Positions 1-64,000 of a stretch of DNA of 64,000 bases are shown piece after piece. This stretch comes from Callorhinchus milii (lineage: Eukaryota), in NCBI RefSeq assembly GCF_018977255.1, contig NW_024704742.1:108562001-108626000 (forward strand), read 5' to 3'. A program made the translations under genes and the position numbers. How positions within the stretch are numbered: the stretch's first letter is position 1; each line of letters starts with the position of its first letter. The notes under the pieces are model-generated. The model saw nothing but the letters and a program-made list of their open reading frames with translations. It was not told the DNA's origin and searched no databases.

Positions 1-935
1 AATCAGGAGAGCCTCGGTCTTGCGGACGGGCTAATCCTAATACCACTCCCAATAGCATACACAACAGCAATTCCAATGTGAAGCACTTTAAGAGGTTTGA
101 CGTTATAGGCATGATTTAAAATGCAAGAATTATGAAATGCATGCATCTAGGCATTCAAGAGGAGAAGAGGATTGGAACAGGTGGAGGCTCATGTGGAATA
201 TAAACATTGGCACAGACCAGTTGGTCTGAACGGCCTGTTTCTGTGATGTAACATTCTATATAATTTATGTGAATGAAAGAATTATTATTATTTCTATAAA
301 GTTCTAATGCAGGTCTTCGCTGCTGTTTGCTTTTAATAATCAACAATCAATTTAAAATGATAAATAACAGGATATGGAGACATCAGCGAATAACCTTAAC
401 AAGGTTAAAAGAGGTCAATTGTTCTAAAATTAATCAAAAACAAACATGAAATGTAAAGTAATAAACTGAAAAGAGTTCTTCAATTTTCCATGATTCCCGA
501 AACAGGCTGACAGCTAATATGCTTTGATAATCATCCATAAATAGTTCAAGTGCAAATAAATCATGGGAAGCATTTTGAGACATCCTCATGACGTGAAGCT
601 GACATATCAAATGTAAGGATTATAATGGCTTGTTAATGTTCATGCCCACAGCTTCCCAAATAAATTTACATTCATCATATGGTGAAGAGGGAGAATCAGG
701 GAAATTAAAAACTAAAGATTCTGGAGGACACTGATTTTAATCAATTGTCTTTTGAGGTGTGACATTTAGGTAAATGTCGATTCAGATATGAATTTAAAAG
801 GTTTGCTCTTCAGTACTAGTTGAGTCATTAACCTTTGTTTTTGGTGGAAGTTATCATGACATTGAGGGAAGTGATTACTCGAGTACCAGAGCAGCATTTA
901 TGAGTTAACCACATACAAAACAAATGCTACCTTAC

Positions 936-1450
936 CTTGTTTTGCCATCTTGTGTTTTATAGCTGCTTTTGTAGAAACCATAGAAACCGTCAGACAGATT
1001 GGCTGCATAGTTTATGTTAATAATGTACTTCTCTCCAGCACCCAGAGGCTCAATAGACTGAAGCGCTATTTGCTCGTAAGGTGGAAACTCCAAAACATTC
1101 ATGGCTTTTTCATGTTGGGCAATTCCATCTTGTGTTAATGCAATGGTGGCGCTGGTGATTTCCAGGTACTTGCTGTGGAGGACAATGGAGTTGGTGTCTT
1201 GTTTGACAGAGACCTCAATCTTGGCTACTCCAGTGAAACTCAGAGTGGTTAGATTTGGGTGTATCAACAGGTCATAGTGAAGTGGGATGATTCTATTGGG
1301 CAACCTCATCTTGTTCCAGGGAAATTTCTGTCCATTAGAAGCTATAGGAGCATCTCCACTCTCATGGTCATTGGTGCTTAATGCAGAGCTCAGCAAGAAC
1401 TGCAATAGTATTCCAGCAATCAATAACACCATCTCCCTTTTCGATAACAT
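936..1450 (-). CDS. ERAP1/ERAP2: First coding exon of an endoplasmic reticulum aminopeptidase (ERAP1/ERAP2-type M1 aminopeptidase); gene continues beyond the left edge
   Basis: Translation has an N-terminal hydrophobic anchor, then FPWNKMRLP..IPLHYDLLIHPNLTTL..LHSK..EQIAL..GFYKSSY..GKTR, typical of the ERAP N-terminal domain. Acceptor ttctttcag before 1467, ATG 1450-1448, donor AG|gtaagg after 936. This exon alone cannot separate ERAP1 from ERAP2. Confidence 0.93.
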
Positions 1451-1964
1451 TCTCCTCGCAGAGTCCCCTGAAAGAACAACTGGTCAGTAATATTGCATGG
1501 TCAGAGACAGTATCATTGAAATGGTAATAACATATTCTGAAATCTATCTACACCTTATTGACATCCAACAATGTGTGGATGACAATCAGGAGTAATCTGC
1601 AAATATAATACATTCTCACATTATTGAACTTCAAACAGCATAGTTAATTGACATACATAATAATCACATGATCCTCACAGGTTATTTTAATGCTGTCAGT
1701 TTTGTTATCATGACTGTCTAAACACTAAATACACTTTGTTATTTGCCAAAATGTTCAGTCCTGAAATACATTACTTCCATTACATGCATATTATGGTTGA
1801 AAACATAATTTTAAAATTGGAAGCTAAGCCACTCCAAAGTCAAACCAGGTTTTTTTTCTTCAAAGGATTGCAATGCACTGCCCCCAGCAGACAACAATTA
1901 TAGAATCAACTAAGAAGTTTGAGGGAGATAGACAGATAGATAGAAAATAAGGTACGTGTGTTTC

Positions 1965-2395
1965 AGCCAAGTTCAGTGGTAGCACTATCACACTGAGTCA
2001 GAAGGTTGTGGGCTCAAGCCCTGCATCAGGACTTGAACTCACATAGTCGAACATGACATTCCAATGCTGGGGGTATGTTGCATTGCTGGAGATGCTATCC
2101 TTCGGATGAGGTGTTAAGCCAAGACCGAGTCTACCTATTTAGGTGAATGTTAAGGATCCCATGGCACTATTTTAAAATAGTAGGGAGTTTCTCCCTGTGT
2201 TCTGGCCAATAATCCGCCAAATAAAATGTTGTCATTTCTTTCATGGCTTGTTTGTTTGCGGTACACTGTTGTGCACAATTGGCTGCTGTGTTCGCAACAA
2301 ACACACAGTAACACCATTTCACAGTAAATTCTGTGAAGCGCTTTGGGACGTCCTCTCGACATGAAAGGTGCTATACCAAATGCAAAGATTATTAT
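1965..2395 (+). mobile_element. Degenerate tRNA-derived Deu-domain SINE with L2-type tail
   Basis: tRNA-like head remnant, Deu-like core ggatcccatggcactattt..tctccctgtgttctggccaata, tail gcgctttgggacgtcc..gattattat. Confidence 0.65.
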
Positions 2396-2404
2396 CAAAA
2401 CGCA

Positions 2405-2535
2405 AAATACTGTAGATGCTGGAAATCCGAAACAAAAACAGAAGTCGCTGGGAACACTCAGCAGGTCAGGCAGCATCTATGGAGAAAGGAAATTGAGTCA
2501 ACGTTTCGGGTCCATGACCCTTCGTCAAAACTGGG
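2405..2535 (-). mobile_element. Penelope-type terminal repeat / MER6-like fragment with a degenerate hammerhead motif
   Basis: gatgctggaaatc..cactcagcaggtcaggcagcatctatggag followed (minus strand) by ttgacga-a-gggtcatggaccc-gaaacgtt; same family at 11135-11240 and 51150-51280. Confidence 0.6.
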
Positions 2536-3209
2536 GCACGTTGGGAGGGAAAGGCTTTTAAGGACTCACAGAGAGGGGGAGACAGGGCAAGGAAGACAAA
2601 GGAGAAAATGGGTTAAAGAGGCATTAATGATGCAAAACAAAGGGGGGAATTGCAACAAAACAGGGAAAAAATAGTGGTGTTAATACTGCAAAACAAAAGG
2701 AGGGGGGAATGGCAACAAAATAGCCAGACCAGAGAGAAAAGGATTATTATTATTATTATTAAGTAACATAGAGAACAGGGAAATAGGATCAAGACATTTC
2801 TGAGTTTGAATACCAGTGGATCCACTTTTCCTTTTCAGGACAATAAAAATGAATACAACACCATGTCCTGGATTCATTTCCTGGGAGGGGGGAGAGATCA
2901 GTCAGGCTGTTTCTGATCCTGATCCCAGCCCTTGTGGTGGTTGACCTCCTGTGTGGATCACCATAAAACTAACTCTATCAATGGATCGGATTGAAATCCG
3001 GGTCAGGACGGCAGAGCCCTTACAGACCCCGTGTGCAGCTCAGTGGCTGTGAACAGCTCCACATTGGGCTCAGGATCACCTGCTCCTGGGCTGCCCACAC
3101 CGGCAGTCACTGCACATCGTCGTCTTCACTAATTCTCACCGCCGTCCCCACGTTTGCAGTTCATCTTCACTCATTTTCTAAAAGCAGAATAAACACCAGA
3201 GATACTCAC

Positions 3210-3270
3210 CAGGTCCGGTCTCCTCCTCTGCCCTTCCCCTCCTCTCAGCTCAGCTCTCGCACAGTCACTC
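3210..3270 (-). other. Probable non-coding first exon of the ERAP gene (5' end approximate)
   Basis: Strong donor gtgagt (plus-strand actcac 3204-3209) in a GC-richer patch directly downstream of an ISRE; ERAP genes typically have a non-coding exon 1. Confidence 0.6.
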
Positions 3271-3275
3271 TCAAT

Positions 3276-3290
3276 ACTTTCACTTTCATT
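3276..3290 (-). promoter_or_regulatory. IRF-E/ISRE element in the ERAP promoter
   Basis: Plus strand actttcactttcatt reads AATGAAAGTGAAAGT on minus, a consensus IRF1/IRF2 site, about 65 bp upstream of the exon-1 donor. Confidence 0.7.
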
Positions 3291-3329
3291 CTGGTCTGTG
3301 ATCAGCGGATACTGCAATCAAACCCACAT

Positions 3330-5220
3330 TACACACTCCCCCACCACCCCCCACCCCCACCCTCCCCATCCCCCACCCTCCCCATCCCCCACCCACACCC
3401 TCCCCACCCCCCCAACCCCTCCCCACCCCACCCTCCCCCACCCCCACCCTCCCCCCCGCCCCCACCCTCCCCGACCCCCACCCTCACCCGACCCCCCACC
3501 TCCCCGACCCCACCCCCACCCCCCACCCCACCCCTCCCCACCCCATCCCCCACCCACACCCTCCCCCCCACCCACACCCTCCCCACCCCCCACCACACCC
3601 TCCCCACCCCCCCACCCACACCCTCCCCACCCCCCCACCCACACCCTCCCCACCCCCACCCACACCCTCCCCACCACCCACCCACACCCTCCCCACCCCC
3701 ACACACCCCCACACCCTCCCATCCCTCACCCCCACCCTCCCCATCCCCCATCCCGCACCCACCCCCCCACCCCCACCCACACCCTCCCCATCCCCCACCC
3801 CCACCCTCCCCATCCCCCATCCCGCACCCCACCCCCCACCCACACCCTCCCCACCCCCCACCCACACCCTCCCCATCCCCCACCCACACCCTCCCCATCC
3901 CCCATCCCCACCCCCACTCTCCCCATCCCCCACCCACACCCTCCCTCCCCACCCCCACACTGACACACACTCCCTCCCCACCCCCCACACTCCCTCCCCA
4001 CCCCACACACTGACACACACACACCCACACACACTGACACACACACCCTCCCCAACCCCCACACTGATAAACACACCCTCCCCACCCCCCACACTGATAC
4101 ACACCCCCTCCTCACCCCACACACTCCCTCCCCACCCCACACACTGACACACACACACCCACACACACTGACACACACACCCTCCCCAACCCCCACACTG
4201 ATAAACACACCCTCCCCACCCCCCACACTGATACACACCCCCTCCTCACCCCACACACTCCCTCCCCACCCCACACACTGACACACACACACCCACACAC
4301 ACTGACACACACACCCTCCCCAACCCCCACACTGATAAACACACCCTCCCCACTCCCCACACTGATACACACCCCCTCCCCACTCCCCACACTGACACAC
4401 ACACTGCCTCCCCACCCCACACACTGACACACACAACCCCTCCCCACCCCCCACACACTAACACACACAACCCCACACACACACTGACAAACACCCCTCC
4501 CTACCCCCCCCCACACACACTGACACACACACCCCCTCCCCACCCCCCACACACACCGACACACACACAACCCCACACACACACTGACAAACACCCCTCC
4601 CTACCCCCCCCCCACACACACACTGACACACATACTCCCTCCCCACACCCCCCCCACACACATAGACACACAGTGACACCCCCCCTATACACACACACAC
4701 ACTCCCTCCCCACACACACACACACTCCCTCCCCACACACACACACACTCCCTCCCCCCCCCATACACACCGACACACAATCCCTCACCATCAACCTCCA
4801 CACACTGACACATACACACTCCCCCCCACACACACACTGACACACACACACACACATTCCCCCCTCACACACACATTCCCCCACTCCACACACACACTAC
4901 CTCCCCACCCCCACACACTCCCCCCCACCCCCCCACCCCACCATACACCCACTGACACACACACTCCCCCCCCCCCCCACACACACAGACACACACTGAC
5001 ATAGACATACACACTGACACACGTACACACTGACACACAAACTAACACACACACACACTGACAAAGACACACATTCCCCCCCACCCCACACACATTCCCC
5101 CACTCCACACACACACTCTCTCCTCCACACACTGCCCCTACACATGCACAAATAGACACAGAGTCCCTAAACACACACAGCCGCTACACACACATAGACA
5201 CACACAATCCCTACACACAC
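3330..5220. repeat. C/A-rich low-complexity and minisatellite tract (G-rich on minus strand) with an internal 134-bp tandem unit
   Basis: Almost only C and A; the anchor ctgataaacac recurs at 4064, 4198 and 4332; grades into (CA)n. Confidence 0.95.
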
Positions 5221-5221
5221 A

Positions 5222-6480
5222 TAACAACAACTTGGATTTATATAGCGCCCTCCATGCCGGACAGCGTCTCAGAGCGCTTCACAGCAAACGGATCCCGGGA
5301 CCGAGCCAGAGGGAGGGGGAGGAAGGTGACCAAAGGCTCGGTCGAAAAGAAAGGTCTTCAGCCGAGACCTGAAAATAGGAAGGAAGGGAGTGAGGAACGG
5401 AGTTCCAGAGCCTCGGGGCATAGTGGCTGAAGGCACAGCCGCTGAGGGTAGAGCGGAGGACTCAGGGGACGAGGAGGAGGCCAGACCCGGAGGAACGAAG
5501 GCAACGGGTACTGTTTGGAGGAGAGAGGTCAGAGAGGTAGGGGGGTGCAGAGGAGTGCAGGGACTTGAATACAAGGGTGAGGATCTTGAAGTCGATCCTC
5601 TCTGGGATAGGCAGCCAGTGCAGTCTGGCAAGGACTGGGGTGATCGGGGAGCGGAGTTTCGTGCGGGTGAGAATGCGGGCAGGAGAGTTTTGAATGATTT
5701 GGATTTTATGGATGGTAGTGGATGGGAGACCGGCGAGGAGGGCGTTAGAATAGTCCAGCCGAGAGGTGACAAAGGCATGGACCAGGGTTTCAGCGGCTTT
5801 TGGGGAGAGGTATTGGCGGAGACGGGCAATGCGTCGGAGGTGGAAGAAAGCGGTGCTGGTGAGGGACCAGATGTGGGGGAGGAAGGATAATTGGGGATCG
5901 AACCTGATGCCTAGGCTGCATACAGGTCGGAAAATTTTAGAGGGAGGTCGGGTAAGTGGAGGAGGTGAGAGCCGTGAGATTTTAGACATTGACGAGGGCC
6001 AAAGAGTATGGCTTCTGTCTTGTCAACGTTCAGCTGAAGGAAATTTGCGCTCATCCAGCCCCTGGGATCTGACAGGCAGGCTGACAGAACATCAGGGGAC
6101 TGGAGGGTCACAAAGAGAGGTGGAAAAATAGAGTTGGGTCTCATCCGCAAACATGTGGAAGTGTACCCCATGTTTACGGATGACAACCCCAAGAGGGAGC
6201 ATGTAGATCAGAAAGAGGAGGGGTCCAAGGAAGGATCCTTGGGGTACCCCGCAGGTGACCGGGTGAGAGTGGGAGGAGAAGCCGTTTGTGCAGATGTACT
6301 GCTGGCGGTTTGTGAGGTAGGACTCGAACCAGGCGAATGCGGGCCTACGGAGGAAAGGCGGTGGAGGAGGATGTTGTGATCGACTGTGTGGAACGCAACG
6401 GAGAGGGCCAGGACGACGAGGCAGAGGGAGCCATGGTCACAGATAGAGAGGATGTCGTTTGTGACTTCCACAAGTGTAAT
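5222..6480 (-). mobile_element. L2-clade LINE, 5'-truncated, frameshifted RT C-terminal half
   Basis: Motifs AFHTVDHNILLHRL, WMSANFLQLNVDKTEAILFG, HAFVTSRLDYSNALLAGLP, FRSRLKTFLFDRAF; 3' tail gcgctatataaatccaagttgttgtt; flanked on both sides by CA-rich repeat. Confidence 0.9.
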
Positions 6481-6769
6481 CTCTGCACATAGACACACAC
6501 AGACAGCCCCTCTACACACACAGACGCACACACAGACAGCCCTACACACAGTCATCCCCTACACACATAGATAAACATACACATAGACAGCCCCTACACA
6601 TATAGACAGCCCCTACACACACACTAAGCCAGGCTGACGCACACACAAGCAAAAACACACAAGGTTTTCTAACCATTTTCCATTTTTTAATAAAAAAATA
6701 AGAAGGTACAAAAAATCAGAAGGGGGAAAAATATTTCTGATTTGCAGATAGAAAATGTGAATGTAAGCA

Positions 6770-7940
6770 ACAGTTAGAACTGGATAGGAGACAGAAAGCA
6801 GAATAGTGGTGAACTGTTGTTTTTCTGTCTGGAGGGAAGAGTGCAGTTGTGTCCCCCACGGGTCAGTATTGGGACCACTGCTGTTTTTGAACTATATGAA
6901 TGACCTGGACTTGGGTATAGGGAGTACAATTTCCAAGTTTGTAGATGATACTAAGCTCGGAAAAGTAGTAAACAGTGAGGAGGATAGTAGCAGATTGTAA
7001 ATGGACATAGACAGACTGGTAAAATGGGCAGACACGTGGCAGATGAAGTTTAATGTGGAGAAATGCAAAGTGATGCATGTTTGGAGGAAGAATGAGGAGA
7101 GGCAATATAAGCTGATGGTACAATCTTAAAGGGGGAGAAAGAACAGAGAGACCTGAGGGTTCAGATAAGTAAATCTGTGAAGGTGGCAGGACAGGTAGAT
7201 AAAGCTGTTAAAAAGCATATGGGATACTAGGGGGGCATAGAATACAAAAGTCAGGAAGTTATGATGAACCTTTATAAAACACTGGTTAGGCCTCAGCTGG
7301 AGTACTGTGTTCAGGAAGGATGTTCTTTCCCTCAAAATGAAATGGATAAAAATCATGGATTTGTGAACAGATGGTTGCAGTGGAGGAGCGAACATCAGTG
7401 TAGATGTATACCACACTTCCTATACCACACTTCAGGAAGGATGTCAAGGCATTGGAGAGCGTGCAAAGGAGATTTACCAGGATGGTACCAGGAATGAGGA
7501 ATTTCAGTCATCAGGAGAGGCTAGAGAAACTAGGATTATTCTCCTTGGAGCAGAGAAGGTTAAGAGGAGACTTAATAGAAGTTTTCAAAATTATGAGGGG
7601 ATTTGATAGGGTGAACAAGGAGAAACTATTTCTACTGGTGGGTGGGTCGGTCACCCGAGGACACCGATTTAAAATAACTGTTAAAAGAAACAGAGGGGAG
7701 GTGAGAATTCTTTTCACACAGCAAATTGTTCAGAACTGGAATGCGTTGCCTGAAAGGGTGGTGGAAGCCAATTCAATAACAACTTTTAAGAGGGAAGTAG
7801 TTAATTATTTGGAGACAAGTTTGCAGGGCTATGGGGAGAGAGCGGGGGGACGTGGGATTGAATTGGATAGCGCTTTTCAAAGAGCCGGCACAGACACGAT
7901 GGCTCGAATGGCTTCCTTTTGTAAAATTCTATGATCTATG
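6770..7940 (+). mobile_element. CR1-clade LINE 3' fragment, degenerate, interrupted by a short insertion
   Basis: VPHGSVLGPLLF, ISKFVDDTKLG, LYKTLVRPQLEYCV, LESVQRRFTRMVPG, LEQRRLRGDLIEVFKIM; ends in attctatgatctatgatt repeats. Confidence 0.92.
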
Positions 7941-10110
7941 ATTCCAGATGTGAGATTGAAAGTGTTGTTATCCGGGCTCTTTGGCTTTACACACTGAAAC
8001 CTGCAGCAACTCTCAATTCTCATTGAGGAAACCATCATTTCCTGGTTTGGGCTCCAAGTCCAATGATTCGAGAGAGAGAGAAACAGGTGCATTAACCATG
8101 GGTGTTTGATTTTGAAAACTATTTATCTGTAATCATACAAGTCCCAGCCCTGAAAATTCTGCCCCTTGAGTCTACACTGATGTTCGCTCCTCCACTGCAA
8201 CCATCTGTTCACAAATCCATGATTTTTATCCATTTCATTTTGAGGGAAAGAACAAAATTGGTGGAGGGAGAGATGGGTATCATTGAGTTAAACATTGACT
8301 CAGCACTGTGCTGGAAGAAGGGGGTGCGGTTGCTATAAGAATTATTGACACTGTTTGATGTCTGTGCATCAGGGAAAGGAATTTTGTGTGCTCAGCCATT
8401 CAGGCTGAGGTTGTCCACTTAAACAGTCATGTGAAGTCGAGGCGACCTGATTTTGCTTCATCCAGCCCTTGTCCACATGTGAAAGATGATACATCCATAA
8501 TGGTGGTATATGATTAGAGATCGAGATCCGACAGTCTTTACAGGACAGGAGGCCACCCAGCCCATGGTGTATTAGAACAGGCTCTGTTCCTTTGCTCACA
8601 CACCCTGAGATCAGCCTCTCATTTAGAGACTCTTTTGAATGCTTTGAGCTGCTGTTTTGATGATGTTCAATTGCAGTTATTTAGTTTCTTGCCCTCAAGA
8701 AATCGATCGTTTGATTTTGAAATCTATTTGATGTATGTTTGCTACTTCAGGTGAAAAGTTAGGTTTCCGACAGACCCTCAAAGCACATTCAAATCTTTGT
8801 TGACTGGGTGGAGTAGAACACAAACTGTTACAAAGGTCAAGTGACTCATTCCCAGCAGTTAAGGAAGATATTTCCAATTATGATACTGTATGTGAATTAT
8901 AACTGAATGTCTTTGAAAGTGTAGGAGATTAGATTATTTTTTGCTTGGAGGCTTAATGGAACATGGAATGCTTTGCCCAGAGACTATGGAGGCTGAGCAT
9001 TTAAAAGAGAATTAATTTAAATTACAATACAATTATTATTATTATAGAAAAGATTATGGGAAAGAGCAGGACATTGGTATAAGAGAATATAAGTCAAATT
9101 AATGAGCTATCATCAGCATAAACTTAATGAGTTAGCTGTCCTTTTGTGCCATACTTTGTATGAATCCAATGATAATAGTAAATAATAATCCTTACATTTG
9201 ATATAGCACCTTATCACATCATCAAGATGTCGCAAAGGGCTTCACAGGATATATTGTAAACTGGTATGTTAGTGTTTATTTTGTGGACAACGTGGCAGCC
9301 AGAGCATCAAGCACTGATTAATGTACCTCAAACAACCATTATTTTTTGTGAGATCGTTGGCCAGGATACTGGGATAAATCGCATTCTCTTTTTGAAGGGT
9401 GAGCTAGCATATTGATGACTTTTAGTTGTAGTTTGTTGCTATGGAATCTTTAACATCCACCTGATGACAAATGAGACTTTGGTTGACCATCTTATCTGAA
9501 GGATGGAATCTCCAACTATTAAACACTCCCCCCACCCCACCCCAATCCCCCAACGCTGCACTGGAGTGTAAGCCTAGATCACACTAGTGTGGGTATTATG
9601 AAAGGATGAGATCAATCAGGCCAAAAGTCTTGGTGCATTCTTTTGACAGTCGACATTTTTGTAATATTACTGATCAGAAAAATGTTGGTTCTGTATCATG
9701 TTATTCATTAGAATTTATTTTCAGCGCCTTTGGACGTCCGCCCGGTGTGACACATGCTAAATAAGTGCAATTTATTGCTGTAGTTGTATAACCATAGAAA
9801 TTTACAGAGAGGAAGGTCCATATCCCTGAACTGGTTCTACAGTCATGACACTTGACTATCAAACTCTTCTCTTTTCGAATAGTATCATGGGATCCTTAAC
9901 TTCATTTTTGGGGCAAATTCTTGGGCAGGTTTCCTTACTCCACAAGCCTCTTTTTACCAAATAGTAAGTAGGACCTCGTTTGTTAGGCAATTGGCAAGTG
10001 GCTTTCTGTGGATGATAATCCCTCCAAAAAAAAGTGGTCACTCAATCCATGACTGTTTGTGGGTCACTGCTGTGTGCAATTGGCTACCGCTTTATTATTA
10101 TTATTATATT

Positions 10111-10433
10111 GGAGTCCTGTAGCTCAGTGGTTAGAGCACTCGCTTTGCAAGTGAGAGACCTGAGTTCAATTCCAGACAGGGCGAAACCTTGGGCAAGTTT
10201 CCTTGCTCCACACGCCTAATAATAATCCCTCCAAAACCAAAAAAAAAATAATAAATTGGTCATTTTCGATCTACAACTGTTTGTGGGACGTTGCTGCTCG
10301 CAATTGTCTGCCGCGTTCTCCCACAAATATACAGTCAATTCACTTTGCAGTGTGTTCTGTGAAGCGCTTTGGGACGTCCTCCCGACGTGAAAAGCGCTAT
10401 ATCAAATGCAAGGATTATTGTTATTATTATTAT
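10111..10433 (+). mobile_element. Young tRNA-derived SINE with L2-like tail
   Basis: A-box tagctcagtgg, B-box gagttcaattcc, body shared with other copies, (TTA)n tail; sits in a TTA run within an older SINE. Confidence 0.88.
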
Positions 10434-10489
10434 TCAAGCAAGGATTATTTTATTATGAAACTGTGGTCATGGTTCAGCAGCTATCAGCT

Positions 10490-10740
10490 AGCCGGGAGAG
10501 ACCAGAAGCAAGATTGGGTGATCACTTTGCTGAACACCTCCATTCCATCCAAGAGTGCAACCCAGCGTTCCGGTTGCTTGCCACTTTAATTCTCCTTCCC
10601 ACTCTGACCTCTCTGTCCATGGCCTTCTACGCTGTTACAATGAAGCACAACAGAAGCTCGAGGAACCGCACTTCATCTCTTAGGCACCTTACAACCCTCT
10701 GGCCTCAACATTGATTTTAACCACTTCAGATTTTAAGCAC
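10490..10740 (+). mobile_element. Penelope-like element GIY-YIG endonuclease C-terminal remnant
   Basis: Frameshifted translation LGDHFAEHLHSI..ACHFNSPSHSDLSVHGL..KLEEPH..LGTLQPSGLNIDF; matching terminal-repeat fragment at 11135-11240. Confidence 0.75.
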
Positions 10741-13700
10741 AGCTCCCATCTTCTCTCAGGCTTGTCTTCTCCCCTCCCCCTTTTCTATAACCATTCACAC
10801 ATCTTCTGGGTCTCAGACACATAGATAATTATTTGGGGAGGACAAGTTTGCAGGGCTATGGGTAGAGAGTGGGGGAGTGGGATTGATTTGGATAGCTCTC
10901 TTCAAAGAGCCGGCACAGACACAATGGGCCAAATGACCTCCTTCTGAGTTGTATAATTCTATGATTCTGTGATCTTTTCTTTCTTTAATCTCCCACTATT
11001 GCCTTCTTTTGTCTTGCAATAACACCACCTCTGATCTCATCACCTCCTTTCCTACACCGACGTTTTTCTTTTGTCTTTCTTTCCCCACCCCCTTCTCAGC
11101 TTGTCTTTATAATCTTCTCCCTTCCAACATTCCTCAGTTCCGACAAAAGGTCATCGACCTGCTTCGTTAACTCACTTTCCTCGCTCCATAGATGCTGCCT
11201 GACCTGCTGAGTGTTCCCAACGACTTCTGTTTTTCTTCATACTGGATTCGGGACCCAGTACGCACCGTTGCTGCAGGTGCTTATTGATCCAAAGGGCTAC
11301 TGATCTCTCCCCACCTGCCTCAATCTTGATTCCAGGCCATGCAGTCGAGTCATTCATCCATTCCACTTTCCATATGTGACCTGTACTGATTCATTGCTCT
11401 GTTAGAACTATATGAGAGTCCACCCAAATCAGCACTGTAATTAGCAATTGATCACATTTCCAGATTTAGTTAATAATTATTCTTGACTTTGATACAGTAC
11501 AATACAGATTTCCGTTTATATAGCACCTTATCACATCATCGTCTTCGCAAAGAAGTGGCAGAACTGGTTGTACCAGAAGTGCTGTAGCTTGTAGCTGGCA
11601 GCAAGCAGCTATGATGTTTTGATTATGACTGCGAAAATCTCCAAGGGTTCAGCCTTCTGACTGGAGGAGGATGTACAACACAATTAGTATTTATATAGTG
11701 CCCTTCATTTGGGTTAATGTCTTGGGAGTTATTAGCAATGCACACAGACATGCACTCTTTGAAAACGGGAAACTTTTAAGGGCTGTCTATTAGAGCACCC
11801 GGATCTATTAGGCTACGGTAGAGGTGCACTGCTTGGTGTTTGTTTGGAACATGTTGTGGTGTGGGGTGGAGTCGTGTTTTGTGTAAACCATGAATAACCT
11901 TTGTCCTCATTAATGTTATTATAGATTTGGACTTGAATCATATTCAATTTCATTAATTGTAACCAGAGTTACACCTCAGTATTCAACAAGGTCCAAGCTT
12001 GCACAGATAGGTTCTTGTCTAATAGAAAATTATACTGTCCTCACATAATCTCTGCACATGCCTTTTAACCATGTACCACCGATGGTCACGATAGTTAACA
12101 AAATGATCACTGGTTCAGTGATTAGAGTGTGCTGCACCATCGGAGGTGCCGTCCTTCAGACGAGACAAGACACCACCTGCCTTTTCAGGTGCATGTTAAA
12201 GATCCCTTGACGCTCTTTTAAGAGTTTCTCCCCATGTCCTGGCCAATAATTCCCCGATTAAAACCAATCGATCATTCACTTTATTGCTGTGTGAAAATTG
12301 GTGGCTGTGTTTGCCTACGGACACTAATATCTTGTGAAATGCTTTGAAATGTCTCGAAGACATAAGGCTATGTCAAATGCAAGGTTTATTATTCTTATCA
12401 CAGCAGAAAACCCACAACACTACTTTGCACTATTATCATCTTACATCACAGTCAAATCTCTTTGAATCTGAGAATGTGGTCAGCTGGATGGCTTGCTCCG
12501 TGCATGTTCCGTCACTAGAAGAAAATGACCAACTTCTGGGTCATTTAGGCACTGCCGACATCCTTTCCTGTTTGACTCACTTGCCCCATTTATACTTCTG
12601 GAAGCAATGCAATAGCACTTCCAGAGCAAGATCAATGCAAACAAACAGATTTAGAATGTCAACTTTCACCAAATGATTTTAAATTCATTGTCAGGTCCCA
12701 GTTTGTACCATTAATTTGTGCTGCCATTTTGGGTTTATGATTGTTTGTTGCTTGGACTGTGAGGTAATTCTGTGAAAGATGAAAGATACCTCACTTGGAT
12801 GAAGTCAGTTCACTTTACAGTCTATTCTGTGAAGCGCTTTGATATGTCTAGAAGATGTGAAAAGCGCTATATCAAATGCAAGGATTATTATTATAATTGT
12901 ACTGAATCGGACAGTAAATAATTTATCTTGCACATGTTCTAACACTCACTATTTGGTGATATATTGTGAAGATCATCTCTTCACGATTTAACATTTGCGT
13001 AAGTCTTATGCACATTATATGATTATTGGTAAGAAAACACTGAGCTGCATCAGTTTAAGCAATCATTTCATGTGGCACATGATCTCCAAGTTCTTACAAA
13101 TGATGCAATCATGGTTTGTTTCCGTCTGTGTGTACACTAAGTATTCACACACATCAAAAATACATCATTTTCTGTGTCATTTCTTTGATATTCTCACTCG
13201 TGTGTTTACTGAAAATATTTTGTACAACAATGGGTCCAACTACAATGAGATCACTGTTGACAAACATCCACCGAAACAGGTGAACATTATCGTCAATGAG
13301 TTAGTTTACCAAAGGGACTGAAGCACAAGATGGAGCTGTGCATTTTGAGAAGAATCCTTCTGATGTGAACATTGTCACTAAGCTGCTCCAAAGCCCATCC
13401 CACTGTCCCACCCCACAGCTGCCCTACTGCTGTCACAGCCCTGCACCACCGCCCCAGCAGACCTCACTGATCGATCTGAGGCAGATCCAAAACAATATTG
13501 TGAATCTATTATCGAATTTGGGCCTTTAACCAATATTAAACTGTGTTCCCAAGTGAATCATGCACAAATACTGAAAAAGAAGCAGTGAATGATAAACGGA
13601 GTCACAAGTTACAGCTAATACATTACTTGCTGCCGGCAAGCAGACTGCCTTCACAAATGCCCTTAATTTGATCGCTCTGCAGACCAGGACTGGAAAGTGG

Positions 13701-14603
13701 ATAAGGGGCAAGTCAGATAGATCAATCACTGAGAGTTGTTACCTGGTCACTGCAGTGCATCAGGGGGACATTTCTGAGCTTCAGATTAAGGTAAATTGTT
13801 GGGATGGTTTGAAGGGGGAGGAGAGATTAAAATGGTTGGGAGTTCTGCTTTAATATACCTAGCTCAGTTTAATACTGACCGCAGTTGAAAATAAACTAAA
13901 ATACATATCTCCAAGTATCAAAATTCCTTCCCTGAATTCATATGTAACCTTAAGCTAAAAAACAAATGAAACCACAAGTTGCATATTCCAGAAATTCACT
14001 GCATTTTATTTTCTGATTTCATAAGTACATGATACAGGTTCTTTAATACACCCAAAGCCACTGAAGGATGCTGAATGGTTGTGTTGCAGACAAAGTGTTT
14101 CAGGTAGTGCAGAATCAGAAATAAACAAGAGTACAGTCTGGACAGGTGTGCCAGTCCTTTACAGTTAAGGTGAAATTTGTACTGTTTGTAGCTTTTAGTA
14201 CATTTCCTGACCGAACTTGGAAACACTAGAATTGTGCTGACTGAAGCTCTGCAATGTCGGAAGTAACACATTCATGTCTTTGTAGCACAAAATATTTCAG
14301 CAGTAAACATTTCCTACAAATATAGCATCCTTCCCCCCTAGATATTTAAATTGCTTTAAATATATAAATCCAGTTTGAGAACTTCAGAAGAGAAAACAAT
14401 ACTTCTTTCAGTGAGTTAAAACTAGAATTAGTAAATTGCTTTAAAAAATTTCTATCAGTATAATTGGCTGGTGTTTAAACTTACAGGAAACACTTTACAT
14501 CCCCAAAAAAACATGCTGCAGCAGCTCTCCAGAGAATTTGAAAGGAACCACAGATATTTATACAGAAGCACGTTCCCAACCAAAAAAGACAGTTGCACAG
14601 TGG

Positions 14604-17600
14604 TCAGTTTTGAAACCAGGGCCTGTAGAAGGAAAAGGCAATTAAAATCAAAATATAGTGTCCTTCCCCCTTAGATATTTAAACTTATATTTACCTATAT
14701 TTAAAAAGGGAGATAGAACAAGCCCAGGGAACTATAGACCTGTCAGTTTAACATCGGTGGTAGGAAAGATAATGGAATCCTTACTGAAGGAGGTAATAGA
14801 AAAACATCTAGAAACGGAAAACATAATGAAGGATAGTCAGCACGGATTTCAAAAAGGAAGGTCATGCTTGACCAACCTCATTGAATTTTTTGAAGAGGTA
14901 ACAGTAAGAGTAGGTAAGAGTAATGCAGTAATATATTTGGATTTCCAAAAGGCATTCGATAGGGTACCACATAATAGACTAATGAATAAGGTCAGAACAT
15001 GTGGAGTCAGGGGAAAAGTAGCAGAATGGATAGCAAGGTGGCAACAAGACAGAAACAGAGAGTAGGGGTAAAGGGTAGCTACTCAGACTGGCAGAGGATA
15101 GGAAGTGGTTTTCCACAAGGATCGGTATTGGGTCCATTGTTGTTCACAATATACATTAATGATTTGGACTCAGGAATTGAAAGTGCAATTTCAAAATTTG
15201 CGGATGACACCAAATTGGGGGGAGTACTTAATACAGGAGGACTGCAGCAAACTACAGCAAGACATTAATAAACTTGCTGAATGGGCATTTAAATGGCAAA
15301 TACATTTCAGTGTAGAAAAGTGTGAGGTGGTACATTTTGATAGAAGGAATAAGGAAGTCACATACATTCTGGAAAATAAAAACCTAAATGGGATAGAGGA
15401 GCAAAGGGACCTAGGGGCACACATACACCATTCACTAAAAGTAGCAACGCAGGTTAATAAGGCCATGAAAAAGGCAAATCAAGCATTGGGGTTCATTTCT
15501 AGAGGGATAGAAATGAAAGCAGGGAAGTTATGGTAAACTTCTATAGAACCTTGGTTAGACCACACTTAAGACTACTGTGTGCAGTTCTGGTCCCCACATT
15601 ATAGAAGGGATGTAGAAACACCGGAGAGGGTGCAAAGGAGATTCACAAGGATGATCCCAGACCTGAGAGGTTATACCAATCAGGAAAGACTGAACATGGT
15701 TGGACTCTTCTCTTGCAAAGAGGAGGATGTAAGTTACATTTTAGCTATATTTGGAAATTCAACAAATGAGCAGGAATTAAGTTACCGGCCATTAAAAATG
15801 AATGTAATAATTTTGAATTTTTTGGTACCTGTTTTGCAGGTTTTAACGCTTGCGGCTTTTCTTTGAGCTAGATTTTGTAGAAGTATGCTCTTTTGCCTAT
15901 TTTAAAAGAAAAAAAGAAGAAACAAGTATTGAGATGAAATCTTGCCATGTGAGATCATAATGCACTTGAGCAAAGAGAAGTGGATTTTGATGTTTAGGCA
16001 AACTTAATGTTTCCATTATAATAATAATTCTTGCCTTTGATAATAGCACCTTATCACGTCTTCAAGACCCTTCAAAGACCTTCACGGAATATACTGTAAA
16101 GTGAATTGACTATATATTTTGTGGATGAAACGCGCTAGCCAATTGCGCACAGCAGTGTCCCACAAACAGTCGTGGGTTGAATTGCCCAATTTATTATATA
16201 TATTTTTTGAAGGAATTATTACCCCCAGAAAAGCAATCCGCCAATTGACTAACAACTGGGTTCCAACTTACTGCTAGGTAAACAGAGGTGCGTGGAGTAA
16301 GGAAACTCACCCAACATTATGTTCAAATGAGAGAAAAGCGCAATACATTCGAATTCAAGATCCTTATCCTCACCTACAAGGCCATTCACGGCCTCGCTCC
16401 CTCCTACCTCTCCAACCTACTATCCCCCTATCTACTTGCCCATACCCTCCGTTCCTCTGGCTCCGGTCTGCTCCACATCCCCCGCCCCAACTGCCCTACC
16501 ATCGGTGGCCGAGCCTTCAGCCTCTCAGCCCCTGGGCTCTGGAACTCCATCCCCCAGTGCCTTCGCCGCCTCCTCCCTTTCCTCCTTCAAGGCCGGTCTC
16601 AAGACCTTTCTCTTTGACCGTGCCTTCAGCTCCCCTCTCAACACCCTCCTCGCCCCCTCCCTTCCCTCCCCTCACCCTGACCATTTCCACCCTCCCTCCC
16701 TTCCCTCCCCTCACCCTGACCATTTCCCCCCTCCCTCCCTTCCCTCCCCTCACCCTGACCATTTCCCCCCTGCTTGGGTCCTGACCCAACTGTCCAGCGC
16801 TTTGGGACGTCCTCCCGACGTGAAATGCGCTCTATAAATGGAATCTTGTTGTTGTTGTACATTACCTTACATGCTAAAGTCCTCAGTGTGTTCATTGAGA
16901 GTTTATCAAGATGATCTTTCTGACTTAGTTAAGCAAATATAAGCAATGCTTCTAAATTCCCCAATCTCCAATCTAAGATACTTTGGAAACACCATGGTCT
17001 CCACCAGGAGAGACACCCTTCTTTATGCCTCACTTCAGCCCAAATTGTTTGGGGATTTGTTGATGATGATGAGAAACTGATATTTAATTGTTTAGCAAAT
17101 TTCAACAGCTGCAGACTGAGAGCAAACCTAGAGCATGTCTAGTCTTGTTTCTGTACACAGGCTTTGCAAGTCTGTATTATATGAAGAACCTTGCTTGTCT
17201 CACAAATACTTCACTAAGCTTACAAAGCTAGGCAAATCATCACGCCCATCCCAATCCATTTGTAAATTCCCATGGTAAGTTCCATTTTCGTACCCATTGT
17301 TATTTCTAAATAAATGAGCGATTATTATTAATAATAATTTATAAATTTGTAGGCAAAAATATATATGATCCAGATTGCACTGTTCAAAAATTCTGGCTGT
17401 ATTTGATTTTGAACTCCTTTTCTTCCATTCTATTCTTTTCTCGTAAATAAAACCCAAATAATAGTCCAAGCATATAATCATGAATTAGTGCCGTCTGAGC
17501 AATTACAGATCAGATCCAGATTGTCTGGTAAGACCAATGCCTCTACTCCCAAAGATATCCTCTGGAAAGGCAAACTGGCCTTCATTTGACCTGTCTTCCG

Positions 17601-18671
17601 CCAGTGCACAGAACGGGAAATCCCTCCTCATCAGGCCTTCCCAACTCTTCCCTTCACAAGCTGCATATCATCCAAAATTCTGCAGCTCGTGTACTCTCAC
17701 GCACCAGGCTCCGTGACCCCATACTCCCACCCTCGCCTGACTCCACTGGCTTCCCATCCCCCAGAGGATTGAGTTCAAGATCCTCGTCCTCACCTTTAAG
17801 GCCATCCATGGCCTTGCCCGCCCTCCTACCTCTCTGACCTGCTGACTCCCTACGAGCCTGCCCGTTCCCTCCGTTCATCGGGCTCTGGCCTGCTCCATGT
17901 CTCCTGCCCGACCCGCCTTACCATCGGTGGCCAGGCTTTCAGCCTCTCTGCCCCCACACTCTGGAACTCCATCCCACGGTCCCTTCACATCGCTTCCTCC
18001 CTTGCCTCCTTCGAGGCCGATCTCAAGACCTTTCTCTTCGACCGTGCCTTTGGTTTCCCTCCCACTGCCTTCCCTCACCCCTACACCATCCCTCCCCCAT
18101 GCTCGGGCCCCGACACCTGACTGTTCAGTGCTTTGGGACGTCCTCCCGACGTGGAAAGCGCTCTATAAATGTAATTTTGTTGTTGTTGTGTTTTCAAACA
18201 TTAACTTTATTGCTGTAATGTTTTTTAGAAACGTTTTGGTAAGGATTGCTTATCCTGTGCATTCTTTTGGACAGCCTGTAATTCATCTCCCATATGTGGT
18301 AAAAGAAAAGCAGAAAAGTCTGTGATAGCACTACCTTTTGTCTCTTCCTGCTAACTTCACTGATTGCTAGATTCAACACAATTTTATATGTAATCTCTGC
18401 AGATAACTAAACCTGACCATAGAATTAATCTGCAATTCCATTTCGTATAAACAATTTTTTTCACTAATTCACACATTGGGCAATAAATGAAGGGTAGTGC
18501 ATTGTCTGAGGAAATCATCTTGATAATGTTTGTATTTACCTTTGCTGATTTAGATGCTGTGTCTTTGGCTTTGGTGGGTGATGTTGGGGATGTAGGTGAT
18601 TTAGGAGATTTAGGCGATGTAGGTGATGTAGGCGAAGTTTCAATGCTTAAGCCTCCTGCTTTATTATCCAT
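14604..18671 (-). CDS. CAST: CAST C-terminal exons
   Basis: 18540-18671 (MDNKAGG..SPTSPTSPKSPKSPTSPTSPTK..SAK), 18335-18366 (32 nt, ends phase 2), and probable last exon starting at 14622 (acceptor ccttttccttctacag) giving ..RPWFQN* with TGA at 14606-14604, followed by repeat-poor UTR-like sequence. Confidence 0.65.
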
Positions 18672-21600
18672 CTGTGGGATGGACCACATTTGCTCAATGT
18701 TAAAATAGAACACTGCAGATTTGTATTCACTGGCAGTATAGCATTGATTGAGTGTGCAAGGCTGTAATGACACCTCATTGAGACTCATTATAGCACCAAT
18801 GCAGCAGATGAGCAAAGAGGGAAAAGAAAAGGAATAGGACAGAGAACTAGGCTCATCACATAACGTCTCTGACACTAGGAAGATGGATGCATAGTGAAAA
18901 CATGATCCGTAGGTTACATTTGTGCTGAAATGATGATAGCATATTAAGCATAAAGATGAAACCCTGAATATAACAGTGTATAAGGTGGAGAATGAACGCT
19001 GCTTGAAATTAACCAGAGAATTAATCAGGATTGTGACATTCTGGAGACAAGGTGTGTGATTATGTAACTCACAGGCCTGCAATGCTGAAATGGATTTTAA
19101 ACAGAGATAAAGAGGCTTTTCAGTTAAAAGACGTGGACCTGACAAGAGTTGACCAAAGACAGTCATACCTTCTTCTGCTTAGTTCCTCCAGCTTGTGATT
19201 TAGACATCAAAGTTTCAGAATTCTGGCCAAAGTCCAATGACATTGCGTCCATAACTTGAGTCTCCGTCATCTGTTAGAAGCAAAGCCATATCAATTATAG
19301 ATACACCGAGGAAAATTTAAATACTTTATTTCGCTTTCACAAGATTGAGATAAAAGTAAAACTATAAGAGAAGCAATTCTCCTTACCGAGTATTAAACAC
19401 AATTTAAGCACTTTGTTTGTAAAACATCATGTAAACGAGTGAGTTGTGCAAATTGTCAAAACTTTGTGTGAACAGATTTGTACAAAACCAATTTGTACTT
19501 ATTTAGATTGTTTCCCAGAACGAAAATGTCTCAAAGTGCTTTACAAAGACTGGGCAGGAGCCCAGCTAGTAGAGAAAAACGTCTTTAGATGAGTTTTGAA
19601 AACAGAGAGAAGGATGCTGGAAGGGAGTTGTAAAGGTTGGGAGCAAAATGTCTGAAGGCTTGTCTGCCGGTGGGGCAGAGCAGGTAGGGGACACGAAGCA
19701 GGCCAGCAGGCCAGAGTTGGTTAGGAATGGGTTTAAGATTGTAAGATTAAACACAAGATTGTGATTGCATTTTAATGGAATGTGACAGATATTGTCCTGC
19801 AGAATTGAAGTACTGACATCTGTGTAAAGCAGAGTTAAAAAAACAAGAGTTTGGAATTATATCTAGAGTGTTACAAGATTGCTTTTGGATGTGAACTTAT
19901 TAAATGGTCAGTGATGTACAAAATGAATCCAGAAGGATGTTTCTCTTTGTGTCCTGGCCAACAATCCCTCTGAATAAAATTGGTCTCTCACTTCATGGCA
20001 ATGGCTGTTGGTGGGACACTGCTGTGTGCAAATTGCCTTTGGAGTTCGCCCACAAAATTACAGTCACTCCACATTACATTATGTCCTGTGAAGCACTTTG
20101 GGATGTGCTCCAGATCTAAAAGGTGCTATAGTAACTGTAAGGATTATTACATATTTGTACCTAAGCCAATGAGACAGCTCAGTCATTGAAAGGGGAACTG
20201 AATGGATTCCTCGTTCAGCACAGAGTTAATCACAAATGGTCAAATTAAATCCTAGTTCTTCACCTGGAAGGGTTGAATCACCTTTTCTCATTTTTGTATT
20301 CCTAAAATATCATCATTTTAATAGTAAAGTTGTTTTCAGCCATTTGGCAATTGCTGCCTGGAACTCCATTCTTAGGTCCCTTCCGCCTCAAAATGTATTT
20401 CTCACCACGCTTTCAGGCATCTTTCCCCTCCTTGCCCCAGCTTAGCCCCCACCCTTGACTCCTCTGCTCAACCAGAATTGCCAGCAGCCTTGGGATGTAC
20501 TCCTGGCATGAAAGGCGCTGTATAATTGTACAATAATAATCCATGCATTTGACGTACCCCAGAAGGATGTCTCAAAGTGTTTTACAGAATTTTTATTGTA
20601 AAATGATTGTGTTGTGTAGGTAAAATTGGCAGCCAATTTGTGCACAAGCAATGTCTGATATAAAGTCATAAAGTGAGTGGCCAATTTTATCTGGGGTATT
20701 GGTGGCCAAGTCACCGGTACAAACTCCCTTCTCTTTTCAAATAGTGTCACAGGATCTTTACCATCTACTTGAACAGGAAGACGGGACCTTGGTTTACCAT
20801 ATCATCTGAAGGACAACATTTCCATTAAAGTAACAAACCTAAAGTATTGCATTGAAGTGTCAGCCTAAACTATGTGAGCTCACATAGTGAGCTTGATGTT
20901 CGGCTTGAACCTAGAACCTTCTGACTCTGAGGTGGGAGTAGCATGAACTTAACCAGGCTGACTGACACCTTGTGCAGTGCTGAAAAATATATTTCTGTAA
21001 GAAGCTAAAAAAAAATTTAATTTGCAAAAAAATGTTTACCTTTGATTTCTTTGACAGATCAATAGCAGCTCCAACTGCTGGGCCCTTATTATCTGTATCC
21101 TGTGGAACCAAAGAAGCTGTAACAAAATCTTTCCATAATCCAGCAGAATGATAATTAAAGCAAATGGTCATATATCAATCGCCGAATAAATAAACACATC
21201 ATATTTGTAACTACACTTGGACCCATATGATATAAAGCATTGTAATGTTCAGGGCTCCTTTCATAAATCCATAGAAGATATAGCTCAAAAACGGGCCATT
21301 CAGTTCATCAAGTTCAGCTGATGTTTATAGTCCACACTAGAGCCTAACCTAGATCTAGAGCACGACCCACCCGTACCCCACCAGCCCGCACTGGGGCACA
21401 GACAACCCCTGGCAGGTGGACAGAGACCCCCCAGGAGGCAGGGCACAGAGAGACGCACCCCCAGGAGGCGGGGCAGAGGTAAAGAATGCTCTAAAATTGG
21501 TGCATATTTTTATACCAATCATTTAGCTAATTCTCTATATAATTGCCTTGCAGATGCTTTATGGCATTTGACATCAGTTTAGTTTAAATGCTACATTATA

Positions 21601-24600
21601 ATTGGGGACCTTTTCACACCAGACCATTGTTCTCTCAACACACATTGTGAAGCTTTCACCACTGAGGCATAATTCAAACAATGAATGGTGATGCTATTCA
21701 CAGCACTGACCTCAGGTTTAAATCGGTAATCGGGTGGTAGAGAACTCTCCCGTTCGCCCACTTTGTTTGCAAGCTTCTCAGTAGCTGTTTTTTCCTGTAA
21801 ACAATATAAGACTCTCAAAAAAAGAAAGTAAAACATACATAGTTGCATATTGAATTAATTTACCTTAATGCAAAGAAAGTGGATTATGCTGATGTTAGGA
21901 GAGCTAAATCAATATTTAGTTATAATATAATCCTTGCATTTTGATATAGCGCTTTTCACGTCTTCTAGACGTCTCAAAGCGCTTCACAGAATATACTGCT
22001 AAGTGAATTGACTGTATATTTGTGGGCGAAACGTGGCAGCCAATTGTGCACAGCAGTGTCCCAGAAACAGTCGGGGATTGAAGTGACCATTTTATTATTG
22101 TTTTTCTTTCTTGAGGGATTATTATCAGGCATATGGAGTAAGGAAACTTGTCCAAAGTTGTGCCTTGCCGGGAATCAAACCCAGGTCTCTCGCTTGCGAG
22201 GTGAGTGCTCTAACCACTGAGCTACTGAGTTATTCATATGAAATAAAAACTAAAAAGTGCATGTGCTTGTTAGGCTGGTTAGTTCACTTTCTTTCTGATC
22301 TACTGAGTGTATGCTTTGCAGTATCCAAACCAGACTGAATTTCATATATGTATGTCACCAACACATGGAAATTTCCCATTTCTCTGGAATGGAATGTGCA
22401 CTCTCTCTCTCAGGAGGGAAGCACACTGCTTAACTAATTCTGGAAATTAGGCACAGGTTGGCAAGAACCAAGGTTTGGGAACCTCAGAGTGTGTGTTGTA
22501 CTGCTGCAGTTTAACCAACTAAAACTGTTCAGCTTGCAATCGAGAGCACCATCTGGCAAGCTTCCCACTTCTTGTCCAATTAGGACCACTTTGTTAGGGC
22601 TTGCAGGAACAACAGGAGCTGTTAGGGAAGAATCCCTGTCCCCAATAACTGGTCTACGCCTCCTGCTTCCTTGGTAAGCAGTGCAGCTCAGTGTGAAATG
22701 TGCGAGACCACTGTCGCCATCCTCCATTAATCAGTTGAACCACATTGGCTCAGAACAAGATTTTGTCAACGGGTATTACCAGAGAGTTGACAGGATCTCT
22801 CAGGCAGAAGGAAAGCCATAGAAAAACATCCAGCAGCTTGTTCAGTTTGTACTTGTTTTGCCCACAAAATACAGTCAATCCACTTTACTTCAAAATATAT
22901 GTAGCGCTTTGAGATGTCTCAATGACGTGATAAGGTGCTATGTTAAATGTGAGGATTATTTTTATTACTTTCACATGGTTTAAAAATTTGTGTGCTATGA
23001 CTTACGTAACAAGATCTTTTTCAATTTACCCCCTTGGCGGGTAAATCAATTTACCTCTATCTGTCCATATCTCTGGCAAGCAGGCATACAGTGCAGAGGT
23101 TCAGTGTGATTCAAAGATGGTGACACAGAACGTTACAAAGACAATGGCTTCAAAAATGGCAATCCGATATATGACAAAGATGGCGCTAGCCAAATTTTAA
23201 GTTCTTGCAGCTGATGTTGATGATTGGATTTTGAAAATGGCATTTCCAATGCTGCTTTCCAGAGAAACAATCAATACCTTTAACTTAGAAAGCTGCAATG
23301 TAACTGCAATGCTCCTTCAAAAACAGCAGGCCTGCCCAATGAGAATCAAAGCGATGGCTCTAAACACTTTAAACCAGCCTTCATCACTACCATTGTTCAG
23401 ACGAATGGTTGGGGGGGTAATTCCTCAAATAAGGAATGGACACATTTAGTATTATCACTATTTTTATCCCAAACACAACTGAATTCATGAATACCTTAAC
23501 TTCAGGCCCAGTGTACTTAGGACCTGAATGGACTGGGGTTTCTGGTTGAAGCATGTCTGAGAGTTCATCAAGAGCTCCCATATCTCCAATTTTACCCTAT
23601 AAAACAAAAGCACAGTTTTAACATACAGACTATGTCTAGCTGAACGTTACAGCACTTTGGTAAGCTCTCCAAACCAGGCAAAAATCAGTTAATGATTCTG
23701 TTACTGCAATCCTGATCTAGGCACCACATTTCTTTGCAAAACTATTATGAATATCGCAAGAGTCAAGAACTGGGTCTCCTTATAATTACTCTTAGTAAAT
23801 GCTGGAACGAATTCTACTGAACTGGTGAGTAAAACACTATGGCATAAGATCAATCTAGCATGTGCAAATGTTCACTCCCTTTCACTATAAGATGCCAACT
23901 TTTGATGAAATAAACTAGTTGATGTGATTTTCTATTTTGACAGTGCTTTAATTGTCAGCTTTTAAACATGATCTCTGGCTCCCGTACTCATGACCAGCGG
24001 TAATTTGAACCATTCAGATCATCAGCTAATAAGTTATGTTACACATTATTTATAAGTTTACTCTATTTGATTACTCCTCGTCTTCCTTGTCCTGCCTGAT
24101 GCCGTTAGTTGAGACTGTGTCTTTCTATTTCTTCTCGTAGGCAGACATGATTGAGGTAGTGGCTCAGCAGATGGCAATTCAAATCTGAACCTATGAATAC
24201 TTATAATGTGACTTCTACTAGAAAGACATAATCACTATTTTTTGCTTACACCATCTGATAAACCCTGCAATCTTAAAGAGCCTGAACATGGCTTCAATTC
24301 TCAACCATCTCCGTGAAAGAGACCAAAGAACAATGCTCGGTGTAAACTGGAAACATAAATTGTCAGACGTTAATAAAGATCTCCATTTTATTTGTCACCC
24401 ACCTGAGCAGCAGACTGACTTGCAGAAACTGAAGAAGCTGATGTGGCTTTCACAAATTCACATTCACTTTGATCCTTTGTAGAAGAGAGAATGAAGGTTA
24501 ATTGCATCAGTATTCACAATGACTGCTGCACTTTGAGATTCTGGGTGCAAACACTTCAGCAAGACTTCTAATGCCATTCACGAGCTTGTAAAATGGACTC

Positions 24601-27600
24601 TTTAGCCTTCTTCCTGGGATACTGGCCTAACTCAAATTGAATTGGGCCAGAGTCCTCTGAATGAACCGGAAGAGTTTTAGGCAATCAAATGTAAAGATTT
24701 ATTATTATAATTATTCCAAGATAAAAGCATCAATAGCTTTGGCACTACCAGTATTCAGAAGTTAGGTGGGAGGGTATTTGAAAGACATTTAATATCATTC
24801 CTTCAATAAGGAACAGCATTTCTTTGAACCACTGAACAAATCAGGTCTGAGTCATGTTGGAAAACATACTGTGTGAATATATGAATCACATGTTGCGATG
24901 CTTAAATTTAATTTTAAACGGAGATGAGAAAATTTTAGGTTAATAACATGGCCTGATCTAGACATATCAGAAGGGAGGCATACCTTTTTCAGCATAGGTG
25001 CTGCAGAGTGTGACTGTGCAGCTGCTGACTGTGTAATGGTAGCTGGAGAGCTCTGTATGAAGTCTGATGCCATAGCGTCCAAAAGGTCAACCTTTGAGAG
25101 AAGTTGTCAGAACAAATAAACTTTAATAATCTCACAAATAGCAAGTAAAATTAACCAATTTAATCATGAATTACATCAATTGCATTAAATAGAATTAAGG
25201 GAACCTTTACAGGGCAGAACTTTCTTTACCAGATTTTGAGAAGAACCTTTGTCCTTTTAGTGTCTCTCATTACATTGAAATGTCTCAAAGTGCTTTACAG
25301 TAACTAGTCAAAAGTAGTCATTTGTTGTAGGAAAATGCAGTAGCTGTTGTGCACATAGCAATATCCCACAATCTGTCATCACATAAATGACCAATTGACC
25401 TGGAAGACTGTTGACAATGTCATCAAGAGAATCTCCCTTTCCCTTTGATTTAACATGACACAAGTGCACAAATTGACTCATTATTCAGCATAGAGCAGAG
25501 GGATCTGCTTGGGATAAAATTAAACACAAAATGGTCAAACTGAATCCTAGTTCTTCACCTGCATAGGTTAAACTATTTTTGCTCATTTCAGTCCTTTTAT
25601 ATTATGTTGAAAAATACATCTCTTTTTCAACGTTACCCATGGAGCTAAATAATTATCAAAAATTAAAAAATAAAACATCAGTAAATGAACCCCATGTCAA
25701 AGTAACACGTCACCTCTGGTTTCTTTACTGGATCAGTGGGAGCACCAACAACTGAGCCTTTTTTATCTGTTCCCTGTGGAATCAAACAAACTGTAATGAA
25801 ATACTTGCATGATGAAGTGAAATGATACAGAAATAAAGAAAAGGTCAAATAGCAACAGTAAAATCACTAAACATATTTCATATTATAACAACTCTCCCTT
25901 ATATATAGTCAGTTCACACAGGGAAAACATTTCAAACATACTTTGCAAAGATGAAATTGGTGCCTGAGCTGGATGGGGTTGGGGTGGTGGAGGAATGTAG
26001 GGAGGAAGTGGGTACAAGCACAGTGAGATAGGTTAGAGATTGGTTTCGGAAGCAGACTGATAAATTGCAGCTATAGCAATTTTGTAGCAAGTGCACAACT
26101 GGATTGTTTTTAAACGGTATTTCATAGCCCTCTTCCTTTTCCATATTGGAACCCAATAGAGATATTCTACTGCATTTTTAAAGTTTAAACACCAAGTCAT
26201 GACTCAGATGGTGATGTTATTCACAGCAACGATCTTAGGATAAAATCTGTAAAAAAACAATCCAGATGTTCTCTGAACACAGCAGTATTTTGAGAGGTCC
26301 AATTCTCAGGTTTAATTCAAATGGTGATGTTATTCACTGCACTGACCTCAAGAATGAATCGGTAATCAGGTGGTAAAGAATCCTCCCGCTCGCCCACTTT
26401 GTCTGCAAGCTTCTCACGAGCTGCTTTTTCCTAAAGACAGAAAATAAAGTTTAAAATGTATAACAAGCACAGTTCATGTATTCATTTACTGTGCTCAATA
26501 AAAAGGAGGCTCTTAAGGTAGAAAAATTAAATCAATTTGTACTTATTTCATTTAAGCAAAGTCCTGTCCACACAAGGTACATTAAGACCAAGGTCTGTCT
26601 GGCTAGTCCAGCTGAACCAGGTTGGTTATGATTAAGTGTTTGGACAAAGAGCAGTTCCAATTCACTGTGTGTTTTGTGGGCGAAACACGGCAGTTAATTG
26701 TGCACTACAGCGTCCGACAAACAGTCACGGATTGAGTGACAAAATTATTACTTTTTCTTGAAGGAATTATTACCCCTGGAAAAGCGATCCGCCAATTGAA
26801 CCAGGTTCCTACTTACTGCTAGGTAAACAGAGGTACGTGGAGTAAGGAAACTTGCCCAATGTTTCGCTCCACCCAGCAAATAAACCCAGGTCCACTCGCT
26901 TGCGAGGAAAGTGCTCACTTCCCACACCACCCTATATATACTCATACATACAAATTAACATCAAAGATAATAGAATTCATGAGACCAGCATCATTGGTAC
27001 CTTAACTTCAGGTCCAGTGTACTTAGGACCTGAATGAACTGGGGCTTCTGGTTGAAGCATGTCTGAGAGTGCATCAAGAGCTCCCATATCTCCATTTTTA
27101 CCCTATAAAACAAAACCACAGTTTTCAACATCCACACAATCTTTAGCTGAATGGTGACTGAAAGCAATATCATAGGAACACAGAAAAATGGGAACAACAG
27201 GAGGCCATTCAGCCTATCAAACCTGTTCCACCAATTTATTAGATCCTGGTAGTTCTTTCAATCACTATTTCCTACCCTGAATCCAATATTCGACTTGGAA
27301 TCTGTCTGTAAAACCACATTGTCTCAAAATATAAGAATATGCAACAGCATTCTGGAAAATTCAGAAAAAAAATCAATCTTCATTTGGAAAACTTCTACAG
27401 TTCTTAGAAACACCAATTTACAAATTAAGAATTTCTGTTTAGTTTTCAGTTCTAAAACAGGATTTTGCAGACTAAGACCTGGTGGAATTTCAAGCCTCTA
27501 TATGATGTGAAAGAGGTTATCAGTGTCTCAGGATTCAACAAAAAAATTAAACTCAAGACTAAATGGCCCTAACTTGTCTAATAGCTTATTCTTCTAAGAC

Positions 27601-30600
27601 TGGGGAACATCCTCATTGCTCTCCTTTGTATTGCCTCTAGGGCCTTGGTCAGTGCCCTTCGGTCACCGCGACTAAAACTGAATACAGTACACTAGGGGCG
27701 GCCTGACCAGAGGACTGTACAGCCCCAGTATGACTTCTGTGATCTGAACTCAACAAATTTGGCAAATAGCCCCAATCCTGTGCTTCTTATCTTTAATTTA
27801 GCATGTGTGTGTACTCAGTGTAGGCTGACAAGCAAGCACTATATGCAGGAGAGAGGGGAGGAGAGAGAGGCTGATAATGTGGGGGATGATAATGGGATTA
27901 TTATTGGAAACAAGTAAGTTTTTCTAAGTGATAGATAAAGGAGGGTGGGAGGACTGGCATTGCATTGGACTATAGTTAGAGAGTTTGACTTCTGATGGAA
28001 ATACCATTCAGTTAGTACTGTACATCTCACACAATAGAACTGCACAATGAGCTGATATCCACATTCTTGAGATTCACAATGGGCTTCACCAGTCGCTATT
28101 TGTGTAGATAATGGGGTCTCTACTTACTGGACCTTAGTCTGTGAATCCAGGTCACTTACGTGTACAAGGAACAGAAGGGGGTTCAGCACAAATCTGGGAG
28201 GCATCTCAAAAAATACCTCTCTGGTTTCACCCTAGCTCCCCTCCCTAAACACCCACTGCTTCCTTGCATTAAGGCATTATACATCCACCTGCATGCCTTA
28301 TCCTGGTTGGCAAAGGGTTCTCTTGCATGGTACTTTGTGGCATTTTGGAAACCTGTTTTTTCCCCGGTAATAATCCCATTAGCACTGACTGGTTGGCACT
28401 CGCATTATAAAGACATAGTGAAAAAAAATGTGGGGTTGAGCAGTTATTGTATGATATAATTCTATCCTAACACGGTTTCATTTTTCAACCCTGTATAATA
28501 GACTCAGTTAAAGACCGACAGTCAGTTTCCATCATAAACAGAAATTCTCAATCATTGCTAAAGGTCTCCCATTTTCTCGTTACTCACTTTAGGAGCAGGT
28601 TGACTTGCAGAAACAGAACAAGCTGCTGAGGCTTTCACAGGTTCAATTTGATCCTTTATAGAAAAGAATAATAATTGATTACGTCAGGTTTCATTGCCTC
28701 CAATGATCGCTACAGGTTTAATAATACTCCCTGCATTTGATATAGTACCTTTGATGTCAAGAGGATTTCTTATAGTGTCCAACAGGATTTACTGCAAAGT
28801 GCAGTGACTTGTGTGCAAATTGGCTGCTGCTTTTACGTACAAAATACAGTGATTACACTTTACAGTATAGTATATCCTATGAAGCGATTTGACACATCCT
28901 CCCACCCTGAAAGGCGCTATATCAAATGCAAGGGTTATTATTACTGCACAGGAAGGATTTTCAAGTTAAAAATTGATCAACACTTGACAGAAGGGAGTCA
29001 TACCTTTGTCTGCTTAGGAGGTGCAGCATGTGAAGATGCCACTGCAGACTGTGTAATGATAGCTGGTGAGCTCTGTGCAAAGTCTGATGCCATAGCGTCC
29101 AGAACGTCAGCATTGGTCAAAAGCTGTCAGGACACCAAACAATAAGGAATATATTTTATTAATGCAAATCTGAAATCTACCTATAAACCTAAATGATTTT
29201 ACCAGCAAATACTCAACATTGAATCTAAAACATGTGTAGAATAACTACTATATCTTTTCCAGAGAAAGAAACATCATATAAGTACATGATTTAAATGACA
29301 AGTCTAGTGGGACTTGGGCTAAGTAAAATAAATCTCAATTTTCTTGGACTCACCTAACTCACACCCATGTAAAAGCTGTTTCTCGGCATTCTCCCTACTA
29401 CCAGAGGATAATTTTTGACACAACACTCATTTTATTCACTTCAAAAGAACAATGGCCTAAAGGGATCAACTGAGAAGCCAGCTCAGAACATCTTTTTGCT
29501 AGTCCAGCACTTAACCCAACTGCCTACAACACTGTTGTTGTAATATTGTTTTCCCTATCAGGTAGCTACAGTACCTATTGAAAAAATAGAAGGGGGTTTA
29601 TCATGGTGTCTTGGCTAACAATCCCCCAAATTAAAAAAATGGTAATTAATTCCATGGATATTTGCGAACATTCCTGTGCGCAAATTGACTGCTGCGTTCG
29701 CCTAAAAATACAGTCACTACACTTTATAGTATATCCTCTGAAATGTTTTGGGAAGTTTTGACGATGTGATAATCCTTATCAAGTACAAGTATTATTATCA
29801 TAAACCCCTTTGATCTGAACTGGCTCCAAGGTGATGTGTTTGGTAATGGAATGGCAGAATTGATCTGTCCTTCTGTGGCGGACTCCAGAAGTGTGAGAGG
29901 TGGTGGGATGGCATTATTCCAGATTACGTGACTCGATGCATCTTGACCCGTCACTGGAGGTGCACTTACTGACAAACAATGGGATCGCATTGAATCGTGG
30001 GAAATGAAGGTCAATGCAAACATCGACAGATCAAGGCAACTTTTCTCACGATTCAACGCCGACGGCCGGTTAAGTGCACTCGCATCAATGGGTCTGGATG
30101 TCATTTCCCATGATTCAATACAGCCGGTAAGTCTGGGGGTAATGGAAAATAGGGTTTACTGATTAGGAGGTGATAAATACGACTCGTGCAAAGTAATCTA
30201 AGTGGTTTTGATAGGAAACTGAATGGAACTCAGGTGTATGTATGACTTGGACAATTATACGATTTATAAAACATGTCAATTTTACTGAAATCCCATGAGA
30301 TCTTTAACGTCCACCTGAACAGACAGAAGGGACCTCAATTTAACATCTCATCTGAAGGGCAGCATCTCCAGCAAAACAATGCCCCCAGCACTGTCTTGTA
30401 GTGTCAGACTAGACTTTGCGTTCAAATTCCCAACATGTGGCTTGAACCTACAACGCTTTGTTTCAGAGGAAACTGATATGAAGATAGACATTTTAGCAAG
30501 AAGCTAAATATCAGCTACAGTTTGCATACAAATACAATCAACCTCTTGATGCCAATAATTGAGTGTCATGCATCAGGAAGACTTTACCTCTGGCTTCTTT

Positions 30601-33600
30601 GCTGTATCAGTGGAGACAGGAACAGCTGGGCCCTTTTTAGCTATGTCCTGTGAACCAAACAAATTGTCATTTATCCTTCCAGAATACAGAAACACGATGT
30701 TGAATTAAACAAATGGTCAAACAACAGAACTGGAACACTAACAGAACGTCTTAGTTCTATTTTCAATTGAAGCCATATGGAAACCTAGTAGTGTTCAGGA
30801 TTCTTGTTCCAATATCTGGGCACGTCAGAACGACAGTGTGAGCCAGTGGCTGTGTAATAAACTAGGTTCCTGGTCACTATGTTTTTCATTGCAACTATCA
30901 ACATTACGAACCTAATCGTAACACACACTTTATTTTACAAGTTACACTTACGTAGCACCTTTCATGGTGGGAGGACATCCCAAAGTGTTTTACATAAGCC
31001 AGAACATAGAAATCAGCCATCAAATTCACATCAGGACTTCACCGACTATTCTGGGGGTAGGATGGAGGGGAGGGTGGGGGAACAGTGACCGATGAACGGG
31101 TGAGCAGGAGGGACGCTCATTTTTCTGGTGTACTGAAGCTGGGTTATAATCTCTTGAGAGATGCTACCCTGCATGAAGTGGATTCTGGAATAGGTGAGAA
31201 TACAGGCTTTGGGTATTCAATAGGAAGTTATATTGTAAAACAATTTTTCCTTTATGTGTGAATATCAGAATTGAAAATAAAATCATCCAGATATTCCCTC
31301 AACAGAGGAATATTTTGAGAAGTTAAATTTTCAGGCTTTATTCTGATAACTGCTGATAACTCCCCTTCCAGCCACATTCCTTCACTGACACAGACTGAGA
31401 GACTGTATTTAAATAGGTGATGTTATTCACAGCACTGACCTCAGGATTGAATCGGTAATCGGGTGGTAAAGAATCCTCCCGCTCGCCCACTTTGTCTGCA
31501 AGCTTCTCACGAGCTGTTTTTTCCTAAAAACAGAAAATAAAGTTTAAAATGTATAACAACCACAGTTCATGTATTTATTATTTATTGATTGCTTGGTTTA
31601 CTATAGTTTCACCTTATTTTGACGTGGAATGCAATGAGTCATTTTAACCCCCTGAATATCTTTTAATATCCCTCTTGGCAAATTCTATACCATTGGAATC
31701 CCACCAATCTTTGCGTCCAATGCACATTTGTTTGTATTGAATGTCATTTGTCATAGATAAGCCTAGAAGCATTTCCAAGTCAGAATGCTTGATTTTGAAA
31801 TCCCCTTCACCACGATATCTGGGAGTTTAATTGTAGATATGTACATATATCTACACATCTGATAATATCAACTTAACAAATAATATTAATGTCAAATGGT
31901 TCACAAATGTTAATCAAAGATATAAAGATTCTTGAGACCAGCATCACTGATACCTTAACTTCAGGGCCAGTGTATATAGGACCTGAATGGACTGGGGCCT
32001 CAGGTTGAAGCATGTCTGAAAGTGCATCCAAAGCTCCCATATCTCCTGTTGTACCCTATAAAATAAAAGGAAGTTTTCAACATTCACACAACTCTACCTG
32101 AACTGTATCTGAAAGCAAAGTCATAGGAATGTAGAAAAATGAGAGCAGGAAGAGGTCATTGAACCTGTTCCACCAACCTGGCAGCTCTTTTAATGACAAT
32201 TTTCCCACTCTCTTGCGTTCATACCTCTACTATCTAAGTATTTGTCTGTATCTCTTTTAAACATTCCTATCGATTCCATCTCTACAGCTTTCTGGGGTAG
32301 AACATTCCACATCTTCACAGCCCTCGAAGTGAAGCACTGCTTTCTGACCTCATCTCTAATTGCTCTAACACATTTGATCCAAAATTCGACTTTGATTCTG
32401 CCTGCAGGACCATATTGTCTCCACAATTTAGAATTGTGTAACAGAATTCAGGAAAATTAAAAAATTCAGTCTTCATTTGGAAAATGGTCTTTTGCAGTTC
32501 TTACAATCACCAACTTACAAATTAAGTATTTTGCACAATTCTGTTTAATCTTCAATGCTAAGCTTTACAGACTAAGAATTTCAAGCCTCTATATGATGCG
32601 GTCACTTGATCTCAACACAACATTTCTTCACAAACAGGTTATGAGTATCTTAGGATCTATTCTAGCGCATTGGGTTGTCCACCCGACGTGAAAGGCATTA
32701 CACAAACGTAATTTTGTTATTGAACAGAGAAATCAAACTCAAGACTAAATGGCCCTAACTTGTCTTATAGCTCAGAGCTTATCTCCTATATCCTCATTGC
32801 TCTCCTCTGCATTGCCAATAGGGCCTTGGTCAGTCCTCTTATGTCGCAGTGACTAAAACTACATACAATACTCCAGGGGTGGCCTGAGCAGAACACTATA
32901 CAGCTCCAGTATGACTTCTGTGATCTGAACCCAACTGACTTGGCAAATAGACCCAGTTCTATGCTTTTTACATTATCATTAATTTAGCATGTGTGTGTAC
33001 TTAGCATAGTCTGACATGCAAGTATAGTGCAGGGGGGAGGGGAGGAGAGAGAAAGAGAGAGGCTGGTCATGTATGGGATACCTGAGTGTGAGATAAAGGA
33101 GGGTGGGAGGACTAACCATGCATTCTACTATAGTTAGACAATTTAACTTCTGATAGAAATAGTTTTCAGTTAGTACTGTACATCTCACACAATAGAACTA
33201 CACAATGAGCTGATGTCCACACTCTTGAGATTCACAATTAGTGTGGATATCGGGGTCTCTACTTATTGTACCTTAGTCTGTGAATCCGGGTCTTCTCAAA
33301 AAATACCCTAGCTCCCCACTCTAATTACCCACTGCTTCCTTTGCTTTAAGGCATTGCAAATCCACCTGCATGCCTTATGCTCATATCCTGACACTGTATG
33401 GCAAAGGATTCTCCTGCCTGGTACTTTGTGATGTTTGGGAAACCTATTTATTTCCCCATATTTCCCCATTTAATGCAACCTCCTATATATATCATTGTGA
33501 AAAAAAATCATTGGTTTCAGCAAATTATTTCATATTATAATTTACACCCAAAAAGCTTTATTTCTCAATGCTGTTCCATAGACTCGGTTAGAGCCCAACA

Positions 33601-36600
33601 GTCAGTTTATATTGTAAACAGAAATTCGCAATCATGACTAACGCTCACACATTTTCGTCACTCACCTTAGGAGCAGGTTGACTTGCAGACACTGAACAAG
33701 CTGCTGACATTTTTACAGGTTCAATTTGATCCTTTGTAGAAAAGAATGAAGATTAATTATTTATGTGTCATTGTAAGGTGCAGTGAATTGGTATGCTCAA
33801 ATTAGCTGCTGCATTCAGCTACAAAATATTGATTACATTTTACAGTATAATATATCCTATGAAGCTATTTGACACATCCTCCCACCCTGAAAGGCACTAT
33901 ATCAAACACAAGCATTATTATTACATGAGAAGGATTTTCAAGTTAAAAACTGATCAAGTCTTGACAGAAGGGAGACATACCTTTGTCTGCTTAGGAGGTG
34001 AAGCATGTGAAGATGCCACTGCAGACTGTGTAATGATAGCTGGGGAGCTTTGTGCAAAGTCTGATGCCATAGCGTCCAGAACGTCAGTACCGGTCAAAAG
34101 CTGTCAGGACAACAAACAATAAGGAATATATTTTATTAACGTAAATCTGAAATCCACCTATAAAACTAAATGATTTTACCAACAAATACTCAACATTGAA
34201 TCTAAAACATGTGTAGAATAATTACTATATCTTTTTCAAGAAAGATATATCATAGAAGGGATCAACTGAGAATCCGACCCACAATATCTTCTTGCAATTA
34301 CAGTACTCAACTTAATTGTCTACAACATTGTTGTAACATTGATTTCCTTACCAATTAGCCATGGGGAATGCAATACAGTCACTACACTTTACAGTATATC
34401 CTATGAAGCACTTTGAGACATCTCAATAACATGATAAAGCACCATATCAAATGCAAGGATTATTACTATAACTATCTTAACTCATCATATCTGTCCAATG
34501 CTAGAATAACCCTCACAGTTGGACCCAATCCTCTGCTTATACACGTGTGGTGTAAATCTCAACAAAAGAACTTCAGGTTTATTAAGTGGGCGAGGTCACT
34601 GGAGGAGACTTCATTTGAAACTATGGAAATATCTGAAACCATTAAAGCCAAACTCATTTATTGCATCATATATCAGGAAAATAATAAGAGGAAACCAGAT
34701 GTGGTAGCAAACAAAAGGTAAACCCTTATTAACAAACAGCCAAACACCATCAATGGTGGGATCTGGCTCCTACCTCAGACTCACTTTGGCATACTACCCA
34801 GAGTGCTTTTATACCTATTTATAGGTTCATAACTCCTTCCTCTCGGGCCATCCTGTTCATTTCTCAAACTGGGGAACCTGGGCTGTCTCACTGTGCTGCT
34901 CCAAGCCACGAGTTGGGCCTGTGGATGTAGGTTGTTGTGGTCTCTGCTATTCTGAGACTATCTGTTGATCAGGGCTTCCCAAAGTTTCGGAGGTGGTGGC
35001 CTGGTGTTATTCCAGTTCTCATGGCCGGGCGTTGAATCCAGTCTTATCTTTGATGTCGGTTTTCTCAGCTTTTACAGAAAACGGGTTTCAAAATTAAGGC
35101 TGTATTTTAGAATTTGCCAAATTCTGGACCCTCGAAAATTCAAATTACAAGTGGAAGCATTAAATTTGTCTTTCTAAGTTCTTACATTCTTTATGTAATG
35201 TTGATAATAATAAATACTGAATTTGATATAGGCTGCATCAAGTCGAACAAATGTCTCCATGGCCCTCACACGATATATTGTAAAGCAGGGATGTCCAATA
35301 CTTTAGTCACATGAGGCAAATTGGGAATCCAGATGTGACAAAATTTGCATTTTTAATTAGTAAACTAAAAAAATGAGTAACAGACAGCATCGTTGGGCAT
35401 GTGATCTCATATTTGCATAGCGTATGCATGTATACTTTGACCCTTTCATGTATTTGTTGGTAAAATGGTAAGACAAAAAGCACCGTGTGCAAGTGTTTTT
35501 TGATGTTGTGTATCTTTACTTCCACTGTTACTGCTTATTGGTTATCTGCTAAAATAGTGTGTAACGTGGGTGAAAACATCGGATTGAGCAAGTCTTGTGA
35601 AAGAAAAAGAAATAAACAGCCCCTGCTCTCCACTCAGAACGTGGTTGGATGCTGTTTGCCCTTTTCCATGACAAGCCCTGTTGGAGCTACTCATTATCGA
35701 CTGGGCTTGTTTTCTTGTGCTGGTCGAGCTGTCCATGACAGCTCATCCCTGCATACAATATTGCTGCTGCAATTTAGCGTTTACACTCTGGTTACAGGTG
35801 AAAGGATTGACAGCCTGCCAACTTAGTGAAAAAGAGACTGGCAAGTTTCACACTGAATTTGGTAGATGTTTGTAAGTATATGTTTGTTAAGTAAATATAC
35901 GTGTAGACATACATGTGAAGTACATTTACCTGTATTGTGTGAGTGTATGTAAGGCGTTTTGTACTAAAATTAGTGCATGTGGCTCACCAGCAATTTTTAT
36001 TGGACAACACTGCTGTAAAGTGCAGTGACTACGTATTTTGTAGGTTAACATGGCAACCAATTTTCTCCACAGCAATGTCTCAAGGACAGTCATGAAGTGA
36101 ACGACCAATTTTACTTGGGGGACTGTTGGCCAGCATAATGGGAGGAACTTCCAGTTCTTTTTAAATAGTCACACAAGATCTTTAACATCCATCTCAACAG
36201 ACAGCAAGAAGCTAAATATTAGCTACAATTTACAAAAAAAATTAACCTCTTGATACCAGTAAATGAGAGTCAAGCATCAGGAAGACTTTACCTCTGGCTT
36301 CTTTGCTGTATCAGTGGAGACTGGAACAGCTGGGCCCTTTTTAGCTATGTCCTGTGAACCAAACAAACTGCAATTTATCCTTCCATAATACAGAAACATG
36401 ATGTTGAATTAAAGCAAATGGTCAAACAACAGAAATGGAACACTAACAGTACATCTTAATTCTATTTCCAATTGAAGCCATACGGAAACCTAGTAGTGTT
36501 CAGGATTCTTGGTTCAACATTTGGGTATGTCAGAATGACAACGTGAGCCAGTGGCTGTGTAATAAACTAGGTTCCTGGTCACCACATTTTTCATTGCAAC

Positions 36601-39600
36601 TATCAACATTACAAATCCAATTGTAACACACACTTTACTTTACAATTTGCACTTACGTAGCACCTTTCATGGTGGGAGGACATCCCAAAGTGTTACATAA
36701 AGAAGCCAGAACACAGCAAAAAACAGCCATTAAATTCACATCAGGATTTCACTGATCACTCCGGGGTAGGGCTGAGAGATGGGGTGCAAGAATAGTGAGT
36801 GATGAACTGATAAGCAGAGGGGACGCTTATTTTTATGGTGTATGCTCTGAGAGATGCTACCCGGTGTGAAGCATACTGTATAAAAGCAAGTTGTTGTTCT
36901 TGTTACTGGTGTAGGATGGGGTAATGAGTGGATTCTGGGGTCAGTGAGAATACAGGCTTTGGGTATTCAGTAAGAAGTTATGTTGTGAAAGTTAAAGAAG
37001 TTAAATTCCTCCAGATGTTCTCTGAACAGAGGAGTATTTTGAGAGGTTAATTCAAATGGTGATGTGATGCACAGCACTGACCTCAGGATTGAATCGGTAA
37101 TCAGGTGGTAAAGAATCCTCCCGCTCGCCCACTTTGTCTGCAAGCTTCTCATGAGCTTTTTTCTCCTAAAAATAAAAAATCAAGTTTAAAATGTATAACA
37201 AGCACAGTTCACACACTTATTCCTTGTGATCCATAAAAAGGAGGCAACTCTAAAGATTAAAAAAGCTAAATCAATTTCTACTTATTTAATTTAAGCAAAG
37301 TCCTGTCCACTGAAGCTGTTTGAAGACCAAGGTCAGTCTGGTTAGTCCAACTGAACAAATGCTGGTTATGATTAAGTGTTTGGACAGTGAGCAATTCCAG
37401 TGAGTTAACAAGATTCTATAGGCTTAAACAATGCAATATTCAGACCTCTAGCAGCATACTGATTGCTTGGTTTACTCCTATTTCATTTTATTTTGACATG
37501 GAATGTCAATTTAACTCCCTGAATTTGTTTAATAGCAAATTCTTTACAATCCACACCCCTCCAATGTTTACATCCAATGCACATTTGTTTGTATTGAATA
37601 TCATTTGTCATAAATCAGCCTAGAAGCAATTCCTGTCTAGTTTTCTTGTCAGATCTTAGTTGGTTGATTTTGGAGTCCTCTTTAGCATGATATTATCTGA
37701 GAGTTTAACTGTAGACATATCTGCACACATAACATTCACTTAAACAAGTAATATAAATGTCAAATGGTTCACAAATATTAATCAAAGATATAAAGGTTCA
37801 TGAGACCGGTGTCATTAATACCTTAACCTCAGGGCCAGTGTACTTAGGACCTGAATGGACTGGGGCTTCTGGTTGAAGCATGTCTGAGAGTGCATCAAGA
37901 GCTCCCATATCTCCTGTTTTACCCTATCAAACAAAAGGACAGTTTTAATATTCACACAATCTCTGGATGAATTGTATCCAAAAGCAAAGTCAAATTAACT
38001 TGCAAACTACATTAGAAAAGGAAGGAGGCATGTGGCAGGAAAGTCCCTGAGGTATCTCATTTAATACCTCACACATTGTGTTCTTATCTATCCATATCCA
38101 CGTCTTACCATAAATAGCCAATGTTTTATTTGGGGTGGGGGGGGTGGGTGGGGGTCCGTCATTCCAATCTACCTGAAGTCAATCCAATGCTCAGCCTTGT
38201 CCCTGCATATCATCGATCATCAGTTTTGATTGCAAACAGATATTCTCAAACACAACTAACATGAAAATAATCCTTAGATTTGGTATAGCACCTTTCACAT
38301 TGGGAGAATGTCTCAAGAGTGCTTGACAGGATTTACTGTGAAGTGTAGCGACTGTTTGCTTGGTGAGCAAACAATACCAGAGATGGAAAGCTCTACTTAT
38401 TAGGGGAGATTCGATAAACTGGGGCTATTTTCACTAGGAGAGAAGGTTGAGAAGATACTTAATAGAGATGTTAAAAATTATGAGAGATTTTGCTAAGGTG
38501 AATAGGGAGAAGTTATTTCCACCTTTTGGTGAGTCAGTTACTGGAGGGCTTCATTTTAAGATGCTTACTTAAGAAACAAAAGGAAAGATTTTGAGATGTT
38601 TTTAAACTTAAGAGGGTTACTACAAAAACATCTGGCATTATTAGGACACAGAATTCTACCCAAATGATAGTAGAGCAGAAGTCATAATAGCTTTTAAAAG
38701 GGAAAAGACAAATATCAAAGAAAAACGATAAATGGTTATGGGGTAAAGGCAAGTGGGACTAAACACATGGCTCTTACAGACTGCCAGCACGGGCATCATG
38801 GGTCAAATTGTCCTTCTTCTGTGCTGAAAAATACAGTCATTCCACTTTACAGCATATCCTGTGAAGCACTTTGAGATAGCTCGACAACATGATAAGATGC
38901 TTTATTAAAGATGCAAGGATTATTATGATTATGTTTCTATTTCAGGCTTCTCTTGTCACCTACCTTGGCATCATGTTTACTTGCAGAAACTGAACAAGCT
39001 GCTGACATTCTCACAGGTTCGATTTGATCCTTTATAGAAAACAATGAAGATTAATTACTTCAATTTTCATTTCTTCCAAAGATGGCTGAACTGTTTTTCA
39101 TGGTGCATTAAATTTACAGCACTGCTCCCGATAGCTGCCCTGAATGTTGCCAGCAACCCTCCTAAAGAGTCAGGTTGCTTGGACATCTGCATAGCCTTGG
39201 TGACAACAAAAAATGGCATGACGTTGGTGGCACAGAATCCATGTTAGTTTTTTTTAAATCAGGGTGAGATGATCACTTAGCTGCAATGACAAGCAATGTG
39301 GCCTACATGTTTGATCCTAGGCATTGGGGGAAGGCATGGGAGGTAAGAAGTAAAGGGGTATAATTTGTGATATATTTGCTAATTAATGCATCATTTTAGT
39401 GATCTTATGCTGCTTAACACATTGACTGGGTACATTAGTGCGTAAAGTTGCAATCAATGTATTTTGATAAGGGATGCTGCTGCAGTCGCAAATGATAAAG
39501 AATCATATCTTGCTGCAAAGTATTGAATAAACATACTTAGCACAGAACAGTACACAAAAAAAATTGGTCACTTCAATCCACGACTGTTTGTGGGACACTG

Positions 39601-42600
39601 CTGCGCACAATTGGCTGCCGAGTTTCACCCACAAAAATATACAGTCAATTCGCTTTACAGTACATTCTGTGAATCGCTTTGAGACGTCTTGAAAATGTGA
39701 TAAGGCGCTATATCAAATGCAACAATTATTATTATTAGAAGCAAACCCCTCTGATACACTTCTCAATGGCCAATCTGGGGAAGTTGCAATGTACTTCAGT
39801 GCACCTTAACGTACTTGTGTGATAGCATTCTTCATCTACTCTCAACAGCTGCTTACTCAAGACACTGCTTACTCTATAAGCCTGCTCTGCACTATTTTAG
39901 GAGAGAATCATCAATATTATTCATTCAGTGAGTTTATGTAATGTTCTGAATTAAGACTGAATTTAAGAATTTTCCACAATTCTGCGCAATCTTAAATTTG
40001 ATTGTTCAAATCATGGTATAAGATGAGATGAGGTGGTAATCCAGGCTTGAAGATTTGTCTGGAAATGAAAAAGAATCACATTTCTAAAAATAAATTGCTA
40101 GATTTCTAAACCGAGCGGGGATTTTCCTTGCTTTCCAAGTCATTGACTAAGTCATTCAGCACCACGCAGTGAATTAGTCGCAAGCAGGATGAGAGAATCA
40201 CCTGCTCATACAGGTAAGCAATGTGATTGTTCACTGGCCTGGCTGCTCCTGCCCCAGCCACTGGATAAAGTAGGACGGTAAAAAATAAAGTTGCAAACCA
40301 CAACTTAAAACTGCAAATTTGTAGTTGTTTTTCTGTAGTGTCCGCTCCTCTCAAGGACCAATTCTGCAAAATATATATGTATATGTTTCAATATCACAAA
40401 ACTGTTGCTCAGAGACTCTGAGTCAGCAGGTTGATCTTGATTCTAAAACTTAACTGCTCAAAACCTTTCTGCCATGTTGCTTTTTATATTAATGTATTAA
40501 TGGCCACACTGGCACTTGAGCATCACTCTTGCTGTAGTTAAAAGATTTCACATTTAGTGATCTCGGGGTTTCCAGTTTTTACTTTCACACCTTATACGTA
40601 ATATGCCCTTTAAATGGGACTGAAAGGATTGCTCTTAAAAGAGCCAGCACAGACATGATGAGCCAAATAGCCTTCTTCTTACTGTAAGCTTCTATGGTTC
40701 CATGGTTCTAGTATGTTAATATATAAGTGGTTTGATAGTGCCATACATGTGCGCAAGATGATTGGAACATTTTTCCCCTTCTACTCCCCGTCCCCCATCA
40801 GCCACAATACAACTAACTGCAGCACAGGATTAGAAGGTGTGCCTGAGAAACAAACCTCCCGACTTGGAACTCTGTCATTTTTGTAGTTGGAACCATTAGC
40901 AAATCATTAACCTGATTTGTTAATGGTTCCATTAACGCTATCTAGGGGAGATGAAGGTGGGAAAAAGTCTCATAAATTCTGTGCAATGTAATGTGTGTTG
41001 TGGTTAAGTTTGTCCGTTTCCATTTAAAGATGGAAAAAAACCAATATTCATCAGGATTTTCTCCAAATCTAAGAGGACAGATTCTCATTGTTAAACATCA
41101 TTTAAAAAAATATATATTTTTTCTTACCTGAACTATAAAAGTTGCTGACTACTTGTGGTGCGTGACCAGGACATCTCTTTCTGTGTGCTTCACTTGCACA
41201 CAGTATGCTTACAGCACCTCTAACATCACTTCCTGCACATCTACCTTACAATCTGGATCTCTGCCATTTTTGTAATGGGGGTGGGGAGGGGAAATAAATT
41301 GCTAAAAATCTAAAAGCATCTGAAAAAAACAGTAATCCGTTTTCAAGTTATTTTTAATTGAAACTGGCTACCTTATATATCAGGGATAAGTTTGGGCAAG
41401 TGTGGATTGAAAAAATAGAAATTCCACCACCACGATTCAGGCCTGAGTCAGAAGATAAACCCAGCTATGGAAAGGATCCAGCCACAGCCAATGCAAGTCA
41501 CAAGCTTCTCTATTACAGTCTGCCCACAACAGCAGTAGTGTCATTGCCAGAAATCCCACAAGGTGTCAGCATGGTTCAATTGGAAGAACTCTCACCTCTG
41601 ATTCAAAAGGTTATGGGTTCAAGCTCTACATTAAGAGTTTGAACTCAGTCCAGGCTGACATTCCAGTGAGGTGTTGGGGGAGAGCTAGATGTGCTATAGG
41701 TGCCATCCTTTAGATGAGATGGTAAACTGGGGCCCAATTTGCCTATTCAGGTGGATGTAACGATCCCATAGCACTATTTGGGAGAGAAGGGAGTTTTATT
41801 GGTGTCCTGGCCAGCAATCCCCAGCTCTGTAGTGAAGTGTCAGCCTAGACTATCATCTTAAAGTCCAGATGTGGGGTATAGACCCACAACTTTCTGAATT
41901 AGGTGAGAGTGTTGGAACTGAGTAAATTGAACTGAGAATTTTATTGCACAGGACCAGATGGCAAAAAAGATTAAATAATCTCAGGCCTTCTTGGATTTAA
42001 GTAGCTACAATTAACAACTGGTTATGGCAAAGCAAATGTTAAGAATTTAGACATCCTAGTGCAGCCTTGCCTGGAATTAATCACGGAATAAATCAGGTCT
42101 GTGACATGCTGGAAACATTTTGTGCAAATATATAACTCACAAATTTCAATGGTTAAATTGGATTCTAAACATAGATGGGAAAGATTTTCAAGTTATAAAC
42201 TGATTAAAAGTTGACAGAAGAGTCGTACCTGTTTCTGCATAGGAGGTGCAGCATGTGAAGATGCCACTGCAGACTTTGTAATGACAGCTGGAGAGCTCTG
42301 TGCGAAGTCTAACGCCATAGCGTCCACAAGATCAATCTTGGTCAGAAGCTGTCAGCACAACAAACAGTAGTAAGGAACATATTTTACCAATGCAGATCTG
42401 AAATAAGCTGACTAAAGTAATAATACTAATAATCCTTACATTTGATATGGTGCTTTTCACCTCAGGAGGATGTCTCAAAGGGGAAATACATTTTGTTCAC
42501 CTCCAAATATTAAAGGCCTTGATGAAAACACTGGGAACCTGAACCCTCTGGTTTCGATACCAATATTAGTATCATAGGAGGTATTCAAGGCAGGAGTAGA

Positions 42601-45600
42601 TCATTGGTCTATCTAGCCTATGTGCTCAACCCAGTTACCTCTGATATTGCTTTATATGCAAGAAAGACAGCAAATGTTACATCCTCCTTATATAGAAAAG
42701 TAGCAATCATTCAGGTAACTGCAGTTCTAAGAATGTTAAACTGAGTTTAAAATCATTAAAAGAAAATTATTATAATCCATCAATAAAGACAGATGAGTAA
42801 CAAGTTGGATAAGGGATAATCATTACTTTTGTAAAGGATAAGTTAAATCAATTCAATAGAATTCTTAGACAGAATTATTGAGATGATAGGTAGAGCTTCC
42901 ACTACACCTGAATGGCTTTTCCAATCCTGAATTCAGGTGTATTGAACAGAAGTTAAATGTTTCCAAGAAAATCATCATCTTAATGTCTGTAATGAACCCC
43001 AATTCTCAGAAACGCATTACCTCTGGTTTCTTTCCTGAATCAGTGGGAGCAACAACAGCTGGGCCCTTTTTGTCTGCACCCTGTGGAACCATGCAAACTG
43101 CTATGAAGTCATTCAACAATGCAGATAAATCATTTAGAAATAAGCAAATGGTAAAATAGCAACAGTAGTGTCATAGAATCACTAAAAGCACATCATATTT
43201 CTATTTACAATTGGACCCAAAGGGTATTGCAGCATCAGACCAACAACTGTGCACTTCAGAACCATGTCATTGGGCAATAAACTAACTTGTTGGGAAATTA
43301 TATATCACAACTTGCAAACATGATAAACTCAAAGATAAGATTAACACATGTTCCTTTTTGATAGAAAGGTCCTGAATGAAGCTAAGTGCATACAGCAATG
43401 AGCTGAAGTGTTCTGTGTTGGGCCTCAGGGTTCAGAGATCACAAGTCAACTGTGAGGGCCAATTCACATGTCAATCGGCTGGAGTCCGATGCTCACTCCA
43501 GCGGCTCCAAGTACAGCAGCAAATTGTCATCCCAGAATTCGGGAAATAAATTGTTGAATTTGGGATTTTTCTGAGAAAAGGTTCTTTACAAATGAATTTT
43601 CACCCAAATATCTTTGTGTTTATGGTGAAAATTAGTAAATCTGAGTTGAACATTTCCTTCTTATATTTTGGGACAGAGTTTTAGAGAGTGGGGGCTTAGT
43701 GGTTGAAGCCTTGGCCACTGATGAACGGAGGGTGCAGGTAGAGGAGTGAAGATCAAATAGGTACGGAGGAGGGAAAAATTGCGAATGGATCTGAAGGTCA
43801 GACTGAGGACCTTGAAGGCAATTTGCCAGTGTACCAGAACCCACCGGAGGATGGGGGGAAATTGGTAATCAAAGTGAGAATATCGATTTCAGTCATTCAG
43901 TAAAAGATTACATTGTGAACCAGACAATCCAACAATTTCCATCCAAATATTTTCTGACACATGAGCCTATTCTGAGAGGTTAAATGCTTGGTAAAGTTAT
44001 TTGCAGCACTGACCTCAGAAGAAAATCTGTAATTGGGTGGAATCGAATCCTCCCGCTCGCCCACTTTATCTGCAAGCTTCTCATGAGCTGCTTTTTCCTA
44101 AAAACAGAAAATAAAAGTTCAAACTGTATAACAAGTACAATTCAATCACTTATATACTATGCTCCAGATCAAGGAGAGAACTATGAAGTTAGGAAACCTA
44201 AACCAACGTGTACATATTCAGCTCAAGTGAAAATTCAGTGCAGCCATGTTACAACACACCTCATCCTTTTGTGGGACATTGCTGTGCGCAATTGGCTGCC
44301 GCGTTCGCCCACAAATATACAGTCAATTCACTTTACAGTGTGTTCTGTGAAGCGCTTTGGGACGTCCTCCCGACGTGAAAAGCGCTATATCAAATGCAAG
44401 GATTATTATTATTATTATTATTATCCTAGGCAAATTCTGTTATGATGCAGGCACAGTGTAGATCCCATTCACTGTGCTTCAGTACAGCCAGTCTGCTCGT
44501 ATCCCACACCACCGTCCCCCTATACATACTCATACATACAAATTAAAATCCAAGATAATAAGATTCATGAGGCCAGCATCTTTGATACCTTAACTTCAGG
44601 CCCAGTGTATCTAGGACCCGAATGGACTGGGGCTTCTGGTTGAAGCATGTCTGAGAGTGCATCAAGAGCTCCCATATCTCCTGTTTTACCCTACAAAACA
44701 AAAGGACAAATTCTAGCTGAACTATATCTGAAAGCAAAGTCAACGGACCATAGAAAAACAGGAACAGGACCTTACACCATATATTTTGCTTGCTAGATAC
44801 AATACAGAAATAGAGAGTTTGAGAGTTTAGAGAACAAGAGTATATCTCCAATAGATTCTTGAGGCACTCAAAACTTCTTTATAAAGAAATATTTTCCCTG
44901 GATTTCCCTGGACAGCATTGTGGTTAGAGAGGTTCTATCCTCCTTTTTCTTACTGATTTGCTGATCAATGGAAATAGTCTAAAGAACATTTTCTCTTTTA
45001 TGCTGGCCTTTATATTTAAGGCCCGGATTAATTTCTTATCCTAATTCCCAATGGCGTTGATTTGTAAAACAGTCTCCCATATGATACCTTAACAAGGCTT
45101 TTAGGAAGTCTAAAATTAATGATTTTTCATTAGATCTTTATAATTCATTATTAATACAATTAACACAATTATTACAATAATTAATAAAATGATGATTATG
45201 TTTTGCAGTTAGATCTTAACCCTGTTCCTGTAAATCAGGTTAAATACCAACAGTCAGTTTCCATTATAAACATCATGAAAGATATCATATTTCCTTGTCA
45301 CTCACCTTAGGAGCTGGTTGACTTGCAGAAACTGAAAAAGCTGCTGAAGCTTTCACAGGTTCAATTTGATCCTTTGTGAAAAAGAATGAAGATGAATTAC
45401 TTCAGGTTTCATTTCTCCCAATGATCATTTCAGGCTTCCTGCATTTCTAGTTCTGCATTTAAATTTACAGCATTGCTCACAACAGTGAAATGGAACAGTG
45501 CAAAGTAATCCAGGCTGTAGCTGTTTGCAGGGTCCCACACAGACCATCTTTAAGAGTTGGGCAAGACCCACAGTTATAAAGGTAGAAACTTGCTGATAGT

Positions 45601-48600
45601 ATAAGGGTTTCTGTTGGAGGCATGGAATCTACATTTTCTAGCTGCCACCAGGGTGAAAGAATCGTTGAGCAGTAAGGGCAAGCAATACATATTCCCACTG
45701 TCCCATATTGTCCAATATTAATGTTTGTGGACGAGGGCCAACTTTCTTCAACTCAACGTCGGCAAGACCGAGGCCCTCCTGATTGGCTCGCGCCAGCGCC
45801 TCTGCACTTCAGGTGCTGGTAGCATCAGCCTCCACGGCTGCACACTCAACCTCACTAAGCCAGTCAGGAACCTGGGTGTCTTGTTTGACCCTGAACTGTC
45901 CTTTCTCCCCCACATCTGTGCCATAACCGGTACTGCCTACCACCACCTCCGCAACATTGTCAGACTCCGCCACTGCCTCACCCTCACCCACGCATTCGTC
46001 ACCTCAAGACTTAATTACGGGAACTCCCTCCTCATCGGTCTTCTCAACTCTTCCCTTCACAAGCTGCAGATCATCCAAAACTCTGCAGCTCGTGTACTTT
46101 CACGCACCAGACTCCGCGACCCCATCACTCCCAACCTCGCCGACTCCACTGGCTTCCCTTCCTCCAGAGGATCAAGTTCAAGATCCTTGTCCTCACCTTT
46201 AAAGCCATCCATGGCCTTACCCGCTCCTAACTCTCTGACCTGCTGACTCCCTACGAGCCTACCCGCTCCCTCCGTTCAGTGGGCCCTGGCCTACTCCACG
46301 TTTCCCGCCCGACCTACCATCGGTGGCCGGGCTTTCAGCCTCTCTGCCCCCATACTCTAGAACTCCATCCCACAGTCCCTTCACTCGCTTCCTCCCTTGC
46401 CTCCTTCAAGGCCGGTCTCAAGACCCTTCCCTTCGACCGTGCCTTTGGTCTCCCTCTTATCTCTCTGCCTTCCGTCACTCCTACACCACCCCTCCCCCAT
46501 GCTCAGACCCCGACACCTGATTGTTCAGTGCCTTGGGACGTCCTCCCGACGTGAAAGGCGCTCTATAAATGTAATTTTGTTGTTGTTATTGTGGGTCCCA
46601 GACAGATCCTCCTGAAGAGTTGTGTTACATGGACAACTACAGAATAGTGTTGGTGGCACAGAGCATTTTCTCTTTATCACTGGGATGAGAGGGTCATCAC
46701 CATTTCTAGATTATACAGATCACAAGAATGTTGCTATAAGACTCAGTTTAACTTAGACCCAAAAGGTTCCACATGAAAGTCAGAGCATAAACACCAGCTG
46801 CAAGCAGCATGTGCCATCATTCAGGTTCAGCACTTATAATATATAAACAACAAAATTACATTTGTATAGTGCCTTTCACATTGCGAGGACGTCCCAAGGT
46901 GCCAGAGTGACAGAGTTTCAGACCTGAGCTGGGGGTCGGGGAGGGTGGAGGGCAGTGGGGAAAACAGGGAGATCAAAAGCACAGTTGAAGAGGGTCTTGA
47001 GATGGGTCTTGAAGGAGGCAAGAGAGTGGGCGAGGCGGAGGACTGTGGGGTGGAGTTCCAGAGGGTGGGGGCAGAGTGGCAGTAGGCCCGCCCACCAATA
47101 GTGGGGCGAGCGAGGCTTGAGGGTGTATGGGGATAGGATGGGGCAGTGGGATTGAAGGGACAGTGCAGACTCAATGGGACCAATGGCCTTCTTGGCCTTG
47201 TGTGCGGTGAATTGCTGATTCTGTGATTCTATAAACCGGAAGTCTCAATTAGTGCAGTTTGCTATCATCTCATTTTACACCCAGTGGAACTCATGTTAAA
47301 ATAACCAAATCCCAATATAAATCTGTTTTTGACAAGTGTGGTCCTGGCTCTAGAGTCACATCCTTAAAAAAAATTACCACATCCTGTCCCCTTTTCCTCC
47401 GCAAAATTACATTTCCCAATGATATCTCAAGGGTTTCTATATTTGTCCTTGAACAAATGTAATATATGTAATATGTAACAGTGACATTTAGGTTGAGGTT
47501 TCAGTAACATATTTCAAATCATAGTCAAACCCTCATTTTAACTTTACCGCTTTAAGTGCATCTTCTAAGCCTTTATTCTTCCACCAAACTTCATCCACAA
47601 TCTAACAATCCCTCCTAAGATCCATACCTTTTTCTGTAGGGGTGCCGCACAATGTGACGATGGAGCGGGAGACTTTGTAATCAAACCCGGGGAGCTCTGT
47701 GCGAAGTCTAATGCCATAACATCCATGATGTCACTTTGTATCTGAGGCTGTCAGAAGAAACAAACAGTCTTGAACATATTTAAAGAAAGAGCTAGTAAGT
47801 ATATAACGAGCAAAGAACTAGCTCCTTACCATGTTGAAATATCCCCAAAATACTTCAAGTAATTGCTGTCAAAGTGACTGTTTTTTCTAGTTAAATGTGG
47901 GACTATTTGTGCCAAGAAGGTCACACAATCAGCCAAGAAAATTATTTCCACTGGTTGGTAAATCAGTAACCAGAGGGCATCAATTTAAGATAGTTAGTAA
48001 ACAAGCAAATGGGGAGGATAGGGGAAAAAAATCATGCATAGAGTAGTTAGAATATGGAATGCCCTGTCAGGAGCAGTGGTTGAGGCAGAATCCATATTGG
48101 TCTTCAAGAAGGAACTAGACAAATACCTTAAAAAGAATCAGCTACATAGGTATGGGAAAAGGGTAGATAAATGGGACTGAAAGGATTGCTCTTGAGGGAG
48201 CCGGCACAGACACAATGCTCCTAATGGCCTTCTCTAGAACATAAATTTCTGTGGTTCCAGTCCAGAGGACTCCTGCTGAGGCACCATAAGAAACTCCCTT
48301 CTCTTTTTAATACTGTTACTCGATCTTTAAAATTCTCTTGAATAGGAAAAAGAAGCGATGATTTAATATCTCATCAGAGAGTGCATCTAATAATAACATT
48401 CCCCAGTAACAATAATATTCCTTGTATTTGACACAGCACCTTATCCCACCATCAAGACATCTTCACAGATGCGCTTCACAGCATATATAGTAAAATGGAT
48501 TGTCTGCGTACTTTGGGGGTGAAACGCACTTTAGTATTGCACTGAAGACTCAAATCAGATAATTAGCTGAACTCCCGGCATGGGCTCAGACTCACAACTT

Positions 48601-51600
48601 TGCGACCCAGAGGTACTAACTGAGCTAAGGTTTGCCTTTAAATGAGAATAGTCAAAGCCCTAAAATAGAACCCAAATGAGAGACCTGAGTTCAATTCCAG
48701 GCAGGGGGAAACCTTGGGCAAGTTTCCTTACTCCACACGCCTAATAATAATCCCTCCAAAACCCAAAACAATAATAAATTGGTCATTTTCAATCTACGAC
48801 TGTTTGTGGGACATTGCTGTGCGCAATTGGCTGCCGCATTCGCCCACAAATATACAGTCAATTCACTTTACAGTGTGTTCTGTGAAGCGCTTTGGGACGT
48901 CCTCCTGACGTGAAAAGAGCTATATCAATATGCAAGGATTATTATTATAAAGCATCTTTCCTTGTACCCTTGTAGCCACTTAAAGAAAAGCAATAACTGA
49001 AAGCAGTCAAATACTAAGAAGGAATGTATGAATTGTGTGCCGGTAAATTTAACCTTGTGTCTCAGTGAGCTTTTACCTTTGGTTTCTCTGCCGGATGAAC
49101 GTGAGTGCCAACACTTGTGTCCTTTTTACTGGTAGCCTGGGAATCAAACAAACTACCATGAAATCCTTCCATAATGGAGTGTTACAATGTTGAATTAAAA
49201 CAGTGATAGAATCATTAAAAGTACATCTTATTTCTATTTACAATTGATCTCACAAATGGAAAGCTGCTTTGGTGTTCAGAGTTCTTTTGAATCATGCAAA
49301 CACAACAACAACACAATTATATTTGTATAGCGCCTTTCACATCAGGAGGACGTCCCAATATAATTCAAACAGCGATATTATTCACAGCACTGACCTCAGG
49401 GAGAAGTCTGTATTCAGGTGGTAGAGAATCTTCCCGCTCTCCCACTTTGTCGGCAATCTTCTCGCAAGCTGTTTTCTCCTAAAAAGAAATGTTTTAAAAG
49501 AAGTGAACATCACATTTCATATATTTATTTACTGTGTTCCATACAAAAAGAACACCAAAGTTAGGAAAGCTAAATACATGTGTATGTTATTCAGCTGAAA
49601 TGAGAACATGTATTCCAAGGTTCAAGTGAAACTCTTCAGTCTTTCTTTTTTGTTGTCCAGCCGGTGTCTGACACATATGAAAATCCATCGCAATGCTGAA
49701 GAGTATTTACACCAAACTGATTGTTCCATACATCCCACCTACACATGGAAATCCCTATGTATTGGAATGTGCACTCTCTCCTAGGAGGGAAGCATTCCGC
49801 TTACCTAATTCCACAAAGTATTAGTTTGAGGCTGGCAGGAACCAAGGCTAAGGGACCTAATACAATACGTTAGAGTACTGTTGGGAGTTTAACCAGCTAA
49901 AACTTCAATGTGCAAAGCAATCTCTAACAAGCTTCCCATTGCTTGTCCAGCTAGGACTGCCTTACCTGCTAAGGCTTTGGCTTGCAGGGTTAACAGGAGC
50001 TGAATGGGAAGAATTCCCCGCCCCAGTCTGCCACTCCACGTCGTACTGAATGAGCCAGGCTGCCTGGTCTGTCATCAGAAGGGCCTGGAATACTGTGGAC
50101 ACACCTGGCTCATTACTGAGAGTGCTACAGAGGTTTGACTCGATTCCAACAACCCATCTGGTTAGTTCACTTAAGACTACTTGTTTCAAACTATTGATTT
50201 CAGTTGCAAAAATAGGATGGGTTGCATAATCTAAATGGTAAAATAATAAAAGGTGAATTATCAAGATGGAATAGGTGGATAATTAAAAAAGGCAAAGTAA
50301 ATAGAGGTAAATTATAGTTACAATTTTACATCTATAAAGCACCTTTCACGTCAAGAGGATATCTTAAAGTGCTTCACAGAGCCAAATGGGAGCCTGAGCT
50401 TGGAATGGGGGGAGTCGAGGAAGAGAGGTGGGGAGGTGACCAAAAGCACGGTCGAAAAGGAAGGTCTGAAATAGTAAGTCACTGTAAGGAAAATGTGAAC
50501 TTGTAATTATGTTTAAACACAATGTACAGTAATATGAGTGATAAGCAGACATAAAGATTCATATAACTGTGTCTTTTAATACCTTAATTTGAGGGCCAGT
50601 ATACTTAGGACCTGAATGGACTGGGCCTTCTGGCAGAAGCATGTCCGAGAGCTCATCAAAAGCTCCGTGAGCATCAGTTTTACCCTATAAATAAAGGACA
50701 TCTTTCAATATTCACATAATCTCTAGCTGTACCGTATCCAAAAGCAATGCCGAATATATTATAAGTTGAAAAATGGGAAATAAAAGTTACTGCTGCACCC
50801 ACATGCACACCAAAGTCTCTCCAGTGTAGTAAAATAAAGTGCCCTGGAAGTCTTTAGGAAATCCCTTGCTTTCATCTATTAAACAACAATTTCTTGTCCA
50901 CCACCTTCCAGATAAATGCACTTGATGAAATGAACCAAAACAGATCAATTCTAGACATTTTAAAATGCAGGCAGTGCAATTTAGGTTGTGACTCAGAAAA
51001 ACACAATCTTGACCTAGGCACAACATTTCTTTGCAAAGAATTTATTACTGATCCAGGATTCAACATTTTTAAAAATTTATTTTTTTCAGCTTGGTATCTG
51101 ACACACCAGGCTTAAGAATATCCAAAACAGACTGAGTTCCATAAAAGGCAAAATACTGCAGATGCTGGATATCTGATATAAAAACAGAAGTCGCTGGTAC
51201 ACTCGGGGTGTCAGGCAGCATCTATAGAGAGAGAAAAGTGAGTTAACGTTTCAGGTCGATGAACTTTCGTCAGAACTCAGTTCCACATATGTATGGAAAT
51301 GGAATGCAACTCTCTTGCTGGATGTATGCACTCCGCCTACCTAATTCCAGAGAGTATTAGTGTGGGATGGCAAGAAGTGAGTTTGGAAGACCTCTGAGCT
51401 CCGTGATAAGACTGGGAACCATTTTAATCCGCGTGCTGTTTAGTGGATTGAAAACCAATACACCCACATTACTGAGGGACATGATTCTCCAGTTAAAAGC
51501 ATAGATTTTGACAAGAGATGGAAGCAGCAAGCTTACCTCTTTCTGCTTCGATGCGGCTGCTTGAGAGTAGGACGGTGGTGGTGCTGCAGACTTTGAAATT

Positions 51601-54600
51601 GAAGCATCAGACTTGATGTCAAAGGTCAGAGGATCTATAAGAGCTTTGTCTGTCAGAACCTGGCAGTAAAGCACACAAAGAGAATTCAGGTATATAGACT
51701 TAAAATACACGGAGTAAAATTACACCAATACAAACAGAAAACTGCTACAACCTCACCCACAGTCCTAAAGCACATATTAAACAAGTTAAAAGAAAAACAA
51801 AAAGGCCCGGGTAATAATTTGTTTCTAAAAGTTCAAGAAAAATGCAAAGTAGGATTTACCTCCCCAGGGATTGACCTTAGTTTTGTCTCTGGATAAGCAC
51901 TCGTTTTAATCTGTGGAAACAGCATTGTGTAAAAATAAAAACAAATAGTTAAATAAAAACAACAAACAAACAAACAAAAGAACTACAGTTATGATCAATG
52001 GAACCCTTGCTTTGCTGGGGGGACATTTGCAACTCTTGGAAGACTTGCTATTTTGTGCACCTCTGAGCCACCACTTAGCCTATCTGGTAATGAAGTGCTG
52101 CCTGAATTGGGATTCCGTATTTATTTCCTCTTCTCTTCCTGATGTTCAGCAAAATAACATAAGTTAACCAATTCAGAGCTAGTCCAGTGACCTCTATATA
52201 GCAAGTAGAATACTCTATCAAATAACACTATTGGTGCTAAAGTTTTCCTTTTGCTGTGAGTAGGCGCCTGGCCTTTACGTAGCAACTTCCCACCATGGGA
52301 TGATTGAAATCAATAGTGGAAAATCACAAATGCAGGAATGGTAGGCACAGACCTGAGTGTCATCACACTGTGATTTCCCAGAGGGAATATATACCAATTT
52401 ATATCATTTGAATCGTAGTTTGAACAGAATGTTGATAAATAACTGCTGCAGTGCTGCATTGTAGACATTGATGTGGACAAATTGTTTGTCTCAATCCTTA
52501 CAAACACAATCGCTACATTTAAAGGTAATTGTTGTACAGCGTTTTGAGTCGCTGCCTCCGAAGGAAGGCACCTATGGCAACTTTGCACTTTCTCAGCACT
52601 GTACTGGAGTTTCAGCCAAGATCTTGCTTGAATCCACAACCTTCTGATCCAGAGGAGAGAGCGTACTAACTGAGCCAAGCTATTGGATATCATTTGAACT
52701 AAGAATAATTATACAACTGAACCTTAGTATTTGGATCCTCTTCAAATCTGTAGTCTGGTGGTATGGTTCTCTCATCTTCCCCTAACTTCTTAATCTTCTT
52801 CTCAGATCGTGGATCTTCCTAAAAATTAGAGATAAAATGTTATTTTAAAAAGGCAAAATTTAATCGAGATTAAGGTTTCGGTGTTTCATGAGTTCCAGAA
52901 AAAGAAACTACTTGTTAGACACTAAACCTTTGATATTGCAACTTTTACATCAAGAGAAAATCTCAGTGTTTTGCAAGCATTGCATTGTTGGAGTTGCTGT
53001 CCCACAAACACCCATGAAGCAAATAGCCATTTTATCTTGAGGACCATGAGTTACTTTCTTTCTTTCTGAACAGTGCCATGGGATCTTTAAACATAGTTTG
53101 GCCTGTACATGGGAACTGTATTTCATCATTACATCTGCAACAAAATGTCACGCATACCTGAACATTGGGGCCAGTGTATTTAGGAGCTGTAGGACCAGTG
53201 TCTTCAGGCAGAAGTGTGTCTGCCAACAAACTGACAGCACTTGGATCTGATTTACCCTTTATAGACAAAAGAGCATGTTTCAATATTTTAAACAGGAATC
53301 AACTGAAATGTACTCCCAGAGCACTGTTATACATATTATACTTAAGCAAAAGGTTATTCCAACTGCAGTAAATTTTGATAATTGAATACTCAATTTGACA
53401 GTGAAAATTATTCAATAAACCAAACTAAACATTGTTCAGGAGATGAGGAGAATACATTCACGCTGCATGATGATATTCACGCTGAATGTAGTGATTTGGG
53501 ACTTGGTGTTTTTCCAGACTCAGATTAATTGTTTTATGTATGAGTGGACATGGGGAAAATTATTCAAAAAAATGAATTATTTGTATATCCAGCATTGAAT
53601 TAACAAATCTATATTCTTTGATTAGGTGTGCAAATGGTTTGATATTTCTAAATTCTATTCAATAAACCAAATTATTCAATTATCTAATTTCATGTAATAG
53701 AATTTCACTATAAAACACAGTTGGCAAGATCAATGACTATAATAATATTCTGGCTCCAAAGAGCAAAATGCGGCCAAAGGCACATTTAATCAGCTGCTTC
53801 TCTACTAATGGGTGTAAAATCCACTCGGCAGTTTTCATTGAAAACAAATCTCTCTACGGTTTCATTACAAGTCTTGTATCTGCATCACTGTGATATGAGA
53901 GCTGTAATACAACCCAAGCGAGCTGGCAATCACTGCAGGAGGTTACACACCACTTGAGAAAGCAGCTGCTGACACCGTACATTTAAAGTCACAAATACAA
54001 AAACCCTCAGATGTCTCAATTAGCCATCTTTTCATTTCAAAATTCCAAGTCCCTCTAAGATATGAATGTTGCTCCTTCATCTGGGGAGATTCTTCCACTT
54101 CAATCGATCTCCAGAACAAAAGACTTGCCATTGTACAAGTGAGGTCTTTCTCACTTCGAACTTTCTTTTGTCACAACCCATCGATCTCTATTTTATCATT
54201 CTACAATGATGTTTGCTCCTCTAAACATTCATTCACTCTTGTTCTTCACCAATTTAAATCTGCAATAATCTACACACTTCCTTCTTGCTGACTTTCACTG
54301 TTGTAAAATGAAAACTCATTGTACCATCTCCTAATTATAATACATTGTTTTCCTCCCTTCAGTTTTTCCTATGACATCCAGGCTTTCCAAGCCGGTGGTG
54401 GGCATGTTCCTAACTACTTTTTTTTAATGTATCTTGTCCTTCCTCTTATTTTTTTCAATCCTGTCCTATGTGCCTGGCCTTTGATTAAGGGAAAATGACC
54501 AAGAAGAGCTGACTATTCTGTAAACCCATCCATTATTAGAAAAGTAACTGGTTTACTGAGACCATTGGCAGCATGCCTTTTGCATGTTTCAGTGTCGATA

Positions 54601-57600
54601 CCTTTCTTCCAGTGATGTCAATGGGTGTAAATGTTTAGGCTGTCATGTTCATAGTCTGTTTGACATCCATTGGATTCTGAACCAATGGTGAAATGTAACT
54701 GGAGCATTAGTAGTGAACTCTTCCTTTGCTACCTACCTGAGCAGCACTTTTATTTGCAGAACCTGAAGCAGTGGATGAAACACTTGCAGATTCCTTTGGA
54801 TTCTTGGGCTGCAACAGAATAAAATTAAGTTGAAATATCCCTGCAAGTCTCAACCCCTTGCTCTCAACACTCAAAGCCATTTCTATGACTTCTGATGTAG
54901 CAAAATAGAATTATATGCAGAACAAAAGGGTCACTGATCAAACAACCTCAGGCATATTGTTAATACGTCATCACTTGCCTCACCTCCAAACTCCAAACAG
55001 CACCACTGTGGTGTTTACATTTCACACATCAAACCAAACCATGCTTTTTGCCTGAGACTACCAGTGTAGTACCAAATCTGAGAGCAGTTTAATGTTGTGA
55101 CCTTGTGCCCACTGGATTGAGATTGCCCAAACTGGCATGGAACCCTTAACACCATTAAACTGATTGGTAACTGCTTCCATCAGTTTGGAACAGAATCCAA
55201 GCCAGTTCCCAGAGTTACAAAATATGTATGGAAATCTCATCTTGGTTTGAATACTCTTAACCATGGTGCTGGGTTTCCACATGGGTCAGACACCCAACTG
55301 ACCAAAAAATATATTAGAACTACTGTGTCAACCAGGTCACAACCTGGAAAAGCATAAACCTCTAGCCCAAATAGCCATCATAAAAGCATCTTTGATATAT
55401 ATGTGACATGGTAAGAAGCTATTTAGTTTGAGAAAACACTCGTTTACAGAAGCACAATTTCAGACATGTTAACTTGCCATATAAAAACTCAGTATTTTGT
55501 TTTTGTAAAATCAGGCGGTCTGTGGATTTTCTCTGTCGTTTGTATTGAAATCTCCTCGAAATCACACAGGGAAAAGGCAGTAGAATGGGACTAAACAGAG
55601 AGCTCTTTCAGAAAGCAATGCAGGTGCGATGGGCTGAATGCCCTCCTTCTGTGCTGTAAATTTTTAATAGGACAAATGGTGTCAGCCTGGCTTGATGGGT
55701 AGTACTCTCATCTCCGCGTCAGAAAGTTGTGGGTTTAAGCCCCACATTGAGACTTTGAACTCAAGTCTTGGCATACTCCCGTGCAGTGCTGGGGGGTGGG
55801 ATGGGCTCTCCTGATTGGCTCCCATCAGCGCCTCCACACCTCAGATGCTGACAGCATCACCATCCATGTTTGCACACTCCACTTTACTAAGCCAGTCCGG
55901 AACTTGGAGTCTTGTTTGACCCTAAATTATCCTTTCTACCCCACATCCATGCCATGACCTGCACTGCCTTCCCCCACCTCTGCAACATCGCCCGGCTCCG
56001 CCACTGTCTCACACCGCAGGCAGCCGAAACCCTCACACAACCATTCATATCATGCAGGCTTGACTATGCAAACTCCTTGCTTGTCGGCCTCCCCAACTTC
56101 TCCCTCCGTAGGCTGCAGATCATCCAGGATTCTGCAGCCCGTGTTCTCTCCCCCATCAGGATCCGTGACCCTAGCAACCCCATCCTCCCATGACTCCACT
56201 GGCTTCCCATCACACAGAGGATACAATTCAAGATCCTTGTCCACACCTTGTTCTCCACTATCTCTGTGACCTCCTAACCCCCTACCATCCTGCCCGCTCC
56301 CTCCGTTCAGCAGGCTCCGGCATGCTTCACGTCCCCTGCCTCACCCTCCCCACCATTGGCGGGGCGTGCCTTCTGCCGCTCTTCCCCCACTCTCTGGAAT
56401 TCCATCCCGCAGTCGGTCTGCCTCGCCCTCTCCCTTGCCTCCTTCAAGACCCACCTCAAGACCCTCCTCTTTGACCGTGCTTTCGATTACCCTGCTTCAC
56501 CCCTACCTCCGCTCTCCCCAATCCCGATCCCCAGCTCAGGTCTGGTGAAACACTGTGCAGCGCCTTGGGATGTCCTCCCGACATGGAAGGCGCTTTACAA
56601 ATGTAATTTTGTTGTTGTTGCTGTTGTTGTAAGGGGGTGGGGGGGTGGTGGGTGGTGGTGAGAAGAGAAGAGCAATAAACAAGAACAGAGCTGTTTCCTG
56701 GCTTGTTATCCCCACCACAGTAGTTCTGTACTGGTTTGAGGAAACAGTTACACTCATGTTTATACCTACAGAAGACCATGTAGTAGAACAGTTTATGGAG
56801 AACACGATTTTCTCATTGCCAACATCATTTTCCCCTTTATACCTACTGCTGAACTGATCACTCCAGAAATTGAACACTACACATCTTCGGATAGTGTTCA
56901 CTTGTTCAGGATTCAGTCAATATTTTAAGAGAACTCTTTAAATTTGAATTCAAGATCCTCATCCTCACCTACAAGGCCATTCACGGCTTTGCTCCCTCCT
57001 ACCTCTCCGAACTACTATCCCCCTACTTACCTGCCCGTACCCTCCATTCCTCTGGCTCCGGTCTGCTCAACATCCCCCGCCCCAACCACCCTAACATCGG
57101 TGGCTGGGCCTTCAGCCTCTCAGCCCCGAGCCTCTGGAACTCTATCCCCAGTGCCTTCGCCGCCGCCTCCCTTTCCTCCTTCAAGGCCGGTCTCAAGACC
57201 TTTCTCTTTGACCGTACTTTCAGCTCCCCTCTCGACTCTCTACCCCCTCCTCGCTCCCTCCCCTCACCCTGACCATTTCCCCCCTGCTCGGTTCCTAACC
57301 CAACAGTCCAGGGCCTTGGAACGTCCTCCCGACGTGAAAGGCGCTCTATAAATGGAATCTTGTTGTTGTTATAACAGTGCCTTAAATCATATCTATCCAC
57401 ATCATAGTACAATTATGCTATTCCATATAACACAGCTAGAAATACCAAACTAACACATATTATTGTTCTTAAGATTAGAGATTCGTAGAAAATCACTATT
57501 GTAGTTTAGCATTTTTTCCAACCTCCAAAATGCCCAGAACACATTAACAACTTCCCTTGAAATGGAGAGAAAGTTAGACATGAAAGCCTGAATTTGTCAA

Positions 57601-60600
57601 GACCATCCTGAATGTTCCTATACCGAGTTATGACACAACTATTAGATAAAGAGAGTGGAAAACCTATGTGAGAGTGACCAAAACACATCAAAATAACATT
57701 CAATTCTGCCTCAAAAGCAACCCTGCTGCTGATTATCTGAATGTGAAAGTGGCCATATGATTAAATGAACAGCTGAATTGCAGGAGTTGGTGATTAACTC
57801 AAGAGAAGTTTTTCTCCTTTCATGTAAAAGGGATCATTTTATGCTGAGAACTACAAATGGTAAATTTGTCACTGTATCTTTCATGTGAAATTCCATTCCA
57901 AAGGTGTATTTTTGTTATTTAAAATATATTCCTCCCCCATTCCCACGAGTCACAGAACGAGGATCATTGGAACTATTTAAACCAGGTTGATCATTTCAAA
58001 TAACACTAAATTCACAAAGTAGATGGTCTTACATCTTAGCCCCAATTCTTTGAAGCTATCTCAATTTCTAATAGACCTGTTAACTTCAGCATTTAACAAA
58101 CAGAACATATTCTGTTCTTCCCAATTTCACAACCTTAGACTGTAAGACCATTTTGTCTTGTAATGTAAGACAGTGAAGAAATGTGCATTTTTTTAAAATT
58201 TGGAGGATGGTTTTCCACAGTTATTAAAACAGGACTGGATACCAAATTGAGGCTGAATTTAAGAGTTTTTCACAATTCTTCATTTTCAAAGCAAGACAAT
58301 CATAAAGGTTAGGACTGGTGAAATTTCAATCTCTGTGTGTTAGTCTTCCTTCTAACCACACATACATATATTAGACAGGAACATTTTTCATAAGCAAAGC
58401 ATCCATTTGAAACTGGTACAGGTACAGCTCTAACAGGCCATTCTCCTACATGCAATATTAATGGCTCAACTCCAAATACTCATAACTGTCAAATTCTTTA
58501 TCTGGTTATTCAAGACCCAATAGAAAAGAATTGATGGATTGCTGGTTTCCAGTGTTAATTGATCACATTTTGTTTTGAAAAATTGTGACAATAATTCACA
58601 GGAAATAATATTCATATTATTCAGATTAAAAGAAATCCAAGCTTTTTCATATTATTGTATTCGAATTACGAGAGTCACAATTATTTACAGAGTTCATCTC
58701 TGTTACAATTTTGTCTCAAAGTGATCTTTAGATGTTGAAGGCTATTGATTGTTCAAGATTTTAAGCTGTATTTGTCCATCAATAATCTTCCTCAGGTGTC
58801 AATGTCTTACCTCAATAACTGATGCATTTTTCAGTGTTGTAATTACTGCTCCCTTCTGGTCAATACTGGTACTCTCCAAAGACTTGATAATGGTTCCCTT
58901 TAAGCTGTTTATTTCCTCACCAATCATGAGTGATACCTCGCTCATAATTTGACTTTTCATATCAGCTACAATCTTCATTACGTCTTCTAAATGTTTCTGA
59001 TGTATTTCCTCTTTGAAGCGCACGCTGTTGGCATTTGCTGCATGTATGTTGCGGGATTGCTTAACGTCCTGTTAGAAGTCAGAGCAAGACTGGACAGTGA
59101 CACATCTGTAACTGTCCCTCTTGGAGGGTCTTTTAATGGAAATTCTAAGGCGGTGCATATTCAGTAGGTAACAGCAAACAACCCACTGGTAACCTGCCCA
59201 CTTGCATATCTCAACATCTAATAGCAAAACTATAATTCCATTGCTTCCAACCTCTCAATTGTTTGCTGCATTCTTTATATAAGAAGTAACAATCTTTCAC
59301 TAAGCTTGTTTACTTTGCTTCCAAATCCTCAAACTGTGGTCATATAGTTATCACTTCTTGTTGAATAAACTAGATTCTTCACCTCAAGATCACTAGCAAA
59401 TGCACTTAACATTACATGCTTTATTAAATCTATTTTCCAATGCTAAATTCAACAAAATAATGGTCCATTCCCCTCATTCTTTGCAAATTATTGAACACTA
59501 TTTTTAGCCACTCAGCTAAAACTTAAAACTGAATTTCTACACTATTCATAACACAGCAACAAACATATACACATCCAGTACATGAATTAATTTGAATGAA
59601 TAATTATTCCATCTTTCACAGACATTGCTACTTTAAAGAACAATTAAGATTTTTTAAAAGGACAGAAAGATTAGGATTATCTGACTGAAAATCATTAGTT
59701 TATTAAAATTGAATATGCAATTCTAAATTTTTAACTGGTTGATTAATCAGCTCATTAAAAGGATAAGTGCGACAGATCTAGAATCAAGCATGCATTGGTT
59801 GGGTAACAAATTGAGCTGTCTAACTCCACCTAGACTTTAAAAAAAACTGCACCTGTTATACAATAAAAGAAATTACAAGATAATTTTACAATAAGACACA
59901 GATTACAATACTTTAAATACTAGTAGTAGAATCGAACCAAGATCTTGATCATAACATTTCTACCATTCAGATTCACTCCTTTGCACTTCAAATCTATCTG
60001 CACCGTATCACACCCCACACCTTTCCCCCCCGAACAGTACCAAGTGTGACCACCTGAAACTGCACCTAGAGCTATGTTACTGGAAGTAAAACAATAGACT
60101 TTTATCCACTAGTTGTGCAGAGTATAAGGAAAATCAATACAACATTCCTTCAAAGCATCTAAACTAGTGTCAGATGTCAGAACTAATGTGCTTGGCTATG
60201 GAATATCGGAATCGAGTCATCCACTGCGTCTCAATAGTCCAGTTTTTGATCCAGGCAGGCCCACAGCCTAACTTTTTAACAAGACTTAGAGGAGCAGAAC
60301 AGTCACTGCAGACTGAGATTTCTCGCACTTAGTACTTGGCAACCCTGCAAGCCAAAGTCCTAATGTGTAGGGTGATCCCGGTAGGCAAGCAGTGTTAAAC
60401 TTACTAGTGTTCACGTTAGAAAGCTGCATGGTGTTAGTTGTTCAGATACCATCAGTATCCCTAGTGCACACTCTGGTGTCCCCAAACTCTGGCTCTTGCC
60501 AATTTGTTGCTAAACTCTCCAGGATTAAGTAAGTAGGGTGAAGTTTTCTGGGAAAGTACACTCCATGCCAAAAATGGAAACTACGGAAATCTCGGTAGTT

Positions 60601-63600
60601 TAGCTTATGAGACTCTTAATCATGTTGGTGAGTTTCTGTATATATTGGAAACACTGCTGACCAATAACAAAAGCCTCATTTGTACCAACCAAATTGATTT
60701 TGCCACCGAACATGCAGAATAAACATAGTACAAGTTTGGAGGGAAAGCTCACCAAACTGGAATGAGAAGAAAATATTGAGATATTACTGACAATATTCTG
60801 AAAGGGTACATAATAAATGTTAGAACGTTAATGGATTTAAATTGATGAGGAACAAAGAGGGCATAGTGGAAATTCGACAAGACTTGTGGCATTAGAGATC
60901 ACAGAGATCAATCACAGAGCAGATTTTTGTAAAGACCGACTCTAAGCAAAGCCAATTAATGCTGTGCCACTTGTTTCCTTTCAAAATGAGTTGGATGAAT
61001 CTCTGTTTAGAAATGGTACTCAAGGTTAGAATGATAAGCATATACTTAGATGATCAAATTCTCCATGGCACACAATACAACAACAAAATTACAGTTTTAC
61101 AGTGCCTGTCATGTACGTGAAAACAATAATTCTAGTTATGCTCGCATCACGTTAACGTTGCCTATGGAATGCATCGGGTTAAGGTTTAATCATATATATT
61201 GCAGCTCTAGACTAAAATCATGGCACTTCTATACATTTCTTCCAATTAGGCAACTGGAATTTGTTTCATAGTTATCTTCTTTATAGTTTTATTAAACATA
61301 TAAGATTACAGAATTAATTTCAAGTACAAATCGTGAAGCCATTCAGATATTTTGCTCAGTGATTTGGATAGAATGAACTTTCCCACATGGGGAAACATTA
61401 TAATCAATCTCAGTCACATTTATTAACACCAAATAATAATTCTTGCATTTGATATAGCATGTTTCACATCGACAGCACTGAATAAGATTTTTATTCTAAA
61501 GTTCAGTGACTGTATTTTGTAGGCAAGTTTAGACAAAGAAACTTTAAAGCACGTTTCTCATCCTTTCTTGTTTCAATTTGCTTTGATCCATTCAGAATAA
61601 CAGTGTCTGATCCATGAAAGTATTAAATCACAAGTACGCCCTTGAACCATCGAAATTCAGATTTTATGATTAATGTATTACAATTTCTGCAAATTTCACT
61701 CCAAAATTCTTCAGAGTTAATATAAAAACCATTGCCATAAAATTTAAGATTTGTGCATAATTTTAGAAAATTCTTTAATTCAGCCTTACGTTTCCTGCGT
61801 TTTTAAAAAGAATTGAAGATATTCCAAGATTCTGCATAACCTTACAATTTAAGAGAGTGGTCTTAAGGCTAAGACTATGAGAAATTAAATTCTTGAAATC
61901 CAATCATTTTCCATCACTTCTACTAGCAACCAGATCAGATGTCAGTAGTTATTGATAAGGATAAGTAAAATTACTCTGGAAACAAGTAAAATCTGTATCT
62001 CAGAGTTATTCCCTGGGCTGGCACAAGTTATAGAAACTGAATTCTGGAGCGCAGGTTACACAAACAGGTTACAGAAGTAAAGGGCAGTTATTATATAGAC
62101 ACACAGTGAAGTAGTACAAACAAGAAAAAAGTCACAAGCCCACCAATAAATTGACATTTGCGCCTTTAGCTTGTAACTGTTAGTGGCACACCCTTGTTCC
62201 TAAAAGAAGTAGCATTGACGTTAGCAGAGTACAATCTTTCATATGAAATGTGCACAAATGCAAAATAAATTCAGTTGCAGAACAAGTACCCGCTGGGTAG
62301 TTTTCCCATTACTTATGCTAAATCTGACTGCACACTTGGTTTTGGCCTCTTAGATCTATCATGCCAATTCTAAAATTATTTACCTTTGAAGTATCACTTG
62401 TTTTTCCCAGGACCATTTTGCCCTTTTGGGAGCCTGCTATAGGGCTGTGTGACTGTTTTTCTCCTGTGGTCCCACTTGATTTAGTAGAGGAAACAGTAGC
62501 AGCTTTACCCTAGCATGAAGATTAAAAAGCATTAAAAGCAGAAACATGCAGCAAGGGGATACCTGAAATGCACCATAAAAACGACACAATTGATCAAGGA
62601 TATCTTTCTATTTACCAAAGCTGTATCTTTCGGCTTTGCCCCAGAGAAACTTGAGGAGCTTGTGGCCTGCTGGAAGAAGAAATATTGTTCTTACTTTAAA
62701 AAATTAAATGATGTTATTTTAAAAAATATATTTTGGGGTGATGAAATGTTTTGCAAATCATTTCAGGACATTTTCATTAAATGGTAGCATCCCATGGTAT
62801 TTTACACTTTTACGTCACTGTTTCATAAGATAATAAAGCATGGATTAAGAAAAAGTTTAGCATGCCAACACTCTTGTTCCATCTATTGACAATACAGAGC
62901 ACCGCAGTGGTTAGAGCACTCACTTTGCAGGAGCCAGATACATCAGTCACACTTCAATTCTAGGCATGGTGAGAACTTGGTCAAGTTTCTGTACTCCACA
63001 CTTTGCAAGCGAGAGACCTGAGTTCAATTCCAGGCAGGGTGAAACCTTGGGCAAGTTTCCTTACTCCACACACCTAATAATAATCTCTCCAAAACCAAAA
63101 ACAATAATAAATTGGTCATTTTCAATCTACGACTGTTTGTGGGACATTGCTGTATGTAATTGGCTGCCGCGTTCGTCCACAAATATACAGTCAATTCACT
63201 TTACAGTGTGTTCTGTGAAGTGCTTTGGAACGTCCACCCGACGTGAAAAGCGCTATATCAAATGCAAGGATTATTATTATTATTATTATTATCTCAAACT
63301 ACTAAGACATAATCAGCAACAATTCAACCCGATTATCGGGTTGAATTATTGGGGTCAATTTCTTTAAGTTCCCAATATAGAGAACCTTGCATTTGTCCAT
63401 ATTGAACTTAATTTCCCAATGATCAACCCAGGTGCACACCTTGGCAAACTTTTTTTTAAAATTGTATTGGGCTTTTTTGATTCCATGAGTCCCTCTATCT
63501 TGATGTCATTTATGAATGTAACTAACTTACATTGAGTCCGTAGATCCTAGTTATTGATGTATACGAGGAACAGGAAGGGTCCCAGTTTGATTGCTTCAGA

Positions 63601-63726
63601 AGAATTTATACACTGTATATTTATTGGCTCTATCACTTTGATTGTTAACTGTAGGTAGAGGTTGTAGCTTACCTTGGCTGCTGGATTTGTTTTGCTCCCT
63701 GGTTCCATCTTGGGGGTCGGTTTACC
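14604..63726 (-). CDS. CAST: Calpastatin (5' exons outside window); 40 exons placed, about 1118 aa in the window, seven inhibitory domains
   Basis: Repeated subdomain A (ALDxLSDML..YTGPEV), B ((L/V)GE..(T/S)(I/L)PPxYR) and C (DAMxxDF) exons with AG/GT boundaries and open frames; adjacent to an ERAP gene as in other vertebrates. Confidence 0.93.
14690..15712 (+). mobile_element. CR1 LINE RT fragment
   Basis: PIFKKGDR..NYRPVSLTSVVGK..QHGFQKGRSCLTNL..YLDFQKAFD, then GSVLGPLLF and KFADDTKLGG across frameshifts. Confidence 0.93.
16350..16856 (+). mobile_element. L2 LINE 3' end with a 39-bp triplication in its 3' UTR
   Basis: EFKILILTYKAIHGLAPSYL..FKAGLKTFLFDRAF; tgaccatt at 16678, 16717, 16756; (GTT)n tail; close relative at 56945-57370. 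Confidence 0.9.
17615..18190 (+). mobile_element. L2 LINE 3' fragment
   Basis: GLPNSSLHKLHIIQNSAARVL; tail gggacgtcctcccgacgtggaaagcgctctataaatgtaattttgttgtt. Confidence 0.88.
19169..23596 (-). CDS. CAST: CAST inhibitory domain 7
   Basis: A 23495-23596 (GALDELSDMLQ..YTGPEVK), B 21711-21794 (KVGERESSLPPDYRF), linker 21040-21099, C 19169-19270 (VMDAMSLDFGQ). Confidence 0.9.
21921..22228 (-). mobile_element. tRNA-derived SINE
   Basis: Reverse complement of the 10111 family including A/B boxes and tail. Confidence 0.85.
24403..27102 (-). CDS. CAST: CAST inhibitory domain 6
   Basis: A 27001-27102, B 26347-26430, linker 25714-25773, C 24984-25091 (shifted acceptor), spacer 24403-24474. Confidence 0.88.
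28588..32055 (-). CDS. CAST: CAST inhibitory domain 5
   Basis: A 31954-32055, B 31440-31523, linker 30588-30647, C 29004-29123, spacer 28588-28653. Confidence 0.9.
33666..37923 (-). CDS. CAST: CAST inhibitory domain 4
   Basis: A 37822-37923, B 37082-37165 (KVGEREDSLPPDYRFNPE), linker 36292-36351, C 33981-34100 (VLDAMASDFAQ), spacer 33666-33731. Confidence 0.9.
38410..38830 (+). mobile_element. Old CR1 3' fragment
   Basis: Degenerate match to the 7520-7930 CR1 end (agaaggttgagaagatacttaatagag..). Confidence 0.6.
38964..44690 (-). CDS. CAST: CAST inhibitory domain 3
   Basis: A 44589-44690, B 44014-44097 (KVGEREDSIPPNYRF), linker 43021-43080, C 42229-42348 (LVDAMALDFAQ), spacer 38964-39029. 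Confidence 0.9.
44268..44424 (+). mobile_element. SINE 3' half
   Basis: Same body and (TTA)n tail as the 10111 family. Confidence 0.85.
45306..50684 (-). CDS. CAST: CAST inhibitory domain 2
   Basis: A 50583-50684 (GAFDELSDMLL..YTGPQIK), B 49395-49478 (KVGEREDSLPPEYRLL), linker 49077-49136, C 47628-47747 (IMDVMALDFAQ), spacer 45306-45371. Confidence 0.9.
45725..46592 (+). mobile_element. L2 LINE 3' fragment
   Basis: NFLQLNVGKTEALLIG, VRNLGVLFDPELSF, HAFVTSRLNYGNSLL, L2 tail. Confidence 0.9.
46846..47115 (-). mobile_element. L2 3' end, inverted relative to the neighbouring copy
   Basis: Reverse-complement tail acaacaaaattacatttgtatagtgcctttcac; PTIGGRAY..APTLWNS translation. Confidence 0.75.
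47940..48260 (+). mobile_element. Old CR1 3' fragment
   Basis: accagagggcatcaatttaag..tggaatgccctg..gagccggcacagacacaatg, as in other CR1 ends. Confidence 0.6.
48678..48950 (+). mobile_element. tRNA-derived SINE (5' clipped)
   Basis: Near-identical to the 10111 and 63001 copies. Confidence 0.87.
51150..51280 (-). mobile_element. Penelope-type terminal repeat fragment with minimal hammerhead motif
   Basis: Same family as 2405-2535; minus strand tgagtt-ctgacga-aagttcatcgacct-gaaacgtt-aactca. Confidence 0.65.
51537..53256 (-). CDS. CAST: CAST inhibitory domain 1
   Basis: A 53158-53256 (..SLLADTLLPE..KYTGPNVQ), B 52723-52818 (KKLGEDERTIPPDYRF), linker 51860-51910, C 51537-51659 (ALIDPLTFDI). 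Confidence 0.9.
54737..63726 (-). CDS. CAST: CAST N-terminal (L-domain-like) exons
   Basis: Phase-0 exons 63673-63726 (GKPTPKMEPGSKTNPAAK), 62616-62666 (ATSSSSFSGAKPKDTAL; tandem acceptor allows 62669), 62384-62509 (GKAATVSS..GKTSDTSK), 54737-54808 (PKNPKES..NKSAAQ). Confidence 0.75.
55805..56630 (+). mobile_element. L2 LINE 3' fragment
   Basis: FDPKLSFLPHI..AAETL..RLDYANSLLVGLP..FKTHLKTLLFDRAF; (GTT)n tail. Confidence 0.88.
56945..57370 (+). mobile_element. L2 LINE 3' end
   Basis: Closely matches 16350-16856 without the 39-bp triplication. Confidence 0.88.
62905..63291 (+). mobile_element. tRNA-derived SINE with a duplicated or older head segment
   Basis: Degenerate head 62905-63000 followed by a young copy 63001-63291 with (TTA)n tail. 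Confidence 0.85.
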
Positions 63727-64000
63727 CTTGTGTTGAAATTCAAGAATATTTAGTATTAAAATATTGAGCAAGTGAATGAATTTTTTTAAACAAGTAAACA
63801 ACCCGATTGTGCTGTAAGCAAAGTCACGCTACAATGAAATGTGGCAAAATGTGTTTCAGCGAGAGATGCAAAGAGTATCAAGACAGCTATTATATGCTCA
63901 CAGTTACACCCCATGAGAATTGCCCTGGTACACGATCCATCACAACATTAATAATTATCTGCTGGGTCTATATAATTAAAAAGAAAAATTTGTCTGCCCG

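What the first reader, a model, noticed from the sequence alone, without database searches (positions are those of the whole stretch)
19169..54808. Calpastatin with seven inhibitory domains built from a tandem phase-0 exon cassette
Seen: seven complete A-B-C exon sets (A exons at 53158, 50583, 44589, 37822, 31954, 27001, 23495), all open. Domains 2-5 share the same exon pattern 102/84/60/120/66 nt, i.e. 144 aa. Established: mammalian calpastatin has four such domains, each able to inhibit one calpain molecule. Inference: a lineage-specific expansion that raises inhibitor valency. Because every exon is phase 0, skipping whole cassettes could tune the number of domains per isoform. I cannot say from sequence alone whether this has been described.
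Basis: partly seen in the sequence, partly recalled or inferred. Interest (0 to 1): 0.85.

Follow-up and report, generated by a model that had tools for sequence, protein, structure and literature searches.

The report
Elephant-shark calpastatin gene, seven inhibitor repeats
This is the calpastatin (calpain-inhibitor) gene of the elephant shark, really built from seven repeated exon cassettes, but the seven-repeat protein is already in public databases and sharks and rays carry seven to ten such repeats, so it is a correct but ordinary observation.

Summary
On the minus strand, 19169-54808 holds seven A-B-C inhibitory units of calpastatin. All exons have AG/GT borders and phase 0; units 2-5 are 102/84/60/120/66 nt. 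All 7 of 7 B exons pass Pfam Calpain_inhib on their own.

The copies are 6-25% diverged in exons, and the introns of units 4 and 5 are 16% diverged, so this is not a false assembly duplication. Spliced contigs from RNA-like runs of three studies join Y4-A5-B5-X5-C5 and Y5-A6-B6.

The window is Callorhinchus milii CAST. The public protein A0A4W3JTD9 (1256 aa, 7 Pfam stretches) maps to it at 95-100%.

Seven is not unusual. 14 of 15 elasmobranch species listed have 7-10 repeats, bony fishes and amphibians mostly 5-6, and birds and a lizard 3-4.

Units 2-7 form a C. milii-only clade. The copies were therefore made or homogenised in the chimaera lineage, but high repeat number is general outside amniotes.

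Four of nine annotated isoforms have six repeats; cassette skipping is unproven. I found no paper on this.

The parts
63673..63729 (-). N-terminal (L-region) coding exon; the first 74 aa of the public protein lie outside the window
   Evidence: Exact match to aa 75-93 of P0001
62616..62669 (-). N-terminal coding exon
   Evidence: Exact match to aa 94-111 of P0001
62384..62509 (-). Alternative N-terminal exon (126 nt), used in P0168 and P0170 but not in P0001
58811..59068 (-). 258-nt N-terminal exon
   Evidence: Exact match to aa 112-197 of P0001; no Pfam family
54737..54808 (-). 72-nt exon just before unit 1
   Evidence: Exact match to aa 198-221 of P0001
53158..53256 (-). Unit 1, A exon (99 nt)
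   Evidence: AG/GT borders, phase 0; A alignment
52723..52818 (-). Unit 1, B exon (96 nt)
   Evidence: PF00748 26.9 bits
51537..51659 (-). Unit 1, C exon (123 nt), with a degenerate C motif
50583..50684 (-). Unit 2, A exon (102 nt)
49395..49478 (-). Unit 2, B exon (84 nt)
   Evidence: PF00748 31.2 bits
49077..49136 (-). Unit 2, X exon (60 nt, B-C linker)
47628..47747 (-). Unit 2, C exon (120 nt)
45306..45371 (-). Unit 2, Y exon (66 nt, linker to the next unit)
44589..44690 (-). Unit 3, A exon
44014..44097 (-). Unit 3, B exon
   Evidence: PF00748 28.7 bits
43021..43080 (-). Unit 3, X exon
42229..42348 (-). Unit 3, C exon
38964..39029 (-). Unit 3, Y exon
37822..37923 (-). Unit 4, A exon
37082..37165 (-). 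Unit 4, B exon
   Evidence: PF00748 32.3 bits
36292..36351 (-). Unit 4, X exon
33981..34100 (-). Unit 4, C exon
33666..33731 (-). Unit 4, Y exon
   Evidence: the Y4-to-A5 joint is seen as a 'goes back' joint in 3 of 4 runs
31954..32055 (-). Unit 5, A exon
   Evidence: A5-to-B5 joint in 3 of 4 runs
31440..31523 (-). Unit 5, B exon
   Evidence: PF00748 29.5 bits; B5-to-X5 joint in 3 of 4 runs
30588..30647 (-). Unit 5, X exon
   Evidence: X5-to-C5 joint in 3 of 4 runs
29004..29123 (-). Unit 5, C exon
   Evidence: the link from C5 to Y5 is seen only as loose ends
28588..28653 (-). Unit 5, Y exon
   Evidence: Y5-to-A6 joint in 4 of 4 runs
27001..27102 (-). Unit 6, A exon
   Evidence: A6-to-B6 joint in 4 of 4 runs
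26347..26430 (-). Unit 6, B exon
   Evidence: PF00748 29.2 bits
25714..25773 (-). Unit 6, X exon
24984..25091 (-). Unit 6, C exon (108 nt); the acceptor homologous to the other copies, at 25104-25105, reads AA
   Evidence: exact match in 9 of 9 public isoforms
24403..24474 (-). Unit 6, Y exon (72 nt)
23495..23596 (-). Unit 7, A exon
21711..21794 (-). Unit 7, B exon
   Evidence: PF00748 26.3 bits
21040..21099 (-). Unit 7, X exon
19169..19270 (-). Unit 7, C exon (102 nt)
18387..18671 (-). Last coding exon (S/P/T/K-rich tail) of P0001 and P0168; P0170 instead uses 18671-18540 plus 15896-15846
   Evidence: no Pfam family

Best explanation
The region is the central and 3' part of the calpastatin (CAST) gene of the elephant shark, Callorhinchus milii, read on the minus strand.

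It encodes an intrinsically repetitive inhibitor with seven calpain-inhibitory units. Each unit has a subdomain A helix motif, the B motif G-x4-[ST]-x-P-P-x-Y-R and a subdomain C helix motif. Each sits on its own phase-0 exon, with two linker exons (X and Y) between them.

By analogy with the mammalian protein (inference, not tested here), each unit should bind one Ca2+-loaded calpain. Subdomains A and C would dock on the two penta-EF-hand domains, and B would lie over the active-site cleft. The full-length protein could then hold up to seven calpains.

The array grew by tandem duplication of the whole 5-exon cassette of about 5-6 kb. This is shown for units 4 and 5 and inferred for the rest.

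The gene is transcribed and the middle cassettes are spliced in. The seven-unit model is already public, and seven is within the normal range for cartilaginous fishes.
For: - Exon anatomy with canonical splice sites, all phase 0.
- 7 of 7 B exons pass Pfam PF00748 singly.
- The B profile hits the calpastatin chains 3bow_C (E 1.2e-5) and 3df0_C (E 0.0069).
- The best PDB hit of the A profile is 3df0_C residues 2-28, at a weak E of 0.1.
- G, E, P, P, Y and R of the B motif are invariant in all 7 copies.
- P0001, which is UniProt A0A4W3JTD9 'Calpastatin, Callorhinchus milii', maps to the window exon by exon at 95-100%. It has 7 PF00748 stretches.
- Between copies, dS is 0.16-0.61 and dN/dS 0.23-0.63.
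- 53% of the intron bases of unit 4 align to unit 5 at 84% identity, against 0-14% for the other pairs.
- Canonical joints A5-B5, B5-X5, X5-C5 and Y4-A5 occur in 3 of 4 runs. Y5-A6 and A6-B6 occur in 4 of 4 runs. The runs come from three studies.
- An ERAP-like Peptidase_M1_N ORF lies downstream on the same strand. This fits the CAST-ERAP1 neighbourhood that I recall from human 5q15.
Against: - A and C exons alone give no Pfam hit, and the C profile finds no PDB chain. The A and C assignments rest on motif, on position, and on lying inside the Pfam stretches of the public whole protein.
- The C motif of unit 1 is degenerate.
- The C exon of unit 6 has lost the acceptor that the other copies use.
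- Six of seven B motifs have Ser where the mammalian hot-spot peptide has Thr. The same variants are common in other vertebrates.
- The runs are only guessed to be RNA, and they are contigs. They show presence, not proportions. The C5-Y5 link is seen only as loose ends.
- No binding or inhibition was measured.
Confidence: 0.9

Rival explanations
1. The seven units are older than the chimaera lineage. A many-unit array already existed in the chondrichthyan ancestor, and units 2-7 look C. milii-specific only because gene conversion has homogenised them (concerted evolution), not because they were duplicated late.
For: - The 144-aa spacing between B motifs is shared by C. milii and many elasmobranch proteins.
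- Units also cluster by species in several sharks. Pristiophorus has identical units, which points to ongoing homogenisation or very recent copying.
- For pairs other than units 4 and 5, only exons and short flanks align.
Against: - Units 4 and 5 share 53% of their intron sequence at 84% identity. This equals their exon dS of 0.16, as a plain duplication predicts.
- The graded dS (0.16, about 0.24-0.35, 0.40-0.61) looks like successive duplications.
- Batoid units keep 1:1:1 orthology, so homogenisation is not universal.
- The AU test rejects placing unit 7 with the last units of elasmobranchs (p 0.004). Conversion would give that result as well.
Confidence: 0.3
2. The usual protein has fewer than seven units. 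One or more cassettes are habitually skipped, or are decaying pseudo-exons, so the effective valency is lower than the genomic count.
For: - 4 of 9 public C. milii isoforms have six units. Each lacks about one repeat length, 144-166 aa, in a different register.
- The C exon of unit 6 has lost the ancestral acceptor.
- All exons are phase 0, so any skip stays in frame.
Against: - 5 of 9 public isoforms carry all seven units.
- Every cassette is open, with dN/dS below 1.
- Contigs join Y4 through C5, and Y5 through B6, with C5-Y5 seen only as loose ends. No skipping joint is among the 15 joints shown; 5 joints and 182 loose ends were not shown.
- The six-unit models could be mis-joins of short reads across near-identical exons. 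The X4 and X5 peptides are identical.
Confidence: 0.15
3. The extra cassettes are a false tandem duplication made by the assembler.
For: None found. The window's A3, C3 and C4 peptides differ slightly from all public isoforms, so at least two versions of the locus exist.
Against: - The copies differ by 6-25% in exons and about 16% in the introns of units 4 and 5. Assembly duplicates are near-identical.
- The public models that differ slightly from the window also have seven units.
- Unit-specific spliced contigs exist.
Confidence: 0.02

Closest known systems
Mammalian calpastatin (CAST; Pfam PF00748; complexes 3BOW and 3DF0 with rat calpain-2)
   Same: - The same family: all B exons pass the Pfam cut-off.
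- The same A-B-C order within each unit.
- The B motif G-x4-[TS]-x-P-P-x-Y-R aligns to the inhibitor chains of 3BOW and 3DF0.
- The A motif plus YTGP aligns to 3df0_C residues 2-28.
- PMC4057710 (passages read) gives the mammalian consensus for A, B and C. It states that all three subdomains must bind for effective inhibition.
   Different: - Seven units instead of four.
- Ser-Leu or Ser-Ile replaces the Thr-Ile hot spot in six of seven units.
- Units 2-7 are much more alike than the four mammalian units are said to be (recalled).
- A long S/P/T/K-rich C-terminal exon is present.
Public C. milii calpastatin models (UniProt A0A4W3JTD9 = P0001; A0A4W3JQ56 = P0168; the cluster holding XP_007891286.1 = P0170)
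   Same: The same gene. Exons match the window exactly or nearly so, and each model has seven PF00748 stretches or B hits.
   Different: - The window's A3, C3 and C4 peptides differ by a few residues from all nine public isoforms.
- P0170 adds exons 51910-51857 and 40363-40202 and has another 3' end.
Elasmobranch calpastatins (for example Scyliorhinus torazame X6, Carcharodon carcharias X3, Pristis pectinata X3, Pristiophorus japonicus X23)
   Same: - Many-unit calpastatins with the same spacing of about 144 aa.
- PF00748 stretches: 10, 9, 8 and 7 respectively.
- 33-43% identity to P0001.
   Different: - Their units form a clade apart from C. milii units 2-7 (SH-aLRT 99 and 96).
- 11 of 15 species listed have more units (8-10) than C. 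milii.
Calpastatins of bony fishes and amphibians
   Same: The same family. They also exceed four units: mostly 5, and 6 in Lucifuga, Antennarius, Fundulus diaphanus, Sebastes and Lissotriton.
   Different: - Units are longer and less regular (spacing 130-230 aa).
- Their units fall in a separate clade (SH-aLRT 98).

Membership tests
Calpastatin (Pfam PF00748 Calpain_inhib) | Sequence match to the family profile above the curated cut-off | tested here: met
   7 of 7 B exons score 26.3-32.3 bits against a cut-off of 22. The public whole protein of this gene scores 363 bits with 7 stretches. 0 of 7 A exons and 0 of 6 C exons scanned hit on their own; C7 was not scanned.
Calpastatin (Pfam PF00748 Calpain_inhib) | Subdomain B inhibitory motif G-x4-T-x-P-x2-Y-R (consensus as quoted in PMC4057710) | tested here: met
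   G, P, P, Y and R are invariant in all 7 copies. Thr is present in unit 1 and Ser in units 2-7. The profile aligns to 3bow_C and 3df0_C.
Calpastatin (Pfam PF00748 Calpain_inhib) | Subdomain A amphipathic helix motif upstream of B | tested here: met
   An A-L-D-x-L-x-D-x-L motif followed by P-x-Y-T-G-P in units 2-7, looser in unit 1. The best PDB hit is 3df0_C residues 2-28, but only at E 0.1.
Calpastatin (Pfam PF00748 Calpain_inhib) | Subdomain C helix motif downstream of B | tested here: inconclusive
   A D-A-M-A-x-D-F motif is present in units 2-7 and degenerate in unit 1. The profile finds no PDB chain at E up to 10. C5 lies inside the best Pfam stretch of P0001, residues 849-972.
Calpastatin (Pfam PF00748 Calpain_inhib) | Tandem repetition of inhibitory units after a non-inhibitory N-terminal region | tested here: met
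   Seven units follow N-terminal exons at 63729-54737. The one N-terminal exon scanned (58811-59068) gave no Pfam hit.
Calpastatin (Pfam PF00748 Calpain_inhib) | Ca2+-dependent, specific inhibition of classical calpains, one enzyme per unit | not testable with these tools
   Needs recombinant units and an enzyme titration.
Vertebrate CAST orthologue | Genomic neighbourhood next to an ERAP-type M1 aminopeptidase (recalled from human 5q15; not checked in a tool) | tested here: met
   ORF 935-1450 on the minus strand matches Peptidase_M1_N at 70.6 bits. That human CAST and ERAP1 are neighbours is recalled.

The most novel reading that the evidence does not exclude
The number of calpastatin inhibitory units is not a fixed 'four'. 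It is an evolutionarily labile trait, ranging from 3-4 in the amniotes seen here (birds and a lizard) through 5-6 in bony fishes and amphibians to 7-10 in cartilaginous fishes.

The variation would come from recurrent, independent tandem duplication of one phase-0 exon cassette, with homogenisation in some lineages. On this reading the C. milii array is an independent amplification in the chimaera lineage, and in-frame cassette skipping gives isoforms of different valency.

No paper in the searchable library describes this pattern.
Probability: 0.45. Interest if true: 0.45.

Novelty: already known. Interest (0 to 1): 0.25.

Why it matters
For the gene itself, little. It is a correctly recognised, already annotated calpastatin.

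The wider pattern seen while checking it may be worth a short comparative note. Textbook calpastatin has four inhibitory units, yet public gene models outside amniotes carry 5-10, and the units cluster by lineage. If real, this gives a natural series for asking how inhibitor valency scales with calpain load. It would also be a clean example of growth of a disordered, repeated protein by exon-cassette duplication. None of it changes how calpastatin is thought to work.

Tried and rejected
- **Assembly artefact:** rejected on divergence between copies.
- **Pfam on single A and C exons:** no hits. These exons are too short or too weak alone, so this is not evidence against them.
- **PDB profile search with the C exons:** no hits.
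- **Orthology of unit 7 with the last elasmobranch unit:** rejected by the AU test (p 0.004). I named the group after seeing the tree, which weakens the test.
- **Placement of unit 1:** left open. Its end branch is 1.55 long, and it sits with the last elasmobranch units at SH-aLRT 93, with no starred support.
- **Cyclostome or invertebrate outgroups:** none appeared among the 20 clusters I looked up. Two weak hits with six stretches (P0093, P0095) are unrelated proteins named Merlin and Piwi.
- **Literature:** seven searches gave no paper on calpastatin unit number in cartilaginous fishes. PMC10707392 only lists a shark calpastatin fragment in a table (one passage read). Subscription journals are not searched. 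I recall, but did not see, a trout calpastatin paper that reports fewer units than in mammals.
- **Our earlier findings:** the word search for 'calpastatin' met nothing.

Full report
**What is in the sequence**

A motif scan of all six frames put calpastatin-like A, B and C motifs only on the minus strand, in seven ordered sets between 19.2 and 53.3 kb. The window has no N.

Alignment of the paralogous blocks and a coordinate check fixed every exon.
- Units 2-5 each consist of five exons of 102 (A), 84 (B), 60 (X, a linker), 120 (C) and 66 nt (Y, a linker). That is 432 nt or 144 aa.
- All exons have AG and GT borders and all are phase 0.
- Unit 1 is 99/96/123 nt and has no Y exon.
- Unit 6 has a 72-nt Y exon, and its C exon has AA where the other copies have the acceptor AG. 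An in-frame AG 12 nt further on gives a 108-nt exon, which all nine public isoforms use.
- Unit 7 has a 102-nt C exon and no Y exon.

**Is it calpastatin?**

I searched them one by one.
- All 7 of 7 B exons pass Pfam PF00748 (Calpain_inhib) on their own, at 26.3-32.3 bits against a cut-off of 22.
- The 7 A exons and the 6 C exons scanned gave no hit alone; C7 was not scanned.
- A profile of the seven B exons finds the calpastatin chains of 3BOW (E 1.2e-5) and 3DF0 (E 0.0069) in the PDB.
- The best PDB hit of the A-exon profile is 3df0_C residues 2-28, at a weak E of 0.1.
- The C-exon profile finds nothing.
- In the B exon, G, E, P, P, Y and R are invariant in all seven copies.
- The position that is Thr in the mammalian hot spot is Ser in units 2-7. 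The hot spot is quoted in PMC4057710, of which I read passages. Ser/Thr and Ile/Leu variants at these positions are common in sharks, bowfin and paddlefish, so this does not argue for loss of function.

**Whose gene it is**

An exhaustive profile search with the B exons gave 103 proteins at E up to 0.001. The best, P0001 (389 bits, 7 stretches), is UniProt A0A4W3JTD9, 'Calpastatin, Callorhinchus milii', 1256 aa. It maps to the window at 95-100% identity, exon by exon.

The window is therefore the elephant-shark CAST locus. The gene runs on the minus strand from beyond 63729 to a stop near 18387, and the first 74 aa lie outside the window. Pfam finds 7 stretches in P0001 and in P0170, the cluster that holds XP_007891286.1.

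The window's A3, C3 and C4 peptides differ by a few residues from all nine public isoforms. This suggests another assembly or another individual. Both versions have seven units.

Downstream on the same strand, ORF 935-1450 matches Peptidase_M1_N. This fits the CAST-ERAP1 neighbourhood that I recall from human.

**Real duplication or artefact?**

- Self-comparison shows exon blocks 74-94% identical and mostly unalignable introns.
- Nei-Gojobori counts, summed exon by exon, give dS 0.16 for units 4 and 5, 0.24-0.35 among units 3-7, and 0.40-0.61 for unit 2 against the rest. dN/dS is 0.23-0.63 throughout.
- 53% of the intron bases of unit 4 align to unit 5 at 84% identity. For the other 20 pairs the share is 0-14%, part of which is interspersed repeats.
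- Intron divergence of about 16% matches the exon dS of 0.16. Units 4 and 5 are thus a plain tandem duplication of the whole cassette, followed by neutral drift in the introns and constraint on the exons.

Copies this different cannot be a false assembly duplicate.

**Expression**

Thirteen runs of one coded organism were offered. I laid four of them, from three studies, on 26340-32070. All are Logan contigs, and their RNA nature is only a guess of the record.

Contigs carry joints with CT..AC ends, which are GT..AG on the minus strand, at exactly my exon borders:
- A6-B6 and Y5-A6 in 4 of 4 runs.
- A5-B5, B5-X5 and X5-C5 in 3 of 4 runs.
- A 'goes back' joint from 32056 to 28589, with 6 mismatches in the Y part, in 3 of 4 runs. 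I read this as Y4-A5, with Y4 (outside the laid stretch) placed on its paralogue Y5.
- C5-Y5 only as loose ends of 16 and 9 letters.

Exon bins are covered at tens to hundreds, and most intron bins at 0-8. The middle cassettes are therefore in processed transcripts.

No cassette-skipping joint is among the 15 joints shown. Five more joints and 182 loose ends were not shown, and contigs drop rare forms, so skipping is not excluded.

**How unusual is seven?**

I counted B-profile hits of at least 8 bits in the proteins returned. Counts are per listed isoform, so they are lower bounds for a gene.
- **C. milii:** 7 in 5 of 9 isoforms and 6 in 4 of 9.
- **Elasmobranchs, 15 species:** Scyliorhinus torazame 10; Carcharodon 9; 8 in Pristis, Hypanus, Mustelus, two Chiloscyllium species, Hemiscyllium, Amblyraja, Rhincodon and Stegostoma; 7 in Rhinoraja, S. 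canicula and Pristiophorus; Leucoraja 5.
- **Teleosts:** mostly 5, with 6 in Lucifuga, Antennarius, Fundulus diaphanus and Sebastes.
- **Other bony vertebrates:** bowfin, paddlefish, lungfish and frogs 5; salamanders 5-6; gar and a coelacanth isoform 4.
- **Birds and Anolis:** 3-4.

Pfam confirms 10, 9, 8 and 7 stretches for four of the elasmobranch proteins.

So 14 of 15 elasmobranch species have at least seven units, and C. milii sits at the low end for cartilaginous fishes.

**History of the units**

I built a quick maximum-likelihood tree of 93 units from 14 species, using 140-aa slices of public proteins and 144 alignment columns.
- C. milii units 2-7 form one clade (SH-aLRT 96), with units 4 and 5 as a pair (96).
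- All 59 remaining chondrichthyan units (58 elasmobranch units plus C. milii unit 1) form another clade (99).
- Unit 1 has a very long branch (1.55) and is not placed reliably.
- Batoid units show 1:1:1 orthology.
- Shark, bowfin and paddlefish units tend to cluster by species.
- Holding unit 7 together with the last elasmobranch units costs 63.8 log-likelihood units (p-AU 0.004). I named that group after seeing the tree.

So the copies in C. milii were either made after the split between holocephalans and elasmobranchs or have been homogenised since. For units 4 and 5 the introns show duplication. For the older pairs I cannot tell the two apart. The shared 144-aa period suggests that the cassette itself is ancestral to cartilaginous fishes.

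**Isoforms**

Each of the four six-unit public isoforms lacks about one repeat length, in a different register:
- P0172 goes from X4 to C5.
- P0174 goes from a C exon straight to A6, losing 166 aa.
- P0175 goes from A5 to B6.
- P0173 goes from X4, through a C exon that matches neither C4 nor C5 exactly, to Y5.

The X4 and X5 peptides are identical and other paralogous exons are near-identical, so short-read transcript models can mis-join them. I treat the isoforms as a lead, not a finding.

**Mechanism**

The shown steps are family membership, seven intact units, constraint on them and their inclusion in spliced transcripts.

The inferred step rests on the mammalian complexes. I recall 3BOW and 3DF0, and PMC4057710 (passages) states that A, B and C must all bind. 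On that basis each unit would bind one Ca2+-activated calpain: A and C on the two penta-EF-hand domains, and B across the active site. The full-length protein could then hold up to seven enzymes. Units 1 (degenerate C) and 6 (C shortened by four residues) are the most likely to be weaker.

**Literature**

Seven searches found no paper on the unit number of calpastatin in cartilaginous fishes, nor any paper using phrases such as 'five/six/seven inhibitory domains' together with calpastatin. One shark skin proteomics paper lists a calpastatin fragment in a table (PMC10707392, one passage). Subscription journals and supplements were not searchable, so this is weak evidence of absence.

**Verdict**

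The gene is an ordinary calpastatin that is already annotated with seven units, and its relatives have as many or more. What remains mildly interesting is the comparative pattern of a labile unit number, from 3-4 to 10, with lineage-wise clustering of units. I could not find this in print.

Noticed in passing
window 935-1450 (-): A 172-aa ORF with a signal-anchor-like start matches Peptidase_M1_N at 70.6 bits. It is probably the first coding exon of an ERAP-type aminopeptidase, downstream of CAST on the same strand. That would be conserved synteny with human CAST-ERAP1 (recalled).
   Followed up: partly
window 25104-25105 (-), acceptor of the unit 6 C exon: The acceptor AG shared by the other six C exons reads AA here. 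The public models use an AG 12 nt downstream, which removes four residues in front of the C motif.
   Followed up: yes
window 44589-44690, 42229-42348, 33981-34100 (-): The window's A3, C3 and C4 peptides match none of the nine public C. milii isoforms exactly. In the public proteins the A3 position carries the A4 peptide. This could be allelic or assembly variation, or conversion between units.
   Followed up: partly
window 51857-51910, 40202-40363, 62384-62509, 15846-15896 (-): Extra exons used only in some public isoforms (P0170, P0168): an 18-aa X-like exon in unit 1, a 54-aa exon between C3 and Y3 of doubtful coding look, a 42-aa N-terminal exon and an alternative last exon.
   Followed up: partly
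window 58811-59068 (-): This 258-nt exon of the N-terminal region was noted earlier by the scan (s1-904309). It matches aa 112-197 of P0001 exactly and is in all three isoforms mapped. It has no Pfam family.
   Followed up: partly
window 20005-20149, 28806-28943, 34372-34469, 38827-38932, 39554-39743, 44268-44412, 48803-48948: An interspersed repeat of about 100-190 nt sits in many CAST introns. Copies are 76-97% alike. Two bins are extremely deep in the RNA-like contigs: 28836-29027, which overlaps the copy at 28806-28943, and 26724-26915, where one search shows only a different short repeat. Depths reach 1,300-50,000. It is probably a SINE.
   Followed up: no
window 10113-10184 (+) and 22167-22225 (-): Two tRNA matches in Rfam (45.1 and 42.1 bits). 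The second is partial (model positions 7-64) and lies in a CAST intron. They may be heads of tRNA-derived SINEs rather than tRNA genes.
   Followed up: no
window 3338-5223, 6493-6621, 16655-16771: Long C- and CA-rich tandem arrays, with periods from 2 to 268 nt. They explain the G+C of 0.56-0.58 and the strong negative GC skew at 2-6 kb.
   Followed up: no
window 14658-15065 (+); 45725-46246 (+) and 17613-18187: Retroelement remains. One ORF matches RVT_1 at 74.2 bits. A 0.57-kb stretch at 17613-18187 is repeated at 46017-46587 at 89.5% identity, partly overlapping an ORF (45725-46246) that has no Pfam hit; one copy is inside the CAST intron between Y2 and C2.
   Followed up: no
proteins P0002, P0008, P0218 (Pristiophorus, Amia, Polyodon): Some species have nearly or fully identical neighbouring calpastatin units. 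Three Pristiophorus units are identical over the slice used. This points to very recent duplication, gene conversion or an annotation or assembly artefact in those records.
   Followed up: no
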